Virus record (IMG/VR): IMGVR_UViG_3300006147_000378
Span: 1 to 64,000 of that record
Reading direction: 5' to 3' (one strand)
Source: a virus
DNA: 64,000 nucleotides
Program-made: the position numbers and the translations under genes
Shown: positions 1 to 64,000 of the stretch, one piece after another
Layout: the number at the start of each line of letters is the position of its first letter
Numbering within the stretch: the stretch's first letter is position 1
Notes under the pieces: model-generated
Told to the model about the DNA's origin: nothing
Seen by the model: only the letters and a program-made list of their open reading frames with translations
Database searches by the model: none

Positions 1-51
1 GAGAAGTGCTACCTGCTGAACGTGGTCAAGGCCGACAACGCCGCCGCGTAA
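1..51 (+). CDS. 3' end of an upstream CDS (partial; ...EKCYLLNVVKADNAAA*)
   Basis: open frame from window edge to TAA at 49-51 followed by terminator hairpin. Confidence 0.3.
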   Translation, partial: EKCYLLNVVKADNAAA

Positions 52-65
52 GCAGCCCCTTCGAC

Positions 66-99
66 GGGCCGCCCCATTTCTTCCGGGGCGGCCCTTTTT
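66..99 (+). terminator. Rho-independent terminator (GGGCCGCCCC/GGGGCGGCCC stem + TTTTT)
   Basis: 10-bp GC stem, 9-nt loop, T5 tract. Confidence 0.7.
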
Positions 100-219
100 C
101 ATGGGAGAATGGCGGAATTGGTTAGACGCGGGAGCCTTTTGAGCTTCTGGAGAGTCGCGCCCTCCATGCTGGTTCGAGCCCAGCTTCTCCCGCCAGCCCA
201 ATATAAGAGAGGTGTTTTT

Positions 220-1803
220 ATGTTCAAGAACAGTATCGCATCGACACCATTAACTACGGATGCTGCGAATGCCTACTTCTCCAACGTCACCGGCCAGAGG
301 TACGGCAATGATAACTCGTTCCTTGCAACGCTTCGTGCGTTGGTTGCACCTCGTATGAAAGAGGACGAGTTTATCACACTCAAGTTCGGTCGTTCGGACT
401 ATGACGCATCCACCATCAAAAGCGTACCAGGCGACCGGGCGGTTGACGCCATTTGCAGCAGCTATCGCCTGAACGATTCGGATGGCAACATCATCATCCA
501 TAACCTGGGGTGTGACGCTGAGAGCAACAAGGTGAACCTCCAAATTCTTGGCTCGTACTTTACGGGCCACTATACGGGGTATCACCGGCTCGAAAAGGTG
601 AAGGAGTTCTACCGCAAGGCCATCAACGTGGACTGCTACATCAATCCCGAGCGCAAGAATGTCATCCTGTTTGTTGACAAGCTCGACAATAAAAAGCTGC
701 ACTATTTGCAGCAGTCCGTCCTGGCTATCCTGCCGTGGTACTTCGACCCGGAAAGCGGCGTTTCTGAGCTGGAGATGGAGCTGATTCATTCCCTGCGGGA
801 AACCACGTCCGAAAAGTATGAGGCGTGTCTGGTTCGTGTGGCTGAGCAGTACGACTTCAAATCGGCGAGGATTCGCCAGTTGCTTGGCGGGTTTGAGACC
901 CGCTTTGAGCAGATGGAGTGCGACCGTGTCCGCAGGGAAATCGACGATTACGACCGGCGTATCAGGAGCTTGAATGATGACATCGGCTGTATGCTCAGGG
1001 AGAGGAACGAAAGTTGCATCCGGCTTCTGGGCCTTGAGACGAAGATTGCCAACAGTGGCGAGGACTCCGAGATTATGGAATACTTCCTCTGTAACAACAA
1101 GCTGTACCTGGAGGAAGTGACCGACACAGATATGTACTTCTGTGTGAAGGACTACCTCGTCTACTTCGACAAGGAAATGGCTGAGGCTGCTATCAACAAC
1201 CCGAACAGCTTCGTGTACCAAAATGGCCGCAACGGTGAGTATCGTGGTACATCGGCTGAGAAAATGAAGCGGCTGATGCGGGAAATCTTCATCGAGGAGA
1301 TGCCGCGCTTGCGTATTAAGTTCTGTGCGGCCTACCGATTCAATCTGAATGGCAGTGTGGGTACGCAAAGCAGCCACTCCTTTGGCTATGAGTTTGCCGA
1401 TGCCATGCCGAACACCCACATCGACCGGTTTGGGTGCCTGGGCGGCTATCAAAAAACCATCAACCAGTTGCTCCAAAAGCGGGATTATATCAGTGCGATT
1501 GAGCAGTGCATCGCTTCCTGTAAGAGCCTCAACTGGGGCGACAGTCCGGTCATGGGCGAGTTCATGAGAACTATGTGGGGCAGCAGCGAGTACCACTACA
1601 ACAATCGCTGCATCGAGCTTCCTGATGGCCGTGTGGTAAAGCCTGCGGAGGCCATCAAGTGGCTGGAGGAACAGGATGGCGGTGAGGAAGATGGGCAGGA
1701 GCCGACACCGGTGCCGAGGGAGCAAGTGGCAGAACCCGCAGTCGAGGCAGCACAACCCGCACAGCAGACAAACGAAAACGAAGTCGAAGACTGGGCGTTC
1801 TAA
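220..1803 (+). CDS. large hypothetical protein, first gene of JAB/E1 operon (track ORF from 109; RBS GAGAGGTG favours ATG 220)
   Basis: long ORF, good RBS, acidic C-terminus; no recognisable domain; tightly linked to JAB and E1 genes. Confidence 0.6.
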   Translation: MFKNSIASTPLTTDAANAYFSNVTGQRYGNDNSFLATLRALVAPRMKEDEFITLKFGRSDYDASTIKSVPGDRAVDAICSSYRLNDSDGNIIIHNLGCDAESNKVNLQILGSYFTGHYTGYHRLEKVKEFYRKAINVDCYINPERKNVILFVDKLDNKKLHYLQQSVLAILPWYFDPESGVSELEMELIHSLRETTSEKYEACLVRVAEQYDFKSARIRQLLGGFETRFEQMECDRVRREIDDYDRRIRSLNDDIGCMLRERNESCIRLLGLETKIANSGEDSEIMEYFLCNNKLYLEEVTDTDMYFCVKDYLVYFDKEMAEAAINNPNSFVYQNGRNGEYRGTSAEKMKRLMREIFIEEMPRLRIKFCAAYRFNLNGSVGTQSSHSFGYEFADAMPNTHIDRFGCLGGYQKTINQLLQKRDYISAIEQCIASCKSLNWGDSPVMGEFMRTMWGSSEYHYNNRCIELPDGRVVKPAEAIKWLEEQDGGEEDGQEPTPVPREQVAEPAVEAAQPAQQTNENEVEDWAF

Positions 1804-1816
1804 GGGGAGATACGAT

Positions 1817-2752
1817 ATGAGTAAACCGATTAAAATGACACCCGAGTATCTGGAACAGTGCCGCTTGGAATTTGAAAAGGCGCTGTCTACCAGCAAGATG
1901 GCCGACGGCAAGATTACTTTCACGAAGGTGTTTACCACGGACGCCCGTAAGGCCACGGTTCACCTTTCGGCGTTGGCGTGGAATAAGATGACCGCCTTGC
2001 TTAGCGGGTTCGACAAGGAGGTCGCATGGCACGGCGTCGCTTTTCGTGGTGATGACGAGAGCAAGGACGAGTACATCATTGAGGATATCGTGGTGTACCC
2101 GCAGGAGGTTACCGGTGCCACCGTCGAGATGGACACAGAGAAGTACGCTCTGTGGTTAATGGAGAACGATGAGGACGAGCGGTTCCAAAACCTCAATATG
2201 CAGGGCCACTCTCATGTGAACATGGGGGTTACGCCATCCAGCGTTGACCTCACCCATCAGGAGGAAATCCTCAATATGTTGGGCGACGATGACTTCTACA
2301 TTTTTATGATTTGGAACAAGTCGCTCACCAGCAACACTAAAATCTACGACATGAAAAAGAATATCCTGTTTGAGAACGCCGATGTGTCTGTAACCTACGA
2401 ACCCGATGACATCGATGATTTCGTCGATGCGGCCAAGAAGATGGTTACGACCAAGGTAGCTACATACGGCTCTTACAACAAAACGGGCAGCACCGCATAC
2501 AACCCACTGGCGGGTCAGAACACCACGTCCATCACGCCTCCGAAGGATAAGGATAAGGGCAAGAAGGATGGTAAGGGCGGCAAGGATGGGGAGAAACCCC
2601 GAACTAAGATTGGCGCTGGTTGGCAGGGCGTGAGCGGAACCCAAACTTCGCTGTACGATGGTGCCAAGCAGGAGCAGGATAACGAAGACGAAGAGTGGGA
2701 GCGGCTGTACGGCGGCTTCGGCTACGGTTCGAGTGGAGCATGGAGGGGATAA
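1817..2752 (+). CDS. JAB/MPN (JAMM) metalloprotease-domain protein with Lys/Gly-rich C-terminal tail
   Basis: JAMM motif E...HSHVNMGVTPSSVD (HxHx7SxxD) seen in translation; RBS AGGGGAGA. Confidence 0.8.
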   Translation: MSKPIKMTPEYLEQCRLEFEKALSTSKMADGKITFTKVFTTDARKATVHLSALAWNKMTALLSGFDKEVAWHGVAFRGDDESKDEYIIEDIVVYPQEVTGATVEMDTEKYALWLMENDEDERFQNLNMQGHSHVNMGVTPSSVDLTHQEEILNMLGDDDFYIFMIWNKSLTSNTKIYDMKKNILFENADVSVTYEPDDIDDFVDAAKKMVTTKVATYGSYNKTGSTAYNPLAGQNTTSITPPKDKDKGKKDGKGGKDGEKPRTKIGAGWQGVSGTQTSLYDGAKQEQDNEDEEWERLYGGFGYGSSGAWRG

Positions 2753-2753
2753 T

Positions 2754-3425
2754 ATGGATTTGTCAAAAAGCTACGAATACTTCCAGCCTGAGAAGCTGAC
2801 CGACCGAGTTCACATCATTGGGTGTGGTTCGGTCGGCTCAACTGTGGCTGAGAACCTCGCCCGCAGCGGCGTGACCAAGTTCGCACTGTGGGACTTCGAT
2901 ACGGTTGAGCCCCACAATCTGGCCAATCAGATGTTCCGCCAGAAGGACATCGGCAAGCCGAAGGTCGATGCGCTCCTGGATATCCTCTGTGATATCAACG
3001 AGGAGGTCAAGGACGACACCAAGCTCCAGCCGGAAGGCTGGAAGGGTCAGCAGCTCTCCGGCTTTGTGTTCCTGTGTGTGGACAACATTGACCTGCGCCG
3101 GGAGATTGTGACACAGCACATGGACAGCCCTTACATCAAGGCCATGTTCGACTTCCGTACCCGGCTGGAGGACGCCCAGCACTACGCCGCCGATTGGTCT
3201 GACTTCAAGATGAAGAAGGACTTCCTGGCGTCTATGAACTTCTCCCATGACGAGGCCAAGGAGGAGACGCCGGTGTCGGCCTGTAATGTCACCCTGTCCG
3301 TTTGCCCCACCGTCCGCATCGTTTGTGCGTATGGTGTGGCCAACTTCATGAACTTCTGGAATGGCAAACCGCTGAAGAAACTCATCCTGGCTGATGCGTT
3401 CAACTTCATGCTGGACGCCTTCTGA
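2754..3425 (+). CDS. E1-like (ThiF/MoeB/UBA family) adenylyltransferase
   Basis: Rossmann motif IIGCGSVGS, ThiF-like fold signature, start overlaps JAB stop (coupled). Confidence 0.75.
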   Translation: MDLSKSYEYFQPEKLTDRVHIIGCGSVGSTVAENLARSGVTKFALWDFDTVEPHNLANQMFRQKDIGKPKVDALLDILCDINEEVKDDTKLQPEGWKGQQLSGFVFLCVDNIDLRREIVTQHMDSPYIKAMFDFRTRLEDAQHYAADWSDFKMKKDFLASMNFSHDEAKEETPVSACNVTLSVCPTVRIVCAYGVANFMNFWNGKPLKKLILADAFNFMLDAF

Positions 3426-3440
3426 TTGCTGACCTGATAT

Positions 3441-3472
3441 GAGCCCCGGCCACTGTCGCCGGGGCTCTTTTG
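3441..3472 (+). terminator. Rho-independent terminator (GAGCCCCGGC/GCCGGGGCTC + TTTT)
   Basis: 10-bp stem, 7-nt loop, T tract. Confidence 0.7.
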
Positions 3473-3479
3473 CAAAAAG

Positions 3480-4310
3480 ATGTACCGAAGGGAGGTGCGT
3501 GTTACGGACACAACGATTGGCAAGCTGAAAATTGGTACGCCCTTGATTATGGGAAAGTATGGCGTGAATAGAGACAGACCTAAGCCAATTATTTGGTTGA
3601 AGGGTACTCCAAACGGTGATTTTATCACAAAAGATGCCATTGATTACCTGCCGTTCGATGCTAAGGAGCGTGAGAACACAGAGAACAATAACGCTCGAAT
3701 AATGGGGAACAGTAGATACAGCGTCTCCAATCTTCTCCAGTTTCTCAACTGCGCTGAGGAATCGTGGTTCGCGCCCATGCACCAATTCGATGCCCCGCCC
3801 ACCGTTATGAATGTCGATTGGAACCGAGGTCAGTACGACCAGCACTATGGATTCCTCTATTTCTTTGAAGAGTATGAGATTGCCGCATTAGAGCAGGACA
3901 CACGGGTAGTTGATACTGATAATGTGGCGACTTTGGTGCGGCTCCCGTCGATTGCCGACATCCTTAGCCCCGACAGGTTCAAACTCTTTACCAAGAAGGG
4001 CGTTCGCCCGAAGGCGACCGAAGAATTGATTGGGAAACCGGGCGCTGAGTTTTACCTTGGTTCCTATGTTCCATTTTGGGTATCAGATTGGGGCCGTAAC
4101 GGACACGCCGCATTCATCGACAGAGATGGCTCCGTAAAAGTCCAGTGGCCAACGGGAAATTGCGGAGTTCGCCCAGTCTGTACTATCAGCCCTGCTACCG
4201 CCGTAGTTCTTGGCGATGACGGGTTCCACTACATAAAGCCACAAGAAATCAAGCAGAACGTTTGTACTGACGAAGAGCTATACGCTTTCTTAGGTCTGGC
4301 ACAGCCTTAA
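3480..4310 (+). CDS. hypothetical protein (candidate partner/effector of downstream RT)
   Basis: 276-aa ORF, no recognisable domain. Confidence 0.5.
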   Translation: MYRREVRVTDTTIGKLKIGTPLIMGKYGVNRDRPKPIIWLKGTPNGDFITKDAIDYLPFDAKERENTENNNARIMGNSRYSVSNLLQFLNCAEESWFAPMHQFDAPPTVMNVDWNRGQYDQHYGFLYFFEEYEIAALEQDTRVVDTDNVATLVRLPSIADILSPDRFKLFTKKGVRPKATEELIGKPGAEFYLGSYVPFWVSDWGRNGHAAFIDRDGSVKVQWPTGNCGVRPVCTISPATAVVLGDDGFHYIKPQEIKQNVCTDEELYAFLGLAQP

Positions 4311-4348
4311 ATGCGCCAATGAACTGTAACGAATATCCTTTCGGGGAG

Positions 4349-4368
4349 CTTCACGCCAAAGGCTGAAG
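4349..4368 (+). repeat. recurrent stem-loop motif copy 1 (CTTCAcGCC-AAA-GGCTGAAG)
   Basis: one of five covarying copies. Confidence 0.5.
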
Positions 4369-4447
4369 TAACGAATTGTCAGAAAAGTGAGATACCCAGA
4401 GGCGAACGGGCCTGGCGCCCGCAGCAGGCCACCGCACCAGTGGAACT

Positions 4448-4590
4448 GGTCGATGAGCTCGCACTACCATCGGCAACCCGAACAAATGCAATTTCGCCAC
4501 AGAAAATGACACCTTTCAGTGTCATTTTCCACCTGGATTTTCACACTTTTACCGACCTATTCAGACTTGGTCTCATCCGAGAGCTCATCA
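4448..4590 (+). ncRNA. candidate retron-like structured RNA upstream of RT (flanking inverted repeats GATGAGCTC / GAGCTCATC enclosing an 11-bp perfect hairpin at 4502..4529)
   Basis: inverted repeats at 4453-4461 and 4581-4589; hairpin GAAAATGACAC-CTTTCA-GTGTCATTTTC; no credible ORF in 4311-4704. Confidence 0.3.
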
Positions 4591-4704
4591 CATCCCTGAG
4601 CCCAGTCGTCTGTTTCTGTGTAGGTTACAGCTCACACTCTTTTGCAAAGGGGGGTAATCAGGTTGGTATATATCACAGTCAGGCAATCACCCATCTATCA
4701 TCAG

Positions 4705-5799
4705 ATGACACTGGAGGAGTTCCTGTTTCAGAACTTCCAGGCACCTGCGGTTGTGAACGCAAACATGGCGAACACAAAGACATACGAATACGAATATGCA
4801 AGCGAACACTTTACAAGCAGTCTGGACGTTGACAGCCTCATCTACAAGTTGGAGCGGTACAACCAGTCGGTGGCCGCACTGCGGGAGAAAGACCGGCACT
4901 CTCTGTACGACAGCTTCCACATTCCCAAGAAGTCTGGTGGCTTGCGAAAGATTGACGCCCCACGCCCCGAACTGATGGATGCGCTCCGGCGGCTCAAGAC
5001 AATCTTTGAGGAGGACTTTCACGCTCTGTACCATACTGCGGCCTTCGCATATGTGAAAAAGCGCTGCACGGTAGACGCGGTCAAGCGCCATCAGAAGAAC
5101 AACAGTAAGTGGTTCGCCAAGCTCGACCTCCATAACTTCTTCGGCAGCACCACGCTGGACTTTGTGATGACAATGTTTTCCATGGTCTATCCATTCAGCG
5201 AGGTGGTTAAGGTTCCACACGGTCGGCAGGAGTTGAGGAATGCTCTTGAACTTGCCTTTTTGGACGGTGGACTCCCGCAGGGGACACCAATCTCTCCGCT
5301 CATCACAAATGTGATGATGATTCCTGTGGACTTCAAACTCTCCAAGGCGTTCCGAGAGTTCAATAAGCAACGGTACATCTACACTCGGTATGCGGATGAT
5401 TTTATCATCTCGTCCAAGTATGACTTCGATGTCCATACCGTTGAGGATTTGGTTGTCCAAACGCTGAAGGATTTTGGTGCTCCGTTCTCAATCAATAACG
5501 CTAAGACTCGCTACGGCTCATCTGCTGGCCGGAACTGGAATCTTGGTGTTATGTTGAACAAAGACAACGAAATCACGATTGGCAACAAGAAAAAACGGCA
5601 GTTCCAGTCCATGCTGTACAACTACATAACGGATAAAAAGAATGGCGTCGAATGGAGCCGTGAAGACATACAAACTGTGCAGGGGCTCCATAGCTACTAT
5701 CGCATGGTCGAGGAAAAGGCCATTGATGCAATCGTCAGCCATATCAACGACAAGATGAAGGTCGATGTGATGCGCCTCATCAAAGATGATTTAAGGTAA
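4705..5799 (+). CDS. reverse transcriptase, retron-like/defence-RT-like (motifs IPKKSGGLRKI, LDLHNFFGS, LPQGTPISP, YADD, INNAKT)
   Basis: RT motifs 1-7 in order in translation; QGxxxSP (not DGR-type); NAxxH-like AVKRH region. Confidence 0.85.
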   Translation: MTLEEFLFQNFQAPAVVNANMANTKTYEYEYASEHFTSSLDVDSLIYKLERYNQSVAALREKDRHSLYDSFHIPKKSGGLRKIDAPRPELMDALRRLKTIFEEDFHALYHTAAFAYVKKRCTVDAVKRHQKNNSKWFAKLDLHNFFGSTTLDFVMTMFSMVYPFSEVVKVPHGRQELRNALELAFLDGGLPQGTPISPLITNVMMIPVDFKLSKAFREFNKQRYIYTRYADDFIISSKYDFDVHTVEDLVVQTLKDFGAPFSINNAKTRYGSSAGRNWNLGVMLNKDNEITIGNKKKRQFQSMLYNYITDKKNGVEWSREDIQTVQGLHSYYRMVEEKAIDAIVSHINDKMKVDVMRLIKDDLR

Positions 5800-5863
5800 T
5801 AAACAATCCTTGGCAGTTGGAGGTTAAACTGCCATTCCTGTAATGTATAGTCGTTCAACGACG

Positions 5864-5883
5864 CTCTACGCCAAAGGCTGGAG
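5864..5883 (+). repeat. recurrent stem-loop motif copy 2 (CTCTAcGCC-AAA-GGCTGGAG)
   Basis: identical to copy 3, 296 nt apart. Confidence 0.5.
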
Positions 5884-6159
5884 TATCACGAGGGTGGGAA
5901 CTGGAGACACCTGCCAGGCACGCAGCAGGCACTGCGATGCGCCTCCAGAATGAGCCCACCGGAAAGCTTCCGACTCACGAACCCCAGCGAGTCTCCCAAA
6001 CCCATTGTCCCACAATGCAGCAGAAAGTCCATTAGCCTCATACTTAACATTACTGGATGTCTCTTCGGCGACGACCGGTCTTCAGGATACAGGACTTTCC
6101 TATGTAGATTACAGGAAACAAACTTCATTTGCAATGTATAACATTCAGAAATGGATGTG

Positions 6160-6179
6160 CTCTACGCCAAAGGCTGGAG
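6160..6179 (+). repeat. recurrent stem-loop motif copy 3 (CTCTAcGCC-AAA-GGCTGGAG)
   Basis: identical 21-mer to copy 2. Confidence 0.5.
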
Positions 6180-6424
6180 TTTCAACTTGATGAGAAGCAC
6201 ACCCTCCCCCGGAGGAGAAGGCGCCCGAGCTGGCCACGACAGCTACGCAGGTCGGCAGCCGTCATCACCACACACGAGATGTCCACACCCATTGCGAGAC
6301 AATAGCACCCATGGAATTTCTTCCTTCTTCCGGACATCCGATTCATCTCAAGATTCGCATCTTGAGCTGCTTCCGCGCAGCAACCAGGGAGCTACTTCTA
6401 TGCAGATTGCAAATGACGAACTAA

Positions 6425-6513
6425 GGAGAGATACCCAAGCTGGTTAAGGGGCAAGTTTGCTAAACTTGTAGGCCGAAAACGGTGCGTGGGTTCGAGCCCC
6501 ACTCTCTCCGCCA
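6425..6513 (+). tRNA. tRNA-Ser (anticodon GCT), long variable arm, CCA encoded
   Basis: cloverleaf folded by hand: acceptor GGAGAGA/TCTCTCC, anticodon loop TTGCTAA, T-loop TTCGAGC. Confidence 0.8.
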
Positions 6514-6631
6514 GGTATGGAACCATTCAATCATGCGTCAAAGGGGAGCCTTTACAGTATGCTGGTGCCTGCACCGGAAACTGGTTATACGTTGGTTCGG
6601 CGGGACGCCGCTGCATGAGCGTACTTTATAT

Positions 6632-6707
6632 TGGGGTGTAGCCAAGTGGTTAAGGCACGGGACTTTGACTCCCGCATTCGCTGGTTCGAGTCCAGCCACC
6701 CCAGCCA
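6632..6707 (+). tRNA. tRNA-Gln (anticodon TTG), CCA encoded
   Basis: closely resembles E. coli tRNA-Gln incl. 5' U; anticodon loop CTTTGAC. Confidence 0.8.
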
Positions 6708-6818
6708 TGTGCCGTTTTAAGCAAATTGTGTTTGGGTCAGAGAGGGGCTTCGTGTGCGCACCTTGTGGGGCCCCTCGTAAACAAATGTGCGGTAGGGCTT
6801 ACCTCAAGCCCACAATAT

Positions 6819-6894
6819 GCTGACGTAGCTTAACTGGTAGAGCGGGGCTTTCGTAAAGCTCAGGTTCCCGGTTCAACTCCGGGCGTCAGCTCCA
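6819..6894 (+). tRNA. tRNA-Thr (anticodon CGT), CCA encoded
   Basis: acceptor GCTGACG/CGTCAGC, anticodon loop TTCGTAA, T-arm CCCGG/CCGGG. Confidence 0.75.
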
Positions 6895-7031
6895 GTAGGT
6901 TCTGTTGGTCATGCTCACGTTTGTGCGGTTAGCTCATCACTCAACTGCTATCTCTGTGAGAGACACAGCCGGGTGCACACGGAGTCTTACGGGCGCAGAA
7001 TCCGCCGCTACGATGCGTCGCAGCGGTGTAC

Positions 7032-7106
7032 GCTGGTGTAGCTCAATGGTAGAGCCACCCCTTTGTAAGGGGAGGGTTGCGGGTTCGAGCCCTGTCACCA
7101 GCTCCA
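7032..7106 (+). tRNA. tRNA-Thr (anticodon TGT), CCA encoded
   Basis: acceptor GCTGGTG/CACCAGC, anticodon loop TTTGTAA. Confidence 0.7.
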
Positions 7107-7126
7107 CCCTGTATTACAGGGTTTTT
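7107..7126 (+). terminator. small terminator hairpin after tRNA (CCCTGT-ATT-ACAGGG + TTTTT)
   Basis: 6-bp stem and T5. Confidence 0.5.
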
Positions 7127-7286
7127 ACCACGGTGTTGGACGTGTTGTCCAATTCATTTCCTTTCCTTTCTTTGCTCATGTTGTATGCGTGTGCCGCTAA
7201 GCATAATAGGTGATGCTTGCGGTGAAGGTGGTTCGATTCCGCCAGTGGTACACGTCGTAGCAACAAAGAACCGTACCTCCATATAT

Positions 7287-7362
7287 CTGGGTGTAGCTCA
7301 GTTGGCAGAGCGCCTGTTTTGGGAACAGGAGGCCGTGGGTTCGAGACCCGCCACTCAGACCA
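7287..7362 (+). tRNA. tRNA-Pro (anticodon TGG), CCA encoded
   Basis: acceptor CTGGGTG/CACTCAG, anticodon loop TTTGGGA (G37). Confidence 0.75.
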
Positions 7363-7385
7363 CTAACCTGTAGAGGAAGATTGAT

Positions 7386-7874
7386 ATGCTGTTGTATCAT
7401 GGAACGTCCCAAACGTTCAACGAACCATGTTTGAGTAAGTGTAAGCCGCACCGAGATTTCGGTTGCGGCTTTTATCTTGCCCAAAACTACATAGACGCAC
7501 TAACAATGGCAATCAAGAACTCCCGCACAGGGTTCGTCCAATCATATTTTCTGGACGACACAAGCGAATTGAACGTGCTCGAACTCGATGGATATTCCGA
7601 GGAATGGTTACAATTCGTTGTGCAATCAAGGCTTGGGCAAAAATCAAACTTCGATTTGGTGATTGGGAACATGGCAGGCGGAGGCCGGAATCTGAAAAGC
7701 AAGTTCTCAAAGTACCGCAGTTCTGGCACATCGGTCGAAGAAGTGATGGCGGCTATGCGTAATGAGCTGACCAACACCACACTTGGCGTCCAGTATGCGT
7801 TTCTGACGCCGAAAGCAGTATCAAAACTAAAACTATTGGATGTCGAAACGATTGAAGAGGAGGAATTGGCATGA
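7386..7874 (+). CDS. putative ADP-ribosyltransferase-like protein (PARP-like H-Y-E signature: LYHGTS ... GCGFYLAQNY; DUF3990-like)
   Basis: HGT...GFYLA motif in translation. Confidence 0.5.
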   Translation: MLLYHGTSQTFNEPCLSKCKPHRDFGCGFYLAQNYIDALTMAIKNSRTGFVQSYFLDDTSELNVLELDGYSEEWLQFVVQSRLGQKSNFDLVIGNMAGGGRNLKSKFSKYRSSGTSVEEVMAAMRNELTNTTLGVQYAFLTPKAVSKLKLLDVETIEEEELA

Positions 7875-8428
7875 CCAGAGATGAATTTATCAATGGGGTC
7901 GATACCTGGTACGATTTGAGGGAGTTCTGCGACGAGCACGGCTGCTCGATTTGCGAGGACATCATCGATGATGACGACCGTGATGACGAAATCGACAGCG
8001 ATGTCGAGGATGCTATCCGCAACGACCGTTGGTACGACATCAAGGGCTACCTGGAAGACATTCCAACAGGTTACAGCTACTATCGGCGTGACGGCAGGTT
8101 TGACTATGTGGGCATGGATGACAATGACTTCGAGGAATACAAGTCCGATGTCCTTGAGTGGGCTGACAATGAAGGCGATATCTGGGAGACAGACCCAGAG
8201 GACGAAGATGAGGACTATGATGTCTTCGAGGCGGAGCTTGAGGCCGATGCCGCCGCTTCCGCTGCTGCCGCCGAGGAAGAGCCTGGCCCCGAAGCCGAGG
8301 ATTTCTCTGTCGGCGACCTGATGGGTATGTGCTGCGTTGCCTTCGTCACAATCAAGGAGGCCGATGCTCAGCGTGTCCAGGAAGAAGAGCAGAATCTTCA
8401 GCAGCTCTATCCGAAGGTCTTAAAGTAA
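7871..8428 (+). CDS. highly acidic protein (D/E-rich; candidate DNA-mimic anti-restriction protein)
   Basis: composition seen directly; runs of D/E. Confidence 0.55.
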   Translation: MTRDEFINGVDTWYDLREFCDEHGCSICEDIIDDDDRDDEIDSDVEDAIRNDRWYDIKGYLEDIPTGYSYYRRDGRFDYVGMDDNDFEEYKSDVLEWADNEGDIWETDPEDEDEDYDVFEAELEADAAASAAAAEEEPGPEAEDFSVGDLMGMCCVAFVTIKEADAQRVQEEEQNLQQLYPKVLK

Positions 8429-8513
8429 GGTCACAACGCATTTGCGTTTTGATAAGCAGTACCCGTGTAGATTGACTGCACTTACATAGCAATAGCGGAA
8501 AATGGTGCAGTAT

Positions 8514-8533
8514 CTTCTCGCCAAAGGCAGAAG
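8514..8533 (+). repeat. recurrent stem-loop motif copy 4 (CTTCTcGCC-AAA-GGCAGAAG)
   Basis: covarying copy. Confidence 0.5.
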
Positions 8534-8576
8534 AATAAACTTGGGTTCTTCGCTTTTTGAGTTCGCAATCCGACCA

Positions 8577-8610
8577 AACTAAATCATTTTCGGCGAAAAT
8601 GATTTAGTTA
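8577..8610 (+). promoter_or_regulatory. perfect 15-bp stem hairpin (AACTAAATCATTTTC-GGCG-GAAAATGATTTAGTT) in leader of NAD operon; no U tract
   Basis: inverted repeat seen directly. Confidence 0.5.
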
Positions 8611-8720
8611 GGCGGATTACTTCACCAAAAAGCGTCGCTCAGTGCACACGCCTCGCTGTCCTGTTATAAGCTTCGGCGTGCAGACGGGTATTTACGATGA
8701 TTTGGGAACGGAGGTGGCAC

Positions 8721-8873
8721 ATGACTGAGAAGAATAAGAAAAAGCAAAATGCGAAAAAGATACACAATTTTTGGACGTGTGCCCGCCCCGTTACCCAGAT
8801 TGTCCCCAACAAAAAAGCATATAACCGTAAGCGAAACAAAGATAACATCAACAAAGGGAGAGACAGCTCATGA
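8721..8873 (+). CDS. small basic peptide (50 aa, K-rich), stop overlaps nicotinamidase start (ATGA)
   Basis: strong RBS GGAGGTG 6 nt upstream of ATG; translational coupling. Confidence 0.35.
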   Translation: MTEKNKKKQNAKKIHNFWTCARPVTQIVPNKKAYNRKRNKDNINKGRDSS

Positions 8874-9421
8874 AATGTCTGGTTGTAGTAGATATGCAGA
8901 ACGATTTCATTGACGGTTCGCTGGGAACGGCGGAAGCCAAGGCCATCGTTGAGAATGTTGTTCAGAAAATCAACGGCTTTGACGGTCTGATTGCGGTCAC
9001 GCAGGACACGCATCCGGCCAACTACCTTAAAACTCAGGAGGGGCACCTGCTTCCCGTCGAGCACTGCATCGAGGGAACTGATGGCTGGAAGCTGAACCCG
9101 GCGGTATATGATGCCATTGATAAGCGGCATGATTCCGGCACACCTGTCGAGTCGTTCTTCAAACCCACCTTCGGTTCTGTGCGGCTCAGTGAGTGGCTGG
9201 CAAACAAGGACTGCGGCGACCCCGTGGAGGAGGTTGTGCTGATTGGTCTCTGTACCGACATCTGTGTCGTTTCCAATGCCCTGCTGGTTAAGGCCGTTCT
9301 GCCGGAGGCCAAGGTTACGGTAGACGCCGCCTGTTGTGCTGGTGTAACGCCGGAGAGCCACGCTGCCGCACTCAAGACCATGCAGATGTGCCAGGTGAAC
9401 GTTGAGAACTGGGAGGGATAA
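8870..9421 (+). CDS. isochorismatase-family hydrolase, nicotinamidase (PncA)-like
   Basis: MKCLVVVDMQNDF... and catalytic Cys region LIGLCTDICV. Confidence 0.75.
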   Translation: MKCLVVVDMQNDFIDGSLGTAEAKAIVENVVQKINGFDGLIAVTQDTHPANYLKTQEGHLLPVEHCIEGTDGWKLNPAVYDAIDKRHDSGTPVESFFKPTFGSVRLSEWLANKDCGDPVEEVVLIGLCTDICVVSNALLVKAVLPEAKVTVDAACCAGVTPESHAAALKTMQMCQVNVENWEG

Positions 9422-9424
9422 AAG

Positions 9425-10231
9425 ATGATTTTGGTAAACGGAAAGCCTTTGACACCCACCCAGTTTCCCGACAACACATCATCCTTCCGCTTCGATGTAA
9501 ACGAGAGTGTCAACAACCTGGAATGGGAGCGGTATGAAATTGAATGGCGCTATGACAGCGATACCGAGTGCATCCTGCTGTGGTATCTGGTGAATCATAT
9601 CCGCTCTGTTGCGGGCTGTGACGCCATCATTTACCTCTACCTGCCCTATATTCCCAACGCCAGAATGGACAGAGTGAAGAACGAGGATGAGGTGTTCACA
9701 CTGAAATGGTTTGCCAACTTCATCAACGAGCTTTGCTTCGAGCGGGTCGTTGTGCTTGACCCGCACTCCAACGTGGCGACGGCACTCATCAACAATGTGC
9801 TTGTCAATCAGCCGGATGGACTCATCCAAGAGGCAATCGACGCCATCGGCGCAGATGACCTCCTGCTTTGCTACCCGGACGAGGGTGCTGCCAAGCGATA
9901 TTCCGAGCTGATGAAGGCCGAGTATATCTTTGGCATCAAACACCGGGATTGGCGTTCTGGCAAGATTGAACGGTTGGAGTTGACCACACCTGAGAAGGTG
10001 GCGGGTCATACAGTCCTGATTGTGGATGATATCTGCTCCCGTGGCGGCACATTCACGCATACGGCCACCGCATTGAGGGAGGCCGGGGCCAAGGCGATTT
10101 ACCTGTATGTCACGCACTGTGAGAGCACCATCTTCAAGGGTTCTGTGTTGACGGATGGTATGATTCAGCACGTTTTTACAACCAACAGCATCTATCGTGG
10201 CGAGCACGAGATGGTGACTGTGTTAGAGTAA
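9425..10231 (+). CDS. ribose-phosphate pyrophosphokinase (Prs)-like PRTase-fold protein; possibly the ADPR-pyrophosphate synthetase of an NAD+ reconstitution pathway
   Basis: PRTase motif VLIVDDICSRGGT; Prs-like PYxxxARxDR and DLH blocks. Confidence 0.75.
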   Translation: MILVNGKPLTPTQFPDNTSSFRFDVNESVNNLEWERYEIEWRYDSDTECILLWYLVNHIRSVAGCDAIIYLYLPYIPNARMDRVKNEDEVFTLKWFANFINELCFERVVVLDPHSNVATALINNVLVNQPDGLIQEAIDAIGADDLLLCYPDEGAAKRYSELMKAEYIFGIKHRDWRSGKIERLELTTPEKVAGHTVLIVDDICSRGGTFTHTATALREAGAKAIYLYVTHCESTIFKGSVLTDGMIQHVFTTNSIYRGEHEMVTVLE

Positions 10232-10250
10232 CTGCGGAGGAGGGTGTATT

Positions 10251-10865
10251 ATGTCCGCAAATTTCGATGCAAGCAAAATGTATACATATCTCAAAGGGTA
10301 TGCAATGGGATTGGAGTGGCATGATACACTCGAAGCCCTTTCGTTTGCCAGGGTCGCACATAAAGACCAACGCCGCAAAAGCGGCGAACCGTATATTGTC
10401 CATCCTTTGACGGTTGCAAGCCATGCGGTGGCACTTGGAATTAAGGAGGATACAATCGTTGCGGCAGCAATTCTTCACGATGTTGTTGAGGATTGCGGTG
10501 TCAAAGCGGAGAATCTTCCTGTTTCTATGGACACGAGAGATGCGGTTCGCAGGCTCACGCATATCAAGGGCGAGCCTCTCGGCCCGTATTACCGTGAAAT
10601 TGGAGAGAACAGGGCCGCATCTATTGTAAAATTGTTGGATAGATGCGATAATGTATCTACCATGGCGGGCGTTTTTTCAGTAGAAAAGGTCGCACAGTAC
10701 ATCGGTGAAACGCGGCAGTTTGTTCTTCCGCTGTTGCGGGAGACAAAAGACAAGTGGCCAAATGACTCGAACGCACTCTTCGTGTTGAAATATCACATTA
10801 TGTCGGTTATTGATGGCCTTGAGGTCTGCCTGCAAGTAAAGAATGAGGTGGGTACAAATGCTTGA
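10251..10865 (+). CDS. HD-domain hydrolase of RelA/SpoT (p)ppGpp-hydrolase type (small alarmone hydrolase-like)
   Basis: HPLTVASHAVALG...AAILHDVVED HD motif. Confidence 0.7.
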   Translation: MSANFDASKMYTYLKGYAMGLEWHDTLEALSFARVAHKDQRRKSGEPYIVHPLTVASHAVALGIKEDTIVAAAILHDVVEDCGVKAENLPVSMDTRDAVRRLTHIKGEPLGPYYREIGENRAASIVKLLDRCDNVSTMAGVFSVEKVAQYIGETRQFVLPLLRETKDKWPNDSNALFVLKYHIMSVIDGLEVCLQVKNEVGTNA

Positions 10866-12063
10866 ACTCCAAGGAAAATTCGCAACCGCAAAAGTTTTCA
10901 CTGATGTGGTTGATAACGAATCCATTTCGCAGGTCATCAATCTCCTGAACCAGCCATATGCGGAAGGTGCCCATGTCCGCATGATGCCCGACATCCACGC
11001 TGGGGCAGGATGTACCATTGGCACTACCATGACTATTAAGGACAAGATTTGCCCGAACCTTGTGGGTGTGGACATCGGTTGTGGTATGGAGACAATCAAA
11101 ATCAAGGAAGACCACATCGAGCCGCAGAAACTGGATACCGTCATCCGTGATGGCATCCCTTCCGGGTTTTCTATCCGGGATAAGGCTCATCGGTTCTCCT
11201 CCGAGATTGACTTGGCCGAGCTGTATTGTGCCAAGCAGGTCAACATTGACCGTGCGCTGTGTAGCATTGGGACTTTGGGCGGCGGCAACCATTTCATCGA
11301 AGCGGACAAGGATGATGATGGTAACATCTATATCGTCGTCCACTCCGGCAGTCGGCATCTGGGGCTACAGATTGCCAACTACTATCAGGAGGCCGCATAC
11401 AAAGCACTCACCAGTTACAGCCAGGAGGAAATCGATGCTGTTATTACCCAACTCAAAGCAGAGGGGCGGCAAAAGGAAATCCAAAAGGCTTTGAAGCAGC
11501 TCAAGTCGAAGCATAGCCCGGTTCCGAAGCCGCTGGCCTATGTTGAGGGAGAGCTGTTTGACCAGTATATCCACGACATGAAGATTGCCCAGCAGTATGC
11601 TGAACTCAACCGCCGGGCAATGATGGATGTGATTGTGAAGGGCATGGGTTTCCATGTTGTCGAGCAGTTTACCACCATCCACAACTACATTGATGTGGAC
11701 AACATGATTCTTCGGAAGGGTGCTGTGTCCGCTCGGGCTGGGGAACGTCTGCTCATCCCCATCAACATGAGAGATGGTAGCCTGATTTGCACCGGCAAAG
11801 GGAACGAGGACTGGAACTGTTCTGCGCCCCATGGCGCTGGACGCCTGATGAGCCGGAGCGCTGCAAAGGAGACCTTCACAGTTTCCGAGTTTAAGAAGCA
11901 GATGGACGGTATCTATACCACATCTGTTGGCCGCAGCACTCTTGATGAGTGCCCGATGGCCTACAAGAACATGGCCGATATCGTGGACAACATCGACCCG
12001 ACGGCGGAGATTAACGCAATCATCAAGCCAATCTACAATTTCAAAGCAGGTGATGACGAATGA
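10858..12063 (+). CDS. rtcB: RNA 3'-phosphate/2',3'-cyclic phosphate ligase RtcB
   Basis: MPDIHAGAGCTIG and GGGNHFIE motifs. Confidence 0.85.
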   Translation: MLELQGKFATAKVFTDVVDNESISQVINLLNQPYAEGAHVRMMPDIHAGAGCTIGTTMTIKDKICPNLVGVDIGCGMETIKIKEDHIEPQKLDTVIRDGIPSGFSIRDKAHRFSSEIDLAELYCAKQVNIDRALCSIGTLGGGNHFIEADKDDDGNIYIVVHSGSRHLGLQIANYYQEAAYKALTSYSQEEIDAVITQLKAEGRQKEIQKALKQLKSKHSPVPKPLAYVEGELFDQYIHDMKIAQQYAELNRRAMMDVIVKGMGFHVVEQFTTIHNYIDVDNMILRKGAVSARAGERLLIPINMRDGSLICTGKGNEDWNCSAPHGAGRLMSRSAAKETFTVSEFKKQMDGIYTTSVGRSTLDECPMAYKNMADIVDNIDPTAEINAIIKPIYNFKAGDDE

Positions 12064-12168
12064 GTGGCTTCGACTGGCGGGGCTATTTAATGTTCTGTGC
12101 ATACATCTGTTTCCTTATTGGCTATACCATCTTCGTCGGCAAACAATTAACAAAGAGGTGGAAGTAAC

Positions 12169-13656
12169 ATGATTCACTACAATCCTTTGCTCTGCCTGGA
12201 TTTCTACAAGACGGCCCACGCAGAGCAGTATCCGCAGACTTTGACCAAGATGGTCTCCTACTATACACCACGCATGACTCGGCTTGGCGATACCGACAAG
12301 GTGACGATGTTCGGTCTCCAGGCATTCATCAAGGAATATCTCAGAGACTCATTTGACATCTGTTTCTTCCAAGAGGACTGGGAGGATGTTTTGGATGACT
12401 ACAAGCGTGTTCTCAACGCTACCATCAACACCGATGGCGTCGGTGTCCAGCGGCTGAAAGCTCTGCACGACCTCGGCTATCTGCCTTTGGAGATTAGGGC
12501 TGTGCCGGAAGGTGTTCGCACTAATATCAAAGTACCGCAAATCGAAATCTCCAATACCCACCCGGATTTCGTGTGGCTGGTCAACTCCATCGAGACCATG
12601 CTTTCCTGCACTATGTGGCACACCCAGGTTTCCGCTGAGGTGGGTTATCGCTACCGTCAAATCGTCAATGAGTACGCCGAGCGCACCTGTGATGACAGTG
12701 TGGTTCGGGCACGGCTCCTTGGCGATTTTTCTATGCGCGGTCAGGAGAGTGTAGAGAGCGCCACCAAGAGCTCCGCCGCTTTCTGCCTCAGTTTCCTGAA
12801 CACGGCCACCGTACCCGCTATTCTTTGGCTGGAGGATAACTACGACTGCGACTGTGTGCATGAGCCAGTTGCATATGGTGCTCTGTCCACCGAACACAGC
12901 GTTATGTGCTCCAACTTTGCCATTGATGGCGATGAGATTACCCATATTCGCCGTCTGCTGACTGAAATCTATCCACACCAGAGCTTCTCTATGGTCAGCG
13001 ACAGTTATGACTACTGGAATCTGGTGGACAATATCCTGCCGCAACTCAAGGATGAGATTCTGGCGCATGACGGGTGCATCTCCATCCGTGGCGACAGCGG
13101 TGACCCGGTTCAGGTTGTGACCGAGACCGTGTTCCGCCTGTGGGATATCTTTGGCGGCACTGTGAACAGTAAGGGGTTCAAGGTTTTGGACTCTCATGTC
13201 AAGGCGCTGTATGGCGACAGCATCACGCCGCAGCGTTGCCAGCAGGTCTATCAGATTCTGGAGGACAATGGGTTTGCTATCAACAACGTGGCGCTGGGTG
13301 TCGGTTCCTTCTCTATGCAATGTCTTGAGACAATGGACGCTGAACAGAAGTCCTATGCTCCATATACCCGTGATACCTTCGGTATCGCCGTGAAGGCAAC
13401 CTATGCAGAGGACGCTGACGGCAAACCCATCATGATTTTCAAGAACCCCAAAACCGACACCGGCCATTTTAAGAAATCCCAGCGTGGCTGTTGCCGTGTG
13501 GTCAAGGACGGCGACAACTACACATATGAGGATGGCCTGACTTGGGCCGAGGCTCAGGAGAACAATGAGCTTCAGACCGTGTTCAAGAATGGTGATATCA
13601 TCAAGAGGTTTACGCTGGATGAAGTGCGTCAGAACCTCCATGGAGGCCAGTTCTGA
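12169..13656 (+). CDS. nicotinamide phosphoribosyltransferase (NAMPT/NadV)-family protein; possibly a nicotinamide ADPR-transferase
   Basis: N-terminal LCLDFYKTAHAEQYP typical of NAMPT family; ~495 aa. Confidence 0.8.
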   Translation: MIHYNPLLCLDFYKTAHAEQYPQTLTKMVSYYTPRMTRLGDTDKVTMFGLQAFIKEYLRDSFDICFFQEDWEDVLDDYKRVLNATINTDGVGVQRLKALHDLGYLPLEIRAVPEGVRTNIKVPQIEISNTHPDFVWLVNSIETMLSCTMWHTQVSAEVGYRYRQIVNEYAERTCDDSVVRARLLGDFSMRGQESVESATKSSAAFCLSFLNTATVPAILWLEDNYDCDCVHEPVAYGALSTEHSVMCSNFAIDGDEITHIRRLLTEIYPHQSFSMVSDSYDYWNLVDNILPQLKDEILAHDGCISIRGDSGDPVQVVTETVFRLWDIFGGTVNSKGFKVLDSHVKALYGDSITPQRCQQVYQILEDNGFAINNVALGVGSFSMQCLETMDAEQKSYAPYTRDTFGIAVKATYAEDADGKPIMIFKNPKTDTGHFKKSQRGCCRVVKDGDNYTYEDGLTWAEAQENNELQTVFKNGDIIKRFTLDEVRQNLHGGQF

Positions 13657-14138
13657 TGGCGGTCAAAGTCATTGATGGCGACCTGTTCCAAACAACCGCT
13701 CCTACCATCTGCCACCAGGTAAATTGCCGTGGCAAGATGGGGAGCGGTGTTGCAAAACAAATCCGTGAGCTGTACCCATTGGCGTATGAGCGCTATCGGC
13801 TTGCTTACAATCGAGAGAAGAGCAACCCGAGTGGGTTGCTTGGCCGCATCCAGCACGTCTGCTGCAAGGACGAGCGAACCGAGACTGGTTTGAGAACCAT
13901 CGTCAATATGTTCGCTCAAGACAGGTACGGATATGATGGTCAATGCTACACGGACTATAAGGCTTTTGAATACTGCCTTGAAAAGCTCAAACACATTGTT
14001 CCTGCCGGTTCTGCGATTGCCATGCCATATAAGATTGGCTGCGGTCTCGCTGGTGGAGACTGGAATATCGTGTATGCTCTAATTGACCGAGTTCTCGGCC
14101 AGCAGTACACGGTGGAACTTTGGAGAAAAGAGGGATAG
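13656..14138 (+). CDS. macro-domain protein (ADP-ribose binding/processing)
   Basis: ICHQVNCRGKMGSGVAKQI glycine-rich macro motif. Confidence 0.7.
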   Translation: MAVKVIDGDLFQTTAPTICHQVNCRGKMGSGVAKQIRELYPLAYERYRLAYNREKSNPSGLLGRIQHVCCKDERTETGLRTIVNMFAQDRYGYDGQCYTDYKAFEYCLEKLKHIVPAGSAIAMPYKIGCGLAGGDWNIVYALIDRVLGQQYTVELWRKEG

Positions 14139-14140
14139 CT

Positions 14141-14881
14141 ATGCTGTATAACCCTGAGAAAATAAAAAACGACCTTGTCCAGTGGATTAGGGACTACTTC
14201 GCCGAGAACGGCCCAAGGTGCAGCGCTGTCGTGGGTATTTCTGGCGGCAAAGACAGCACCATCGTCGCCGCCTTGTGCGTCGAAGCGCTTGGCAAAGACC
14301 GGGTGGTCGGCGTCCTTATGCCGAACACAGAGCAAAATGACATCCTGGACAGCTACAAGCTGGTGGAACACCTTGGCATCGAGTACAAGTTTGTAAACAT
14401 CGGCGAGTCCGTCAATGCGCTGCTTCTTCGCCTGGAGGAGGTTGCGCAGGTAAGTGAGCAGACAAGGGTGAATCTCCCGGCCAGAATCCGCATGGCAACA
14501 CTGTATGCCATCGCCCAATCTCTGCCTAACGGCGGTCGTGTTGCCAATACCTGCAACAGGTCTGAGGATTTTGTAGGTTACTCCACCAAGTTTGGTGACA
14601 GTGCTGGCGACTTCAGCCCACTTGCCAATCTTATGGTAGATGAGGTAAAGCAGATTGGGCATGAGCTTTCACTGCCCGCCGACCTGGTTGATAAGATGCC
14701 GTCCGATGGCCTATGCGGTAAGACCGACGAGGACAATCTTGGTTTTACATACGCACAACTCGATACCTACATCAATTTTGGGTCATGCGGTGATGAGGAA
14801 ATTGACCGCAAAATTGCGGCCATGCACAAGTGCAACCTTCACAAGCTGGAGCCCATGCCCTCCTTCCGTGGTTGGAGATGA
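14141..14881 (+). CDS. nadE: NH3-dependent NAD+ synthetase NadE
   Basis: PP-loop SGGKDS plus NadE-specific blocks aligned by eye to B. subtilis NadE. Confidence 0.8.
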   Translation: MLYNPEKIKNDLVQWIRDYFAENGPRCSAVVGISGGKDSTIVAALCVEALGKDRVVGVLMPNTEQNDILDSYKLVEHLGIEYKFVNIGESVNALLLRLEEVAQVSEQTRVNLPARIRMATLYAIAQSLPNGGRVANTCNRSEDFVGYSTKFGDSAGDFSPLANLMVDEVKQIGHELSLPADLVDKMPSDGLCGKTDEDNLGFTYAQLDTYINFGSCGDEEIDRKIAAMHKCNLHKLEPMPSFRGWR

Positions 14882-14895
14882 CAAAGGAGGTGGCC

Positions 14896-16170
14896 ATGTT
14901 AAACGCTATCACAGCGATTACGGCCTTGCAAGGTGTATCCAGCACATTAAAAAAGCAAGAGGTTTTGCGGGAGTTCAGCGGTAACAAGGACTTCCGCAAA
15001 CTTTTGTATTACGCACTCAATCCCATGCTTACCTACAAGATTTCAGAGCAGACGCTGCGCCGTCCAGTGCGGTATGACCCAGCTATCACCTTGACTATGT
15101 GCGACATCTACGATATTTGCGAAACGCTGTCAAAGCGGAAGGCATTGGATGATGCAACAGTCTATCAGGTGTGTGCTTTTGTGCAGGCGTGCCCACCAGA
15201 GATTACGGAGTTTTACACGAAGCTGCTCAGCAAAACCCTGCGGCTGGGTGTTACTGCAAAGACGGTCAACAAAGTCATTCCGGGACTGATACCTGAATGG
15301 GAAGTCCAACAGGCGTATCCGATTGAAAAGCATCCGTTCCAGAATGGTACATGGTTTACCTTGACACAGAAGCTCAACGGTGTTCGGGCCACCTTCTACA
15401 AAGGAAAGCTAATTGCAAGAAGCGGCCTGCCCTATGAAGGTTTGGAACATATCACGAGCGTGCTTGAGCGAGCCGAGTTTGACGGTCTTGTTTTTGATGG
15501 TGAGCTCACACTTCTGGATAAGGGAGACCTGAGCGACAACGAGGCTTTCCGAAAGGCGACTGGCATCATCAACTCGGACGACGCCGATAAAACCGGCATT
15601 TGTTACACGATTTTTGATGTCATTCGTGAGGAGGACTTCAACAACGGAGAAGTAGGAATGACATATAGTGCACGCCGAACGGCAATGGAAACTATCACCG
15701 TTCTTCTCTCCGGCACCGAGTGTATCGACGTTCTTCCTGTTCTTTACATGGGTACTGACCAGTCCAAGATAGGTGAATTGCTGAAACGGATGGTCAGTGA
15801 GGACAAAGAGGGTCTGATTGTGAACCTGGATGTCCCGTATAAGCGTAAGCGGCACAGCGGCATCCTAAAGGTCAAGGAGTTCTACACAATGGACTTGCCC
15901 ATCATCGAGTGCGAGGAAGGCAGTGGCCGACTGGTTGGCACTCTTGGGGCCTTTGTTCTCAACTACAAGGGGAACGAGGTTCGTGTCGGCTCTGGATTCA
16001 CAGACAAGCAACGAGATGCGTATTGGCGGCGCAGAGAGGAACTTGCTGGGGTTCTCTGCGAGGTCAAGTATAAAGAAATCTCCAGCGACAAGAACACCGG
16101 GGCAGAAAGTCTGCAATTCCCGGTGTTTCTTTCATTACGCACAGATAAGGAAGATGTAAGCTATGGCTAA
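14896..16170 (+). CDS. ATP-dependent DNA ligase (T7-like), motif I variant KLNGVR
   Basis: motifs I KLNGVR, III FDGELT, IV EGLIVN, V ILKVKEF. Confidence 0.75.
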   Translation: MLNAITAITALQGVSSTLKKQEVLREFSGNKDFRKLLYYALNPMLTYKISEQTLRRPVRYDPAITLTMCDIYDICETLSKRKALDDATVYQVCAFVQACPPEITEFYTKLLSKTLRLGVTAKTVNKVIPGLIPEWEVQQAYPIEKHPFQNGTWFTLTQKLNGVRATFYKGKLIARSGLPYEGLEHITSVLERAEFDGLVFDGELTLLDKGDLSDNEAFRKATGIINSDDADKTGICYTIFDVIREEDFNNGEVGMTYSARRTAMETITVLLSGTECIDVLPVLYMGTDQSKIGELLKRMVSEDKEGLIVNLDVPYKRKRHSGILKVKEFYTMDLPIIECEEGSGRLVGTLGAFVLNYKGNEVRVGSGFTDKQRDAYWRRREELAGVLCEVKYKEISSDKNTGAESLQFPVFLSLRTDKEDVSYG

Positions 16171-16321
16171 GTACAAAGTGACGTGTTGCAAGCACGGCGA
16201 GGTCGTGGTCGAGGCCGACAGCGCTGAGAGCGCCGAGGAGATTGCTCAGGCTCTCCCCGACAGCGCCTATAGCTGGCTCAGTGCCGAAGACCACGAGGCA
16301 GCGGAAAAGGTTAGCGAGTAA
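16163..16321 (+). CDS. small acidic hypothetical protein (52 aa)
   Basis: ATG overlapping ligase stop; low support. Confidence 0.25.
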   Translation: MAKYKVTCCKHGEVVVEADSAESAEEIAQALPDSAYSWLSAEDHEAAEKVSE

Positions 16322-16345
16322 ATAGCGGCGAAAGGAGGTTCCACT

Positions 16346-16744
16346 GTGCCAAAGAAGAGACAAAAACCACAGTTTTCGCCGCACATCAGCGAGTTTTGCA
16401 AGTTGATGGAGAATGCGCAGAAGGACTATGTGTGGAACTATGAACAGGTCGGTCGCTTAGACAGGCTGACACAGGACTACCTCCACAAGCTGGAACTTGA
16501 AAACCTCGACTACAGAGAGCGGGCCAAGGTCGCCACCGCCCTTGCAAATTGCAGACGACAGCGTAGAGCCTGCAAGGATACGGTGGAGGTCTTGGAGCCT
16601 CTCGTCCAATTTCTTGAAAGCGACAAAGGCAAAAACCTTTTCAACCTTGTACGCGAGGTGCTCGGAAAGACTCGTAAGACTGAAGAGCGCATGGAAACCC
16701 GTACATATGTACCAAGAGTTTTAGGTCAGGAGGGAGCTACATGA
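16346..16744 (+). CDS. hypothetical protein
   Basis: ORF with RBS AAAGGAGG, GTG start. Confidence 0.5.
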   Translation: MPKKRQKPQFSPHISEFCKLMENAQKDYVWNYEQVGRLDRLTQDYLHKLELENLDYRERAKVATALANCRRQRRACKDTVEVLEPLVQFLESDKGKNLFNLVREVLGKTRKTEERMETRTYVPRVLGQEGAT

Positions 16745-16793
16745 ACATTCCAAGAAGGTCACTACATACTCCATCGGCATCGAGCAGTCCTAT

Positions 16794-17498
16794 TTGACCG
16801 CCGAGGACAAAGGTGACTCCAAGGAAGACGAGAGCTTCAGCATTCCTACGTCCGACGGTAAGACCGTTCGTGTGAACCTTGAGTTCTCCTATCGGTTTGA
16901 TGAGGCCCGTGTTGCCGAGACGTTTGTTACCTTTAAGGGTAAGTCCGGCGAGACCATCAAGGACACCTTCATCAAGCCCAAGGTCATCGCTTGGACGCAG
17001 GAGGTTTCTGCCAACTACCCCGTTACGGACATCTTCGGTGATAAGCGTACCGTTATCAACGCTGAGCTGGACACCTATCTGCGTCAGAAGTTTGATGTGT
17101 ACGGTATTATCATCGATACCGTGAACTTCACTGACATCTCCGTTGATGCAGAAACTGCTGCGGCTATTCAGAAGAAGGTTACTGCTCAGCAGGAGCTTGA
17201 GCTTGCCAACATTGAGGCGCAGACCGCCAAGGTGCAGGCCGAGAAAGACCGTGAGGTCGCTCTTATCCAGGCTCAGAAGGACAAGGAGGCCGCCGAAATT
17301 CAGGCGCAGACTGATATCATCGAGGCCGAGGCCGAGGCTGAGGTCGTTCGTATCGCTGCCGAGGCTGAGGCTACTGCCAACCGGCAGATTGCAGCATCTC
17401 TGACGCCTGAGCTGATTGAGAAAATCAAGTATGAGCAGTGGGACGGCAAGATGCCCACTGTCTCCGGCGGCGCAACGCCCATCATCGGAATCAACTAA
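16794..17498 (+). CDS. SPFH/band-7 (prohibitin/stomatin) domain protein, apparently lacking N-terminal TM/first strands (possible truncation or frameshift)
   Basis: C-terminal SPFH core and Ala/Glu/Gln-rich coiled coil; only TTG start; upstream in-frame stop at 16722. Confidence 0.5.
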   Translation: MTAEDKGDSKEDESFSIPTSDGKTVRVNLEFSYRFDEARVAETFVTFKGKSGETIKDTFIKPKVIAWTQEVSANYPVTDIFGDKRTVINAELDTYLRQKFDVYGIIIDTVNFTDISVDAETAAAIQKKVTAQQELELANIEAQTAKVQAEKDREVALIQAQKDKEAAEIQAQTDIIEAEAEAEVVRIAAEAEATANRQIAASLTPELIEKIKYEQWDGKMPTVSGGATPIIGIN

Positions 17499-17650
17499 AT
17501 ATCGCAGTTCTGGCAGACACCATATCTAAACGCTTGCCTGCGTCGCATTAGTCTGCTGGAGAAGAATAGCGGCCACTCCAATTATGATTGTTTCCTCATG
17601 GTTGGTGTTGGCCGCTCTTTTTATATCGCGCACGAGAAGGGCTGGTGCTC

Positions 17651-17941
17651 ATGAGTTTTGAAGTGAGCAATTTTTTGCAGAGGTTCCATTCGGATAACAA
17701 TGTTGATGTGGTTTTCACTTGTGGGTGCTGTTACTGGTTTGCGCTTATCCTTTACCTCCGGTTCCAGGGCAGGAGCAGAATAATGTATGACCAAGTTGAG
17801 AACCACTTCGTTACAGAGATTGATGGTCGAATATACGACATCACCGGTGATGTGACGGGCAAGTATCAGGTGGAGCCGTGGGATGAGCTCGACGACAGTT
17901 CTCTAAAAAGACGAATTGTCAGAGACTGTATCATGTTTTGA
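17651..17941 (+). CDS. hypothetical protein
   Basis: ORF. Confidence 0.4.
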   Translation: MSFEVSNFLQRFHSDNNVDVVFTCGCCYWFALILYLRFQGRSRIMYDQVENHFVTEIDGRIYDITGDVTGKYQVEPWDELDDSSLKRRIVRDCIMF

Positions 17942-18104
17942 GGTGTGTTATGAAAAAACCGGATGACTGCAAGTACAACAGTATGATTGAATGCCAGCCT
18001 GGAAGTCGGGATTGTTCTCGATGCGGCTGGAACCCAGCCGTCAGGGAACTGCGGCTCAAACAGGCTTTGCAGACGCAGAGCTATAAAAGGGAGGCACAAG
18101 CAAA

Positions 18105-19187
18105 ATGCGCCAGTTAGCAAGTATCAGGAAGATTTCTGATATCCGCCCCATCCCCGGCGCCGACCGCATTGTGGTTGCGCAGGTTGATGGATGGGAGTGT
18201 GTTGTTCAAAAGGACGAGTTCCATGTGGGCGACACCATCGTCTATGTCGAGGTGGACTCTATTGTCCCAGAGCGCCCAGAGTTCGAGTTCCTGCGTGACC
18301 GTAAGTTCCGTGTGCGCACCATCAAGCTGCGTGGGCAGGTCAGTCAGGGCCTGGTTTTGCCGATGTCTATCCTGCCGGATGGCATCTATCCGCTTGGCAG
18401 CGATGTGACGAAGGTTCTCGGAATTGAGAAGTATGACCCCGAAGCACAGCAGGAGGCCATGCTTACCCAGAAGCAGCCGAACAAGCCCAAGAGCAAGTTT
18501 GCCCAGTTCATGATGCGGTTCAAGTGGTATCGCAAGCTGTTCATGAAGTCGAAGCGCAAGGGCGGGTTCCCAGAGTGGATTGTCAAGACGGACGAGACCC
18601 GTATCCAGAACCTGACCACCCTCTTTGATATTGAGCGGAGGAACGGCACCAAGTTCTCCGTCACTGAGAAGGTGGACGGTCAGTCTGCGACCTACTATCT
18701 CAGAAAGGTCTCCCGGCGCAAGTATGAGTTCGGGGTTTGCAGTCGAAACATTCACCTGGGTACTCCTGACAACAGCTCCTATTGGACTGTGGCAAAGAAG
18801 TACGACATCGAGAACGTGCTGAAGAAGCTCATCGGTGATTATGAAACTATCGTTTTACAAGGTGAAATCTGTGGTAACCAGATTCAGGGGAACAAGTATC
18901 ACATCAGTGGTTATGAGCTTTTCGCCTTCAACCTGATTTACCCAGGGCACAAGTGCGGCACTGCCGAAATCAAAGACCTGCTCTCCCCGTTTGGAATCAA
19001 AACGGTTCCAATCCTTGAGGAAGGCAAGGTTTTACCGGACACTATCGCAGATTTGGTAGAGTATTCCAAAGGTAAATCGATAGTTCGGAAAGAACAGAAG
19101 CGGGAGGGTGTTGTGATGCGCAACGTTCAGAAGAACATCAGCTTCAAGGTCATCAACCCAGACTTCCTGCTCGCAGAAAAGGACTGA
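18105..19187 (+). CDS. ATP-dependent RNA ligase-family nucleotidyltransferase (motif I KVDGQS) with N-terminal OB-like domain
   Basis: KVDG motif I; family assignment RNA vs DNA ligase is inference from context. Confidence 0.6.
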   Translation: MRQLASIRKISDIRPIPGADRIVVAQVDGWECVVQKDEFHVGDTIVYVEVDSIVPERPEFEFLRDRKFRVRTIKLRGQVSQGLVLPMSILPDGIYPLGSDVTKVLGIEKYDPEAQQEAMLTQKQPNKPKSKFAQFMMRFKWYRKLFMKSKRKGGFPEWIVKTDETRIQNLTTLFDIERRNGTKFSVTEKVDGQSATYYLRKVSRRKYEFGVCSRNIHLGTPDNSSYWTVAKKYDIENVLKKLIGDYETIVLQGEICGNQIQGNKYHISGYELFAFNLIYPGHKCGTAEIKDLLSPFGIKTVPILEEGKVLPDTIADLVEYSKGKSIVRKEQKREGVVMRNVQKNISFKVINPDFLLAEKD

Positions 19188-19192
19188 TACAT

Positions 19193-19660
19193 ATGCCGAG
19201 ACCCATCAACAACTTGGTCGGTTGGCGTTTTGGTCGGCTGACCATCATTGACCGGGTTGAGAACCCGGAGAACAGACAATCCAAATGGCTGTGCCGCTGT
19301 GACTGCGGTAACACCTGCGAAGTGTTCGGAACCAACCTGAAATCCGGCAGCAAGGTTTCCTGCGGAAAATGTGAAAAGGAAGATATGAACAAGGAGCAGA
19401 TGCGGCAGACTTCGGTTAGCCTTGACCGACTCAGGAAGGACGCCGCAGACCCATATCAGAACCTTGCCAATGCAATCGTGGCCGTTGCCGCAGATGACTA
19501 CCGCTTGGCTATGCGGGAAAGCAACGGTCAGCTCATGGATAGCTTGGAAAAGTTTTTCCATTCTGGCTGGTATAAGACGCTGACCAGTTTGAACCCGGAT
19601 ACTCTGCTGGCTAATTTGCGGAGAGAACACAACGGCTGTTTGGAAGCCGTGTATACCTAA
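19193..19660 (+). CDS. hypothetical protein (N-terminal GWRFGRLTI motif, Cys cluster)
   Basis: ORF. Confidence 0.45.
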   Translation: MPRPINNLVGWRFGRLTIIDRVENPENRQSKWLCRCDCGNTCEVFGTNLKSGSKVSCGKCEKEDMNKEQMRQTSVSLDRLRKDAADPYQNLANAIVAVAADDYRLAMRESNGQLMDSLEKFFHSGWYKTLTSLNPDTLLANLRREHNGCLEAVYT

Positions 19661-19692
19661 TTCACAATTCAACATCACAAGGAGGGTTCATT

Positions 19693-20328
19693 ATGAATCT
19701 GAAAGAGTCGTTCCGCTATCAGAATTTCCTGGAGGGAATGATGTCGGAGGCGGGTAGCAATCTCGCCAGCCGCGAGCATTGCCTGACCACCATCAAACGG
19801 CACCTGCGCAGCAAGGCAAACCCGGATGCACAGGACATTCAGGAGGATGTGGATGTCGGTGAGTTCCATAAAAACGATGATGTCCTGAACTTTATGCTCC
19901 TGTTGGTCGATGAGCGTGACAAGCTGACAAATGCAATCGGCAGGGCTAAGGCGTCTATTGGGTTCGATATCGACGCCGCCGTGGAGACCAACAAGTTCCG
20001 CCAGACGTTGGCGAGCCGCGCAAAGATGATGCTTCGCTTTACCCCGTCCAAGCGAACTGAGCAGGGCCGTGACTACAAGTTCAATGTCGAGGGGAATCAG
20101 ACCCAGTATTTCTATGACATTGAGGTTGAGACCACTGATGCGTTTGACCGTGACCAGGCCAAGGATGTGGTTCGTGAGATTATGTCCAAGGCCGATAAAG
20201 TGTCTGCGGAGATTGACGCCGCCCTCATCAACACGCAGGTTGAGTATGAGCCTCCCTTCAATGTGAACGATTCTTTCGACGATGTGATGGAAGAGTTCCT
20301 TGCGGCGAGGGAGAAATCCTCTACCTAA
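19693..20328 (+). CDS. hypothetical protein
   Basis: ORF with RBS AAGGAGGG. Confidence 0.5.
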   Translation: MNLKESFRYQNFLEGMMSEAGSNLASREHCLTTIKRHLRSKANPDAQDIQEDVDVGEFHKNDDVLNFMLLLVDERDKLTNAIGRAKASIGFDIDAAVETNKFRQTLASRAKMMLRFTPSKRTEQGRDYKFNVEGNQTQYFYDIEVETTDAFDRDQAKDVVREIMSKADKVSAEIDAALINTQVEYEPPFNVNDSFDDVMEEFLAAREKSST

Positions 20329-20349
20329 TATAAAAGAAGGAGAATACAT

Positions 20350-20631
20350 ATGGCATTCGGAAAAAAGACCACCAGCACCACCAATGCGGACATCCTTGAC
20401 CAGAAGCGCAATAAGCTGAACTCCTACAACCAGCAGTTCGAGCGTGCGGTCTCCCTCATCACGGACACCATCGACAACCTGGGCTTCATCAGCCAGGGCA
20501 TCGACCAGACCATGAAGGAGATTGACGAGTACGAGAAGGAGCTGGCCACGACCAGGGAGGGGCTGGAGGCCGCCAAGGCCAAGAATGACCGGGTCATTGC
20601 CAATTTCCAGTCACTCTTGGCAGTGAACTAA
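20350..20631 (+). CDS. small coiled-coil hypothetical protein
   Basis: ORF. Confidence 0.45.
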   Translation: MAFGKKTTSTTNADILDQKRNKLNSYNQQFERAVSLITDTIDNLGFISQGIDQTMKEIDEYEKELATTREGLEAAKAKNDRVIANFQSLLAVN

Positions 20632-21139
20632 CCACAGCGCAGGGGTCTTTCGGCTCCCTGCTTCAGGCAGAAACGAGCTAAAGTAGTTTTGTGTTGACGC
20701 TGGACAGGGCGAATCTGTCACCGACAGAGATGCCGGTTTTTCACTTTGAGATATCGTCCTCCTGGATGCGTTAGTCTTCCTGGTGGTCGTTATGATAGAA
20801 GAAACAACATCAAATCCATTCCACCATTTGGGATGAGTAAGGGCGAAAATCGCTTCCAGAACCATAAGTTCAGCATACACACTACATTACTAACACCAGA
20901 TGCTAACCATATCACTACACTGTGCGGCACATCAGTAAAGACAACACGACATCACACGCCGCCATTTGGCCTTAACAGGCACCATTCTGGTTCAGTGGGG
21001 AGATTCCCCATTGATATTTGTAATGCAAGTATGCTTACTTAGCAAAAGAAATTTAACCCTATCGACATAAAAGTATTGCGGTGAGTTTCTGCTTGAAGCA
21101 GAGAGCTGAAACAATCTTCAAAGTATTGGAGGTAAAACC

Positions 21140-21688
21140 ATGGTCGTAGACAACAATGCTGTTGGTGATTATATCATCAAAGAAATTACGGCGAAGGAAG
21201 GCAGCTTACATCAACTCCATCATGACGCTATGGGGACTGAGTGCTTCATTGTGGACTTAGAGAAAGGTCAGCGGTCTTTATTGAGATACAAACCGGAGTA
21301 CGACAACCGCTATCATCGGCTCCACACTTCAACGGTTTTGGGTATCAAGACCAGCGGCGGCGAGAACGATGTGGTTATTGAAACCTTGAATACCGTGTAC
21401 CACCTGATACGCAACAACTTTGACGACACCTTCTCTGGCATCAATTCCTATACATACGAGGTCGCTAAGGAGACTGTCACCGGCTATCTCAATGAGCAGG
21501 ACGATTCCTATTTTGAGAAGTATGGCATCACAAAGGAAGCTGCATTGGAAAACGATGACCTGATTTCCCAATGTGCGTTCCTACATCACAGTTTAATCAA
21601 GGAAGCGGGGCTTGACTATGCGTGGGCTTGCGACTTTGCTTGCTCACATGGCCTGTCAAATACCATGGCTTTTGCCCAAGCAGATTAA
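21140..21688 (+). CDS. hypothetical protein
   Basis: ORF with RBS GGAGG. Confidence 0.5.
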   Translation: MVVDNNAVGDYIIKEITAKEGSLHQLHHDAMGTECFIVDLEKGQRSLLRYKPEYDNRYHRLHTSTVLGIKTSGGENDVVIETLNTVYHLIRNNFDDTFSGINSYTYEVAKETVTGYLNEQDDSYFEKYGITKEAALENDDLISQCAFLHHSLIKEAGLDYAWACDFACSHGLSNTMAFAQAD

Positions 21689-21698
21689 GGAGGGCGTT

Positions 21699-22445
21699 AT
21701 GAGTAACAAGAAGGATTCTCTCGGCGACCGCATGAAGAGGTATGAGGGTGTGTCGCGCAACTTCCTTGCCCGCAGAGTGCCAGTCATTATCCGGCTCGAT
21801 GGAAAGGCATTCCACACTTTCACAAAGGGTATGAGGAAACCGTTTGACCGCATCCTGATGAACGCCATGCAGGACACAATGCAGTATCTTTGCAAGAATA
21901 TCCAGGGCTGTGTGTTTGGATACACACAATCTGATGAGATTACCCTGGTTCTTATCGACTACACCACTATTAAGACAGACGCATGGTTCGGCTACAATGT
22001 CCAGAAGATGACCAGTATTGCCGCATCAATGGCTACACTCGCATTCAACTCCTGTTTTATCGACGGTGCCAATGCAGCACTCCAGTATAGGGCTTTCTCC
22101 ATCCCGGAGGATGAAGTTTGCAACTGCTTGATTTGGCGTCAACAGGATGCCACAAGAAACAGTATTGAGGCTGTTGGTCAGGCGAACTTCAGCCACAAAG
22201 AATTGCAGGGGAAAAGCTGCAACGATATCCAGGAAATGCTGTGGAGTAAGCGCAGCATCAACTGGAATGACTTCCCTGTGGATTGCAAGCGTGGTGCGTG
22301 CTGCTATCGGAAGTGTAGTGAGGTTCAGATGCAAGACCCACGGGATACCAGTAAAACTATCACGGTCGCTCGGCGTGGTTGGGTCATTGACAGGGAACCT
22401 CCTATCTTTACACAAGATAGAAACTACATTGAGGGGTGGCTGTAA
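21699..22445 (+). CDS. tRNA-His guanylyltransferase (Thg1)-like 3'-5' RNA polymerase
   Basis: VIIRLDGKAFHTF, YTQSDEITLV, IWRQQD blocks match the Thg1 family. Confidence 0.8.
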   Translation: MSNKKDSLGDRMKRYEGVSRNFLARRVPVIIRLDGKAFHTFTKGMRKPFDRILMNAMQDTMQYLCKNIQGCVFGYTQSDEITLVLIDYTTIKTDAWFGYNVQKMTSIAASMATLAFNSCFIDGANAALQYRAFSIPEDEVCNCLIWRQQDATRNSIEAVGQANFSHKELQGKSCNDIQEMLWSKRSINWNDFPVDCKRGACCYRKCSEVQMQDPRDTSKTITVARRGWVIDREPPIFTQDRNYIEGWL

Positions 22446-22993
22446 TGCAGTTTTACATTTCTGATTGGCACTATGGCCATAAGAACTGCTTGGCGTTTGA
22501 CAACCGACCATTCACATCTATTGAGCAGATGAATCAAGCGTTGATTGAGCGCTGGAACAGCGTGGTTAAACCGGGTGACACAGTGTATGTGCTTGGCGAT
22601 ATGTTCTGGTGTAACGCCGATGTGGCAATCCAAGTTCTGGACTCGCTGGCGGGTCAGATTTTTCTGGTTAAAGGGAACCACGACCGCTGCCATACCAAGA
22701 AGCTCACGGATAAGTTCGTAAAAGTTGCGGACTACATGGAGATTGAGGATGCGGGACGCAACGTAGTTCTTTGCCACTATCCAATCCCCTGTTTCAAGAA
22801 TCACTTCTATGGTTGGTATCACCTGTACGGCCACGTCCACAACTCGTTTGAGTTCAACATGATGGAACATGACAAGTTTCTGATGTCGGAACTCTATACA
22901 CGGCCATGTCAGATGTTCAATGTTGGTGCCATGATGCCCTGGATGGACTACACTCCGAGAACGCTTGATGAGATTATCGCCGCGTGTAAATAA
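22445..22993 (+). CDS. calcineurin-like metallophosphoesterase (possible RNA 2',3'-phosphatase of the repair set)
   Basis: DWHYGH, GDMF, GNHD motifs; start overlaps Thg1 stop. Confidence 0.7.
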   Translation: MQFYISDWHYGHKNCLAFDNRPFTSIEQMNQALIERWNSVVKPGDTVYVLGDMFWCNADVAIQVLDSLAGQIFLVKGNHDRCHTKKLTDKFVKVADYMEIEDAGRNVVLCHYPIPCFKNHFYGWYHLYGHVHNSFEFNMMEHDKFLMSELYTRPCQMFNVGAMMPWMDYTPRTLDEIIAACK

Positions 22994-23104
22994 AACTTGT
23001 TGACAAAAATGGGAAGGCTGAAGGCGTTGTAGCACAAGACATCAAGCCCCATTTGATGCCAGCCTTTATTGCTCTACTATTACAAAACAAGGACGGTGAC
23101 ACCG

Positions 23105-24268
23105 ATGATATATCTTGATAATGCCGCAACCACAAGGATTGCGCCGGAGGTGCTTGAGGCGATGATGCCATATCTCACCACTGAGTATGGGAACGCAGGC
23201 ACTCTATACAGTTTTGGCCGTTCTGCCGCCGATGCTATACAGAAAGCTCGGGCGCAGGTGGCAACGCTATTTGGCTGTACGCCAGACCATGTGATTTTTA
23301 CATCTGGCGGCAGCGAGGGTAACAATACAGTTTTTAAGGGGCTTCGGCACAAGTTCGCAGAGCAAGGCAAGAAGCACCTGATTGTTTCAGCGATTGAACA
23401 CGATTCCGTCTTGCGGGCCGCAGAAAGCCTGACCAAAGACGGATTTTATATTACATATATCAAGCCCGGTTCTGACGGACGCATCTCCCCTAAAGCGGTG
23501 GAAGCAGCGATTCACGAGGATACCGGGCTTGTTTCTGTTATGTTCGTCAACAACGAGATTGGTGCCGTCAACGACATCAACGAGATAGGCCGTATTTGCA
23601 GGCAGCATGAGGTCATGTTTCACACTGACTGTGTGCAGGCGGCTGGTCAGTACGAGTTGTCAGTCCATAAGAACGACGCTGATTTTGCGACCGTATCCTC
23701 CCACAAGATTCATGGCCCTAAAGGGGTCGGTGCTTTGTATGTGAGAGAAAAGGATTTCCTTCCGCTGGTCTGTGGCGGAGCGGAGCAAGAGTTTGGTCTG
23801 CGTGGCGGTACAGAGAATGTGCCTGGGATTGTAGGCTTCGGTGCAGCAGCAAGTATCGCCGTAGAGAGAATGCGCGATGACCTAATTAGTGTATCCACGT
23901 TGAAACAGCACTTCTATATGGCGCTGTTAGACGCATTTAGGCATCTTGACCTTCCAACGGACTGCATTCGTGTAAACGGGCACCCAGTTATTGAGCCGGG
24001 CAAGACATTGAATTTGCGGTTTGACAGCGTAGATGCACAAACACTCTTGCTTATGCTGGATGCGAATGGTGTCTGTGTTTCCGCTGGGTCTGCTTGCCGC
24101 AGCCATGAAGCCGAGCCGAGCCATGTGCTGACAGCTATGGGACTAACTCCAAATGAAGCGAGGAGTTCTGTTCGGGTTTCCTTCTCAAAGTACAATACAA
24201 CTGATGAGGTGGTGTGTGCTGCACAGAGTTTTGCCTCGTGCGTTGCCACTGCCTTGGAACTCATATAA
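23105..24268 (+). CDS. cysteine desulfurase (NifS/IscS family, PLP-dependent)
   Basis: IYLDNAATT start, SSHKIHGPKG PLP-lysine region. Confidence 0.8.
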   Translation: MIYLDNAATTRIAPEVLEAMMPYLTTEYGNAGTLYSFGRSAADAIQKARAQVATLFGCTPDHVIFTSGGSEGNNTVFKGLRHKFAEQGKKHLIVSAIEHDSVLRAAESLTKDGFYITYIKPGSDGRISPKAVEAAIHEDTGLVSVMFVNNEIGAVNDINEIGRICRQHEVMFHTDCVQAAGQYELSVHKNDADFATVSSHKIHGPKGVGALYVREKDFLPLVCGGAEQEFGLRGGTENVPGIVGFGAAASIAVERMRDDLISVSTLKQHFYMALLDAFRHLDLPTDCIRVNGHPVIEPGKTLNLRFDSVDAQTLLLMLDANGVCVSAGSACRSHEAEPSHVLTAMGLTPNEARSSVRVSFSKYNTTDEVVCAAQSFASCVATALELI

Positions 24269-24311
24269 GGAGTAAGCACCTATACATACAATTTGAAAGG
24301 TGTGATTCCGT

Positions 24312-24758
24312 ATGAACAACCCAATGCCCAGGATGTACACATACGCAATGGCGATTGCTACACTTGCAATCGAACACGGCGATGAAGCCGATAAGCTCCT
24401 AAACGAAAAGTTTGAAGCACTCAAAAGAGTGTACGGAGCTGTGGAGCGTTACGCGAAAGATGGTTTCATGGAACGGCTTGTTGACACGATTATGGAGAAG
24501 AAGGCCAAGATGATTCTTGGCGCCACATCTGTCAAAGATGTGCGAGAGATTGCCAGTTTGCCGAAGCCACAGTATGACGGGAACGAGTGGTATGCCTCCG
24601 CAAATTCCGTCCCAGAGGAGGAAATGGTGTTGTGGTCAATGACATCTCTGCGAGCACCGCTGGCATACGAAGCCGTGAAACGATACGAAGAGCTGTTTGA
24701 ACAGTTCTATGGCGTAAGCGTGGACGAGATAATGAGTGGAGGTCTGCACAATGATTGA
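24312..24758 (+). CDS. hypothetical protein
   Basis: ORF. Confidence 0.45.
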   Translation: MNNPMPRMYTYAMAIATLAIEHGDEADKLLNEKFEALKRVYGAVERYAKDGFMERLVDTIMEKKAKMILGATSVKDVREIASLPKPQYDGNEWYASANSVPEEEMVLWSMTSLRAPLAYEAVKRYEELFEQFYGVSVDEIMSGGLHND

Positions 24759-25296
24759 TGTTGGAGGCTCGCAGCTTTTTGCCTGCGATGAATGCCCGAT
24801 TATTTGCCAGCTCGACTATCGGCTCAGACTTGCCGAAGAATATCCAGAGTACGGCGATTTCCAATTTGACCATTGCGGGTGTGACAAGGTGTATGACGAG
24901 TTCTGGCAGTATGGATACTGCGAGGATGCCTGGGTTGACCTGCCAAAGCAGCCAAAGAAGGGTAAACGCAAGACTGGTCGTGCGTATCGGCGCCAGATGA
25001 GGGTTCAAAGGCTCAACCGGCAAATGAACATTGCGCATCATGGTGGCGGCAATACGATGTTCATGGGCTTTGGTTTGGATAAGCGAGGTCTGCCAGCAAG
25101 TAATGTCTTGGGATTATGGATGCTCGGGATTAACGATGATGATGTGCCAAGAGTTTATGTCAAAAGGCCAAAGTCATCGAAAAGCAGAAGGTTCTATAAA
25201 AACCACTCAAATCGAATCCTCAGACGGAGGTGCATCGTACTCCCAAAAGGGAATCAGCATCATAAGTATTTTGAATATTGGTGGACACTTCTTTGA
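24751..25296 (+). CDS. hypothetical Cys-rich protein (C-terminal extent uncertain)
   Basis: RBS GGAGG before ATG; overlaps next gene. Confidence 0.3.
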   Translation: MIDVGGSQLFACDECPIICQLDYRLRLAEEYPEYGDFQFDHCGCDKVYDEFWQYGYCEDAWVDLPKQPKKGKRKTGRAYRRQMRVQRLNRQMNIAHHGGGNTMFMGFGLDKRGLPASNVLGLWMLGINDDDVPRVYVKRPKSSKSRRFYKNHSNRILRRRCIVLPKGNQHHKYFEYWWTLL

Positions 25297-25802
25297 GGAT
25301 TGAGCTATTTGACGCCTATGGCGTCCTACATATCGGTCAGTCCGAGTTCTTGTTCGATGTTGAAGACCTTGCTTTGATAGAGGGCCGCAGTTGGTATCAG
25401 GACAAGGATGGTTACTTGGTGAGCAGTTACTTCTTCAACGGCAGACGACGGTTCGTCCGCTTCCACAGGATTGTGATACAAGCCAAGGAAGGTCAGTTTG
25501 TAGACCACATCAACAAGAACCGGGCCGACAACAGAAAACAAAATTTGCGATGCTGCAACCGGGCTGAGAATGACAGAAACCGTAGGCCGTATTCAACTAA
25601 CACGTCTGGAGTGTCCGGCGTATATTTCGACAAGCAGCGTGGTCGGTGGACTGCGAGCATCTCATATAACAAAAAGCGGCTGTTCATTGGGAGATTCGCT
25701 AACAAGGAAGACGCTATTCGAGCCAGACTTGAAAAAGAGGTCGAGCTGTTCAAAGAGTTTGCCCCACAGCGGGCGTTAATGGAGGAATTAGCTTATGGAT
25801 AG
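25278..25802 (+). CDS. HNH homing endonuclease with AP2 DNA-binding domain
   Basis: HINKNRADNRKQNLR HNH motif; AP2-like SGVSGVYFDKQRGRWTASI. Confidence 0.7.
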   Translation: MVDTSLRIELFDAYGVLHIGQSEFLFDVEDLALIEGRSWYQDKDGYLVSSYFFNGRRRFVRFHRIVIQAKEGQFVDHINKNRADNRKQNLRCCNRAENDRNRRPYSTNTSGVSGVYFDKQRGRWTASISYNKKRLFIGRFANKEDAIRARLEKEVELFKEFAPQRALMEELAYG

Positions 25803-26217
25803 GGCAATCAAGACATTCAAAGGGAACAATTTCTTTCTGAGCAACTTTTATGTTGCTCCTGTCGTTTATCAAGGAATCAGGTTTGAGAACAATGAAGCGG
25901 CATTCCAGGCCGCAAAGTGTCCAGAGCGTATGCGTGATTTCTGTGGCCTGAATCCGCAAGCCGCAAAGCGCCTTGGGCGCCGTGTTGAACTGCGACCAGA
26001 CTGGGAGTCCGTCAAGTATGACGTAATGTACCAGGTCTGTAAAGCCAAGTTTACACAGAACCCAAACCTACTCGAAAGACTCCTTGCCACAGGCGATGCG
26101 GAGCTTGTAGAAGGCAACACCTGGGGTGACCAAGTATGGGGTGTCTGCAAGGGTGTCGGCGAGAATCATCTCGGCAAAACCCTGATGCGTATCAGGGCCG
26201 AGCTGGGAAATGGGTGA
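25795..26217 (+). CDS. NADAR (YbiA-like) domain protein, candidate ADP-ribose N-glycosidase
   Basis: FFLSNFY...EAAFQAAK...WGDQVWG NADAR signature. Confidence 0.7.
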   Translation: MDRAIKTFKGNNFFLSNFYVAPVVYQGIRFENNEAAFQAAKCPERMRDFCGLNPQAAKRLGRRVELRPDWESVKYDVMYQVCKAKFTQNPNLLERLLATGDAELVEGNTWGDQVWGVCKGVGENHLGKTLMRIRAELGNG

Positions 26218-26422
26218 AATCATGCGGAATGTGGGCTTAAAAGCAGCCATCATCTAAGGAGTGGGGCGAAGCACCCTTGTTTGAGTTGCGTTATTGCCAG
26301 CGCAAACCTATATGGACAAGGGATGGCAATGTGGATAGTAGGGAGGCACCCCGTAACTGGTAAGGCCAGCCCTCCCCTTTGGCGTAAAAGCACACCGCAA
26401 AATAGAGGAGTAAAGGATATCA

Positions 26423-26557
26423 TGTGGTTATATATGAAGTTTGCACATTCAAAATATGCGTGGATTTACAAGAGCGCAACCGTGGTAAATGATGGATACT
26501 GCTTGCAATATAAGGTGTTCGGAATCACAGTTGCAAAAGCATACATGAATGGTTAAT
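26423..26557 (+). CDS. small hypothetical protein (44 aa)
   Basis: RBS AGGAGTAAAGGA before ATG. Confidence 0.25.
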
Positions 26558-26559
26558 AC

Positions 26560-26698
26560 GGTAGCGTAGCTTAATTGGTTAGAGCTGCGGGCGCAAAGCG
26601 TCGAGGAGTGACTCTCCTTCTTGGAAGGTACAGCCAAGACCCGTGTAAGTGGAGTGTTTCGTCAACATCCCGTGTAGGTTCGAGTCCTACCGCTACCA
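26560..26698 (+). tRNA. tRNA-like gene with ~64-nt internal insertion (intact acceptor/D-arm and T-arm/acceptor ends; anticodon unresolved)
   Basis: 5' GGTAGCG-TA-GCTT...GAGC and 3' GTAGG-TTCGAGT-CCTAC-CGCTACC-A; internal 8-nt direct repeat CCCGTGTA. Confidence 0.4.
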
Positions 26699-26721
26699 TT
26701 TTATGAAAAGTTAATTGGGCG

Positions 26722-26937
26722 GTGAAATGGTTGAGCTTACTTGGAACATTTTTTACTGAGCAACATTCATATTCTTCATCAGGAGGATATCTTCTGATAA
26801 CTTATCGCTGCTCTAATTGCAATCACAAAGTTACGCTCCCAGAGCAACAGGGGTTTAATTACTGCTATTTATGTGGTGAAAAAGTGCGAAAGATTAAGTC
26901 AAAGAGCTTAACCTGGAACCCATTATCACTCATTTAA
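26722..26937 (+). CDS. small zinc-ribbon protein (CxxC...CxxC)
   Basis: ORF in AT-rich block. Confidence 0.4.
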   Translation: MKWLSLLGTFFTEQHSYSSSGGYLLITYRCSNCNHKVTLPEQQGFNYCYLCGEKVRKIKSKSLTWNPLSLI

Positions 26938-26968
26938 GAATGAAAAGTTATTTGGTGGTGATTTTACT

Positions 26969-27307
26969 ATGAGATTCAAAGTCGGCACAAATGTTTGTGT
27001 AAAAAACGTGTATAGTGGTGGCAATTTTGAAAACGGAGATATTGTCACAATCACACAAATTGGAGATGGAGACGGAGACTTAGATTGTTACGGCGCAATT
27101 TCTCCATGGGACGGGTTATTGTGGTATTTACGAGATAATGAAGTTGAAGCTGCCACAAATGCAGACCACATTCGTTCAATGGGTGATGATGAATTAGCCA
27201 AGTTTTTATATTCTGTGGAATTTAGGCGCTCAATTACTGGTGGTGGAGCAATGTGGGAGGATATCAGCGATTGCCTGCATTGGCTCAAATCTGCAAAGTC
27301 AGAATAA
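26969..27307 (+). CDS. hypothetical protein
   Basis: preceded by TTTGGTGGTGAT motif. Confidence 0.5.
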   Translation: MRFKVGTNVCVKNVYSGGNFENGDIVTITQIGDGDGDLDCYGAISPWDGLLWYLRDNEVEAATNADHIRSMGDDELAKFLYSVEFRRSITGGGAMWEDISDCLHWLKSAKSE

Positions 27308-27325
27308 AAGGTTATTTTATCAAGA

Positions 27326-27619
27326 ATGATGGTGAATGATAGAATGGATTTTGGCGTGTATTTTTATCAGGTCGTAAACGGGCGGCAGATATCAGGAGGC
27401 ATCTATCACTCTGTAGAGTTTGTTTGGTTGTATGATGTGCTAAAAAACGTACATCGACTTGAGTTTCCGGTAATAGAGGTAGATAAGCCGTCTTCCATAG
27501 TCTTTGGCATCACGGATACCGAGCACTTTATCCCTCTATGCCGATGTGTTGCAGACATCCAACCAATGGTGCAGGGCACTTATATCACGCCGTATAACTG
27601 GACAATAAAGAAAGATTGA
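27326..27619 (+). CDS. hypothetical protein
   Basis: ORF. Confidence 0.4.
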   Translation: MMVNDRMDFGVYFYQVVNGRQISGGIYHSVEFVWLYDVLKNVHRLEFPVIEVDKPSSIVFGITDTEHFIPLCRCVADIQPMVQGTYITPYNWTIKKD

Positions 27620-27635
27620 TTCGGTGGTGATTGTA

Positions 27636-27791
27636 ATGAGCAAAAAGAGATTATCTGGTGATGGTTTTGTTTATGACGAAAATGATACCTATGTATCACC
27701 TTCGGATGATGACTACGAATATTGGAAAAGTGAGCAGGAGGCATTGACAGACCCATTGTCTGATGACTACTGCAAATACGACAACGAATAA
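27636..27791 (+). CDS. small acidic hypothetical protein (51 aa)
   Basis: preceded by TTCGGTGGTGAT motif. Confidence 0.3.
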   Translation: MSKKRLSGDGFVYDENDTYVSPSDDDYEYWKSEQEALTDPLSDDYCKYDNE

Positions 27792-27814
27792 ACGAAACAT
27801 TGGAGATGAACAAC

Positions 27815-28042
27815 ATGAGTCTTTCCAATATTGATGAGCTCTGGAGGCCAGAGCCAGGTGGCGACCTCGCCCTTATGCCATGTCCATTCTGCGGTGGAAC
27901 AACAGTTGTGTATTTTCACTACAAGCATCGTGTTGGAGATAGGTATGGAGTTCTCTGCTGTGACTGTATGGCGAACATTGACCCAGGCTGGGCGCAGCAA
28001 AAGTCTGCTGTGCAGGCTCTTTGGAATCATAGGGTAACTTAA
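27815..28042 (+). CDS. Lar-family restriction alleviation protein
   Basis: LMPCPFCGG motif characteristic of Lar family. Confidence 0.65.
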   Translation: MSLSNIDELWRPEPGGDLALMPCPFCGGTTVVYFHYKHRVGDRYGVLCCDCMANIDPGWAQQKSAVQALWNHRVT

Positions 28043-28058
28043 AAGGAGCTGTATAGAT

Positions 28059-28394
28059 ATGCCAAAGTTCAACATAAACAAAATCCGGTCTGCCGGTCTG
28101 CGATATATCGTAGCCGATTTAGATGGGCAAAGATGGGCATTTGAGAATATGCCAGTTCGGGAGGCTACTTACTGGCGTTTGCCGTATAAACTCTTGTGCC
28201 CAGTTACCTATGATGAAAACTACGAAAAGTATTGGGCACGGCTGCTCAGTTGGAGATTGAAGGGTAGGGAATTTGTCATACCGATATACGATGTGCCGTT
28301 TGACATCTCATGGGAAGACGAGCCATATGACATCGTGGAGCATGGACTTGTGGCAGAATGCGACCTAAAAGTTTGGCCAGAGTTTCGTGTGTAA
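28059..28394 (+). CDS. hypothetical protein
   Basis: ORF with RBS AAAGGAG. Confidence 0.5.
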   Translation: MPKFNINKIRSAGLRYIVADLDGQRWAFENMPVREATYWRLPYKLLCPVTYDENYEKYWARLLSWRLKGREFVIPIYDVPFDISWEDEPYDIVEHGLVAECDLKVWPEFRV

Positions 28395-28417
28395 AATAGA
28401 ATTTTGGTGGTGATGAC

Positions 28418-28618
28418 GTGAAAATAGTTAAGTATGGGAATATATACCAAGTCGCAAGAGTAAGGCGATTTACTTGCTGCCGCTGTGGAAGCGTATTTGA
28501 TGCAGACAATGGCGAGTACACAACAGTAGTCGGCCAAATCGAATATATGTACGACAACATTATCGCAAAATGTATATGCCCGGTTTGTGGTTCAACATCG
28601 TACTCATATGATAGATAA
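28418..28618 (+). CDS. small zinc-ribbon protein
   Basis: CCRCG...CPVCG; preceded by TTTGGTGGTGAT motif. Confidence 0.45.
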   Translation: MKIVKYGNIYQVARVRRFTCCRCGSVFDADNGEYTTVVGQIEYMYDNIIAKCICPVCGSTSYSYDR

Positions 28619-28647
28619 AACAGAACTTTGATAGCGGGGTATAAAGA

Positions 28648-29061
28648 ATGAGCGAGATTGCAAATAGGTATAACAAAGCATATACAGCAATGTGCAAATA
28701 TCGGGATGCACCGCGCAGAGGCTGGGCAGAACCAAATGGTCGAAAGACGGCCGATAATCAAACGATTGAGGTGCGCCGGGACGAAGTGGTGGAACTGGCC
28801 AGGAGGCTTAGCTCACAAGAGTATGCTAACGCCTGCCTTCTATATGAAGTCATGGAGTTGAGCAATTACATGGGTCAGCTTGCGGTTGGCGAACCAAATG
28901 GTGCAGAGTGTGAAAACTGTTACAATAGATATCTTCCAAGTTGGCTTGACGGTAAATGCCCATACTGTTCGGCACATACGAAAGCAGAAGAAAGGGTGCG
29001 GAAGATTTTGAAAGAAGCGGAAGAAACGAGGAGTTCTTGCATTAACGGGGATAAAACTTAG
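28648..29061 (+). CDS. hypothetical Cys-containing protein
   Basis: ORF. Confidence 0.5.
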   Translation: MSEIANRYNKAYTAMCKYRDAPRRGWAEPNGRKTADNQTIEVRRDEVVELARRLSSQEYANACLLYEVMELSNYMGQLAVGEPNGAECENCYNRYLPSWLDGKCPYCSAHTKAEERVRKILKEAEETRSSCINGDKT

Positions 29062-29077
29062 CTTCGGTGGTGAAAAA

Positions 29078-29266
29078 ATGGAGCGCAATAAATGGAGCGG
29101 ATGTAGCTGGTGCAAAGAATATGGCAGCATACCACTTAGGGGGTTTACGATACATGGATGCACAAGTATAACCGTGAGGTACTGCCCAGTCTGCGGAATG
29201 CCACTTACAAAAGATGCGTGGGCAGAACTTGAACACAAGGTGGGCGATATCATATGTTCCGAGTAA
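29078..29266 (+). CDS. small zinc-ribbon protein
   Basis: CSWC...CPVCG; preceded by TTCGGTGGTGAA motif. Confidence 0.45.
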   Translation: MERNKWSGCSWCKEYGSIPLRGFTIHGCTSITVRYCPVCGMPLTKDAWAELEHKVGDIICSE

Positions 29267-29616
29267 TTATTGCTGGTGGTCGGGATTTTAATGACTACGC
29301 TTTACTGTCCGATACGATGGACTGTCTTCTGCTCAATATCAAGGAAGACATAACGGTAGTGTGTGGACAGGCTCGTGGGGCCGATACGCTTGGAGAGCAG
29401 TATGCCAAAGAGCATGGTTATGCTGTAAGCTACTTTCCGGCTGATTGGGATAGGTATGGTAAATCCGCAGGCTATATCCGCAATACAGAGATGGCCAAAA
29501 ACGCTGATGCCCTGGTCGCATTTTGGAATGGTCAAAGTCGTGGTACAATGCACATGATTGAGATTGCCAAAAGACAGGGTTTGAGAGTACGCATAAAGCG
29601 GTACGATAGAAAGTGA
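29254..29616 (+). CDS. SLOG/DUF2493-like (DprA/LOG-related) nucleotide-binding domain protein
   Basis: IIAGGRDF...VVCGQARGAD...AFWNGQSRGT pattern. Confidence 0.55.
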   Translation: MFRVIIAGGRDFNDYALLSDTMDCLLLNIKEDITVVCGQARGADTLGEQYAKEHGYAVSYFPADWDRYGKSAGYIRNTEMAKNADALVAFWNGQSRGTMHMIEIAKRQGLRVRIKRYDRK

Positions 29617-29928
29617 GGCTTCACATGGATTGTCCATTCAAACAGCAGCTCGCAGAGGGTTCAATGGTTTGTGACTATGGTGGGATTCGTCACGAGCCAG
29701 GCATAGAACAATGCCCGACCGAAATCTTTAACCGGTGCCAAAGCGATGACATAGACCAAGCATAGGCGATGTACTGTCGTTAATACATACAGATGCTCCA
29801 CAAAAACATAAACTTTGATATTGTGTAACATGAAAGGGCTGCATCCGTGCGGCCCTTTCTGTACATATACGCCCAAATTTGGCCAGTCGCCTTGAAGATT
29901 TGCCGTGGTACATACAACTCCATAGCAG

Positions 29929-29948
29929 CTTTTCGCCAAAGGCAGAAG
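29929..29948 (+). repeat. recurrent stem-loop motif copy 5 (CTTTTcGCC-AAA-GGCAGAAG)
   Basis: covarying copy. Confidence 0.5.
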
Positions 29949-29982
29949 TAAAAATTCGGAACTACGCTCTCCGAGTCCAGCA

Positions 29983-30010
29983 GCCCGCTAACGCGGGCAA
30001 GACTTTTTTT
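29983..30010 (+). terminator. Rho-independent terminator (GCCCGC-TAAC-GCGGGC + spacer + T7)
   Basis: 6-bp GC stem and T7 run. Confidence 0.55.
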
Positions 30011-30154
30011 CTCACTCGCATTGCTGAGGCAATGCTTCGTGAGTGCTGGGCTCGGGAGCGACGCTATGCACATCGGCGGCTCACTCAACCTACAGCCGCT
30101 TCGATGCGGAAGGCGACTGGCCTGTTTGTATAAAAATTTCTGGAGGTGTATAAT

Positions 30155-30418
30155 GTGGGAAGAATAATTCGCAGTATTCGGGTCGGGCAAAGAGCGAGCT
30201 TTGAAAAGGCGAGAAAAAACTTTGGTGACCTGGCAAAAATCGAGGATGCCGAGATTTACTGGGGTAACGGTACAATCGCAGTTGTCGCCTCCAAGGAGTG
30301 GTGTGATTATTTGGGCGGGATAACGGATGTGCGCCCAGAACCGCAGGGCGATGACACCACATTCGAGTTCGATGAACAAGAGTTCATGCGATTTATTGGG
30401 CAGGAGGTGCGGACATGA
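30155..30418 (+). CDS. hypothetical protein (DUF2442-like?)
   Basis: GTG start 6 nt after GGAGGTG. Confidence 0.4.
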   Translation: MGRIIRSIRVGQRASFEKARKNFGDLAKIEDAEIYWGNGTIAVVASKEWCDYLGGITDVRPEPQGDDTTFEFDEQEFMRFIGQEVRT

Positions 30419-30747
30419 ACAGAGCAGAGAGACGCCATCCGCCAAAGGCTGGGCAAGTCCGCCAAATCCTGGACGACCTGAACAAAATAGAGAAAATCAA
30501 ACAGGCCATGAATGACAGTTGGCCGTTCCGGCCTGGGGACAAGGTGATGCTCAACATGGATGCCATCACCAGCAGAAAGGGATATGACCAGAAACTCCCC
30601 GCATATAAAGCGTTCTGTGAGAGCAATACGGGCCAGGTCTTCACGGTTGAGTATGTCGAGGGTATGCACCCCAGCGTGGTATGCCTTGCCGAGGATGAGT
30701 CAACACCCAAGTGGCTGTTCTGGGTTGGAGACTTAAAGGCGGTATAA
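30415..30747 (+). CDS. hypothetical protein
   Basis: RBS CAGGAGG. Confidence 0.5.
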   Translation: MNRAERRHPPKAGQVRQILDDLNKIEKIKQAMNDSWPFRPGDKVMLNMDAITSRKGYDQKLPAYKAFCESNTGQVFTVEYVEGMHPSVVCLAEDESTPKWLFWVGDLKAV

Positions 30748-30782
30748 AACTGGGATTTGATTAAAAGTATGGAGGCGAGAGC

Positions 30783-31805
30783 ATGACAATCGAACAAATC
30801 AAAGAGATGGTGAACGGCCCCGAGTACGATTTTCTCAGAACCAATCCCCATCTCCAGAACAGAATCATTTTCTTGACGCTGGGCGGCAGTTACTCCTATG
30901 GAACCAACGTGGAAACCTCCGACGTTGATGTCCGAGGATGTGCCCTGAACCGTCCATCCGATTTGCTCGGCCTCACAAACTTCGAGCAGGTCGTAAACAC
31001 ACAGACCGACACTACGGTTTATGCGTTCAACAAGCTCATCACGCTACTTCTCAACTGCAACCCAAACACAATCGAGATGTTGGGCTGCAAACCGGAGCAC
31101 TATTTCCTGCTTACGGATGTTGGCCAGGAAATGATTGAAAACAGGAAACTGTTTATGTCCCGGCGTGCTGTTCATTCCTTTGGTGGCTATGCCTCTCAAC
31201 AACTCCGGCGGCTTGAGAATGCCCTGGCCAGGGATAAGATGGCACAGGCTATGAAGGAGGAACACATCCGGCGCTCCATGGAAGGTGCTGTTAAGTCTTT
31301 CTCCGACCGATACACCTCTTTTGACAAGGGTAGCTTCGTCCTTTATACGGCGGAAAGCCAGCGTGAAGACCTCGACCGTGAGATTTTTGCGGACATCCAC
31401 CTCGACAAATTCCCAGTTCGGGAGTTCAACAGCATGATGAACGACCTGACCAATGTGCTGGGAAACTACGAGAAGTTGAACCACAGAAACCATAAGAAGG
31501 ATGATAACCATCTCAACAAGCACGCCATGCACCTTATCCGTCTGTATCTGATGTGCCTGGACATCCTGGAGAAGGGCGATATCATCACCTACCGGGAAGC
31601 CGACCACGACCTGCTTATGAGCATCCGCCGTGGCGACTATCAGCGTGAAGACGGAACGTACATGGACGAGTTTTTCGAGATGGTCAACGACTTCGAGCGG
31701 AGGCTGGACTATGCAAAGAACAACACGAGCCTCCCTGACAACCCCGATATGAAACGAGTCGAGGAGTTCGTCATGGAGGTAAACAGGAGGGCTCTGAATG
31801 AGTAG
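30783..31805 (+). CDS. pol-beta superfamily nucleotidyltransferase-domain protein
   Basis: LTLGGSYSYGTNVETSDVDVRG (GS...DxD) motif. Confidence 0.65.
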   Translation: MTIEQIKEMVNGPEYDFLRTNPHLQNRIIFLTLGGSYSYGTNVETSDVDVRGCALNRPSDLLGLTNFEQVVNTQTDTTVYAFNKLITLLLNCNPNTIEMLGCKPEHYFLLTDVGQEMIENRKLFMSRRAVHSFGGYASQQLRRLENALARDKMAQAMKEEHIRRSMEGAVKSFSDRYTSFDKGSFVLYTAESQREDLDREIFADIHLDKFPVREFNSMMNDLTNVLGNYEKLNHRNHKKDDNHLNKHAMHLIRLYLMCLDILEKGDIITYREADHDLLMSIRRGDYQREDGTYMDEFFEMVNDFERRLDYAKNNTSLPDNPDMKRVEEFVMEVNRRALNE

Positions 31806-33159
31806 AATCACAATTCCAGATGGGGCCAGGGAAATCATTGACACGCTGACCTCTGCTGGTTTTGAAGCGTATGTGGTAGGTGGCTGTGTCCGCGACAGCC
31901 TACTGGGCCTGGAGCCTCACGATTGGGACATTTGCACATCTGCATTACCATCAGATGTTATGTCGATTTTTTCAGAAAAGAGAATTATTGGCACGGGAAT
32001 GAAGCATGGCACTGTTACAATTCTTACAGATAGTGGCGGATACGAGGTCACGACTTTCCGCATTGACGGTGATTATTCAGACCATCGGCGACCAGACAGT
32101 GTGACCTTCACGACCAGCCTGGATGAGGATTTGTCACGCAGAGACTTTACCATCAACGCTATGGCCTACAACGATGCGGTCGGCCTAATTGACCCGTTCG
32201 GCGGTATATATTCTTTATGCAACCGAGAAATCTCATGCGTTGGCAGTCCTGCTCACAGATTTGAGGAAGATGCACTTCGCATCATGCGGGCTCTCCGTTT
32301 TGCATCCACATACGGGTTCTGTATCGAAGATAGAACGGCAAAAGCGATTCATCTGTTCGCTCCAAGCCTGAATAATATTGCTGTGGAACGTATCCAGTCT
32401 GAGCTATGTAAGCTCTTGCTGGGTGACGGAGCGCTTAACATCCTCTTGGATTACAGTGACGTGATTGCCACCATTATTCCAGAGATAGAACCTTGTATCG
32501 GGTTCGACCAAAACAACCGTTACCATGAGTACACAGTGTATGACCACATTGCTTATGCGGTTGCAAACTACAAGGGTAAAGACATCTCTGTCAAAGTTGC
32601 TCTTCTTTTGCACGATATTGGGAAACCTCTATGCTACACGGAGGATATAAACGGAGGCCATTTCCATGGACACGCTGTTCCAAGCCGTGATATTGCGGAA
32701 GCCGTTATGAATCGTCTGCGTTTTGACAACAGGACTAAAGCCGAGGTTTTAGAGCTGGTCTTGTACCATGACGCAGTGATTGAGCCGACGCCAAAGACCG
32801 TGAGACGGTGGCTGAATAAGATTGGCAAACATCGGTTTTCACAGTTGCTTAAAGTCCGAATGGCGGATATCCTGGCTCACTCCAAGAGAACGCAGCAGTC
32901 ACGCATCGAACGCTGTAATGCACTCAAGTCCCTTATCGCAGAGGTTCTGGAAGCAGAACAATGTTTCTCACTGAAAGACCTTGCCATCCACGGCAATGAT
33001 GTGCTGTCGCTCGGTGTTCCAGAAGGGAAAATTGTAGGGGATATTCTCCGGCATATCCTGGACATGGTAATCAACGGTGATGTCCCAAATGAAATCGAAG
33101 AGCAGATAGATATCGCCATGCAGTATTTGACGGAGCATCAACATGAGTGGAAGGAATGA
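31798..33159 (+). CDS. cca: tRNA nucleotidyltransferase (CCA-adding enzyme) with HD domain
   Basis: GGCVRDSLLG + DWD head motif; LLHDIGK HD motif. Confidence 0.8.
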   Translation: MSRITIPDGAREIIDTLTSAGFEAYVVGGCVRDSLLGLEPHDWDICTSALPSDVMSIFSEKRIIGTGMKHGTVTILTDSGGYEVTTFRIDGDYSDHRRPDSVTFTTSLDEDLSRRDFTINAMAYNDAVGLIDPFGGIYSLCNREISCVGSPAHRFEEDALRIMRALRFASTYGFCIEDRTAKAIHLFAPSLNNIAVERIQSELCKLLLGDGALNILLDYSDVIATIIPEIEPCIGFDQNNRYHEYTVYDHIAYAVANYKGKDISVKVALLLHDIGKPLCYTEDINGGHFHGHAVPSRDIAEAVMNRLRFDNRTKAEVLELVLYHDAVIEPTPKTVRRWLNKIGKHRFSQLLKVRMADILAHSKRTQQSRIERCNALKSLIAEVLEAEQCFSLKDLAIHGNDVLSLGVPEGKIVGDILRHILDMVINGDVPNEIEEQIDIAMQYLTEHQHEWKE

Positions 33160-33364
33160 GCCTAAGTACCCAAAAAGCGAACGTGTATGGGTGGGGTACT
33201 ATAACCAGGCCCATGAGTTAAAGTTCATCATCACCAGCAAGGAGTTAAGGGACTTTTATTACCTGTACGAGTTGGTGGATGGTGAGTTTCGCAAACTTGG
33301 TCGCTCAAAGTCTCCCAAGGAGCTTGAAGAGAAATTCGAGGTCGATAAGAAGCTGAGAGGTTAG
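33143..33364 (+). CDS. small hypothetical protein
   Basis: ORF. Confidence 0.35.
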   Translation: MSGRNEPKYPKSERVWVGYYNQAHELKFIITSKELRDFYYLYELVDGEFRKLGRSKSPKELEEKFEVDKKLRG

Positions 33365-33366
33365 CT

Positions 33367-33960
33367 ATGAACGATTTCGACTATGATTGTCTGGAGCGGA
33401 AACGGTTGGCAAGGCAGGCCCGGTATCGCAAGTGCGGTTCAAAAAGCAGGAAATGCCCCATGTCTACCGACCATATGACACAGAAACAATGGAAAGAAAG
33501 GTGTGGAGCTGTTGTGAGCATCAGTATCGGGAAACCTGTTTCCTGGGATAACTTCAAAGAGATGTCAAAGAGTACACAGGAGGAGTACCTCAAAGACCTT
33601 ATGAGTACATACGGCGCAAATGCCACCAGCTTGGCGGCAATGTTCGGTATTCGCCCTCTCACCGTGCGCCGTTACATAGTGTCCAAAGAATTGGACATCA
33701 CTTTTCCTGTTGGCCATTCCATGAACTCAGAGCAGAGGGCGGCATGGGAGCGGTTTCTCGCCAATGAGGATACGCCACTGGCTTTGCCTGAGCAGAAGCC
33801 GGAGAACCCACAGATAGAAGCAAGTGCTCATATGAGTATGAGCAAGTTTTCTCTGTCATTCAGCGGAAAGATTGATGTGAACATGATTACAAATTCACTG
33901 CTCAACATTCTTGGCAGTGATGCGTCTGGTCACATTGAAATCATCTGTGACCTTGCGTAG
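33367..33960 (+). CDS. hypothetical protein (possible HTH)
   Basis: ORF. Confidence 0.5.
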   Translation: MNDFDYDCLERKRLARQARYRKCGSKSRKCPMSTDHMTQKQWKERCGAVVSISIGKPVSWDNFKEMSKSTQEEYLKDLMSTYGANATSLAAMFGIRPLTVRRYIVSKELDITFPVGHSMNSEQRAAWERFLANEDTPLALPEQKPENPQIEASAHMSMSKFSLSFSGKIDVNMITNSLLNILGSDASGHIEIICDLA

Positions 33961-34001
33961 CCCCACACATTGTGGTAATATGTCCCCAAAGGAGTGAGCA
34001 A

Positions 34002-34391
34002 ATGGACAAAGACTTTAGTATGGCCTTCTCGTCCGACAAGGAGCTCGAACAGAGCTTTGACGAACTTATCGACGGGTTAAAGGCTGACATCGAGAATGAG
34101 GACAGCAAAGTAACTGTGCTTGATGCTATGCGGCTCAAGCAAATCCAGTTTGCCTATGCTGCATTGCAGTACATTACACGGGGCACAGATACGGTTGTGT
34201 CTTATAAGCTCAATGAACCGTTCAAAACTATGGGCAGTATCAGTGTCGAAGGGCAATCTTTGGAGTTTGACAAGCCTGAGTGGTTTGCCAGGGTCGCAGA
34301 GTTTGCCAGTAATACAGAGGTCTATCCGCTGACCAAGAACAGGGTTCGCTTGACCTTCACATTCCACGGCCTGACCAAGCCGATTGAGTAA
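34002..34391 (+). CDS. hypothetical protein
   Basis: RBS AAAGGAGTG. Confidence 0.5.
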   Translation: MDKDFSMAFSSDKELEQSFDELIDGLKADIENEDSKVTVLDAMRLKQIQFAYAALQYITRGTDTVVSYKLNEPFKTMGSISVEGQSLEFDKPEWFARVAEFASNTEVYPLTKNRVRLTFTFHGLTKPIE

Positions 34392-34402
34392 GGAGGTGCC
34401 GA

Positions 34403-34762
34403 ATGGAATACACAGGATGCTATAATTCCGTCATCAGCTTCGTTGACGAAGGAACAGCGCAGTTCGATAGTTACGACCTGAATAGGGAAAAGTACGAGAA
34501 GCTCCGTGAGATTTGCGAGGCAACCGATAAGCTGGCCGAGGAGACTGAATGTGAGTGCGTCAATGTGAGTATCGATGACACCACAAAGCAGCTCACAATC
34601 AGTGTGTTCTGCTATGATGTAATCTTCCAACATGGTCGGGAGGATATGTTCTTCTCCCTCATTCAGATGTTGAGCTCATTCTCCTTCTCCAAAGCAAAAG
34701 GTGGTCTCTTACGGATTGACCTGAATATTGATGGGGTATGGGAGAAAAAGAGTGGATGCTAA
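34403..34762 (+). CDS. hypothetical protein
   Basis: RBS AAGGAGG. Confidence 0.5.
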   Translation: MEYTGCYNSVISFVDEGTAQFDSYDLNREKYEKLREICEATDKLAEETECECVNVSIDDTTKQLTISVFCYDVIFQHGREDMFFSLIQMLSSFSFSKAKGGLLRIDLNIDGVWEKKSGC

Positions 34763-34793
34763 AAGAAGAGGGCGTCTTCACGACGCCCTGAAA

Positions 34794-34982
34794 ATGTTGG
34801 CCTCAGCCGCTACAATCGTGGATTCTGTCTGCGATAAAGAGCAGGACTGCATTGATAACTATCCTGAAAATCTTCAGGGTACAGAGCGTTACGAGCAGAT
34901 GGAGGCCGCTGTTGACAGTTTGAATGACGCTCTGGAGAAAATCGACGATGCCAAAGGGCATATAGAGTCAGCAATCGGGTGA
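34794..34982 (+). CDS. small hypothetical protein
   Basis: ORF. Confidence 0.3.
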   Translation: MLASAATIVDSVCDKEQDCIDNYPENLQGTERYEQMEAAVDSLNDALEKIDDAKGHIESAIG

Positions 34983-34989
34983 TATAATC

Positions 34990-35688
34990 ATGTTCGAGTT
35001 TTTTGTTGCGCTGTTCGGCGGCGTACACTACGGCGGAAAGATACTGGCCGAAAGCGCAGAGGTAAAGAGGTTTGATAGGTCTTCTGCGGCGAAGTTCGCA
35101 TATCATGACCAGCGACTCCAAGAATGGAAAAGTCAGGTTTGTAATCGTGCGCTTGAGGAAGACTTGAAGCGTCTCATTGCCGACCCACAGAGCTATGAAG
35201 ATGTATGGCAGGAAGTCCACACAGCCTATCTTAAAATGCCAACGTACCAATCATACACGACAATTTTGCTACATCCTTATATGGTTATGCGATACTATGG
35301 TAGAGATACCTATACGAAAAAGCAACGTGAAAATATTGCAGACCACGAGCGCCGTCGGGCTTTAGATATCATGCTGGCTCGGCGTGGAAATGTGTGTGGC
35401 CGTGGTACGCAAGATAGGTCTGCCGTTGACCTGCTTCATAGGGGCGATGGGGAACAATCGAAAAAAGTTTGGGATGAAACTTTTGAGTTTTGGGTCTACA
35501 TCAGGGATGAACTGCGACGGAACAACGTGAACGCACGGCTCATCTTCAAGGCTGGCCTGGTTGGCGATGAACGAAACCAAGTGGCGTATGATGTGGATGA
35601 TGTGGGAAAGTTCCGATATCAAGCCGGACAACTCACTTGGCTTCCTTTGACCTTTTATGATGATAACCTCCAATATATGAGGGTTTAA
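34990..35688 (+). CDS. hypothetical protein
   Basis: ORF. Confidence 0.5.
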   Translation: MFEFFVALFGGVHYGGKILAESAEVKRFDRSSAAKFAYHDQRLQEWKSQVCNRALEEDLKRLIADPQSYEDVWQEVHTAYLKMPTYQSYTTILLHPYMVMRYYGRDTYTKKQRENIADHERRRALDIMLARRGNVCGRGTQDRSAVDLLHRGDGEQSKKVWDETFEFWVYIRDELRRNNVNARLIFKAGLVGDERNQVAYDVDDVGKFRYQAGQLTWLPLTFYDDNLQYMRV

Positions 35689-36491
35689 TCCTCCTCGAAC
35701 AGATAATCAGGCAAGTCAATTTTGCGGCCAAGCAGGACTTTACCAAAGGTTGTGACAGAACTACCGCTGTCTGCTGCAACACGGACGTTAGTATGGCGAA
35801 GCTCTGGGTTGGCGGACACAAGAATGAGGTTGTTTTCTTCATCCAGGTAGTATTGCTTGCAATACATAGCTCCGTCTACACAGAAGATGCCTACATCGCC
35901 AACCATCAGTTCAGCACCCTTTTTAACAAACACCATATCGCCATCGTGAATACAGGGCTCCATACTGTTGCCCTGGATGTCAACGGCAAAGTCTGCATCG
36001 TCTGGCACATTGTCATCCACAAGCATCATCTCAAAGTCTGCACCATCCAGTGGGACATTGATGCCTGCGGCAGAAGGTGTTGTATAGTGTGGGACATATC
36101 TCTCCCTGGCTTTGGTAACCTGTTTGAAGTTAATAACCTTTGGTTCAGAAACCTTGCGGAGCGCATCTATGCGCTCCTTTTCTAATGCGCATATTGCTTC
36201 CACGGCTTTCTTGCCGTATTGGTCAAGCGATTGATACTTGTCCAGTAGGGCCATCTCCGTGGGTGACAATATTACCCCCACTGGCTGAAAGCGGCCAGCT
36301 ACCCCGAGCAAGGTGTCAATGGACGTACCTAACGCATCTCCAAGAGAGATAAGCGCATCCATTGACGGTTTTTTGCTACCGTGTTCCCAACTCCTGACAG
36401 CAACAACAGACACACCTATTTGGGACGCCAAATCCTGCTGTGTTTTCTTCTGCGACAATCGCAGATTTTTAAGCCTCTGACCGAACTCCAT
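35685..36491 (-). CDS. CI/LexA-like phage repressor (HTH + S24 peptidase)
   Basis: HTH QQDLASQIGVSVVAVRSWEHG; S24 motif GNSMEPCIHDGDMVFVKKG; RBS GGAGGT. Confidence 0.85.
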   Translation of the reverse strand: MEFGQRLKNLRLSQKKTQQDLASQIGVSVVAVRSWEHGSKKPSMDALISLGDALGTSIDTLLGVAGRFQPVGVILSPTEMALLDKYQSLDQYGKKAVEAICALEKERIDALRKVSEPKVINFKQVTKARERYVPHYTTPSAAGINVPLDGADFEMMLVDDNVPDDADFAVDIQGNSMEPCIHDGDMVFVKKGAELMVGDVGIFCVDGAMYCKQYYLDEENNLILVSANPELRHTNVRVAADSGSSVTTFGKVLLGRKIDLPDYLFEED

Positions 36492-36514
36492 AGGTGACCT
36501 CCAAAATTCTCTCT

Positions 36515-36625
36515 TCTTTCTTGTTGACATCTTCACTGGTTTGTGATAGCATAAGCGGCACAACAACTGTTTCTGTTGACAGACTAACACAAACCATGGT
36601 TTCTGTCAATAGGGAAAAGACAACT
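36515..36625. promoter_or_regulatory. divergent regulatory region with repeated near-palindromic TTGACA-containing operator-like sites (CTGTTGACAG, TTCTGTCAA)
   Basis: repeats seen directly between repressor and rightward genes. Confidence 0.4.
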
Positions 36626-36803
36626 CGCCACAAAGGACGAGCTGCCTAAAGAAATGGGTGCGCCGTGAACGCCAACACCAATGACAATACGGCACACACG
36701 CCCTGCATACCACAGGGTGGAGACACGATGACACCACTCATCATGACCCACCCGTAGTATACCACGTTACCATGTACAAATCAATGGAGGTTTTTGCTAC
36801 GGA

Positions 36804-37127
36804 ATGAAAAAAACTGTAAATGTCAGGGAATTACAGGAGTACCTTGCGTGCCACAAAGTCAGCTCCGTTCTGTTCTATACTGAGAACCAACGGTGGTATC
36901 GTGCATCCGACCCATGCAAAATCAGAATGACCTTCCCAATTATGTTGATACGCGAAAATCCAAACCTGATTTGCTTGAAGTCCGGGATGCACTCCATCTC
37001 CTTTGACAGGGTAAAGTCGGTGGAAATAGACACGGATTCCACAGTATTAGGCACTGTACTCACCGTTTTCTGTGGTGATTTTGATTCGGAGGGATATGAC
37101 ACTACATATACATTGATTGCTGCGTAG
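36804..37127 (+). CDS. hypothetical protein
   Basis: ORF. Confidence 0.4.
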   Translation: MKKTVNVRELQEYLACHKVSSVLFYTENQRWYRASDPCKIRMTFPIMLIRENPNLICLKSGMHSISFDRVKSVEIDTDSTVLGTVLTVFCGDFDSEGYDTTYTLIAA

Positions 37128-37150
37128 TCTGGAGTTGTTTATATAATTGG

Positions 37151-37179
37151 GTTGACATAGGGATTCCTATATGCTATAC
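37151..37179 (+). promoter_or_regulatory. consensus sigma70 promoter (TTGACA-17 nt-TATACT)
   Basis: perfect -35, 17-nt spacer, near-consensus -10. Confidence 0.6.
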
Positions 37180-37220
37180 TCCAACCATCAACATAATTGA
37201 AGAGAAGGAGTACAGCAGCT

Positions 37221-37655
37221 TTGAGTATCCAGGAAAATGGCCGCAAACTGCGGATTGGGGACGTATATCGTGTGAAATTCGAGGGCGTTGGCAGCGAACA
37301 GCAAGGTGAACGTCCCGCCCTCGTGTTCCAAAACAATGTGGGTAACGCCCACAGCCCCAACATTATCATTCTGCCCCTGACAAGCGTTCGCAAGAAGGTC
37401 AACCAACCAACCCATGTTTTTGTCCCGAAGTCTGTAGGACTCAAGTTGGACAGCATGGTACTTTGCGAGAACCCACAGTGCGTTTCCAAGGATAGGGTCG
37501 GTGCGTATATCACGACTTTGCCCAAGGAATATATGGCAAAGGTGGCGGAGGCCAGCATTTTGGCAAGCTCCGCAATCGCCTTCATCAGCCCCGAAGTTTT
37601 AGTGACGCTTTGGAAAAAAGCCGCTTCATTAAACAAGGAGGTTCGCCATGTATAA
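37221..37655 (+). CDS. MazF/PemK/Kid-family endoribonuclease toxin-like protein
   Basis: GDVYRVKFEGVGSEQQGERPALVFQNN...IIILPLTS family signature; TTG start after AAGGAG. Confidence 0.7.
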   Translation: MSIQENGRKLRIGDVYRVKFEGVGSEQQGERPALVFQNNVGNAHSPNIIILPLTSVRKKVNQPTHVFVPKSVGLKLDSMVLCENPQCVSKDRVGAYITTLPKEYMAKVAEASILASSAIAFISPEVLVTLWKKAASLNKEVRHV

Positions 37656-38598
37656 TGAGGAGCAAAAAGTCAGGTTCATCCGGGAGTACACCGGGAGCCT
37701 GAACACTGCCAACGTAGCGACCACGCTTTTTAACGCACTGGAGGAGCATGAAAAGTCATGGGGAGCAGACCTGTGTACCAGAAGCAGCGAGGAGCTCCAG
37801 CCAGTCGTCGATGAAGTTACTGGCCTTCGCACAAGAAGCAAATGGATGTCACTTACTATACTCAAAGAGTATGTTAAGTGGTGCATCGCCATGCAGGTTC
37901 CTGGTGCTTGTGATGGTATGTTACAGATTCAAACTGTTGGCCTCGACAAAATAAAGCATCAGATGGTATCTGGGCCGCTCCATCTCCAAAAATATCTGGA
38001 TGACATCTTCGACCCAGAAAGCGAAGAGACCATTGACAACATCTACCGTTGTTATTTCTGGATGGCGTATGGTGGGATTGACGAGGAAGACACTGTCTTG
38101 ATTAAAAATGAGCAGGTCGATTTTTCTCAGATGTCAATCTACTACAAGACAACAAATATCCCTATTTATAGGGAGGCGCTTCCGGCTTTTAGGAACGCCG
38201 TGTCACTCAACAGCTTTATCTATAAGCACCCGAATTACACCAAACCAGTTCGCAGGGACAGGGTCTCTGGGGACACGCTTATGCGGGGAATCCGCGCAAC
38301 GACAAAGACCTTCACAATGCGCACTACCCTGTCAAAGCGGAACATCAAGGCCGTCGAAGACGGTTTGACCGACCTTCAACTCAGCTTTTACCGTGTCCGT
38401 ATGTCCGGGCTTTTCTACCGGGTTTATGAAATGGAGCGAGCCGGTATCCCGGCCAGTTTCTCAGAGGCCGCACTTCGTGTGATGGACGGTAAAACTTATG
38501 CACTATACGGACGGGAAAAACTTGAGCATAGGCAAAACAAGATAGAGCGAAACTATTTGGAAGACTACCAACGATGGAAACTTGCGTTTTCAATCTGA
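37648..38598 (+). CDS. hypothetical protein
   Basis: RBS AAGGAGG. Confidence 0.55.
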   Translation: MYNEEQKVRFIREYTGSLNTANVATTLFNALEEHEKSWGADLCTRSSEELQPVVDEVTGLRTRSKWMSLTILKEYVKWCIAMQVPGACDGMLQIQTVGLDKIKHQMVSGPLHLQKYLDDIFDPESEETIDNIYRCYFWMAYGGIDEEDTVLIKNEQVDFSQMSIYYKTTNIPIYREALPAFRNAVSLNSFIYKHPNYTKPVRRDRVSGDTLMRGIRATTKTFTMRTTLSKRNIKAVEDGLTDLQLSFYRVRMSGLFYRVYEMERAGIPASFSEAALRVMDGKTYALYGREKLEHRQNKIERNYLEDYQRWKLAFSI

Positions 38599-38707
38599 GC
38601 TTTCCGAGAGAGCCCAAGCAGGGCTCTCTTTTTCACGCTATCAACATAATTAAATAATCCACAAAGCCGATAGGCGACGTTGCAATCTGGAAGAAAGGAG
38701 GTTTTGC

Positions 38708-39356
38708 ATGGAAGGCTCTCCACAAAATCACACAGACCTTTTTGTGCATCTGTTCCAAGAGAACATCAAGCGTGAAGGCGCAGATGCGCTACTTGATTGG
38801 CTCAAGAGGTCAGATTTCTTTACGGCTCCAGCATCAACGAAGTACCATGGTGCCCACGAAGGCGGTCTGCTGGAGCATTCCCTAAACGTCTATGACTGCT
38901 TACTTGGTGAGCTGTCGTCTATGGGGATGGCAGACAAATACTCAAATGAGACTGTGGCCATTGTTTCGTTGCTCCATGATGTGTGCAAGATTGGGTTGTA
39001 TGTCTCTGAGCCGAAGAACCAAAAGACCTACGACCTGGAGAAAGTCGCAGCGGCCCGCGATGGCAAACCGTGGACGGTTAAGCATGACTCACTCGGTGAT
39101 TTTTTGGGAAACGGTTAGGGGCTACAAAGCAGACGACCAGTTGCCCTATGGCCACGGCGAAAAGAGTGTCTACATAGTTTCTGGCTTTATGAAACTGACA
39201 CGAGACGAGGCCATGGCTATCCGCTGGCACATGGGGTTCACCGACAACGACTTCCGTGGCGGCGGCCAGTCTGTCGGCAAAGCATTTGAGATGTATCCGT
39301 TAGCGGTACTTACTCACTTGGCCGATATGAAGGCTACTTATTTATTGGAGGGATGA
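38708..39356 (+). CDS. HD-domain phosphohydrolase, reading frame interrupted at T6 run (39102-39107); two track ORFs 38708..39118 and 38892..39356
   Basis: HD motifs split across frames; deleting one T restores continuous HD-domain protein. Confidence 0.55.
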
Positions 39357-39357
39357 T

Positions 39358-40065
39358 ATGGCAGAACAAAACATGAACATCTACCAAAAACTTGCAAAAG
39401 TTCGTAAGCAGGTCGAGGTAATCCAGCGCAATAAGTCCGGTTACGGCTATAAGTACGTCAGCGAGGACGAGATTTTGGCCAAGGTTTCCGGGCTTATGGA
39501 CAAGTACAACTTGTCTCTTATCCCGAGCGTCGTACATACTAATACGGTCGTTGCGCCGTACAACACGAAGAAGACCAAGGTTCTCAACAACAAGGCAACC
39601 GGAGAGACCTCGACTTATGAGGAGAACGTCAATGAGATTTTGGTAAGTGCCGATATGGTTTTTACCTGGGTCAATAATGACAATCCGGCGGAGTACATCG
39701 AGGTGCCCTGGATTTTGGTTGGGCATCAGACGGACGGCTCTCAGAGTTTCGGTTCTGGCCTCAGCTATGCCATGCGGTATTTCCTGCTGAAGTTCTTCAA
39801 CGTCGCAACGCCAGATGACGACCCGGATAAGTGGCGCAGCAAGCAAAAGGCCGCCAGCGCCGCAGAGGACAAGATGATTGCGGATGAAATCATTGGTGTA
39901 ATCGATTCTACGGTAAAGGACTATCTTGCGGCCCACGCGGACAAGGCTGATGAGGTCAAGAAGTTTGTGGGTAAGTATGTGAAGGGCGGCAATTACTTCG
40001 CCATTGCAGAGCCCACGCTTGCATCCAAGCTGTTGAACGATTTCAAAGAAGCGTTCGCAATCTGA
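39358..40065 (+). CDS. ERF-family single-strand annealing protein
   Basis: N-terminal NIYQKLAKVRKQV...YKYVSEDEILAKV pattern. Confidence 0.7.
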   Translation: MAEQNMNIYQKLAKVRKQVEVIQRNKSGYGYKYVSEDEILAKVSGLMDKYNLSLIPSVVHTNTVVAPYNTKKTKVLNNKATGETSTYEENVNEILVSADMVFTWVNNDNPAEYIEVPWILVGHQTDGSQSFGSGLSYAMRYFLLKFFNVATPDDDPDKWRSKQKAASAAEDKMIADEIIGVIDSTVKDYLAAHADKADEVKKFVGKYVKGGNYFAIAEPTLASKLLNDFKEAFAI

Positions 40066-40086
40066 TTTTGAAAGGAGTGATGGTTT

Positions 40087-40464
40087 ATGGGCTTCCGTAC
40101 AGGAGCATACGCCAAGGTTTGGGAGGTTGCTCCCATGAGTGACACCAGCACGAAGATTCGTATATCGGTCAGCCGCATGAATAAGAAGACAGATGAATGG
40201 GAACAAGATTTCTCTGGTTTTGTGCTCTGCATCGGCACCGCTGCCGCCCGTAACGCAGCAAAGCTGAACGCAGGCGCACGCATCAAGATTGGAGACTGTG
40301 ATGTCACGACCAAGTATGACGCACAGAAGAAGATTACATACACGAACTTCAAGATGTTCTCTTTTGAGGACGCAGACGGGAACAATAATTCCGAGCCTGA
40401 CAAGACCGACCCTCAACCGCCGGTTGACGAGGGCGAAGTTGACGAAAACCGCCTCCCGTTTTAA
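40087..40464 (+). CDS. single-stranded DNA-binding protein (OB fold, acidic tail ending LPF)
   Basis: SSB-like core and acidic C-terminal tip. Confidence 0.65.
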   Translation: MGFRTGAYAKVWEVAPMSDTSTKIRISVSRMNKKTDEWEQDFSGFVLCIGTAAARNAAKLNAGARIKIGDCDVTTKYDAQKKITYTNFKMFSFEDADGNNNSEPDKTDPQPPVDEGEVDENRLPF

Positions 40465-40476
40465 GGGTGGCGGCTC

Positions 40477-41382
40477 ATGGGAGAAGTCAACTACAGGCCA
40501 ATCATCCAGGACATGACCTGGAGCTACTCCCGAATTAAATCCTTTAACGACTGCCCATATCGCTGGTTTTTGAAGTACATTCAACCCGTTCTGCTTATCC
40601 GCAGTGTTTTCGGCGGTGAACGTCCGTCAAAGGCCGACATTGATGCAGCTTATGTCAGAAGCGAAATTGAAAAAGCCGATGTTGGTTTGCTGTACGCCTA
40701 TCTTGGTATCAAGCGCAAGGAGATGTTCTTCGCAAACTACGGCACGTTCATGCACAAGCTGATTGAGCTGTACTACCTGGGAGAGAAAACCCCACATCAG
40801 CTATGTGATATGTACTTGCAGGAGTTCAAGGGACAGGTTCGTGGGAGAGCGCCAAACAGAACGGTGTTTGCAAACTACTTCAAGAGCGGCATCAACTATC
40901 TGCGGGGGTTCCAACCATTCCCCTATGATACGATTGCAGTTGAGAAGCGAGTTGATTTCAGCCTAAACGGTATCCCATTCGTGGGCTATATCGACTACCT
41001 TGGCCAAAAAAATGACAACATCGCTGTCATTGACAATAAGTCGAGGGTCTTGAAGACACGCAGCAAACGAGCAAAACCGACTAAGACAGATGTAGAACTG
41101 GACTCATACCTTACCCAGCTCTATCTGTACTCAGTAGCGGTTGAACAGGAGTTTGGCAGACTGCCGACAGACCTGTGCTTCAACTGTTTCCGCACTCCAA
41201 TCCTAATCACAGAGCCATTCAAGGAGGAAGCGTATACGGCATCCAAGCTCTGGCTCTCCGATAAGGTGTCGGAAATCATGGGAGAGACCGAGTTTAGACC
41301 TAACATAGAGTTCTTCAAGTGCAAGCACCTCTGTGAGATGCAGGATTTTTGTGAGTATTGTGAACTCGCAGGAAAGGGGTGA
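40477..41382 (+). CDS. PD-(D/E)XK nuclease of Cas4/RecB family with C-terminal 4-Cys cluster
   Basis: GYIDYLG...VIDNKS nuclease motif; CKHLC...CEYC. Confidence 0.7.
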   Translation: MGEVNYRPIIQDMTWSYSRIKSFNDCPYRWFLKYIQPVLLIRSVFGGERPSKADIDAAYVRSEIEKADVGLLYAYLGIKRKEMFFANYGTFMHKLIELYYLGEKTPHQLCDMYLQEFKGQVRGRAPNRTVFANYFKSGINYLRGFQPFPYDTIAVEKRVDFSLNGIPFVGYIDYLGQKNDNIAVIDNKSRVLKTRSKRAKPTKTDVELDSYLTQLYLYSVAVEQEFGRLPTDLCFNCFRTPILITEPFKEEAYTASKLWLSDKVSEIMGETEFRPNIEFFKCKHLCEMQDFCEYCELAGKG

Positions 41383-42716
41383 TTTGTATAAGAGCAGAAG
41401 ACATCACCAGAATTGAAAGTGAAGCAGGGGTTTTAGCTTCGCTGGTTTATCATCCAGAGTTTTCTTTCTATTCAGAGAACCTGCTACCGAATCATTTCTT
41501 CAACAAGGAGAATCGTTACATCTATACCGCCATTTGCTGTCTGGCACTTCGAGGCGTGAACCACATCGATTCGTACAGCATTTTGGAAGCCCTCAAATCA
41601 AACGAGAATACAGCGCAGTTTGCGGATGAACTCCCCATTGATGTTCTGAATGACTTTATTGACAATAGCGAGAATCTTGCCCGCCACACACTGGAGGGGT
41701 ATAAGCTGTGCGTTGATAACGTTATGAACGCAGCGTTTCGCAGAGACACATTGCAAAGCCTGAAACGGTGTGAGGCCATGTGCTTCAATGAGAGTATTCA
41801 GAATGTTGAGCAGGAAATCTATAAGGCTCTGGACGATGTGATGATGGAGTTCTCTGCTACAACCGAGGTTCCATCTTATAGCGAAGTCATTGACGACTGC
41901 TGGGAGGAAATCAAGGGTAGACAGGACAGCGGAGCCGCTGGAATCCCATTCAAGTTTTCTGCCTTGAATGATTATGCCACGATTGAACGCAGTGAGCTGT
42001 TTATCTTTGGAGCAGAGCAGAAACAGGGTAAAAGCATGATGCTCCTGAACTGTGCGGTTGACCTGCTCAAGCAAGATTATGCAGTTCTCTATCTGGACAG
42101 TGAACTGAACACCAGGCTTTTCACCGCCAGAATCCTTGCTCACCTATCTGGTGTGGAGTACCGGCGTTTGACGACCGGTGCATATAGCAAGGAGGAAGAG
42201 GAACGTATCATCAAGGCGAAAGATTGGATGAAGACACGGAAGTTTACCCACATCTATATTCCAACCTTCGACCAGCAGAGCATCTACACCGCAGTCAAGA
42301 AGGTTTACCACACTCAAGGTCTCGATGTTTTGATTGTGGATTACTTTAAGGGCAAGGGCGAGGGTGATGCGTTCGACAGCTACCAAGAACTTGGTAGGTT
42401 TGTTGATATGGTGAAGAACCAAATCTGTGGCGGCATGAATATCGCAGGCATTGGGGCCGCACAGGCAACATCAACGGGCAAGTTGGCCGACAGCGCAAAG
42501 ATTGCCCGGAACGCCTCGACCATTGCTATGATAACAGAGAAAACACCGGAGGAAATCGAGGCTGATGGGGTTGAGTGCGGCAACAAAAAGCTCAGGGTCA
42601 CCTACAACCGTAACGGAATGCAGATGGCACAAGGCGAATACATAGACCTGCTTTTTGATGGCAACCACATTCTGTATGAGCAGGCCAAGCAGCACATCCC
42701 AGAGACACCGTTTTGA
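41379..42716 (+). CDS. DnaB-like replicative DNA helicase
   Basis: DnaB N-domain, Walker A GAEQKQGKS. Confidence 0.7.
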   Translation: MICIRAEDITRIESEAGVLASLVYHPEFSFYSENLLPNHFFNKENRYIYTAICCLALRGVNHIDSYSILEALKSNENTAQFADELPIDVLNDFIDNSENLARHTLEGYKLCVDNVMNAAFRRDTLQSLKRCEAMCFNESIQNVEQEIYKALDDVMMEFSATTEVPSYSEVIDDCWEEIKGRQDSGAAGIPFKFSALNDYATIERSELFIFGAEQKQGKSMMLLNCAVDLLKQDYAVLYLDSELNTRLFTARILAHLSGVEYRRLTTGAYSKEEEERIIKAKDWMKTRKFTHIYIPTFDQQSIYTAVKKVYHTQGLDVLIVDYFKGKGEGDAFDSYQELGRFVDMVKNQICGGMNIAGIGAAQATSTGKLADSAKIARNASTIAMITEKTPEEIEADGVECGNKKLRVTYNRNGMQMAQGEYIDLLFDGNHILYEQAKQHIPETPF

Positions 42717-42758
42717 CCTGTCAACATAATTAAATAATCTACGGAAGGAGGAGACGGT

Positions 42759-43739
42759 GTGGAACTGTCTGAGTTGATTGAGTCGGTTGATATCCTTGAG
42801 TACATCTCTCAATACACAGAGTTTACTGAAAAAAACGGGGAATATTGGGCGCTCTCACCACTAAAAGACGAGAACACACCGTCCTTCTCCGTCCGAAAAG
42901 AGGAGAACAGTTTCTACGACTTCTCATCCGGCATCGGCGGCAACGTTTTGACCTTTATTCGGTACTACAACAGATGTGGCTACCAAAAGGCAATCGAAAT
43001 CCTGAAAGCATATGCCGGATGCAACGGCACAATAAGACCACATAAGAAATTATCTGCCACAGAAGTTGCAAAACGGTTCTCAAAGCCGAAAAAGACACCC
43101 AAGACGAGCAAGGGTGTGGTTTTACAAGACGATTACATGGCCAGATATGAAAAAAGAGATGACAAGCTGGCCGTTTGGGAGCAAGAGGGTATATCCAGAG
43201 CATCTCTGGACAAGTTCCAGGTGTTCTACGACAGTTTTTCAGACCGACTTGTCTATCCAATCCGCAATATGGACGGAAAAATCGTGAATATTGGTGGTCG
43301 AACGCTGGATGATGACTGGAAAGCCAAGGGATTAAGGAAATACACATACTTTAAGCCCTGGGGTGAGCTTAACACCATCTATGGACTACCAGAGAACATG
43401 GATTTTATCCGTGAAAAGCGAGAAATCATACTCTTTGAGGGCTGTAAGTCGGTTTTGCTGGCCGACACATGGGGAATCCATAATGCCGGAGCGATTTTGA
43501 CCTCGCACCTCAACCCAAATCAGATGAAAATCCTGGCTCGGCTTGGTTGCAGAGTGGTTTTTGCTCTCGACAAAGAGGTTTGCGTGCGCGAAGACCACAA
43601 CATCAAGCGTCTCAAGCAATTTGTAAAGGTCGAGTACATTTGGGACAAAGATAACTTGCTTGATGAAAAGGATGCCCCGGTCGATAAAGGCCACCAAACA
43701 TGGGAAAAACTCTACGAAGGGAGGTTGTCATGGCGATAG
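42759..43739 (+). CDS. DNA primase (DnaG-like: CHC2 zinc finger + TOPRIM)
   Basis: zinc-binding and TOPRIM-like blocks. Confidence 0.65.
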   Translation: MELSELIESVDILEYISQYTEFTEKNGEYWALSPLKDENTPSFSVRKEENSFYDFSSGIGGNVLTFIRYYNRCGYQKAIEILKAYAGCNGTIRPHKKLSATEVAKRFSKPKKTPKTSKGVVLQDDYMARYEKRDDKLAVWEQEGISRASLDKFQVFYDSFSDRLVYPIRNMDGKIVNIGGRTLDDDWKAKGLRKYTYFKPWGELNTIYGLPENMDFIREKREIILFEGCKSVLLADTWGIHNAGAILTSHLNPNQMKILARLGCRVVFALDKEVCVREDHNIKRLKQFVKVEYIWDKDNLLDEKDAPVDKGHQTWEKLYEGRLSWR

Positions 43740-46700
43740 AAGGTCAATACACCGTATATCATCTGCACAGTGACCTGAGCAATGGTGTTACAAACATCGA
43801 TTCGGTCACCAAGTACAACGAATACATAGCCAGGGCACAGGAGCTTGGCATGAAAGCAATGGCTTTCTCGGAACATGGCTCGGTTTTTGAGTGGTGGCAC
43901 AAGAAAAGCGCCATTGAAGAAGCTGAGATGAAGTACATTCACGCTGTCGAAGCATATCTCACGGCCACTCTTGACGAGAAGGTCAGAGACAACTATCACT
44001 GTGTACTTTTGGCTAAGAACTATGAAGGTTTTTTAGAGCTAAATGGGCTCGTTTCCAACAGTTTCAACCGTAAGGACAACCACTTCTATTATGCGCCTCG
44101 CATTACGTTTGATGAGTTGTTCTCAACATCCGACAATATCCTGGTTACTACCGCCTGTGTTGGCGGGGTTTTTGGCAAGGGGGATGAAGCCGTACAGCGG
44201 GCTTTTCTTGATTTCATGGTCAGGAATAAGCACAGATGTTTCTTCGAGATTGGGCACCACATCGACCCCAAGCAGGTCGCCTACAATCAGAAGATGTTTG
44301 AGCTTAGCCAGCAGACTGGTATCCCGCTGATAGCAGGCACAGACACTCACGTTCTGAACGAGGAGCATGAGAAAGGCCGCAGTATCTTACAGATGTCCAA
44401 GAACATCCAGTTTGATGGCGAAGAGCGGTGGGATTTGAAGTTCAAGTCCTATGAGGAGTTGGTCAACGCCTACCGCAAGCAAGGGTCTCTTCCAGAGGCT
44501 GTATATATGCAAGCCATCGAGAACACCAACGTAATGGCGGATATGGTCGAGGAGTTTGAGCTTGACCGTGGTACAAAGTATCCCCACATTTATGAGAACC
44601 CGGACGAAACCTTCCGAGCGAAGGTGGACGCCGCTGTCCACACACATCCGTATGCGCTCCAGTATCACGGCGAAGGCGAGTTGAAGCAGGTCGTTGACGA
44701 GGAGTTCAAGGTTTATCAGGCCACACAGTCCATCGACTTCATGCTTTTGCAAACTTATCTCAGAGAGTGGGAGAAGGAGAATGGCATCCAGTGTGGGTAT
44801 GGCCGTGGCTCTGTTTCAGGCAGTATGATAGCCTATCTCCTTGGCATCACCCAGATGGACAGTATGCGGTTTGGCCTAAACTTCTTCCGGTTTATGAATC
44901 CATCTCGTGTGACTAACGCCGATATTGATACCGACTACTCCGGTAAGGATAGAGACACTATCAAACAGTTCCTGTTGCGGGATAAGATGAACCTGCCAAG
45001 CATTCGCTCTGCCGAAATCATCACATTCAACACGATTGCGATGAAGGGCGCTATCCGAGATGTTTGCCGAGCTTTGTATAAGGATAGTAAAGAGGTGAAC
45101 TATCTCCAGGTTGCCAATGAAATCTGCAAGGAAGTGGAGCTCCGTGAAGACGCAATCCGTCGGAAGTACCCAGAGGTTTTCAAGTACGTTGATATTGTCA
45201 ACGGAACGATAGTCTCCATTGGTACTCACCCCAGCGGCGTTCTCATCAGCGACCTCCCAATCGAGCAGACGGTCGGCCTGTGCAGTATCGCAACGTCGGA
45301 CTACCCTGTATCCATGATAAACATGAAGGAATTGGACGACTTGATGTATGTCAAGTTGGACATCCTCGGCCTGGACAACATCGGCGTTATCAACGAGACC
45401 TGTAAGATGCTGGGCATCGAACGTCTGACCCCGGATAACACGGATATGGATGACATGAACGTCTGGAAGAGTATCCGGGACAACACAACGCTGATATTCC
45501 AATGGGAAAGTAACAGCGCCCAGCAGTACCTCAAGAAGTTTATGTCGGATGATACGTTGGAAAAGGCGAGGTCACGGATACCGAACTTCTCCATGCTGAA
45601 GTGGATGTCATTCGGTAACGGCTTGCTTCGTCCGGCCTGTGCCAGTTTCCGGGATAGTGTGGCGGATGGCGAGTTCTACGACAATGGGTTTGACGCACTC
45701 AATGAGTTCCTCTCCCCGGAGGCTGGTAGAATCGCCATGCAGGAGACCATCATGCAGTTTCTGGTCAAGTTCTGCGGCTATTCCGATGCGGAGTCAGATA
45801 ACGTGCGTCGGGCCATTGCTAAGAAGAAGGGCACAGAGAAGCTCTTGCCGGAGATTGAGGAGCGGTTCATCGCTTTCTGCCCAGAGCATTACAACATCAC
45901 CAAAGAGCGATGCGAGGAAGTCATTAAGCCGTTCCTGCAAATCATCCTGGATGCCTCAGCTTATGGGTTTTCTTGGAACCACTCGGACGCCTACTCGTCC
46001 ATTGGATACATCTGTGGGTATCTGCGCTACTACCACCCGCTTGAGTTTTTGACTGCGGCCCTCAACATCTTTGGCGACAACATGGACAAGACTGCTGACA
46101 TCACCAGCTATGCAACAAGAGTCGGCATCAAGGTCACGCTCCCAAAGTGGGGGTTGTCCAGAGGAGAATACTTCTTCGACCGGGATAAGCGTATCATCGC
46201 AAAGGGCCTTACCTCCATCAAGTACATGAGCGCAGGTCTTGCCGACGAGCTCTACAATCTGGCCAAGAAAAAGAACTACACCAGTTTTATGGAGTTGCTG
46301 GCCGACCTTGACAAAGAAACAAGCATCAACTCTCGGCAACTTGATATCCTGGTAAAGTTGGATTTCTTCTCAGACTTTGGCAATCAACGGGAACTTCTCC
46401 GCATGGTAGACTTGTTCTCCACCACCTTCAAAAAGGGCGAGGCCAAGCAGGTAAAGAAGTCAGAGATTGACGGAACGCCGTTGGAGGAAATCGTAAAAAA
46501 GTACGCCATCGGTGTTACCAAGTCCGGCGGTTCTGCGAAATCCTACACTCTTCTGGATGTGGGTTCAATTCTCAGGGAGGCCGAAAGTGTTATCAAGTCA
46601 TTTGGTTTGGAAGACCTCAGCGATATTCTGAAGGTTCGTAACTTCTATGATGTCATGGGCTACATTGGCTATGTATCCGGCAAAGATGAAGACCGCCGCA

Positions 46701-46927
46701 AGCTGTATGTAACCGAGGTCAAACCATTACATAGGAAAAAGGACGGTAAGCTGTTTGGATATAGTGTGTTTACAAAGTCCATCGGCAGTGGGAAGGAAAG
46801 CCGCTTCACTGTGTTTTGCAGAGTTTTCGATAAAGACCCCATCAAGGAGGGCGACATCATCTACTGCACTGGTTTCGAGCGTGACGGCCAATACTTCCAG
46901 CTAACATCCTTTCGCAAGATTTATTGA
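43730..46927 (+). CDS. dnaE: DNA polymerase III alpha subunit (DnaE-type, PHP domain)
   Basis: PHP YTVYHLHSDLSNG; >1000 aa. Confidence 0.85.
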   Translation: MAIEGQYTVYHLHSDLSNGVTNIDSVTKYNEYIARAQELGMKAMAFSEHGSVFEWWHKKSAIEEAEMKYIHAVEAYLTATLDEKVRDNYHCVLLAKNYEGFLELNGLVSNSFNRKDNHFYYAPRITFDELFSTSDNILVTTACVGGVFGKGDEAVQRAFLDFMVRNKHRCFFEIGHHIDPKQVAYNQKMFELSQQTGIPLIAGTDTHVLNEEHEKGRSILQMSKNIQFDGEERWDLKFKSYEELVNAYRKQGSLPEAVYMQAIENTNVMADMVEEFELDRGTKYPHIYENPDETFRAKVDAAVHTHPYALQYHGEGELKQVVDEEFKVYQATQSIDFMLLQTYLREWEKENGIQCGYGRGSVSGSMIAYLLGITQMDSMRFGLNFFRFMNPSRVTNADIDTDYSGKDRDTIKQFLLRDKMNLPSIRSAEIITFNTIAMKGAIRDVCRALYKDSKEVNYLQVANEICKEVELREDAIRRKYPEVFKYVDIVNGTIVSIGTHPSGVLISDLPIEQTVGLCSIATSDYPVSMINMKELDDLMYVKLDILGLDNIGVINETCKMLGIERLTPDNTDMDDMNVWKSIRDNTTLIFQWESNSAQQYLKKFMSDDTLEKARSRIPNFSMLKWMSFGNGLLRPACASFRDSVADGEFYDNGFDALNEFLSPEAGRIAMQETIMQFLVKFCGYSDAESDNVRRAIAKKKGTEKLLPEIEERFIAFCPEHYNITKERCEEVIKPFLQIILDASAYGFSWNHSDAYSSIGYICGYLRYYHPLEFLTAALNIFGDNMDKTADITSYATRVGIKVTLPKWGLSRGEYFFDRDKRIIAKGLTSIKYMSAGLADELYNLAKKKNYTSFMELLADLDKETSINSRQLDILVKLDFFSDFGNQRELLRMVDLFSTTFKKGEAKQVKKSEIDGTPLEEIVKKYAIGVTKSGGSAKSYTLLDVGSILREAESVIKSFGLEDLSDILKVRNFYDVMGYIGYVSGKDEDRRKLYVTEVKPLHRKKDGKLFGYSVFTKSIGSGKESRFTVFCRVFDKDPIKEGDIIYCTGFERDGQYFQLTSFRKIY

Positions 46928-46941
46928 TTGGAGGTGTTCTG

Positions 46942-47361
46942 ATGGAAGTGCTGACCGGCACCACTCTGAGCGAGGCGCTGAAAACCTGCGATACGCATGA
47001 CGGTGCAAGGATTGGTATCGTCTGCGCAAGCAGCGATACCGCAAAGACAATGGTAGATTCCTTCTGGCTCGAAATCTCGGGCGGAAGAATGCCAGGATGG
47101 GAAATTGGGCGTGAGGTGGGAGGCTACCGTGCTCAACTTAGAAAGAAGGGCAAAGAGGATTACAGCACGATTGAAATTTTCTCCGCTATTTCTGAGAATG
47201 AGATTCGTGGCAGGTCATACCATCAGGTTTTATATGAGCGCTATCTTGATGCACCACTGATAAACGCTCTCCAGTGGTGCGAACGTCTTTCCTTTGATGA
47301 TATCGAGGAAGATGGGAGAGAAAAGCTCGATAAGTTTTTGAATAGCTTCAAAATTGTGTAG
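46942..47361 (+). CDS. hypothetical protein
   Basis: RBS GGAGGTG. Confidence 0.5.
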   Translation: MEVLTGTTLSEALKTCDTHDGARIGIVCASSDTAKTMVDSFWLEISGGRMPGWEIGREVGGYRAQLRKKGKEDYSTIEIFSAISENEIRGRSYHQVLYERYLDAPLINALQWCERLSFDDIEEDGREKLDKFLNSFKIV

Positions 47362-47374
47362 AGGAGGTGTACTC

Positions 47375-47749
47375 ATGAAGTGTATCGTTTGTGACCGCTG
47401 TAAGCAAATCATTGAGAATCCCCGGAATTGCCGGGTGATTACCTGTGCTAAGCCGCTGAAACCGCCCATTGTTCCTGCGGAACATTGTAAGACACAGTAT
47501 CGCGGCAACGACCGCCAGCAGAACGACATTCTTTGGGAGAAGGAGGTCTGCTTGGACTGCCTGGATGCCCTGGAGGAGTTCTTCGAGGCTGGAGCTGGGA
47601 CGGTTACCCCGCCTGAGCCTGAGCAGCCTGATACTCCGGGCGACGGTGATGAACGGCCTGAGCAGCCCACTGACCCGGATGAGGGTGGCGATGGCGGCGA
47701 GACCGGCGGTGAAACTGGCGGCGATGGCGAGAGCACACAGTGGCTGTAA
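47375..47749 (+). CDS. hypothetical Cys-containing protein with Gly/Glu/Thr-repeat tail
   Basis: RBS GAGGAGGTG. Confidence 0.5.
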   Translation: MKCIVCDRCKQIIENPRNCRVITCAKPLKPPIVPAEHCKTQYRGNDRQQNDILWEKEVCLDCLDALEEFFEAGAGTVTPPEPEQPDTPGDGDERPEQPTDPDEGGDGGETGGETGGDGESTQWL

Positions 47750-47819
47750 CCCTTGCGCCACAATACCATAATTGGGTATAAAACACGAATTTGGTAACCA
47801 CATAGGAGGTGTGTAAGGC

Positions 47820-48023
47820 TTGCCAGAACAGAAAGTATGCAGTCGTTGCGGGCGTGAGCTCGATTTCTTCGACCTGCAACAGGATTTCTCCATACATAAA
47901 AAAATCGGATATGGGAGCATCTATGACGGTTGTACCGTGAACTACCAGCTCTGCTGTGAGTGCTTCGATAAAGCGGCGGAGGAGTGTGCTGTGTTCCCTA
48001 TCTCGGAGGAGGAGCATGAGTGA
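47820..48023 (+). CDS. small zinc-ribbon protein
   Basis: CSRCG...CCEC. Confidence 0.4.
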   Translation: MPEQKVCSRCGRELDFFDLQQDFSIHKKIGYGSIYDGCTVNYQLCCECFDKAAEECAVFPISEEEHE

Positions 48024-48358
48024 ACGCCAGTGATATGGTTCGGCTCTTAACATGGCATGATACTGGGGCCAATCGAAACGGCAGAATGTTTTTGCCAAGC
48101 GAGGCAGAGCAGTTCCTTCCATACCATCGCTATGAAACGGAGCGGTTCACGAGGTATGACCGCTACAAAGAGCGTGAGGTAACTCGTCCAACATTTATGG
48201 AGGCACATTATAACGAGCTGATGAGGTTTGCCAGAATTGCCTCATGGTCTGGTGAGGCTCGCCAAGTTGTGAGTACCCCTCCTGTGGAGGATACCGAATT
48301 GACAGCAGAGGACACAAAGGAGCTCGACGAGTTCCTCAGCAGTTTCTCAAGAACGTAA
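48020..48358 (+). CDS. hypothetical protein
   Basis: ORF. Confidence 0.45.
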   Translation: MNASDMVRLLTWHDTGANRNGRMFLPSEAEQFLPYHRYETERFTRYDRYKEREVTRPTFMEAHYNELMRFARIASWSGEARQVVSTPPVEDTELTAEDTKELDEFLSSFSRT

Positions 48359-48441
48359 GAATCAACCAACATACCACGGGGAAAGAGCCTTGGAGCATAA
48401 GTTCCGGGCTCTTTTCTCATGGACAGTAGAGAGGTAGAACA

Positions 48442-49161
48442 ATGCAAAAAGTTTTCACTATCTTCTTGCTGGCAGCTATGATGTGCGTTTCGGTCTGCGG
48501 GTGCAGTAACGCACCTGCCACACAAGACCCTGAGCCCGCTGTCATCGAGAGAGCAGATGAAGATGCGGGCGCCGTTGCGACTGCATTAGTGTACGACGGC
48601 GATACGGATGCGTTGGAGACCGCTATTCCAACAGAAGATACCAAAGAGTGGGACACGGACTATCTGACCATCATGCGAGAGTGTTGTCTGAGCGGCGACG
48701 TGGCCGCAGGACGTGATGCCGAGTCCAACAGAAATGCAAAAATTGCCGCACTCAACTTAGATGTACCGGAAATCAGCTTCGATGAACTGTTCGAGCTGTC
48801 CAAGACCATCACCAATGAGGCCGGTTCAAGTTGGATTCCAATGGACTGGAAGATGATGGTCGGTGAAGTCGTTCTTAACCGTGTAGCATCCGTAGAGTTT
48901 CCCAATACGGTTATTGAGGTCATTCACCAGAAGGGTCAATACTCCGGCGCAAACTCCAGTCATTTTGACAGCATGGTTCCGTTTGAGGACTGTGTAGATG
49001 CGGCAATCAGGTTGCTCAGTGGTGAGCGGCTTATCAATGATGTCTCTGTTGTGTTCCAGTCTGAGCACCGCCAAGGTAGCGGTACATATCTCGAACTGTA
49101 TGACAGTTACTACGGATATACATACCTATGTTACAGCAACCACCCGGAGCTGTACGAATGA
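48442..49161 (+). CDS. lipoprotein with SleB-like cell-wall hydrolase domain
   Basis: lipobox VCGCS; NEAGSS...VVLNRVAS...QKGQYSG Hydrolase_2-like. Confidence 0.65.
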   Translation: MQKVFTIFLLAAMMCVSVCGCSNAPATQDPEPAVIERADEDAGAVATALVYDGDTDALETAIPTEDTKEWDTDYLTIMRECCLSGDVAAGRDAESNRNAKIAALNLDVPEISFDELFELSKTITNEAGSSWIPMDWKMMVGEVVLNRVASVEFPNTVIEVIHQKGQYSGANSSHFDSMVPFEDCVDAAIRLLSGERLINDVSVVFQSEHRQGSGTYLELYDSYYGYTYLCYSNHPELYE

Positions 49162-49171
49162 AAGGACATCT

Positions 49172-49864
49172 ATGGGAAAGGTAATCATTCAAAGCGAATA
49201 CACCACGAGAAACCCCATTACAATGATTGGCACAGAGGCCGGTATCTGCTGGGGCGCAGACACATCTGATACCCAGAAGAACTACAAGCGCGGACTTGAC
49301 TGCCTGGAGAGCGAGCATGGCCGAACGTTTGAGTTCCCAGACATCTATATGATTCTGGACGGCTATTCGGCCAGGGTTATTCGGGAGTGGTACACCCACA
49401 TTGGCGGCGCTCCCACAAGGCTTCAGGCCAGCACCCGATATATCGACTACGAGCATGGGTTTTCCTATGTGACACCGAATACTCCTGCGTTTAGCGGTAG
49501 AGCACTTGCCGTCTACGACAGGGTTATGCACAGTATTATGGAGGGCCTGCGTGAGCTTGACGAGCTCGGCGTACCAAGAGAGGACTCTGCCCTCTGTCTG
49601 CCGCTCGGTATGACCACAAAGATTGTGGACAAGCGTAATCTCCGTAACCTGATGGATATGTCTCATCAGCGGATGTGTACCCGTGCCTATCACGAGTATC
49701 GGCAACTGTTCGCCGATATCAGGGCAGCACTCAATGGGTATTCCCCTGAGTGGAATTATATAGTTGACCACTACCTCATGCCAAAGTGCCAGTACATGGG
49801 CTTTTGTAAAGAGCGGCACACCTGTGGCATGATGCCCAGAAAGCAGGTGGTCACAGGTGGATAA
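49172..49864 (+). CDS. thyX: ThyX (Thy1)-like flavin-dependent thymidylate synthase homologue, divergent
   Basis: Thy1-like layout with ...REWYTH...QASTRY in place of canonical RHR...S..RY. Confidence 0.55.
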   Translation: MGKVIIQSEYTTRNPITMIGTEAGICWGADTSDTQKNYKRGLDCLESEHGRTFEFPDIYMILDGYSARVIREWYTHIGGAPTRLQASTRYIDYEHGFSYVTPNTPAFSGRALAVYDRVMHSIMEGLRELDELGVPREDSALCLPLGMTTKIVDKRNLRNLMDMSHQRMCTRAYHEYRQLFADIRAALNGYSPEWNYIVDHYLMPKCQYMGFCKERHTCGMMPRKQVVTGG

Positions 49865-49972
49865 CTTCTGGCCGCTCGTTCCCATTGCTTTGGTAATTAT
49901 TATGCTCATACTTGGTGGCGGCGGCGGCCCGAAGCCTCAGCCCGAGTATGTTTATGCGTAGGCAGTAAGCGT

Positions 49973-50422
49973 ATGGAGAGCAAAATTAAGAATCCTGCCA
50001 GAATGAAGCAGCTCATTGACTTCAAGGGTCTTGGTCTTGACGGCGGGATATACCCCACAGATATCGATGGCCTGATTGAGTACCACGATAAGGAATACAT
50101 ACTGATTGAGGTCAAGCATGGCAACGCAAAACTTCCGGTTGGACAGCGTGTCGCCATGCAGAGGATGGTGGAGGACTTCACAAAAGTCGGTAAGCGAGCG
50201 GTTGCAATCGTCTGTGAACATCACATTGATGATGTGGACAAGCCTGTAGTTGCCGCTTACTGCCGTGTGAGGGAGTTCTACTACGGCGGTGAGCACAAGT
50301 GGCGCCCGCCTGACAAGCGTATGACCGTCCAAGAAATGGTCAACAGCTTCGTAAGATATTCAAAGTCAAAGGAGGCCAAGAATGCAGGTAATCGCAATCT
50401 CAGGAAAAGCACAGCACGGTAA
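49973..50422 (+). CDS. putative PD-(D/E)XK-like nuclease
   Basis: D...ILIEVK pattern; low certainty. Confidence 0.4.
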   Translation: MESKIKNPARMKQLIDFKGLGLDGGIYPTDIDGLIEYHDKEYILIEVKHGNAKLPVGQRVAMQRMVEDFTKVGKRAVAIVCEHHIDDVDKPVVAAYCRVREFYYGGEHKWRPPDKRMTVQEMVNSFVRYSKSKEAKNAGNRNLRKSTAR

Positions 50423-50972
50423 GGACACAACGGCGGCGATTCTCAAAGACCAGCTCGAATCTGATGGCTACAAAGTTCTGGTCACTCACTATGCAGACCT
50501 TCTCAAGTATATGTGTCGCACCTATTTTGGGTGGAATGGTGAGAAGGACGATGCTGGGCGGCACATCTTGCAGTATGTCGGCACAGACATCATCAGGCAG
50601 AAGCGCCCAGACTTCTGGGTAGGCTTTGTTACCGATGTGCTCGGCCTGTTCCCTGATGAGTGGGACTTCGTTCTGATTCCAGACTGCCGTTTCCCCAATG
50701 AAATCGACTGTCTGAAAAAGGCGGGGCTCGCTATGATTCATATGCGGGTCATCAGGGAGAACTTTGAAAGCCCGCTCACGCCGGAGCAGCAGGCGCATCC
50801 ATCTGAAACGGCATTGGATGGCTGTACCCCGGACTACTACATAACCAACAACGGAACCATCGAAGACCTGTCTAAAGCCATCTCAAACTGGCTGACAGAG
50901 TTCAACGGACACCATCAGATGACCTTTGACGAATACTGCGGGTCGAACCTGGTTCTGGATAAAAAGGAGTAA
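50382..50972 (+). CDS. deoxynucleoside monophosphate kinase (T4 gp1-like P-loop kinase)
   Basis: Walker A ISGKAQHGKDTTA. Confidence 0.65.
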   Translation: MQVIAISGKAQHGKDTTAAILKDQLESDGYKVLVTHYADLLKYMCRTYFGWNGEKDDAGRHILQYVGTDIIRQKRPDFWVGFVTDVLGLFPDEWDFVLIPDCRFPNEIDCLKKAGLAMIHMRVIRENFESPLTPEQQAHPSETALDGCTPDYYITNNGTIEDLSKAISNWLTEFNGHHQMTFDEYCGSNLVLDKKE

Positions 50973-50975
50973 GCA

Positions 50976-51770
50976 ATGAAACGTCTGACGGTGTTAGTTG
51001 ATATGGACGACACAATCGAAGATTTGTTGGGCGCATGGGTAGATACGCTGAACGAGCAGTATCACACCGCCGTTGACCCGAACGATGTCAGCGATTGGGA
51101 TGTCGCAAAATTCTTCCCAACCCTGACCAAACCGCAGGTCTTTGCCCCAATCTACAATGATGATTTCTGGAGAACTGTCAAGCCTATCGATGGCGCCGCA
51201 GACGCTCTTCAGCAGTTGATTGCAGATGGGCATCGTATCTATATCGTGACAAGTTCCTTCTATGAAACCCTTGCGGTCAAGATGACCGATGTGTTATTTC
51301 GATATTTCCCCTTTCTCAAGTGGGAAGATGTCATCATCACCAGCCACAAGCAGTTGATTCACGGAGACGTGCTGGTAGATGATGGCGTACATAACCTTGA
51401 GGGCGGAGATTACTTAAAAATTCTGATGGATGCACCCCATAACCGTGGCTACGATGCTGAACGGGGTGGTATGCACAGGGTAACAAGCTGGGACGATGCG
51501 TATGACATCATCACGCAGTACGCTTTCCAGTCTGAACACGATGGAGAGGAGGTAGAACATGACCGTATGACTGTAATCCTATACTCAACGGGCTGTCCAA
51601 GGTGCAAGGTTCTCAGGCAGAAGCTGGATAACAGTGGTGTCCAGTACACAGTGAACGATTCTGTGGATGATATGCTTGCTCTTGGCATTGCACAGGTGCC
51701 CGTCCTCTCGATTGATGGGGAATTACTCCCCTTTGCCAAGGCAATCGAGTGGGTCAACCAAATCCATTGA
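50976..51770 (+). CDS. HAD-family 5'(3')-deoxyribonucleotidase fused to C-terminal NrdH/glutaredoxin-like domain (CPRC)
   Basis: VLVDMDDT HAD motif I; C-terminal CPRC thioredoxin-fold segment. Confidence 0.65.
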   Translation: MKRLTVLVDMDDTIEDLLGAWVDTLNEQYHTAVDPNDVSDWDVAKFFPTLTKPQVFAPIYNDDFWRTVKPIDGAADALQQLIADGHRIYIVTSSFYETLAVKMTDVLFRYFPFLKWEDVIITSHKQLIHGDVLVDDGVHNLEGGDYLKILMDAPHNRGYDAERGGMHRVTSWDDAYDIITQYAFQSEHDGEEVEHDRMTVILYSTGCPRCKVLRQKLDNSGVQYTVNDSVDDMLALGIAQVPVLSIDGELLPFAKAIEWVNQIH

Positions 51771-51784
51771 AGGAGGCATGAGAA

Positions 51785-53749
51785 TTGAACATTCCAATCA
51801 AAATGAACAAGGACTTTGAGAAGGCAATGGCCGCTCTGAGTGAGCGGTATGGCGAAGATTTTGAGTTTTTGAACGGGTTTCACGAGTCGCAGCTCAATTT
51901 TTCCGACTTTATCGATGGGTTCATCGATAGAAACGTCTCTGACGTGACTATCGATGCGAACGCAAATGCCTCCAACAAGGACATTCGCAGCCTTTTGAAC
52001 GAAAAGGGCAAGTCGCACGACAAACTCTTTGCGTTCAACAAGATTTTCTACGAAATCAAAAAGCGGTACAACCTCAAAACGGCACGGGAGTGGCTGGAAA
52101 CCGAGTACAACGGCGGTTTTTATCTCCATGATGCCCCAACATCGACCTACCTCCCCTACTGTTATGCCTACGACCTGACGAGGCTGGCGACAGAGGGGCT
52201 TTTCTTCCTGAAAAACTACAACAATCAGCCGCCGAAGCACCTGACAACGTTCATGGACGATGTTATTGAGTACATCAGTTACATGAGCAACCGCAGTTCT
52301 GGTGCTGTTGGCATCCCCAACGTGCTTATTTGGACGTACTACTTCTGGAAGAAGGACTGTGAGAGCGGGCACATCATCAAAGACCCCGACTACTACATCC
52401 GCCAGTGCTTCCAGAAGTTCATCTATCGGCTGAACCAGCCATTCATGCGCATCGACCAGACGGCTTTTGTCAATGTTTCCATCTTTGACCGCAACTATAT
52501 CGAATCTCTGTTCGGCGGTGTCCAGTACCCGGATGGGTCATTCGTCATTGACAATGTGGAGGAGCTGATTGAGCATCAGAAAACCTTCATGGAGGTCGTG
52601 TCTCAGATTCGCAGCGAGAATATGTTTACATTCCCAGTCCTTACATACAGCTTGCTCAAACGCACTGCTATCACAACCGAGGAAGCGCTGGAGATGCTTC
52701 GCTCGAAGAACTACGATGTGTTCGTTGACAAGGAGTTTGCCCGTTGGTGCAGCGACCACAACTGCACCTGGAACGACAGCAACTTCTTTATGAGCGATGA
52801 CGTGGGCACACTCAGCAACTGTTGTCGCCTGCTCTCAGACACGAAGAAGCTGAATGCTTTCATCAACTCCATTGGTGGTACGGCGCTGTCTATCGGCTCT
52901 GTCAAGGTCAACACCATCAACCTGATGCGGATTGCCCTTGAAACTGACTGCGATGAAAAGAAGTACCTGGCTCTGTTGAGAAAGCGTGCCCTGCTCTGCT
53001 GTAAGGCTCTGGACACGGTGCGCCACATTATCCAACGCAATGTAGAGAAGGGTTTGCTCCCCAACTACCAAGAGGGCGCAGTCGAGATGGACAAGCAGTA
53101 TTGCACCATGGGCATCCTCGGCCTGTATGAGGTCATCGAAGCCTTTGGCTACACACAGACGGACGAGTTCGGTTACATCAGCTACACCGACGAGGGCGTC
53201 GAGTTTGCTTCCAAGATTTTTGAGGTGCTCAACTCAGTGAAGGACAACTTCACCAACGAGTATTCCTTCAACATTGAGAGCGTCCCCGCTGAGAGGGCGG
53301 CGGTCATCCTCTGTCAGAAGGACAATGTCCTGTATGATATGAGGGACAAGGAGCTGTACTCCAACCAGTGGATTCCTCTGTCTGCCAAATGCACCATTCA
53401 AGAGAAGCTCCGGCTTTGCTCTATTCTGGATGAGAAGTGCTCTGGCGGCAGTATTGCCCACATCAACCTGGAGTCGAACTTCCCCAACACAGATGCGGCA
53501 TGGGATATGCTCAACAAGATTGCGCTATCCGGCGTTATCTACTTTGCGTTCAACACTCGCATCAACGAGTGTGAGAACCACCACGGCTTTGTCGGAACAG
53601 ACCACTGCCCCATCTGTGGCAAGCCGGTGTATGACACCTATCAGCGCATCGTTGGGTATCTCGTTCCGTCCAGAGCGTATTCCAAGGAGCGGTTCCGGGA
53701 GTTCAACACCCGGCAATGGTACAGCTATGCGGAGGCTATGTCAGAATGA
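51785..53749 (+). CDS. nrdD: anaerobic ribonucleoside-triphosphate reductase (class III), NrdD
   Basis: C-terminal zinc ribbon CPICG and glycyl-radical RIVGYL. Confidence 0.85.
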   Translation: MNIPIKMNKDFEKAMAALSERYGEDFEFLNGFHESQLNFSDFIDGFIDRNVSDVTIDANANASNKDIRSLLNEKGKSHDKLFAFNKIFYEIKKRYNLKTAREWLETEYNGGFYLHDAPTSTYLPYCYAYDLTRLATEGLFFLKNYNNQPPKHLTTFMDDVIEYISYMSNRSSGAVGIPNVLIWTYYFWKKDCESGHIIKDPDYYIRQCFQKFIYRLNQPFMRIDQTAFVNVSIFDRNYIESLFGGVQYPDGSFVIDNVEELIEHQKTFMEVVSQIRSENMFTFPVLTYSLLKRTAITTEEALEMLRSKNYDVFVDKEFARWCSDHNCTWNDSNFFMSDDVGTLSNCCRLLSDTKKLNAFINSIGGTALSIGSVKVNTINLMRIALETDCDEKKYLALLRKRALLCCKALDTVRHIIQRNVEKGLLPNYQEGAVEMDKQYCTMGILGLYEVIEAFGYTQTDEFGYISYTDEGVEFASKIFEVLNSVKDNFTNEYSFNIESVPAERAAVILCQKDNVLYDMRDKELYSNQWIPLSAKCTIQEKLRLCSILDEKCSGGSIAHINLESNFPNTDAAWDMLNKIALSGVIYFAFNTRINECENHHGFVGTDHCPICGKPVYDTYQRIVGYLVPSRAYSKERFREFNTRQWYSYAEAMSE

Positions 53750-54231
53750 GAGTAAAAACCATTGTTGAGGAGGACTTCACCAACTACAAGGTTCCATCCA
53801 TGTTCATCGGAACTATCTCATGTGGCGGGAAATGCTGCTCCGAAGCAGGCATCCCGCTTTCAGTTTGCCAAAATGATGGGTGGCGCTCATGCGCCCCCAT
53901 CGAGGTAAACGACTTTGACTTGTGCAGACGTTACATCCACAACAGACTGACGGGGGCCATCGTCATTGGCGGTTTGGAACCGTTCGAGCAGTTTCAAGAG
54001 GTAGAGGAGTTCATTCATACTCTCCGTCTGGTATACGGCTGTCAGGATGATGTGGTCATCTACACAGGCTACTACCCGCAAGAGATTGGGCAACAGGTAA
54101 AGGCACTGGCCTCCTACAAGAACATCGTCATCAAGTTCGGGCGGTACATCCCCAATCGTAGGGCCATTTTCGATGATGTTCTTGGTGTAACACTTGCGTC
54201 CGACAATCAGTTTGCTGAAAGGATTAGCTGA
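53746..54231 (+). CDS. nrdG: anaerobic RNR activating protein NrdG (radical SAM)
   Basis: Cys cluster SCGGKCCSE; overlaps nrdD stop. Confidence 0.7.
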   Translation: MRVKTIVEEDFTNYKVPSMFIGTISCGGKCCSEAGIPLSVCQNDGWRSCAPIEVNDFDLCRRYIHNRLTGAIVIGGLEPFEQFQEVEEFIHTLRLVYGCQDDVVIYTGYYPQEIGQQVKALASYKNIVIKFGRYIPNRRAIFDDVLGVTLASDNQFAERIS

Positions 54232-54233
54232 CC

Positions 54234-54416
54234 ATGAAGATTGAACTGAACCCTGACAAAGAATATGTCAAGGAAATCAAAGACCAACTCAAGGCCAACT
54301 CTGGCTATTGCCCCTGCGTCCTCTACAAAAACGCTGATACCAAGTGTATGTGTAAGGAGTTCAGGGAGATGGACGAGGGTATGTGTCACTGTGGGCTTTA
54401 CATCAAAACGAAGTGA
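54234..54416 (+). CDS. ferredoxin-thioredoxin-reductase catalytic-subunit-like mini protein (CPC...CMC...CHC)
   Basis: CPCVLYKNADTKCMCKEF...CHCGLY spacing typical of FtrB. Confidence 0.5.
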   Translation: MKIELNPDKEYVKEIKDQLKANSGYCPCVLYKNADTKCMCKEFREMDEGMCHCGLYIKTK

Positions 54417-54425
54417 GGGAAATAA

Positions 54426-54974
54426 ATGCTCGTTGTAAATCTGTTCGGAGCCCCTGGTGCTGGTAAGTCAACCGGTGCCGCCTACATCTTCTCAAAGCTG
54501 AAGATGGCTGGTATCAACGCAGAACTCGTGACGGAGTTCGCCAAGGATAAGGTTTGGGAAGAGAGTAAGGCTGTCTTCCAGAATCAAGCATACATATTCG
54601 GCAAGCAGTATTTCCGCATCAGCCGAGTGCAGGGCAAAGTAGATGTGGTCATCACTGACTCACCAATCCTGCTGTCGAGCTTTTATGCAAACGATGATGT
54701 GCTGGGCAAGGAGTTTGACGCACTGATTATGAAGGTGTTCAACTCCTATGATTCCATGAACGTCTTCGTCAACCGGGTGAAACCATACAACCCCTCTGGT
54801 CGGTTCCAGACCGAGAGCGAGAGCGATGAGCTGGCCAATGTGATGCGCAAGTTCCTGGATGAGCATGGCGTTGTCTGTGAGCAGTACGACGGCTGTGTTG
54901 CCGGGTATGACGCTCTCGTAAACGCCATTCTGACAAGGGTAAAATGCCCCGGCAGAAGCTACGGGGCAGTGTAA
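54426..54974 (+). CDS. P-loop NTPase, putative (poly)nucleotide kinase (Pnk-kinase-like)
   Basis: Walker A GAPGAGKST; VVITDSP Walker-B-like. Confidence 0.55.
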   Translation: MLVVNLFGAPGAGKSTGAAYIFSKLKMAGINAELVTEFAKDKVWEESKAVFQNQAYIFGKQYFRISRVQGKVDVVITDSPILLSSFYANDDVLGKEFDALIMKVFNSYDSMNVFVNRVKPYNPSGRFQTESESDELANVMRKFLDEHGVVCEQYDGCVAGYDALVNAILTRVKCPGRSYGAV

Positions 54975-54986
54975 AAGGAGGATATT

Positions 54987-55229
54987 ATGGACAAGAAAAC
55001 CAAGACCACAAAGGTTACATACCACTTTGACGATGTGACAGAGAAAATGATTGGCAAAACCATCGTTGAGACAGAAGACTTGGTTGAGCCTATTGCTGAC
55101 GGCTATGATGTCGAGACTGGTGTTGAACTGGACGGCGTTATCGAACTGTCCCCTCTGGAAATCTTCCTGACAGCCGCCGCAGGCGCTCTGGTTGGCAACC
55201 TGCTTTACCGTGCAGCCCATAAGAATTGA
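54987..55229 (+). CDS. small hypothetical protein
   Basis: ORF. Confidence 0.4.
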   Translation: MDKKTKTTKVTYHFDDVTEKMIGKTIVETEDLVEPIADGYDVETGVELDGVIELSPLEIFLTAAAGALVGNLLYRAAHKN

Positions 55230-55441
55230 GGTGTGCCATGGTTAAGAGAACTATCAAGGAAACCGTTCGTGAATATGACACAGATGGTCGCCTGTTGAAG
55301 GAGACAGTCACCGAAACCTCCGAAGACGATGACACTGTCTATTACCCGTCATATGCACCAAACATCATCCCCGCCGTTTGGGGAACGGAGGTAACTTGCG
55401 ACACGCAGTACAAAGGAGGAACAGATGCAGAAGGTCGGTAA
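55226..55441 (+). CDS. small hypothetical protein
   Basis: ORF. Confidence 0.4.
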   Translation: MRCAMVKRTIKETVREYDTDGRLLKETVTETSEDDDTVYYPSYAPNIIPAVWGTEVTCDTQYKGGTDAEGR

Positions 55442-55934
55442 CTTTGAAAAGGTGAGCTTTGAGCAGTTTACCACAGCTATGAAAGAGGAATTTGGTATCG
55501 GTGAAACCGAGGCCAGGATGATGTATGACCTGATTGACCTGCCTGTGCGGGCCACGACAGGAAGCGCCGGGTACGACTTCAAGTCACCAGTCAGTATCAC
55601 TCTGGCACCTGGGGCATCTGCGAAGATTCCCACCGGTATCCGGGTAAAGATTGACGAGGGCTGGTGGCTGTGCTGTGCACCACGGAGTGGCCTGGGCTGT
55701 AAGTACCGTATGCAGTTGGACAACACCATCGGCGTGGTTGACAGCGACTACTACAACTCCGACAACGAGGGGCACATCTACGCCAAGATTACTAACGACA
55801 GCAGGGAGGGCAAAAACCTCGCTATTGGGGCCGGAGACCGCTTTATGCAGACCATCTTCATTCCCTACGGGATTACATACTCCGATGCTGCCGAGGGTGT
55901 CAGGAACGGCGGCTGGGGCTCCACAGGCTCTTGA
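55425..55934 (+). CDS. dut: dUTP diphosphatase (trimeric dUTPase)
   Basis: AGYDF, RSGLG, VVDSDY, GGWGSTG motifs. Confidence 0.85.
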   Translation: MQKVGNFEKVSFEQFTTAMKEEFGIGETEARMMYDLIDLPVRATTGSAGYDFKSPVSITLAPGASAKIPTGIRVKIDEGWWLCCAPRSGLGCKYRMQLDNTIGVVDSDYYNSDNEGHIYAKITNDSREGKNLAIGAGDRFMQTIFIPYGITYSDAAEGVRNGGWGSTGS

Positions 55935-55949
55935 TGGAGGATACATACA

Positions 55950-56123
55950 ATGAGTGATAACAAAAGATACGGGCTCGGCATCTGTGATGTGCTTGGAATT
56001 GTGTTCATCGTCTTGAAACTCCTGGGTGTCATCGACTGGAGCTGGTGGTGGGTGCTTGCACCTATCTGGATTCCTGTTGTTATTGTGTTGGTCTTGTATG
56101 GCGTCCTTGCCATCTGCAAATAG
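55950..56123 (+). CDS. small hydrophobic membrane protein (57 aa, Trp-rich TM)
   Basis: ATG after GGAGG; two predicted TM helices. Confidence 0.4.
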   Translation: MSDNKRYGLGICDVLGIVFIVLKLLGVIDWSWWWVLAPIWIPVVIVLVLYGVLAICK

Positions 56124-56138
56124 CTGACAGAAAGAAAA

Positions 56139-56181
56139 GGACGGGGCGAGTGTAAAAACTCGTCACCGTCCTATTTTTTTA
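56139..56181 (+). terminator. Rho-independent terminator (long GC hairpin + T7)
   Basis: GGACGG...CCGTCC stem, TTTTTTT. Confidence 0.7.
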
Positions 56182-56197
56182 CCCTCAAATAAAGAAG

Positions 56198-56380
56198 GTG
56201 GTCATTATACAAAAATACGCCCAAGAAACTATAAACGCCGTCTATGGCGGCGATGTCTATACCATAATCAACCTAACCCCCATCATACATAAAGACGACA
56301 GAGAGGAGCGGAAAGCTCAGATAGAGAAAACCCTGTATGCCGTCTTTAGTAAATACTCACAAAAGCCAAAGAAAAGGTAG
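56198..56380 (+). CDS. small hypothetical protein upstream of integrase
   Basis: ORF. Confidence 0.3.
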   Translation: MVIIQKYAQETINAVYGGDVYTIINLTPIIHKDDREERKAQIEKTLYAVFSKYSQKPKKR

Positions 56381-56386
56381 GTTGAC

Positions 56387-57901
56387 ATGGAAGATTTAAT
56401 CTATGCACGACAGTCAGTAGACAAAGAGGATAGTATTTCTATCGAAAGCCAGATAGAACTGTGTCTACGAGAAGTGGGCAACCGCCCACACAGGGTATTT
56501 AGAGACAAGGGATACAGCGGCAAAAACACAGAACGCCCAGACTTCCAAGACATGATGGCGGAGGTTCGCAGAGGTGGTGTCAGCCGCATCATCGTGTACC
56601 GGCTCGACCGTATCAGCCGGTCTGTTCTCGACTTCGCCAACGTTATCAGTGAGCTCCAGAAGTATGGGGTGGAGTTCGTATCCATCACAGAACGGTTCGA
56701 CACCTCGACCCCAATCGGCAAAGCCATGCTGATGATTGTCATGGTCTTCGCCCAGCTCGAACGTGAGACCATCCAGCAGCGTGTCATTGACGCATATCGC
56801 TCTCGCAGCAGGAAGGGATTCTACATGGGAGGTCGTGTTCCATACGGCTATGAGCTTGAGAACACGGTCATGGAAGGCATTAAGACCTGTATGTATAAGC
56901 CCATCCCGGAGCAAATTCAGGTCGTCCAGTTGATATTCTCGCTCTACTCCCGGCCACAGGTCTCCTTTTCCGATGTTATGAAGTACCTCAGCGAGAACGG
57001 CATCAAAAACCAAGCGGGCCAGAACTTCAGCAGGATGCGGATACGGGACATCATCATCAACCCAGCCTACGCCAAGGCAGACGCAGAACTGTATGAGTTC
57101 TTCCGCACTCAGGGGACAGAAATCATCAATGATATCTCACAGTTCATTGGGACAAACGGTGCTTATCTCTACACAGGAAGCAAAGCCACTAAGCGGAAGT
57201 CCATCTGCCTCGATGGTCAGGTGTTGGTACTCGCACCACATGAAGGCTGCATTGATTCAGACACATGGATTCGGTGCCGCCGAAAGTGCTTGAACGTGCG
57301 CCAGATTGCAAAGCCAGTGAAGGCCAGAAACACATGGTTGGCAGGGAAAATCAAGTGTATTGATTGCGGCCACGCTCTCTCGCTCAAATCTTACCCACGC
57401 AAGCGCACAGAGGATGCCAGATACTACATTTGCAATAGTAAGTATGTGTCAGCATCGTGCGACGGCGTTGGTGCGGTTCAGGCAGGCGATATTGAAGGCA
57501 TTGTGTTCGATGAGATGTCCAGAAAGCTGAGGGAGTTCAGCGAGCTGTCCTACACAGAGAAGCAAGGGGATACCGCCGAGCTTACCAAGCTCAAGATTCG
57601 CTTGGATGAAATCGAAAAAGAAATCGCCACACTCATAGACAAAATCGTGTCTGCGAGCGAAGCGACGATGGAGTATATCAACAAGCGTGTGGATGCGCTT
57701 GACGAGGAGAAAAAGGAGCTCCGTGAAAAGGTATCACAGATGTCCGCTGAAATGTATGATAGGAAGAACATTGGAACAATCAATGGGTACATGAACAACT
57801 GGGAGAGCGTCAGTATTGACGATAAATTATCAGTGGTTGATGCGCTAATTGAAAGTGTTCATGTTGGTCACGGCAAGGTACAGATATCCTGGAAAATCTG
57901 A
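56387..57901 (+). CDS. large serine recombinase (phage integrase)
   Basis: resolvase catalytic domain YARQS...VYRLDRISRS; recombinase and zinc-ribbon/coiled-coil C-terminus. Confidence 0.85.
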   Translation: MEDLIYARQSVDKEDSISIESQIELCLREVGNRPHRVFRDKGYSGKNTERPDFQDMMAEVRRGGVSRIIVYRLDRISRSVLDFANVISELQKYGVEFVSITERFDTSTPIGKAMLMIVMVFAQLERETIQQRVIDAYRSRSRKGFYMGGRVPYGYELENTVMEGIKTCMYKPIPEQIQVVQLIFSLYSRPQVSFSDVMKYLSENGIKNQAGQNFSRMRIRDIIINPAYAKADAELYEFFRTQGTEIINDISQFIGTNGAYLYTGSKATKRKSICLDGQVLVLAPHEGCIDSDTWIRCRRKCLNVRQIAKPVKARNTWLAGKIKCIDCGHALSLKSYPRKRTEDARYYICNSKYVSASCDGVGAVQAGDIEGIVFDEMSRKLREFSELSYTEKQGDTAELTKLKIRLDEIEKEIATLIDKIVSASEATMEYINKRVDALDEEKKELREKVSQMSAEMYDRKNIGTINGYMNNWESVSIDDKLSVVDALIESVHVGHGKVQISWKI

Positions 57902-57956
57902 CGTGGTAGTCTGATTGTTTTGGTTTAGCATGACAATCATCATACAACGTCTTTTC

Positions 57957-57986
57957 AGCCTTGGGAAACTGATACAACCCAAGGCC
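57957..57986. other. 8-bp perfect inverted repeat GCCTTGGG-(14 nt)-CCCAAGGC; candidate attP core
   Basis: palindrome 55 nt downstream of integrase stop. Confidence 0.3.
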
Positions 57987-58080
57987 AATACATAACAATG
58001 TTCATTTACAAGAGCGCTGATATATGCTATAATTGCATCAACGATGTTGTAAGCGAACATTTGAGAAATAGGAGAAAGAT

Positions 58081-58782
58081 ATGAAGACAACGAACATCGA
58101 CAAGGTTAGAGACCTCGCTATCACCTTTGCTTACCTTCCAATAGAGCCAAATGAAAAGATACCATTCATTGTATCTCATCCGTTCCTTGATACGTCTGTC
58201 ACTGCTATACAGGGTGAGAGCGGTTTAGAAATGATAAATGTATTAGAGGGCGATGGTGAGGATAAGTTTCGGGCCTCCATTGTAGACCGCCTAAAGAAGA
58301 TAGACACACTTACCGGCTTCCTTCTCCTGTTAAGCAAGTCCTACCGTTTCACATTCCTTGACCACATCAAGAGCTATCTAAGCGACGACGACCTTGGTGC
58401 GTGCCTGCGCTACATCTGGGAAAACAGCGAGTACACAAACAGCGGCTCCGTTTTCACGAAGAAACAGCTTCTCAGTTTGTTCAAGCGCAGCACAAAAGAG
58501 AAGCTAATGGACGAAGATGAACTTCCGGTCTTCAATGACCTTCCTGACCGCATCACAGTTTACCGTGGCACCACCTCTGTGAATAGCAAAGATATCAAGG
58601 TCTTCTCATGGACGTTATCCAAAAAGAGGGCAGAATGGTACTCTAAGCGATTTGATGACAGTGTTCAAAACGTGTTCCAGGCAGAGTTACCAAAGGACGG
58701 CGTCCTTGCCTACTTCTCCGCCGACGATGAGATTGTCGCAGACCCATTCAAGCTGGAAAACATCCAAAACATAAGTGCATAA
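58081..58782 (+). CDS. hypothetical protein
   Basis: ORF. Confidence 0.5.
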   Translation: MKTTNIDKVRDLAITFAYLPIEPNEKIPFIVSHPFLDTSVTAIQGESGLEMINVLEGDGEDKFRASIVDRLKKIDTLTGFLLLLSKSYRFTFLDHIKSYLSDDDLGACLRYIWENSEYTNSGSVFTKKQLLSLFKRSTKEKLMDEDELPVFNDLPDRITVYRGTTSVNSKDIKVFSWTLSKKRAEWYSKRFDDSVQNVFQAELPKDGVLAYFSADDEIVADPFKLENIQNISA

Positions 58783-58835
58783 CGCAAAAAGAAGGAGAGC
58801 TACCTGCAATCGCAAGTAACTCTCCTATTTTTGTT

Positions 58836-59390
58836 TTACGCAAAATCGTGTTTCTCCATGCGCTCGTCATAAACCCGCTTGATGTTCATGATTGCGCGAA
58901 CAGCCCGATTGTTTGGATACTCAGGGTGTTCCTCACAGTATCTCTCATAGCAGTCGATATTGTAGAGAACCTCGTTAAAGTGCTCCTCCGTGTGTTGACG
59001 GTTGGCAATCAACTCCTCATTAAACCGCAGGATGCTGGCTCGGTGCATATCGGCATTTCGCTCGTCATCGATACGGATATGGGTTCCAAGGCGCTCCTTT
59101 GTCTCGGTTTGTGCCTCCTCAATCTTATCAAGACGCTCCTTTGCTTCTGCTTGAGCGGACTCTATCTGGTCGAGCCTCTTCTGTGTTTCAATCTGGGTCG
59201 CTTCTATCCTGTCCAGCCGCTCAATCACATCGCCGTTAAACGCCTTGCCCACAGCCTTCCAAATGGCCTTAATTACTTTACCGATGGCAGACCACGGGTT
59301 TACCTTGATGGGTGCAATCTGCACCAGTGTCATCAGGATAACCAGCGCCCCGCCGCCATTTACAAGGATTTCCTGAACGCTCACAGTCAC
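58836..59390 (-). CDS. membrane-anchored coiled-coil protein with repeated RLDxIExxQxE units (lysis-cassette associated)
   Basis: N-terminal TM; repeats seen directly. Confidence 0.5.
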   Translation of the reverse strand: MTVSVQEILVNGGGALVILMTLVQIAPIKVNPWSAIGKVIKAIWKAVGKAFNGDVIERLDRIEATQIETQKRLDQIESAQAEAKERLDKIEEAQTETKERLGTHIRIDDERNADMHRASILRFNEELIANRQHTEEHFNEVLYNIDCYERYCEEHPEYPNNRAVRAIMNIKRVYDERMEKHDFA

Positions 59391-59719
59391 TCACCTGCCT
59401 TCTCCGTTTCAGTAGGTGCGTTGACCTTCTTGCTCATCTTGCACAGGTCATCGATGAGCTTACTGATTTCCTCCATGTTGATGTCGTAATCAACAGTGTC
59501 GGCAGAAGCCTTGACCATGGCGAGAACCCATTCCTTACGGTCGGCACCGTTGTCGAACTTTTCCTCGGCAGTAGCCATGTACTTCATAACCATGTCAAGA
59601 ACCTTGCCCCAGTTCTTCTCCTTCACGGCCTTCTTGACATACTCCACCAGCTTAATTGCCAGAGGAATAGCGGTAATCAGACCGGCTACGATTGACGCAA
59701 TCAGTTGCAGCCACTCCAT
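59387..59719 (-). CDS. holin-like small membrane protein
   Basis: N-terminal TM, charged C-terminus, adjacent to endolysin. Confidence 0.5.
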   Translation of the reverse strand: MEWLQLIASIVAGLITAIPLAIKLVEYVKKAVKEKNWGKVLDMVMKYMATAEEKFDNGADRKEWVLAMVKASADTVDYDINMEEISKLIDDLCKMSKKVNAPTETEKAGE

Positions 59720-59733
59720 ATTTATACCTCCTC

Positions 59734-60093
59734 TCAGATTGCGGGGCTATCCTCTACCACCGCATCCGTTTGTGTAAATCCAGCCGCTTTTGCAGCAGCA
59801 TACTTGATTCCCTCGCCGTCAGCGCCAGTATTTTCAGCTTCACTCTTGCGGACAATGCTGTTCAGCACGATGCCGATAGCTGTTCCGATTGGCGTGAACA
59901 CCACAGTGAAGCAAGCGAGTGCGCCCATATACTGGTACTCAATGCTCCTCCATGCGAGGATGAATCCGCCCGCCAGACCCAGCAGCAGAAGCAATATGAG
60001 GAGCAGGGCAAAGAGGTTGGTAAACCCAATGCCCCGACGCTTCTTTGTACGCCGCCGGGTCTTCTTACGGCCACGCTCAATCTTGATGGTCAT
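59734..60093 (-). CDS. membrane protein, second holin-like component
   Basis: basic N-terminus, two TM segments. Confidence 0.45.
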   Translation of the reverse strand: MTIKIERGRKKTRRRTKKRRGIGFTNLFALLLILLLLLGLAGGFILAWRSIEYQYMGALACFTVVFTPIGTAIGIVLNSIVRKSEAENTGADGEGIKYAAAKAAGFTQTDAVVEDSPAI

Positions 60094-60096
60094 GGC

Positions 60097-61560
60097 TTAG
60101 ACCATCCCCATCAGTTTTGCAAAGCGGTGCAGCACAGCGACAAACTGTTCACGGGTGAGAACATCTGCCCACATATAGTTGGGCTCGCCGTTGATTTCTG
60201 TGCCGTTACCAGCAATCAGGCCAGTAGCGGTCGCCCAGTTACGAGCCTCCTCGCTCCACTTGCTGCTGTCATTGTCTTGAAGCTCTTTGCGCATCTCATT
60301 GTAGAGCTGCTTAAAACGTACCACATCCATGTCGTCATCCTCCTCCTTATTGTTGTTTACCCCCGCAAGCAAAGCGGAGACATCATTACGAACTGTCTGC
60401 ATACTCTTGCCATACTTCGGAAGCCAATGCAGCACATCGCCATGGTTGGAGCCAAGACCGAGCTGATAGCTATCCTGATGGCACAGGATAACAGGCACCT
60501 TCACGCCGTTATATGCAACCGTACCTTGCGGGTCGAGGTTGTAGAGCTTGCACAGATACGCAGTAAGTTCAACGGCCTCACGGTAGACCTTCTCGAAGTA
60601 AACTGGGTCGCCCAGATTGTCCTCACAGATTTCAAACTGAATCCACCCGTTGTTGCAGGAGCCCTTCTTGCCAGAGCCACAACCCCAAGCCTTTTTGTCC
60701 CAATCGCCAGCCTGCACAGTGGTTACTTCACCACTGGCGAGCTTACCGATAAAAGCATGGACACCGGCTTTGAGCGGAACCCACTGACCTTTGACCCATT
60801 GACCCTCACGGTTCCAGTCATTGCTGTTTTTGTTCACACCGAGCAGCTCCAACAACCTTGCCCTGTCCGCTGCGGTGTCATCAGGCTGGACATAGCGTTT
60901 CAGACTTGGGTTGTTAGCTCCGGTGGAGTGCCACAGCACACCACGCACAGGAACCTTACCAGTGCTCTTATACCAGGAACTCTGGCGCATAAAGCACTTC
61001 ATGGGCGGGTTTGCAGAAGTATATTTCATCGAACCGCTCTCTCCTTTCTCCACCGCTGCTGCGGCGAATTTGTCGTAATATCCCTGGGCATACCCGGCAC
61101 GCTTATCCTGTGTTGCCTTAGTATCCTTGCTGGCAGGCCGCTCGAATTGGAGCAGAACAATGTCGGACGCCTCACGCACAGACGTAGTGCTGAAAAGCAC
61201 TCCCAGGACGCTCTTGAAGCTCTCTGAGAGCTCTTTCATCAGGAACTTGAGCTGGGTATCAAGGTCACCAATGGACGCTCCTACGGCCTTACAGAAGGCG
61301 TAGAGAGCCTGTTTTCTCGTCCAGTACGTCCACTGTGCCAAGCCATAGCCAGCAGAGTCCTTGACGAAGTTGGTATACTTGCCGCTATCTACAGCGGCGG
61401 TGTAAGTTTCGTCTGTGTAGCCAAGTTTCTTTTCATATGTGTTCTGGAGATTCTTCGGATTGAGCCCACTCTCGGCGAACAGGTTGCCCATCAGGCCAGC
61501 GGCACCAGCGTCAGTCATGCCCTGGGACTTCAAAAACCTCCAGATAGCAGCTTCATTCAC
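60097..61560 (-). CDS. endolysin / multidomain peptidoglycan hydrolase
   Basis: AGLMGNLFAESGLNP motif and amidase-like central region. Confidence 0.65.
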   Translation of the reverse strand: MNEAAIWRFLKSQGMTDAGAAGLMGNLFAESGLNPKNLQNTYEKKLGYTDETYTAAVDSGKYTNFVKDSAGYGLAQWTYWTRKQALYAFCKAVGASIGDLDTQLKFLMKELSESFKSVLGVLFSTTSVREASDIVLLQFERPASKDTKATQDKRAGYAQGYYDKFAAAAVEKGESGSMKYTSANPPMKCFMRQSSWYKSTGKVPVRGVLWHSTGANNPSLKRYVQPDDTAADRARLLELLGVNKNSNDWNREGQWVKGQWVPLKAGVHAFIGKLASGEVTTVQAGDWDKKAWGCGSGKKGSCNNGWIQFEICEDNLGDPVYFEKVYREAVELTAYLCKLYNLDPQGTVAYNGVKVPVILCHQDSYQLGLGSNHGDVLHWLPKYGKSMQTVRNDVSALLAGVNNNKEEDDDMDVVRFKQLYNEMRKELQDNDSSKWSEEARNWATATGLIAGNGTEINGEPNYMWADVLTREQFVAVLHRFAKLMGMV

Positions 61561-61661
61561 GAAACCACCTCCTATAAAACATCAATTTCATAGCCGGATA
61601 TACAGAATGGGAGCTCACCATGCGGTGGCTCCCATTTCTTTTATCCATATTCCGGCTCAAT

Positions 61662-62126
61662 TTAGGAACGAGTTCTCCAGAGTGTGTAGTGCGGTCTTTC
61701 GCCGCCCTCTACTCCATACCGCATCCAGTCCAACATCACGATGCCGACTGCCGCCAGTACCATCCACATGATAAGGAACTGTGGACAAATCTGCCCCATG
61801 ATGTTCCCAGCCATGCCAGAGTAGTCCCACACGCCCATGCCGAGCCATACATTTATGATAAGCCCAGCTACGAACTCAACTGCTGTGATAGCCACGCCGC
61901 AGATAGCAGACTGTGCCATCAGCGGCATATCCCATGGCAACTCAGCACCGAACCGTTCCAGCGGTACGGCCAGGATGATAGCCAGCAAAAGCATTGTCCA
62001 GCTAATCATCTCCTGCCTTCCGTGTGAAGTCTTCCATACGACCTCGATAAAGAAGTAGAGCGTACCAGTCCAAACCCACAGGAGGACGCTCAAGAGCCAC
62101 TTGCTGATTCGTGTTCTGCCATACAT
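61662..62126 (-). CDS. multi-pass membrane protein
   Basis: 4 hydrophobic segments. Confidence 0.5.
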   Translation of the reverse strand: MYGRTRISKWLLSVLLWVWTGTLYFFIEVVWKTSHGRQEMISWTMLLLAIILAVPLERFGAELPWDMPLMAQSAICGVAITAVEFVAGLIINVWLGMGVWDYSGMAGNIMGQICPQFLIMWMVLAAVGIVMLDWMRYGVEGGERPHYTLWRTRS

Positions 62127-62142
62127 GACCCGACACCTCTTT

Positions 62143-62382
62143 TCAATCTGTCACAATGCAATCGAAGAAACAGGCGCCCCAGTGGAAACGCCCGTCCTCT
62201 AAACAACAGCACACCCCTTCGTCTTCCTCAATGGTGGCCGATATAGTGCCTACCTCGTGAATTGTCACGACCTGCCCAAGATACTCGCACATATATCTGT
62301 TGTAGCCGAAACCTGGGTCAGTCGGCCATTGGTCAATGACCTTCACCTTCATCCCAGGGTGCAGCATCTTGATATCTACCAT
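62143..62382 (-). CDS. small hypothetical protein
   Basis: ORF. Confidence 0.4.
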   Translation of the reverse strand: MVDIKMLHPGMKVKVIDQWPTDPGFGYNRYMCEYLGQVVTIHEVGTISATIEEDEGVCCCLEDGRFHWGACFFDCIVTD

Positions 62383-62388
62383 AGCTCC

Positions 62389-62958
62389 TTAACCGTTCAG
62401 ACGGGCCACAATGGCCTCCATCTGTGCCTGGGCGACGGCCAGCTTCTCGTTCATCTCAGTGGTGAACTTCTTCGGCAGATTCATGCCGTAAGTCACGGCG
62501 GAAATCTTCTCCACATCAGTCAGGGACTGCACATACGCTTTCAGAGCGTTGTGGTAGGTCGTCTGTGATGTGATGGTGGTTTGAGCCGTGATGTAGATTT
62601 GGGCGATTTCCTGGGCGGTGTAGATGCGGCACTTGCCGCCGTCAGCCTGATAGGGAAACTCGGTGCCGCCCAGCTCCACCACACGGAACAGGTTAGCAAT
62701 GTTGCTCTGGTCTTCGATGCTCAGATTGAAGTGTTCGGTTTCCTCGCCCAGCGTGATGTCAAACCCGGCCACGATGACAGCATTACAGGTGGCGGAGATT
62801 TCAGCGATTTTTGCGCCACGGATGACCTCAGTGGCGTTGTCCTCTCCGATGATACCGACCACATCCTCCACGGTCACCCAGCCCTTGGCAACTGCGGCCA
62901 GGAGCTTGGCGGGGGTGAGCTCGCCGCTCTCATACAGATTCTTCAGTCTTTCTTTCAT
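62389..62958 (-). CDS. hypothetical protein (tail-end module)
   Basis: ORF. Confidence 0.5.
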   Translation of the reverse strand: MKERLKNLYESGELTPAKLLAAVAKGWVTVEDVVGIIGEDNATEVIRGAKIAEISATCNAVIVAGFDITLGEETEHFNLSIEDQSNIANLFRVVELGGTEFPYQADGGKCRIYTAQEIAQIYITAQTTITSQTTYHNALKAYVQSLTDVEKISAVTYGMNLPKKFTTEMNEKLAVAQAQMEAIVARLNG

Positions 62959-62961
62959 TTT

Positions 62962-63234
62962 TTAGCCCTCCAATGCACTGATGAGCAGCCCATCAATAAT
63001 GCGCTGTTGTTCGGCGACCAGCGCTCCACCGTCAAACTCGGAGACAACAACCGTGTCCGCACCTTCGATTTCCTCGTGACCGAGCAGGTTGTAGGCCACC
63101 CCGTTCAGAGCAACGCCAATGGCCTCATCCTCTGGTGCTGGGTGGAAATCACCGCTTGCACCAATGTTGATGTAGGTCACCTTGTCAACGGCACCCAGAT
63201 TAGCACCGCTGTTGATATTGGTGATTCGATACAT
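62962..63234 (-). CDS. small hypothetical protein (tail-end module)
   Basis: ORF. Confidence 0.45.
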   Translation of the reverse strand: MYRITNINSGANLGAVDKVTYINIGASGDFHPAPEDEAIGVALNGVAYNLLGHEEIEGADTVVVSEFDGGALVAEQQRIIDGLLISALEG

Positions 63235-63635
63235 TACTTGACCTCCTTTGCGCCAACAAGTTCTGCGATGTGTTTCAGCACATCAATATCAGCATTAAAA
63301 AATGCTTGGTTCCAAAACCACCTGTCATCGTAGTCAGCACGCTTGTACGGCTGGCAGGCTGGGTCGTTCCACACCCTGTCCCAACGTTCCTGGTACTGCT
63401 CGTCATGGCGTTCAAGCGTTTTGGTGATGGCCTGTGTCAACTTGCCACGCTCCATACCATACCCATCGTCGTTCCGAGCAAAGAACTGGTTGGCTGTCTC
63501 ACATTCCTCATAGCACACAATGCCGTTGTTGTAGATGATGATGCCGCCCTCGCACTCCACCTCGGTCATGGCCGGGATATTGACGGGGCCGCAGATGACG
63601 TTTTTCTTTAAGCGTCTATGCGCAATGTACTTCAT
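63234..63635 (-). CDS. hypothetical protein
   Basis: ORF. Confidence 0.45.
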   Translation of the reverse strand: MKYIAHRRLKKNVICGPVNIPAMTEVECEGGIIIYNNGIVCYEECETANQFFARNDDGYGMERGKLTQAITKTLERHDEQYQERWDRVWNDPACQPYKRADYDDRWFWNQAFFNADIDVLKHIAELVGAKEVK

Positions 63636-63990
63636 TTTCTGTTCCTCTCATTCTAAAATTTTCAATCTTCTCAGGGGAAAACCCGAAGATTGCATAAAAA
63701 AGCCTGCGAAGACGCAGGACACGCTTGTGGTCGTTATAGCACCCGAAGTATGCGAGCATACCATTCACAGAAGTCCACAAATCTTCATATGACATTCCGC
63801 CTTCTGCAATCTTTTTGTGGAAGGCTTTTATTTTTCTCCGTGCCCGTTTCATTCCGTCACGGTTCCCGTTGACAACCACCTTTCCGGTTTCTGTCAGGGT
63901 ATACTTAGCCTTACAGTAACGGAACGACTTGGTCAGCGGAACGATGCGGGATTTTGATTTACTGATAGTCAGCTTCAAACTCTCCGCCAT
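63616..63990 (-). CDS. C-terminal fragment of a reverse-transcriptase-like protein (thumb/X-domain-like), gene continues beyond window end
   Basis: VNGMLAYFGCYN resembles LNPxxRGWxNYY thumb/maturase motif; N-terminus outside window. Confidence 0.35.
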   Translation of the reverse strand: MAESLKLTISKSKSRIVPLTKSFRYCKAKYTLTETGKVVVNGNRDGMKRARRKIKAFHKKIAEGGMSYEDLWTSVNGMLAYFGCYNDHKRVLRLRRLFYAIFGFSPEKIENFRMRGTENEVHCA

Positions 63991-64000
63991 TTCTACGATA

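Follow-up and report, generated by a model that had tools for sequence, protein, structure and literature searches.

Does the 64,000-nucleotide window analysed here (positions 1 to 64,000 of IMG/VR record IMGVR_UViG_3300006147_000378) encode a connected set of enzymes for mending broken RNA ends, and what would such a set do for its phage? The source is an uncultivated, large phage (about 100-140 kb) of gut Firmicutes. A first-pass annotation had named seven genes as a near-complete RNA repair toolkit and read them as a means of resealing and rebuilding tRNA ends. Six of the seven are real, lie where they had been placed and have intact catalytic motifs, and for these six enzymes the general reading holds. 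The window probably encodes a multi-enzyme kit that mends broken RNA ends, most plausibly those of tRNAs; its part in counter-defence is one that we infer.

RtcB, a 3'-phosphate/5'-OH RNA ligase of 401 residues (10858..12063, plus strand), was confirmed by matches to PF01139 (E=7e-65) and phrog_1075 (E=3e-144). Aligned with P. horikoshii RtcB, the protein keeps the nucleophile motif PHGAGR and its metal ligands, which lie in GVDIGCG, GGGNHF and VHSGSR; the sequence also has an HN motif (TIHNY). Relatives in IMG/VR hold orthologues that are 83-89% identical. RtcB is housed in an NAD+-salvage cluster, apart from the other repair genes, which counts against reading the genes as one kit. The 8 nt at its start are shared with the end of a stand-alone Rel/SpoT-type HD hydrolase of 204 residues (10251..10865, plus strand; HD_4 E=1.6e-11), which resembles small alarmone hydrolases (SAHs). 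This protein contains an HDVVED motif and matched Rel/SpoT hydrolase domains (6s2t, E=4e-15) as well as MESH1 and SAH structures (2e-8 to 5e-4). Certain SAHs act on the CCA ends of tRNAs, taking off pyrophosphate (10.1101/2021.04.30.441581), and the hydrolase is a candidate for an additional tRNA 3'-end healing enzyme. Among the fetched IMG/VR RtcB loci it occurs in L089 only; it is also present in L001-L004, near-identical metagenome contigs of the same phage. As a separate observation, the window carries a NARP1-like NAD+ cluster.

The second ligase, annotated at first as an RNA-ligase-family KVDG enzyme (18105..19187, plus strand, 360 residues), was placed by profile searches among the Rnl5 RNA ligases and not the DNA ligases. 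It is an ATP-dependent nick-sealing enzyme of the DraRnl/NgrRnl type, with an N-terminal OB-like domain followed by a nucleotidyltransferase domain (PF21189 and PF09414). It matches Naegleria NgrRnl (5cot) over its full length (E=1.8e-46), its KVDG, LQGE, REGVV and SFK motifs align with those of NgrRnl, and TIGR02306 (DRB0094) scores 164.7 bits (cutoff 151). A separate gene (14896-16170) encodes an ATP-dependent DNA ligase. Ligases of the DraRnl type are able to join an RNA strand with a 3'-OH end when the template is DNA. We know of no established physiological substrate for Rnl5 ligases or for bacterial Thg1-like proteins, which counts against the repair reading.

The Thg1-like 3'-5' nucleotidyl transferase (21699..22445, plus strand, 248 residues; PF04446 E=4e-27) proved to be of the bacterial TLP type: residues 6-246 match B. 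thuringiensis TLP (BtTLP, 4kgk) at E=6e-65, whereas matches to eukaryotic Thg1 are far weaker (~1e-7). Its carboxylate motifs RLDG and QSDE are conserved. The overlap behind the proposed coupling to a calcineurin-like metallophosphoesterase (22445..22993, plus strand, 182 residues) is genuine: it measures 1 nt, with stop and start sharing TAATG. Matches to Metallophos_2 (E=2.6e-7), Metallophos and phrog_547 (E=1e-45), together with all five metallophosphoesterase motifs (DWH, GD, GNHD, CHYP and GHVH), establish the family of this second protein; its closest solved relative, Aquifex aq_1665 (1xm7, E=8e-13), is itself of no known function, which counts against the repair reading. Downstream lies a NifS/IscS-type cysteine desulfurase (23105..24268, plus strand; Aminotran_5 E=1e-77) with SSHK as its PLP-lysine motif and SAGSAC at the active site; the NifS, DndA and IscS models match at 1e-108 to 1e-91, every one of them under its equivalog cutoff.

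The predicted pol-beta nucleotidyltransferase (30783..31805, plus strand, 340 residues) belongs to the RlaP family (PF10127 E=1.6e-18; phrog_388 E=2e-54) and has the GGS...DVDV motif. RlaP adds one or two NMPs to damaged RNA 3' ends, after which repaired tRNA regains aminoacylation (PMC12776372). The gene overlaps the next by 8 nt (ATGAGTAG), as had been noted. This neighbour encodes a class II CCA-adding tRNA nucleotidyltransferase of 453 residues (31798..33159, plus strand), identified by its PolyA_pol, PolyA_pol_RNAbd and tRNA_NucTran2_2 domains, by the equivalog NF009814 (302.6 bits, cutoff 290) and by matches to 6ibp and 1miv (E~1e-61), with GGCVRD..DWD, RRDFTINAM and EDALR conserved. The HD domain attributed to its C terminus is present, with the motifs H..HD..H..HD. 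Because CCA is encoded in all six canonical phage tRNA genes, this enzyme is not needed for their maturation, which favours a role in repair.

The seventh gene, a P-loop kinase (54426..54974, plus strand), falls outside the repair set. It had been called Pnk-like, but its only profile matches are AAA_28 (E=3e-9) and a 'thymidylate kinase' PHROG (phrog_2107, E=2.6e-13). None of the PDB sequences matched below E=0.06, the value reached by the best, a deoxyguanosine kinase. The top 50 Foldseek matches to its AlphaFold (AF2) model (pLDDT 84.8) were thymidylate, deoxynucleoside and adenylate kinases and one shikimate kinase, and the surrounding genes are ThyX, a dNMP kinase, NT5C, NrdD, dUTPase and a putative NrdG (by position only). 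Matches, fold and dNTP-metabolism neighbours give no support to the polynucleotide kinase identity; the evidence points to a probable nucleotide or nucleoside kinase. The 64-kb window and the modules of relatives yielded no polynucleotide kinase, 2H phosphoesterase or Tpt1, which counts against the repair reading. The "full repertoire" first proposed is therefore six end-repair enzymes and an ATP-ligase branch that has no 5'-kinase.

Within a single clade, all six repair genes are shared by at least 16 IMG/VR contigs. The usual arrangement, seen in about 30-35 related loci of that database, runs from TLP through phosphoesterase, cysteine desulfurase and RlaP to CCA within ~6 kb; an alternative order is Rnl5, one gene, RlaP, CCA and TLP. 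RlaP adjoins the CCA gene in 36 related loci, and RtcB and Rnl5 are 4-8 kb apart in 23. Among the 35 related loci with the phosphoesterase, most have it ~0.6 kb 3' of the TLP gene, and two (L012 and L051) ~6-10 kb away; of the 37 with the cysteine desulfurase, ~30 place it between the phosphoesterase gene and that for RlaP. The genes first described as spread are indeed dispersed in this phage and form one compact module in relatives: the window is a dispersed form of their ~6-kb block. This conserved neighbourhood appears to tie the repair genes together in function. Each repair gene is preceded by a GGAGG-type ribosome-binding site, and a promoter and terminator scan returned sites no more numerous than in shuffled sequence. 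Two further features were recorded: a conserved 139-nt tRNA-like RNA (26560-26698) with a 48-nt structured insert in the anticodon loop and no encoded CCA, and a MazF/PemK-like toxin gene (37197-37655), conserved ~9-10 kb 3' of TLP in 30 related loci.

From homology and intact motifs, activities can be predicted for RtcB, Rnl5, RlaP, the CCA enzyme, TLP and the phosphoesterase, and together they suggest the following scheme. RtcB would join 2',3'-cyclic-phosphate or 3'-phosphate ends straight to 5'-OH ends. Metal-independent nucleases such as PrrC, RloC, MazF and HEPN enzymes leave such ends. The 3'-OH on which Rnl5 and the transferases depend may be exposed by the metallophosphoesterase and by the CCA enzyme's HD domain, which may strip 2',3'-cyclic or 3'-phosphates. 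RlaP would return one or two nucleotides where a 3' end has been trimmed, the CCA-adding enzyme would put back the acceptor CCA, and the Thg1-like protein would refill a shortened 5' acceptor strand with the 3' strand as template. Rnl5 would seal 3'-OH/5'-phosphate nicks in duplex, for example in the anticodon stem. Since no Pnk is present, the ATP-ligase branch could not by itself heal 5'-OH breaks; these would go via RtcB, and Rnl5 would serve only breaks already bearing a 5'-phosphate. In line with the published framework, the kit may sustain translation when tRNAs come under attack from abortive-infection nucleases of the host or from toxins that modify tRNA, and the literature on phage RNA repair suggests anticodon nucleases as what it would counter. 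As the phage has its own MazF-like RNase, some repair could target self-inflicted cuts, a point that weighs against the counter-defence reading.

It is unlikely, in our judgement, that the enzymes instead serve the phage's own RNA metabolism, maturing or quality-controlling its tRNAs and the tRNA-like RNA, or rejoining RNAs cut by the MazF-like endoribonuclease, with RtcB as a processing or splicing ligase. The six tRNA genes and the insert-bearing tRNA-like RNA of the window would suit such a role, as would the conservation of the MazF/PemK-like gene and, in a second phage clade, further tRNA-like genes that are long (115-121 nt) and precede RtcB by 4-5 kb. However, the six canonical tRNAs, with their encoded CCA, look ordinary save for a long extra arm in tRNA-Lys, and neither a bulge-helix-bulge motif nor a splicing endonuclease was found. 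Moreover, the tRNA-like RNA without its insert was not recognised as a tRNA by ARAGORN in any register, and its known range is two lineages only, against a far wider one for the enzyme set.

We also think it improbable that each of these auxiliary genes has a role of its own, unrelated to the others, and that accessory-gene build-up in a large phage brought them together. Under this explanation Rnl5 and the phosphoesterase might act on RNA-primed or nicked DNA in replication and repair, the CCA enzyme might raise tRNA supply and RtcB might belong to a stress response. The genes are scattered over 22 kb among others for NAD+ salvage, a DNA ligase, an anti-DarT-like macro domain, NADAR, a homing endonuclease and unknown products; the overlap of the HD hydrolase with RtcB is not conserved; and the cultured phages PMBT8 and Bcp1 do not have TLP and phosphoesterase near one another. 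A weak match of the phosphoesterase to PdeM, a ligase-associated DNA-damage nuclease, and the action of DraRnl-type ligases on DNA templates point the same way. Against it stand the tight blocks of relatives in both orders, the translational overlap of RlaP and CCA in the window itself, and the fact that RlaP and RNA ligases are associated in bacteria and phages alike (PMC12776372, PMC7824862). A joint RNA repair kit remains the more probable reading.

Among known systems, T4 Pnk and Rnl1 are a phage-borne means to heal and seal tRNA breaks left by an anticodon nuclease of the host, in this case PrrC acting on tRNA-Lys, and T4 likewise has an RlaP homologue, NrdC.11. T4 combines a bifunctional kinase-phosphatase with its Rnl1 ligase; in the window phage, which lacks Pnk, 5'-OH breaks would be sealed by RtcB in a single step. 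To our knowledge, T4 lacks the end-rebuilding polymerases TLP and CCA. Six cultured Bacillus phages of the Bastillevirinae (Bcp1, BM15, Hobo, Kioshi, CM1 and JBP901) each have RtcB (58-60% identical), TLP (45-47%) and an RlaP-like transferase (27-31%), but these genes are 20-100 kb apart, TLP has no adjoining phosphoesterase, and by genus count none of 343 Rnl5 matches is from a Bacillus phage. For RlaP, Clostridioides phage AR1086-1 (130 kb) is the nearest relative in culture (48.5%). This large clostridial phage also has RtcB (49%), NrdD/NrdG and a DnaE-type polymerase; it differs in an annotated KptA (RNA 2'-phosphotransferase), and no TLP, Rnl5, CCA or phosphoesterase homologue was detectable in the 41 kb examined. 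In bacterial RtcB-RlaP-RtcA operons (Pseudomonas; PMC12776372), RlaP and an RNA ligase similarly restore over-trimmed tRNA; here RlaP is instead coupled to the CCA-adding enzyme, and the RtcA cyclase and RtcR regulator are absent.

In components and logic the kit matches the RNA-repair suites described in jumbo phages (Iyer, Anantharaman, Krishnan, Burroughs & Aravind 2021, PMC7824862; framework of Burroughs & Aravind 2016). Those suites combine RlaP and a CCA-adding enzyme with RtcB, with ATP-dependent RNA ligases or with both, and sporadically include Thg1, with calcineurin-like or HD phosphoesterases to heal ends and phage tRNA genes alongside. Unlike them, the present suite belongs to a non-jumbo phage (contigs up to ~140 kb) of gut Firmicutes, has an Rnl5/DraRnl-type ATP ligase where the main phage families in that survey are Rnl1 and Rnl2, lacks polynucleotide kinase and HAD phosphatase, and includes a cysteine desulfurase in its module. 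The initial description of the Thg1-like gene, and of RtcB beside an ATP ligase, as uncommon was overstated: RtcB is present in 700 phage records and TLP in 164, IMG/VR holds more than 598 TLP relatives, and suites of RtcB, ATP ligase, RlaP, CCA and Thg1 in one phage have already been published (PMC7824862). Because a counter-defence kit of such enzymes is known from other large phages, the window would represent a rich but ordinary example.

The first-pass annotation of this stretch listed seven repair enzymes and was largely right, since six of them are encoded where it placed them; the exception is a supposed polynucleotide kinase (Pnk). The six are RtcB, an Rnl5-type RNA ligase, a Thg1-like protein (TLP), a phosphoesterase, RlaP and a CCA-adding enzyme. 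Their source is an abundant, uncultivated phage whose host group is probably gut Firmicutes: a megablast search of 50,697 phage records returned no cultured relative of the 22-kb region, the DnaE-type polymerase is at most 46% identical to its nearest cultured relatives (Thomasclavelia, Clostridioides and Bacillus phages), the best matches of RtcB and the TLP are unannotated contigs from human faeces, and the identical Rnl5 protein sequence is indexed in 88 blocks of a metagenome collection. The contigs shown with identical Rnl5 share the gene order of the window. Of the genes between about 4.6 and 61 kb, nearly all lie on the + strand. A promoter and terminator scan, made to probe the 'early region' label and the operon structure, gave site counts equal to those of shuffled sequence and so bears on neither. 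Alongside six tRNA genes, the window encodes a DnaE-type DNA polymerase, DnaB helicase, primase, ERF recombinase and PD-(D/E)XK nuclease. Its dNTP-metabolism genes are ThyX, dNMP kinase, NT5C, NrdD and dUTPase, together with a putative NrdG that was named from its position alone.

RtcB (10858-12063) matches PF01139 (E=7e-65) and phrog_1075 (E=3e-144, residues 1-400). The PF01139 match falls in two stretches and reaches profile position 425 of 426, indicating a full-length fold. Alignment to Pyrococcus horikoshii RtcB (PhoRtcB; 1uc2 and 4dwr) showed that the metal-ligand motifs DIGCG, GNHF and VHSGSR and the nucleophile motif HGAGR are kept. In PhoRtcB the metal-binding Asp, Cys and His residues and the guanylylated His are D95, C98, H203, H234, H329 and H404; the equivalent of H329 lies outside the aligned blocks, and an HN motif (TIHNY) is present in the phage sequence.

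The second ligase (18105-19187), annotated as a KVDG enzyme of the RNA ligase family, could be placed among the Rnl5 (DraRnl/NgrRnl) RNA ligases. It contains an N-terminal OB-like domain (PF21189, residues 4-87) and an adenylyltransferase domain (PF09414, residues 183-350), and lacks a C-terminal OB domain. The alignment to the Naegleria enzyme 5cot is collinear (E=1.8e-46). Where NgrRnl reads KLDG, LQGE, REGLV and FSFK at motifs I, III, IV and V, the phage enzyme has KVDG, LQGE, REGVV and ISFK. The enzyme does not group with DNA ligases, given the full-length alignment with NgrRnl and an above-cutoff score for the TIGR02306 equivalog; a separate ATP-dependent DNA ligase is encoded at 14896-16170. 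Directly after Rnl5, here and in most related loci that carry it, lies a gene for a zinc-ribbon protein (19193-19660, 155 aa) whose N-terminus matches part of an HNH-endonuclease PHROG, and which may be a partner of the ligase.

The Thg1-like gene (21699-22445) encodes a bacterial-type TLP with a Thg1 palm domain (PF04446, E=4e-27). It groups with TLPs, matching that of Bacillus thuringiensis (BtTLP, 4kgk) at E=6e-65 versus 6e-8 to 3e-6 for human and yeast Thg1. Both metal-binding carboxylate motifs are kept, IIRLDG and TQSDEI aligning with VRIDG and HQSDEI of BtTLP. Eukaryotic Thg1, the tRNA-His guanylyltransferase, carries the motif HINNLYN, at the position of which the phage protein reads RQQDATRNSI. 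Several related phages have two TLP paralogues (the locus pairs L055/L060, L059/L066, L047/L070 and L049/L071, each pair on one IMG/VR contig), the second following the 54426-54974 homologue at a distance of about 4.2 kb. The window has one TLP, and a serine recombinase (56387-57901) sits at the position corresponding to the second.

The start of the calcineurin-like phosphoesterase gene (22445-22993) overlaps the TLP stop codon (TAATG). All five metallophosphoesterase motifs are present (DWH, LGD, GNHD, CHYP and GHVH), Pfam scores exceed the gathering cutoffs, and the closest structure is 1xm7. On the basis of its conserved neighbourhood, the enzyme is a candidate for acting on RNA 2',3'-cyclic or 3'-phosphate ends in the manner of the Pnkp phosphatase. 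The adjacency of TLP and phosphoesterase genes is absent from the cultured phages PMBT8 and Bcp1. Downstream lies an intact NifS/IscS-type cysteine desulfurase (23105-24268) with SSHK and SAGSAC motifs, found between the phosphoesterase and RlaP in about 30 related phage contigs; it may be linked to the thiolation of tRNA, to Fe-S supply or to phosphorothioation of DNA.

The pol-beta nucleotidyltransferase (30783-31805) is RlaP, scoring 67.7 bits against PF10127 (cutoff 23). The sequence contains LGGSYSYG...SDVDV, corresponding to the hG[GS] motif and DxD carboxylates of a Pol-beta core, and phrog_388 spans residues 23-339, in keeping with such a core and a C-terminal helical domain. Its gene overlaps by 8 nt that of a CCA-adding enzyme with an HD domain (31798-33159), and the two are translationally coupled. 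The CCA-adding enzyme scores above cutoff for the NF009814 equivalog and conserves the class II head motifs A, B and D (GGCVRDSLLGLEPHDWD, RRDFTINAM and EEDALR) in comparison with 6ibp. Its HD domain (PF01966, E=5e-8, residues 250-331) looks intact, with the motifs YDH, LLHDIGKP, HGH and YHD and the His and Asp metal ligands present.

The seventh enzyme, a P-loop protein at 54426-54974 annotated as Pnk-like, has no specific resemblance to polynucleotide kinases. Neither Pfam nor PHROGs nor NCBIfam yielded a Pnk-type family at E<=0.01; the matches were to AAA_28 and to a PHROG labelled thymidylate kinase. Searching the PDB by sequence and by profile turned up no Pnk. For a profile of 27 homologues the best PDB sequence match was deoxyguanosine kinase (E=0.06), and the top 50 Foldseek hits of an AlphaFold model (pLDDT 84.8) were thymidylate, deoxynucleoside and adenylate kinases and one shikimate kinase. 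The gene is part of a dNTP-metabolism block, with the putative nrdG on one side and dUTPase on the other, and the nearest repair gene is 21 kb away. It was not found to be associated with genes for RNA ligases or phosphatases, the second TLP downstream in relatives being a weak link. Protein families, PDB searches of both kinds, the AlphaFold model with its Foldseek matches and gene context thus led us to reject a Pnk identity. Among the credible ORFs of the window this gene alone has a classical Walker A motif, and no kinase was found among the ORFs inside the repair modules of relatives. The 64-kb window has no recognisable 5'-kinase.

To compare gene order, the proteins of the window were searched against two sets of 80 IMG/VR loci, one surrounding relatives of the TLP and the other relatives of RtcB. 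About 30-35 contigs of one clade share the order TLP, two small ORFs, phosphoesterase, cysteine desulfurase, RlaP and CCA-adding enzyme within ∼6 kb, with proteins 60-85% identical. These contigs also carry Rnl5, at ∼9-10 kb upstream, and a MazF-like gene at ∼9-10 kb downstream. A second arrangement in relatives reads Rnl5, one gene, RlaP, CCA-adding enzyme, TLP. RtcB is located 4-8 kb upstream of Rnl5 in 23 loci, and all six enzymes occur on at least 16 contigs. Only in this phage are the desulfurase and RlaP separated by a gap, of about 6.5 kb, which holds an HNH-AP2 endonuclease, NADAR, Lar, a SLOG protein and small ORFs. Because relatives hold the same genes compactly, the window is a dispersed version of the conserved module. 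The chief new evidence that the genes share a pathway is this conserved neighbourhood.

The enzyme chemistry of the pathway we propose is drawn from characterised relatives, and its biological role is a second level of inference. RtcB would join 2',3'-cyclic-phosphate or 3'-phosphate ends to 5'-OH ends in a single step, and Rnl5 would close nicks with 3'-OH and 5'-phosphate ends in duplex RNA. The lack of a kinase makes it probable that the two ligases split the work by end chemistry and are not a T4-like heal-and-seal pair. The TLP would fill in 5'-shortened acceptor strands by templated 3'-5' synthesis, the CCA-adding enzyme would restore the acceptor end, and the phosphoesterase and the HD domain of the CCA-adding enzyme are candidates for removing 3'-terminal phosphates. 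RlaP would place one or two nucleotides on trimmed 3' ends and so restore aminoacylation of over-damaged tRNA, activities described for RlaP (PMC12776372). The kit as a whole may sustain translation while host nucleases or toxins attack tRNA, a framework already set out for phage RNA repair (PMC7824862, section 3.4.9). Repair fits better than routine tRNA maturation, since all six canonical tRNA genes of the phage encode CCA and since RlaP is translationally coupled to the CCA-adding enzyme.

The same genes could instead be unrelated auxiliary functions that happen to be carried together, a reading against which the conserved block argues. Alternatively, the kit could serve the phage's own RNAs: its tRNAs, a tRNA-like RNA at 26560-26698, or RNAs cut by its own MazF-like RNase. 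That RNase, a MazF/PemK-like endoribonuclease (37197-37655), keeps its place, ∼9-10 kb on the downstream side of the TLP, in 30 related loci; a 107-aa ORF upstream of it (36804-37127) had no family match. Cuts of the MazF type yield ends that are sealed by RtcB.

The tRNA-like RNA (+ strand, 139 nt) scores 43.8 bits against the Rfam tRNA model and is missed by plain ARAGORN. The acceptor stem and the D and T arms are normal, and the anticodon stem reads GCGGG/CCCGU. In place of the 7-nt anticodon loop are 48 nt that form a mini-hairpin and two hairpins; there is a 29-nt extra arm, and CCA is not encoded. A homologue in another phage contig (L109:6739-6877) is 75% identical and folds alike; compensatory changes, found in its acceptor stem and both hairpins, support the fold. 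Standard pairs make up 98% of the paired cells and four pairs are changed on both sides, although the covariation evidence is thin because just two lineages were found. IMG/VR and JGI metagenome scans for more copies returned only these lineages and two unrelated matches. The RNA is not a canonical intron-containing tRNA: an ARAGORN call of tRNA-Met with a 59-nt intron depends on a weak G-U-rich stem, inspection found no bulge-helix-bulge geometry, and all eight simple excision products fail ARAGORN. Homology to the tRNA-Leu(UAA) genes of relatives was ruled out, and no other Rfam family, known ribozymes included, was matched. A second family of long tRNA-like RNAs (115-121 nt; L140:5364-5478, L149:4838-4953, L153:4151-4269 and L162:5239-5359 in IMG/VR relatives) belongs to a different phage clade, whose RtcB is ∼52% identical, and is encoded 4-5 kb upstream of that RtcB. 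In its members the acceptor stem and the D and T arms are normal and an internal hairpin is conserved; a convincing anticodon arm was sought and none could be assigned. Separately, the tRNA-Lys(UUU) of the window (103-192, 90 nt) has a 17-nt hairpin-forming variable region or extra arm, which is unusual for a class I tRNA, and a comparable 93-nt tRNA occurs in an IMG/VR relative (L089:3549-3641). tRNA-Lys is the classical target of PrrC.

We consider it very unlikely that the repair enzymes are tied to the phage's own unusual RNAs, with the tRNA-like RNA a processed substrate or decoy needing RtcB, the CCA-adding enzyme or the TLP, and the desulfurase re-thiolating repaired tRNAs. If it were so, a bacteriophage would possess a tRNA-splicing-like pathway that depends on proteins, or a tRNA-mimic one.

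RtcB lies within a cluster of NAD+ genes (8870-14881) that resembles the phage NAD+ reconstitution pathway NARP1. The cluster comprises a nicotinamidase-like gene (8870-9421), the PRPP-synthetase/Adps-like (9425-10231) and NAMPT/Namat-like (12169-13656) genes that flank RtcB, a DarG-like macro domain (13656-14138) and NAD synthase (NadE, 14141-14881); throughout the clade RtcB sits between the two NARP1-like genes. Its start is overlapped by 8 nt by the stop of a stand-alone Rel/SpoT-type HD hydrolase (10251-10865, 204 aa), similar to small alarmone hydrolases, with matches to HD_4 (E=1.6e-11) and Rel/SpoT hydrolase domains (E=4e-15), an LHDVVED motif and no synthetase domain. Small alarmone hydrolases can strip the pyrophosphate added to tRNA CCA ends by toxSAS/CapRel-type enzymes (10.1101/2021.04.30.441581), and this protein could act on either alarmones or such CCA-end pyrophosphate. 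Apart from the window and metagenome contigs nearly identical to it, the gene turned up in a single one of the IMG/VR RtcB loci, L089, and coupling of the HD gene to RtcB as a conserved unit was therefore rejected.

Other conflict-related genes are NADAR (25795-26217), Lar restriction alleviation (27800-28042), a YAcAr/SLOG protein (29254-29616), DUF3990 (7386-7874, matching the PADLOC candidate PDC-M13B) and a ThiF/E1-like protein (2658-3425). Just upstream of the tRNA array is a retron-type reverse transcriptase (4642-5799) that matches PADLOC RT_II-A (E=1.6e-45) and the NCBIfam retron St85 family below cutoff (174 bits).

The interpretation of these genes as a tRNA repair kit is thus reasonable but already known, and its kinase and its claims of rarity need correcting. 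A survey of jumbo phages had described RtcB and ATP-dependent ligases together in a single phage, in any combination, with RlaP tracking the ligases, and also CCA-adding enzymes, sporadic Thg1 and occasional calcineurin-like or HD phosphatases (PMC7824862). The combination of RtcB with an ATP ligase is therefore less uncommon than was claimed. The rarity of the Thg1-like gene was likewise overstated, for the TLP is matched in 164 records of a phage collection (RtcB, 700; Rnl5, 343; RlaP, 301) and has more than 598 relatives in IMG/VR. Like the window, the cultured Bacillus phages Bcp1, BM15, Hobo, Kioshi, CM1 and JBP901 (Bastillevirinae) combine RtcB, TLP and RlaP, and Clostridioides phage AR1086-1 has RlaP and RtcB, plus an annotated KptA. 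By genus counts the Rnl5 matches are mostly in Pseudomonas and Aeromonas phages and in no Bacillus phage, whereas here Rnl5 occurs in what is probably a Firmicutes phage. Conceptually the repair set adds little to published surveys of phage RNA repair; what is particular is the presence of six enzymes in one non-jumbo genome, the compact conserved module and the intact desulfurase embedded in it.

Looking forward, the compact module of TLP, phosphoesterase, desulfurase, RlaP and CCA-adding enzyme offers a natural test bed for bacterial TLPs and RlaP. Should the proposed function be correct, abundant gut Firmicutes phages of an entire clade spend about 6 kb on mending tRNA ends, and tRNA-targeting defences, such as anticodon nucleases and CCA-modifying toxins, would then be a major selective pressure in the gut.

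Follow-up and report, generated by a model that had tools for sequence, protein, structure and literature searches.

A tRNA-derived phage gene with a disrupted anticodon loop, tentatively interpreted as a maintained, non-decoding tRNA-like RNA

The locus at positions 26560–26698 (+) of the window, the whole 64,000-nt stretch of phage DNA analyzed here, raises the question of what a tRNA gene has become when its outer arms are intact and its inner part is over-long. A reading made from the sequence alone had offered three options: an intron-containing tRNA, a tRNA disrupted by a small insertion, or a tRNA-like decoy RNA. The 139-nt element is a real, unusual tRNA-like gene, and it is well supported that this gene is tRNA-derived, that its decoding part has been disrupted by inserted sequence, and that it cannot decode as it stands. 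Beyond this point the answer becomes tentative: we lean towards a tRNA-derived, non-decoding RNA that is maintained in tRNA-like form, and we infer that this RNA is made, processed and useful to the phage.

The Rfam tRNA model (RF00005) spans exactly 26560–26698 with 43.8 bits (E=5e-6 in the whole window, 3e-8 in a local search), above the gathering score of 29 bits for this family. Default ARAGORN found six ordinary tRNAs in the window and none at this position; with its 139 nt the element also falls outside the length of a canonical tRNA (~70–95 nt). Standard tRNA finders miss such genes, as the negative default ARAGORN result shows; only the local mode of the covariance model catches the element. 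In intron mode, ARAGORN does call it, yet only as an unconvincing Met(CAT) tRNA with a 59-nt intron, a candidate that was rejected because its anticodon stem has three G.U pairs, residue 33 is a G and the variable loop measures 11 nt. Our own scan, which looked for an acceptor stem of 7 bp, GG in the D arm, and a T arm with 5 bp and the loop TTCRA at any inner length, returned 26560–26698 as the sole over-long tRNA-like element in the window. The identical 139 nt are present in six contigs from different, independent metagenome assemblies; they therefore represent a real sequence and no assembly artefact. The two halves described in the sequence-only reading were confirmed, the 5′ part as GGTAGCG-TA-GCTT-AATTGGTTA-GAGC-T-GCGGG (26560–26591) and the 3′ part as CCCGT-GTAGG-TTCGAGT-CCTAC-CGCTACC-A (26669–26698); they are separated by 77 nt. 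The hairpins that it had named also appear upon folding.

The outer arms of the element are those of a tRNA, and all of its features lie on the plus strand. The 5′ strand of the acceptor stem, GGTAGCG (26560–26566), forms seven of seven Watson-Crick pairs with 26691–26697; U8 and A9 just precede the D arm GCTT-AATTGGTTA-GAGC (26569–26585), which was placed by the Rfam alignment and carries G18 and G19; the T arm GTAGG-TTCGAGT-CCTAC (26674–26690) has five of five pairs and a canonical T loop of the UUCRANY type; and the 3′ strand of the acceptor stem, CGCTACC, with the discriminator A (26691–26698), is followed by TTTT and not by CCA. Elbow features can be read directly from the sequence (U8, A9 with U12-A23, A14, G18G19, and the T loop UUCGAGU), and A15 and the U at 26673 (position 48) fit the usual tertiary pair.

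The inner part departs from this pattern. The 5′ strand of the anticodon stem, GCGGG (26587–26591), pairs with a first CCCGT (26640–26644) in the Rfam alignment, and also when the window variant is folded under constraints to its minimum energy; a second CCCGT (26669–26673) is its alternative partner. In a tRNA, the 5-bp stem encloses a loop of 7 nt with U33 and with a purine as residue 37; the element has 48 nt between the two strands. These begin with a 5′ anticodon-loop-like remnant, CGCAAAG (26592–26598), recognized from the sequence and from its alignment with other lineages, continue with a 36-nt insertion core (26599–26634), characterized by folding and without an Rfam family at E<=10, and end with a 3′ anticodon-loop-like remnant, CAAGA, read from the sequence and preceded by GC (26635–26639). 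The core and the flanking loop remnants can fold into three small hairpins (26592–26600, 26603–26619, and 26620–26638). The first CCCGT, assigned to the 3′ strand of the anticodon stem by the Rfam alignment, leads into an over-long variable region of 29 nt (26645–26673), in which the same alignment places a 26-nt insertion; it contains a predicted hairpin (26651–26671) and ends in the second CCCGT. The best layout by Rfam alignment is therefore of the class-II type, with a 48-nt segment instead of a 7-nt anticodon loop, and a 29-nt variable region. The earlier objection that the variable loop would be missing depends on assigning the second CCCGT to the anticodon stem; if the first one takes this role, the 29-nt variable region is available.

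The ancestry of the gene is not told by a single isotype signal, as these signals conflict: the D arm is of the class-I type found in Ile, Met, His and Asn tRNAs (the same 20-mer occurs in ordinary phage tRNAs for these four amino acids), the acceptor and T arms are those of phage tRNA-Tyr, and the loop remnants point to Leu(CAA). In related phage tRNA-Tyr genes with the same T arm, the variable arm ends in AACAT directly before GTAGG; the extra CCCG of the element therefore looks like a small duplication.

The two ends of the 48-nt segment, CGCAAAG at its start and GCCAAGA at its end, resemble each other; the first copy reads CGCAAGG in a second phage lineage (contig L058) and AGCAAGA in a lineage with a truncated element (L056). 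Judged by their sequence, both ends look like remnants of one NNCAAGA anticodon loop with ~36 nt between them. Among the options of the sequence-only reading, disruption by a small insertion is the best supported as the origin of the gene, with the qualification that the relevant repeat consists of the CAAG(A) loop remnants and not of the 8-nt direct repeat CCCGTGTA that had been likened to a target duplication. The latter repeat exists, and extends to 11 nt with one mismatch, but does not exceed chance expectation: an equally long repeat within 60 nt was found in 11% of first-order Markov random sequences of the same composition. A small mobile insertion with target-site duplication was rejected, as CCCGTGTA is at chance level and encloses only 21 nt, and the ends of the 36-nt core have no inverted repeats; further copies of the insertion were found neither elsewhere in the window nor in the scanned collections.

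The loop remnants also provide the starting point for the intron explanation, in which the ~41 nt between them would be cut out by a host or phage endonuclease, and RtcB or an RNA ligase would join the halves into a 98-nt class-II tRNA with anticodon CAA; one nuclease might possibly cut at both repeated sites. Removal of 41 nt indeed leaves a 98-nt product with a 5-bp anticodon stem and the 7-nt loop CGCAAGA (C32, anticodon CAA, G37, A38), and A73 and A15-U48 fit a Leu-type class-II tRNA according to the established identity rules. The product has G33, however, in place of the U33 that is near-universal in tRNAs, together with a variable region of 29 nt, and it is rejected by ARAGORN. A rule-based scan of every single excision found no product that combines a good stem, U33, a purine at position 37 and a normal variable region, and a permissive ARAGORN scan of 1311 excision products returned dozens of mutually inconsistent anticodons; the claim that no simple excision yields a canonical tRNA is borne out by these exhaustive scans. 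A tRNA-splicing endonuclease was not found among the 50 window proteins scanned in Pfam, nor was a bulge-helix-bulge motif found in either of the two folds discussed below. Protein-spliced tRNA introns are not known from bacteria or their phages, and a literature search brought up no relevant work on phage tRNAs with short introns or on phage-borne tRNA decoys. We regard splicing of this RNA as improbable, and as the weakest of the options offered initially, since it lacks a canonical excision product, a group I or other ribozyme signature, and a splicing endonuclease among the 50 proteins. If it were nevertheless spliced, this would amount to a new RNA-processing pathway in bacterial viruses. 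Even more doubtful is a conditional version, a “pro-tRNA” in which both CAAG(A) copies would be targets of a sequence-specific endoribonuclease of the anticodon type, such as a nuclease of host defence, and RtcB or an RNA ligase acting on healed ends would join the halves to a Leu(CAA)-type tRNA only while a tRNA-cleaving immunity is active; protein-dependent tRNA splicing would then be described for the first time in a bacterial virus.

The presence of RtcB, originally taken as a hint of splicing, has to be seen in its genomic context. The window belongs to a gut-type, temperate phage with an anaerobic host of the Bacillota type. Among its products are a LexA-like repressor, NrdD and a large serine recombinase, and its DnaE shares 46% identity with the DnaE proteins of Thomasclavelia, Clostridioides and Bacillus phages. 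Near the element are genes for RtcB (10843–12063), an ATP-dependent RNA ligase (18105–19187), a Thg1-like protein, RlaP, a CCA-adding enzyme (31798–33159), NADAR and YAcAr; the phage also encodes NAD-salvage enzymes and a calcineurin-like phosphoesterase. They belong to a dense set of RNA-repair and NAD genes (8870–33159) that includes RtcB, RNA ligase, Thg1-like and CCA-adding enzyme genes, as well as isochorismatase/nicotinamidase, PRPP-synthetase-like, HD, NAPRTase, Macro-like, NAD synthase, ATP-dependent ligase, Band-7, phosphoesterase, IscS-like cysteine desulfurase, HNH-AP2, NADAR, YAcAr and RlaP genes. Gene sets of this kind are interpreted in the literature as serving the repair of tRNAs that have been cut by host nucleases (PMC7824862, section 3.4.9). 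RtcB is indeed encoded, but it sits within this tRNA-repair set, with RNA ligase, Thg1-like protein, CCA-adding enzyme and RlaP, and is therefore accounted for without splicing; the same holds for the ligases in general.

The inner part was also compared with known RNA families and with random expectation. Rfam scans of 26450–26800 and 26587–26673 at E<=10, covering group I introns, hammerhead, twister, twister-sister, pistol, hatchet and HDV-like ribozymes, riboswitches and Y RNA, returned the tRNA model only; the same scan recovered a twister-sister and a pistol ribozyme in the related phage contig L077 (783–867, 66 bits, and 1372–1438, 57 bits; 500 nt apart). Interpretations as a Y RNA, a ribozyme or a riboswitch were rejected in the absence of any such Rfam match, and a tmRNA was rejected on the basis of a negative ARAGORN tmRNA search and of a U-A pair at 3-70 in place of G3.U70. 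A coding interpretation, based on a 43-codon ORF at 26575–26706, was likewise set aside; substitutions fall on codon positions 1 and 2, and identical contigs are without a gene call here.

With the cloverleaf arms held as constraints, the element can adopt two alternative folds. The first, S1, follows the class-II layout and forms three small hairpins within the loop (−45.1 kcal/mol for the window variant and −39.1 kcal/mol for the L058 variant); in the second, S2, GCGGG pairs with the second CCCGT, and element positions 39–109 form a long imperfect stem (−42.3 kcal/mol for the window and −44.8 kcal/mol for L058). The window variant thus favours S1 and the second variant S2; the substitutions C40U and C83U turn a G-C pair into G.U in S1, and a C.A mismatch into U-A in S2. 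Neither fold contains a bulge-helix-bulge; S2 has a 6-nt bulge, 4 bp and a 1×1 mismatch, not the 3-4-3 arrangement. Compared to dinucleotide shuffles, the inner 87 nt do not fold better than expected (z = −0.3 for the window, −0.66 for the second variant). The shuffle-level folding of the insertion and the different folds favoured by the two variants argue against a maintained RNA, and the former speaks for a decaying tRNA pseudogene without RNA function, created by insertion or duplication in a fast-changing accessory region, where either this event or an exchange between lineages would be too recent for more damage to have built up. The pseudogene is a close and serious rival of the tRNA-like RNA interpretation, although we consider it on the whole rather unlikely; the distribution of the element among related phages bears on both.

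A comparison with relatives, suggested as a check in the sequence-only reading, found the element at full length in two lineages, truncated in a third, and absent in others. Lineage 1, the window and contigs L061–L066, is clonal with at least 99.97% identity over 4–6 kb; samples containing this phage include ERZ12802902, SRR9157793 and JGI 3300006201, and SRR24878956 contains the second lineage. Lineage 2 (L058–L060 and L072) carries the element at 97.1% identity and has different flanking genes (an 86-aa versus a 44-aa gene upstream, and a 97-aa gene downstream), so that the block common to both lineages consists of 26554–26728 only. Homology to lineage 2 begins with the stop codon TAA of the preceding gene and three further nucleotides (26554–26559), and stops at 26728; the downstream edge (26699–26728) carries ATTTTATGAAAAGTTAATTGGGCGGTGAAAT, the ribosome-binding region of the next gene. 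The two versions of the element show four differences, all of them transitions (C6U, A38G, C40U and C83U); C6U preserves an acceptor pair as G.U, A38G lies in a loop, and C40U and C83U are pairing-compatible in both folds. Divergence amounts to 4 of 139 positions in the element versus 4 of 36 in the flanks of the same module (Fisher p=0.057), and neighbouring genes diverge by ~14% (binomial 1e-5 versus the element). As a caveat, the region is a mosaic with blocks of ~100% identity between lineages; the low divergence of the element may therefore reflect recent exchange, and these figures do not prove selection. Similarly, with two independent full-length sequences only, and contigs that are clonal within each lineage, purifying selection is not demonstrated.

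Lineage 3 (L001/L056 and L074–L076) retains just the first 78 nt, joined directly to a downstream 112-aa gene; this remnant has accumulated 13 changes, and its D stem and both hairpins are broken. At the corresponding place in L057, L067, L077, L078 and L215–L219 the element is absent. Its absence from several relatives and its truncation in one lineage mean that it is dispensable; by sequence comparison, it can be described as an accessory module that is kept intact where both halves are present. Exact-pattern scans with the 5′ half, the insertion and the 3′ half against IMG/VR, JGI metagenome contigs and GTDB genomes matched only the truncated copy in L056, the second-lineage contig L072, and an unrelated tRNA-Tyr in L073; 41 loci around NADAR homologues were without a copy within 3 kb, and a synteny search via the 112-aa, 86-aa and 97-aa neighbours recovered lineages 2 and 3 and no third full-length variant. 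In the element-less contig L057, the intergenic region 2681–2798, upstream of a small ORF, shares the 11-mer TTTCGTCAACA with the variable region of the element, probably by chance.

This distribution can be read in two ways. The absence of the element from most relatives and its truncation in one lineage are compatible with a pseudogene, as are the blocks of ~100% identity, which indicate recent recombination; the element also lacks an encoded CCA, unlike all six canonical and working tRNAs of the phage, and odd tRNA relics exist in similar phages (a 70-nt gene in L008, and a duplicated variable arm in L080). Moreover, the sequence next to the element in the window lineage consists of remnants. 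The stretch 26699–26968 looks like gene debris, where an ATG at 26728 that matches the beginning of the 97-aa gene of lineage 2 opens 10 codons only, and a 71-codon Zn-ribbon ORF with a GTG start (26722–26937) has no gene call in identical contigs. On the other hand, at least two changes in length have left the acceptor, D and T stems perfect in both lineages, the four substitutions are all transitions and those in stems are pairing-compatible, and the element has outlasted deletions on both sides in the window lineage. The truncated copy, with its 13 changes in 78 nt, demonstrates how unconstrained decay looks in the same gene. The intact acceptor, D and T arms and the retention in two lineages are, as far as sequence comparison goes, compatible with a tRNA-like decoy RNA.

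The position of the element suggests yet another role. In both contexts it begins 3 nt past the stop codon of the upstream gene and lies ~30 nt ahead of the next start codon, the conserved module takes in the downstream ribosome-binding region, and no promoter or terminator of its own was found. These observations would fit a processing signal that acts in cis only, comparable to tRNA punctuation, where RNase P and RNase Z would cut the mRNA between two genes and the excised RNA would have no role of its own. For either enzyme, the upper half of a tRNA is sufficient as a substrate. Yet such a signal does not need a conserved inner part, and the inner 87 nt show only three changes between the lineages; most intergenic junctions in these phages are without such an element. 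A purely cis-acting signal therefore appears hardly likely to us.

In the tentatively preferred explanation of a maintained tRNA-like RNA, the ancestor would have been a class-II-type tRNA that had discriminator A73, AAUUGGUUA as its D loop and, probably, the Leu-type anticodon CAA in its anticodon loop. This tRNA would have gained ~41 nt inside the anticodon loop, leaving one loop remnant on each side, and its variable region, long from the start, would have grown by a few bases, while the acceptor stem, the D arm, the T arm and the elbow nucleotides would have been left untouched. As it lacks its own promoter and terminator, the element would probably be transcribed together with the neighbouring genes; RNase P would generate the 5′ end, and RNase Z the 3′ end by cutting behind the discriminator, where UUUU follows just as it does in those Bacillota tRNA genes that do not encode CCA. 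The product would be an RNA of ~139 nt that could then be extended by the CCA-adding enzyme. Without a 7-nt anticodon loop with U33, this product cannot read codons; it might instead act as a tRNA mimic, either as a decoy or sponge for a host factor that recognizes the acceptor and elbow half, or as a processing signal within a polycistronic transcript. Its retention in two lineages and in different gene contexts, within a neighbourhood of tRNA-repair and counter-defence genes, suggests use as such a mimic.

For the present, the element is a curiosity and not a demonstrated new mechanism. Its interest derives from its setting: Bacillota phages with full tRNA-repair kits are engaged in an arms race over tRNAs, where a tRNA-shaped RNA that is unable to decode, and still keeps the features seen by processing and end-modifying enzymes, would be a plausible decoy or regulator. 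Non-decoding tRNA-shaped RNAs are almost unstudied, and the species 1 and 2 RNAs of phage T4 are still without an annotated function. Since similar relics occur in unrelated phage contigs, it may pay to search systematically for genes whose upper tRNA half is intact, whatever lies between its two sides.

Several further unusual tRNA-like genes are present in the window itself and elsewhere. The window contains a 93-nt class-II tRNA (103–195, +) whose variable arm is long, whose discriminator is G and whose CCA is encoded in the gene; its anticodon loop CUUUUGA (UUU, G37) places a Lys anticodon on a Ser/Leu-type body, and it is called Lys by ARAGORN and scores 49 bits with Rfam. In the tRNA cluster at 6514–7286, where a reverse transcriptase gene (RVT_1, 385 aa; 4642–5799, +) lies directly upstream, all spacers are long and strongly structured. 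One of these intervals, between tRNA-Thr and tRNA-Pro (7187–7255, +), forms a 12-bp stem around a hairpin and a T-arm-like GGUGG-UUCGAUU-CCGCC, a tRNA-like minihelix without an Rfam match. In L008, a 70-nt tRNA-like gene (1344–1413; Rfam 51 bits, ARAGORN negative, no CCA) has its anticodon arm and variable loop reduced to 19 nt, and recurs in identical form in five further IMG/VR loci (L083, L095, L191, L192 and L194). The 202-kb phage contig L210 carries two adjacent tRNA-like genes (~118–330, +), each with ~36 extra nt after the D arm that start with UAAGUGAAG or UUAGUGAAG; excision of 36 nt from the first gene would give a near-canonical Thr(AGU) tRNA. L195 contains a tRNA-like gene of 118 nt that lacks CCA and has 48 nt in its variable region; in the 100-nt phage tRNA-Tyr of L080, the variable arm occurs twice in tandem. 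Expanded or aberrant tRNA-like genes are probably more widespread than the locus studied here.

Comparison with known systems places the element near several of them. With the intron-containing pre-tRNAs of archaea and eukaryotes it shares extra sequence in the anticodon loop and an RtcB-type ligase in the genome; it differs in having no bulge-helix-bulge and no canonical excision product, and a splicing endonuclease was not found among the 50 window proteins scanned. Bacterial group I introns interrupt tRNA anticodon loops at the same place, but they exceed 200 nt, whereas the insertion in the element measures 41–48 nt and shows no group I core (RF00028) in Rfam searches. In fold S2, the element resembles the Y-RNA-like YrlA in presenting an upper tRNA half on a long imperfect stem, and YrlA co-occurs with RtcB repair genes (PMC7824862). 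The topology of the two is permuted, however: the ends of the element lie at the acceptor stem, those of YrlA in the long stem. The element has no Rfam match to this family, whose model would miss a permuted form, and a scan of 50 window proteins brought up no Ro/TROVE protein.

The aberrant genes in L008 (70 nt), L210 (two in tandem) and L195 (118 nt) have intact acceptor, D and T arms, an aberrant anticodon region and no CCA in common with the element; their inner parts are unrelated to it in sequence, and none of them has been characterized. The species 1 and 2 RNAs of phage T4 (rnaC, 139 nt, and rnaD, 119 nt) offer a parallel as phage-encoded, stable small RNAs with tRNA-like parts; in our comparison of the T4 annotation and sequence, both are annotated without function. 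In rnaC, a T arm, CCGGGUUCGAAUCCCGG, stands beside an acceptor-like stem, and its length match of 139 nt with the element is coincidental. The T4 RNAs share no sequence similarity with the element; rnaC has neither a D arm nor a complete cloverleaf, its 5′ end lies outside the tRNA-like part, and it is located inside a tRNA cluster, whereas the element lies 19 kb from the tRNA cluster of its phage. Finally, class-II tRNAs of the Leu and Tyr type differ from the element by their ordinary 7-nt anticodon loop, where the element has a 48-nt segment without U33, in addition to its 29-nt variable region, its missing CCA and its length of 139 nt; yet an acceptor stem of 7 bp, A73, the D loop AAUUGGUUA, a variable arm of unusual length and a T arm of canonical form are common to both, and in the phage tRNA-Tyr genes of L073 and L080 the acceptor and T arms are identical to those of the element.
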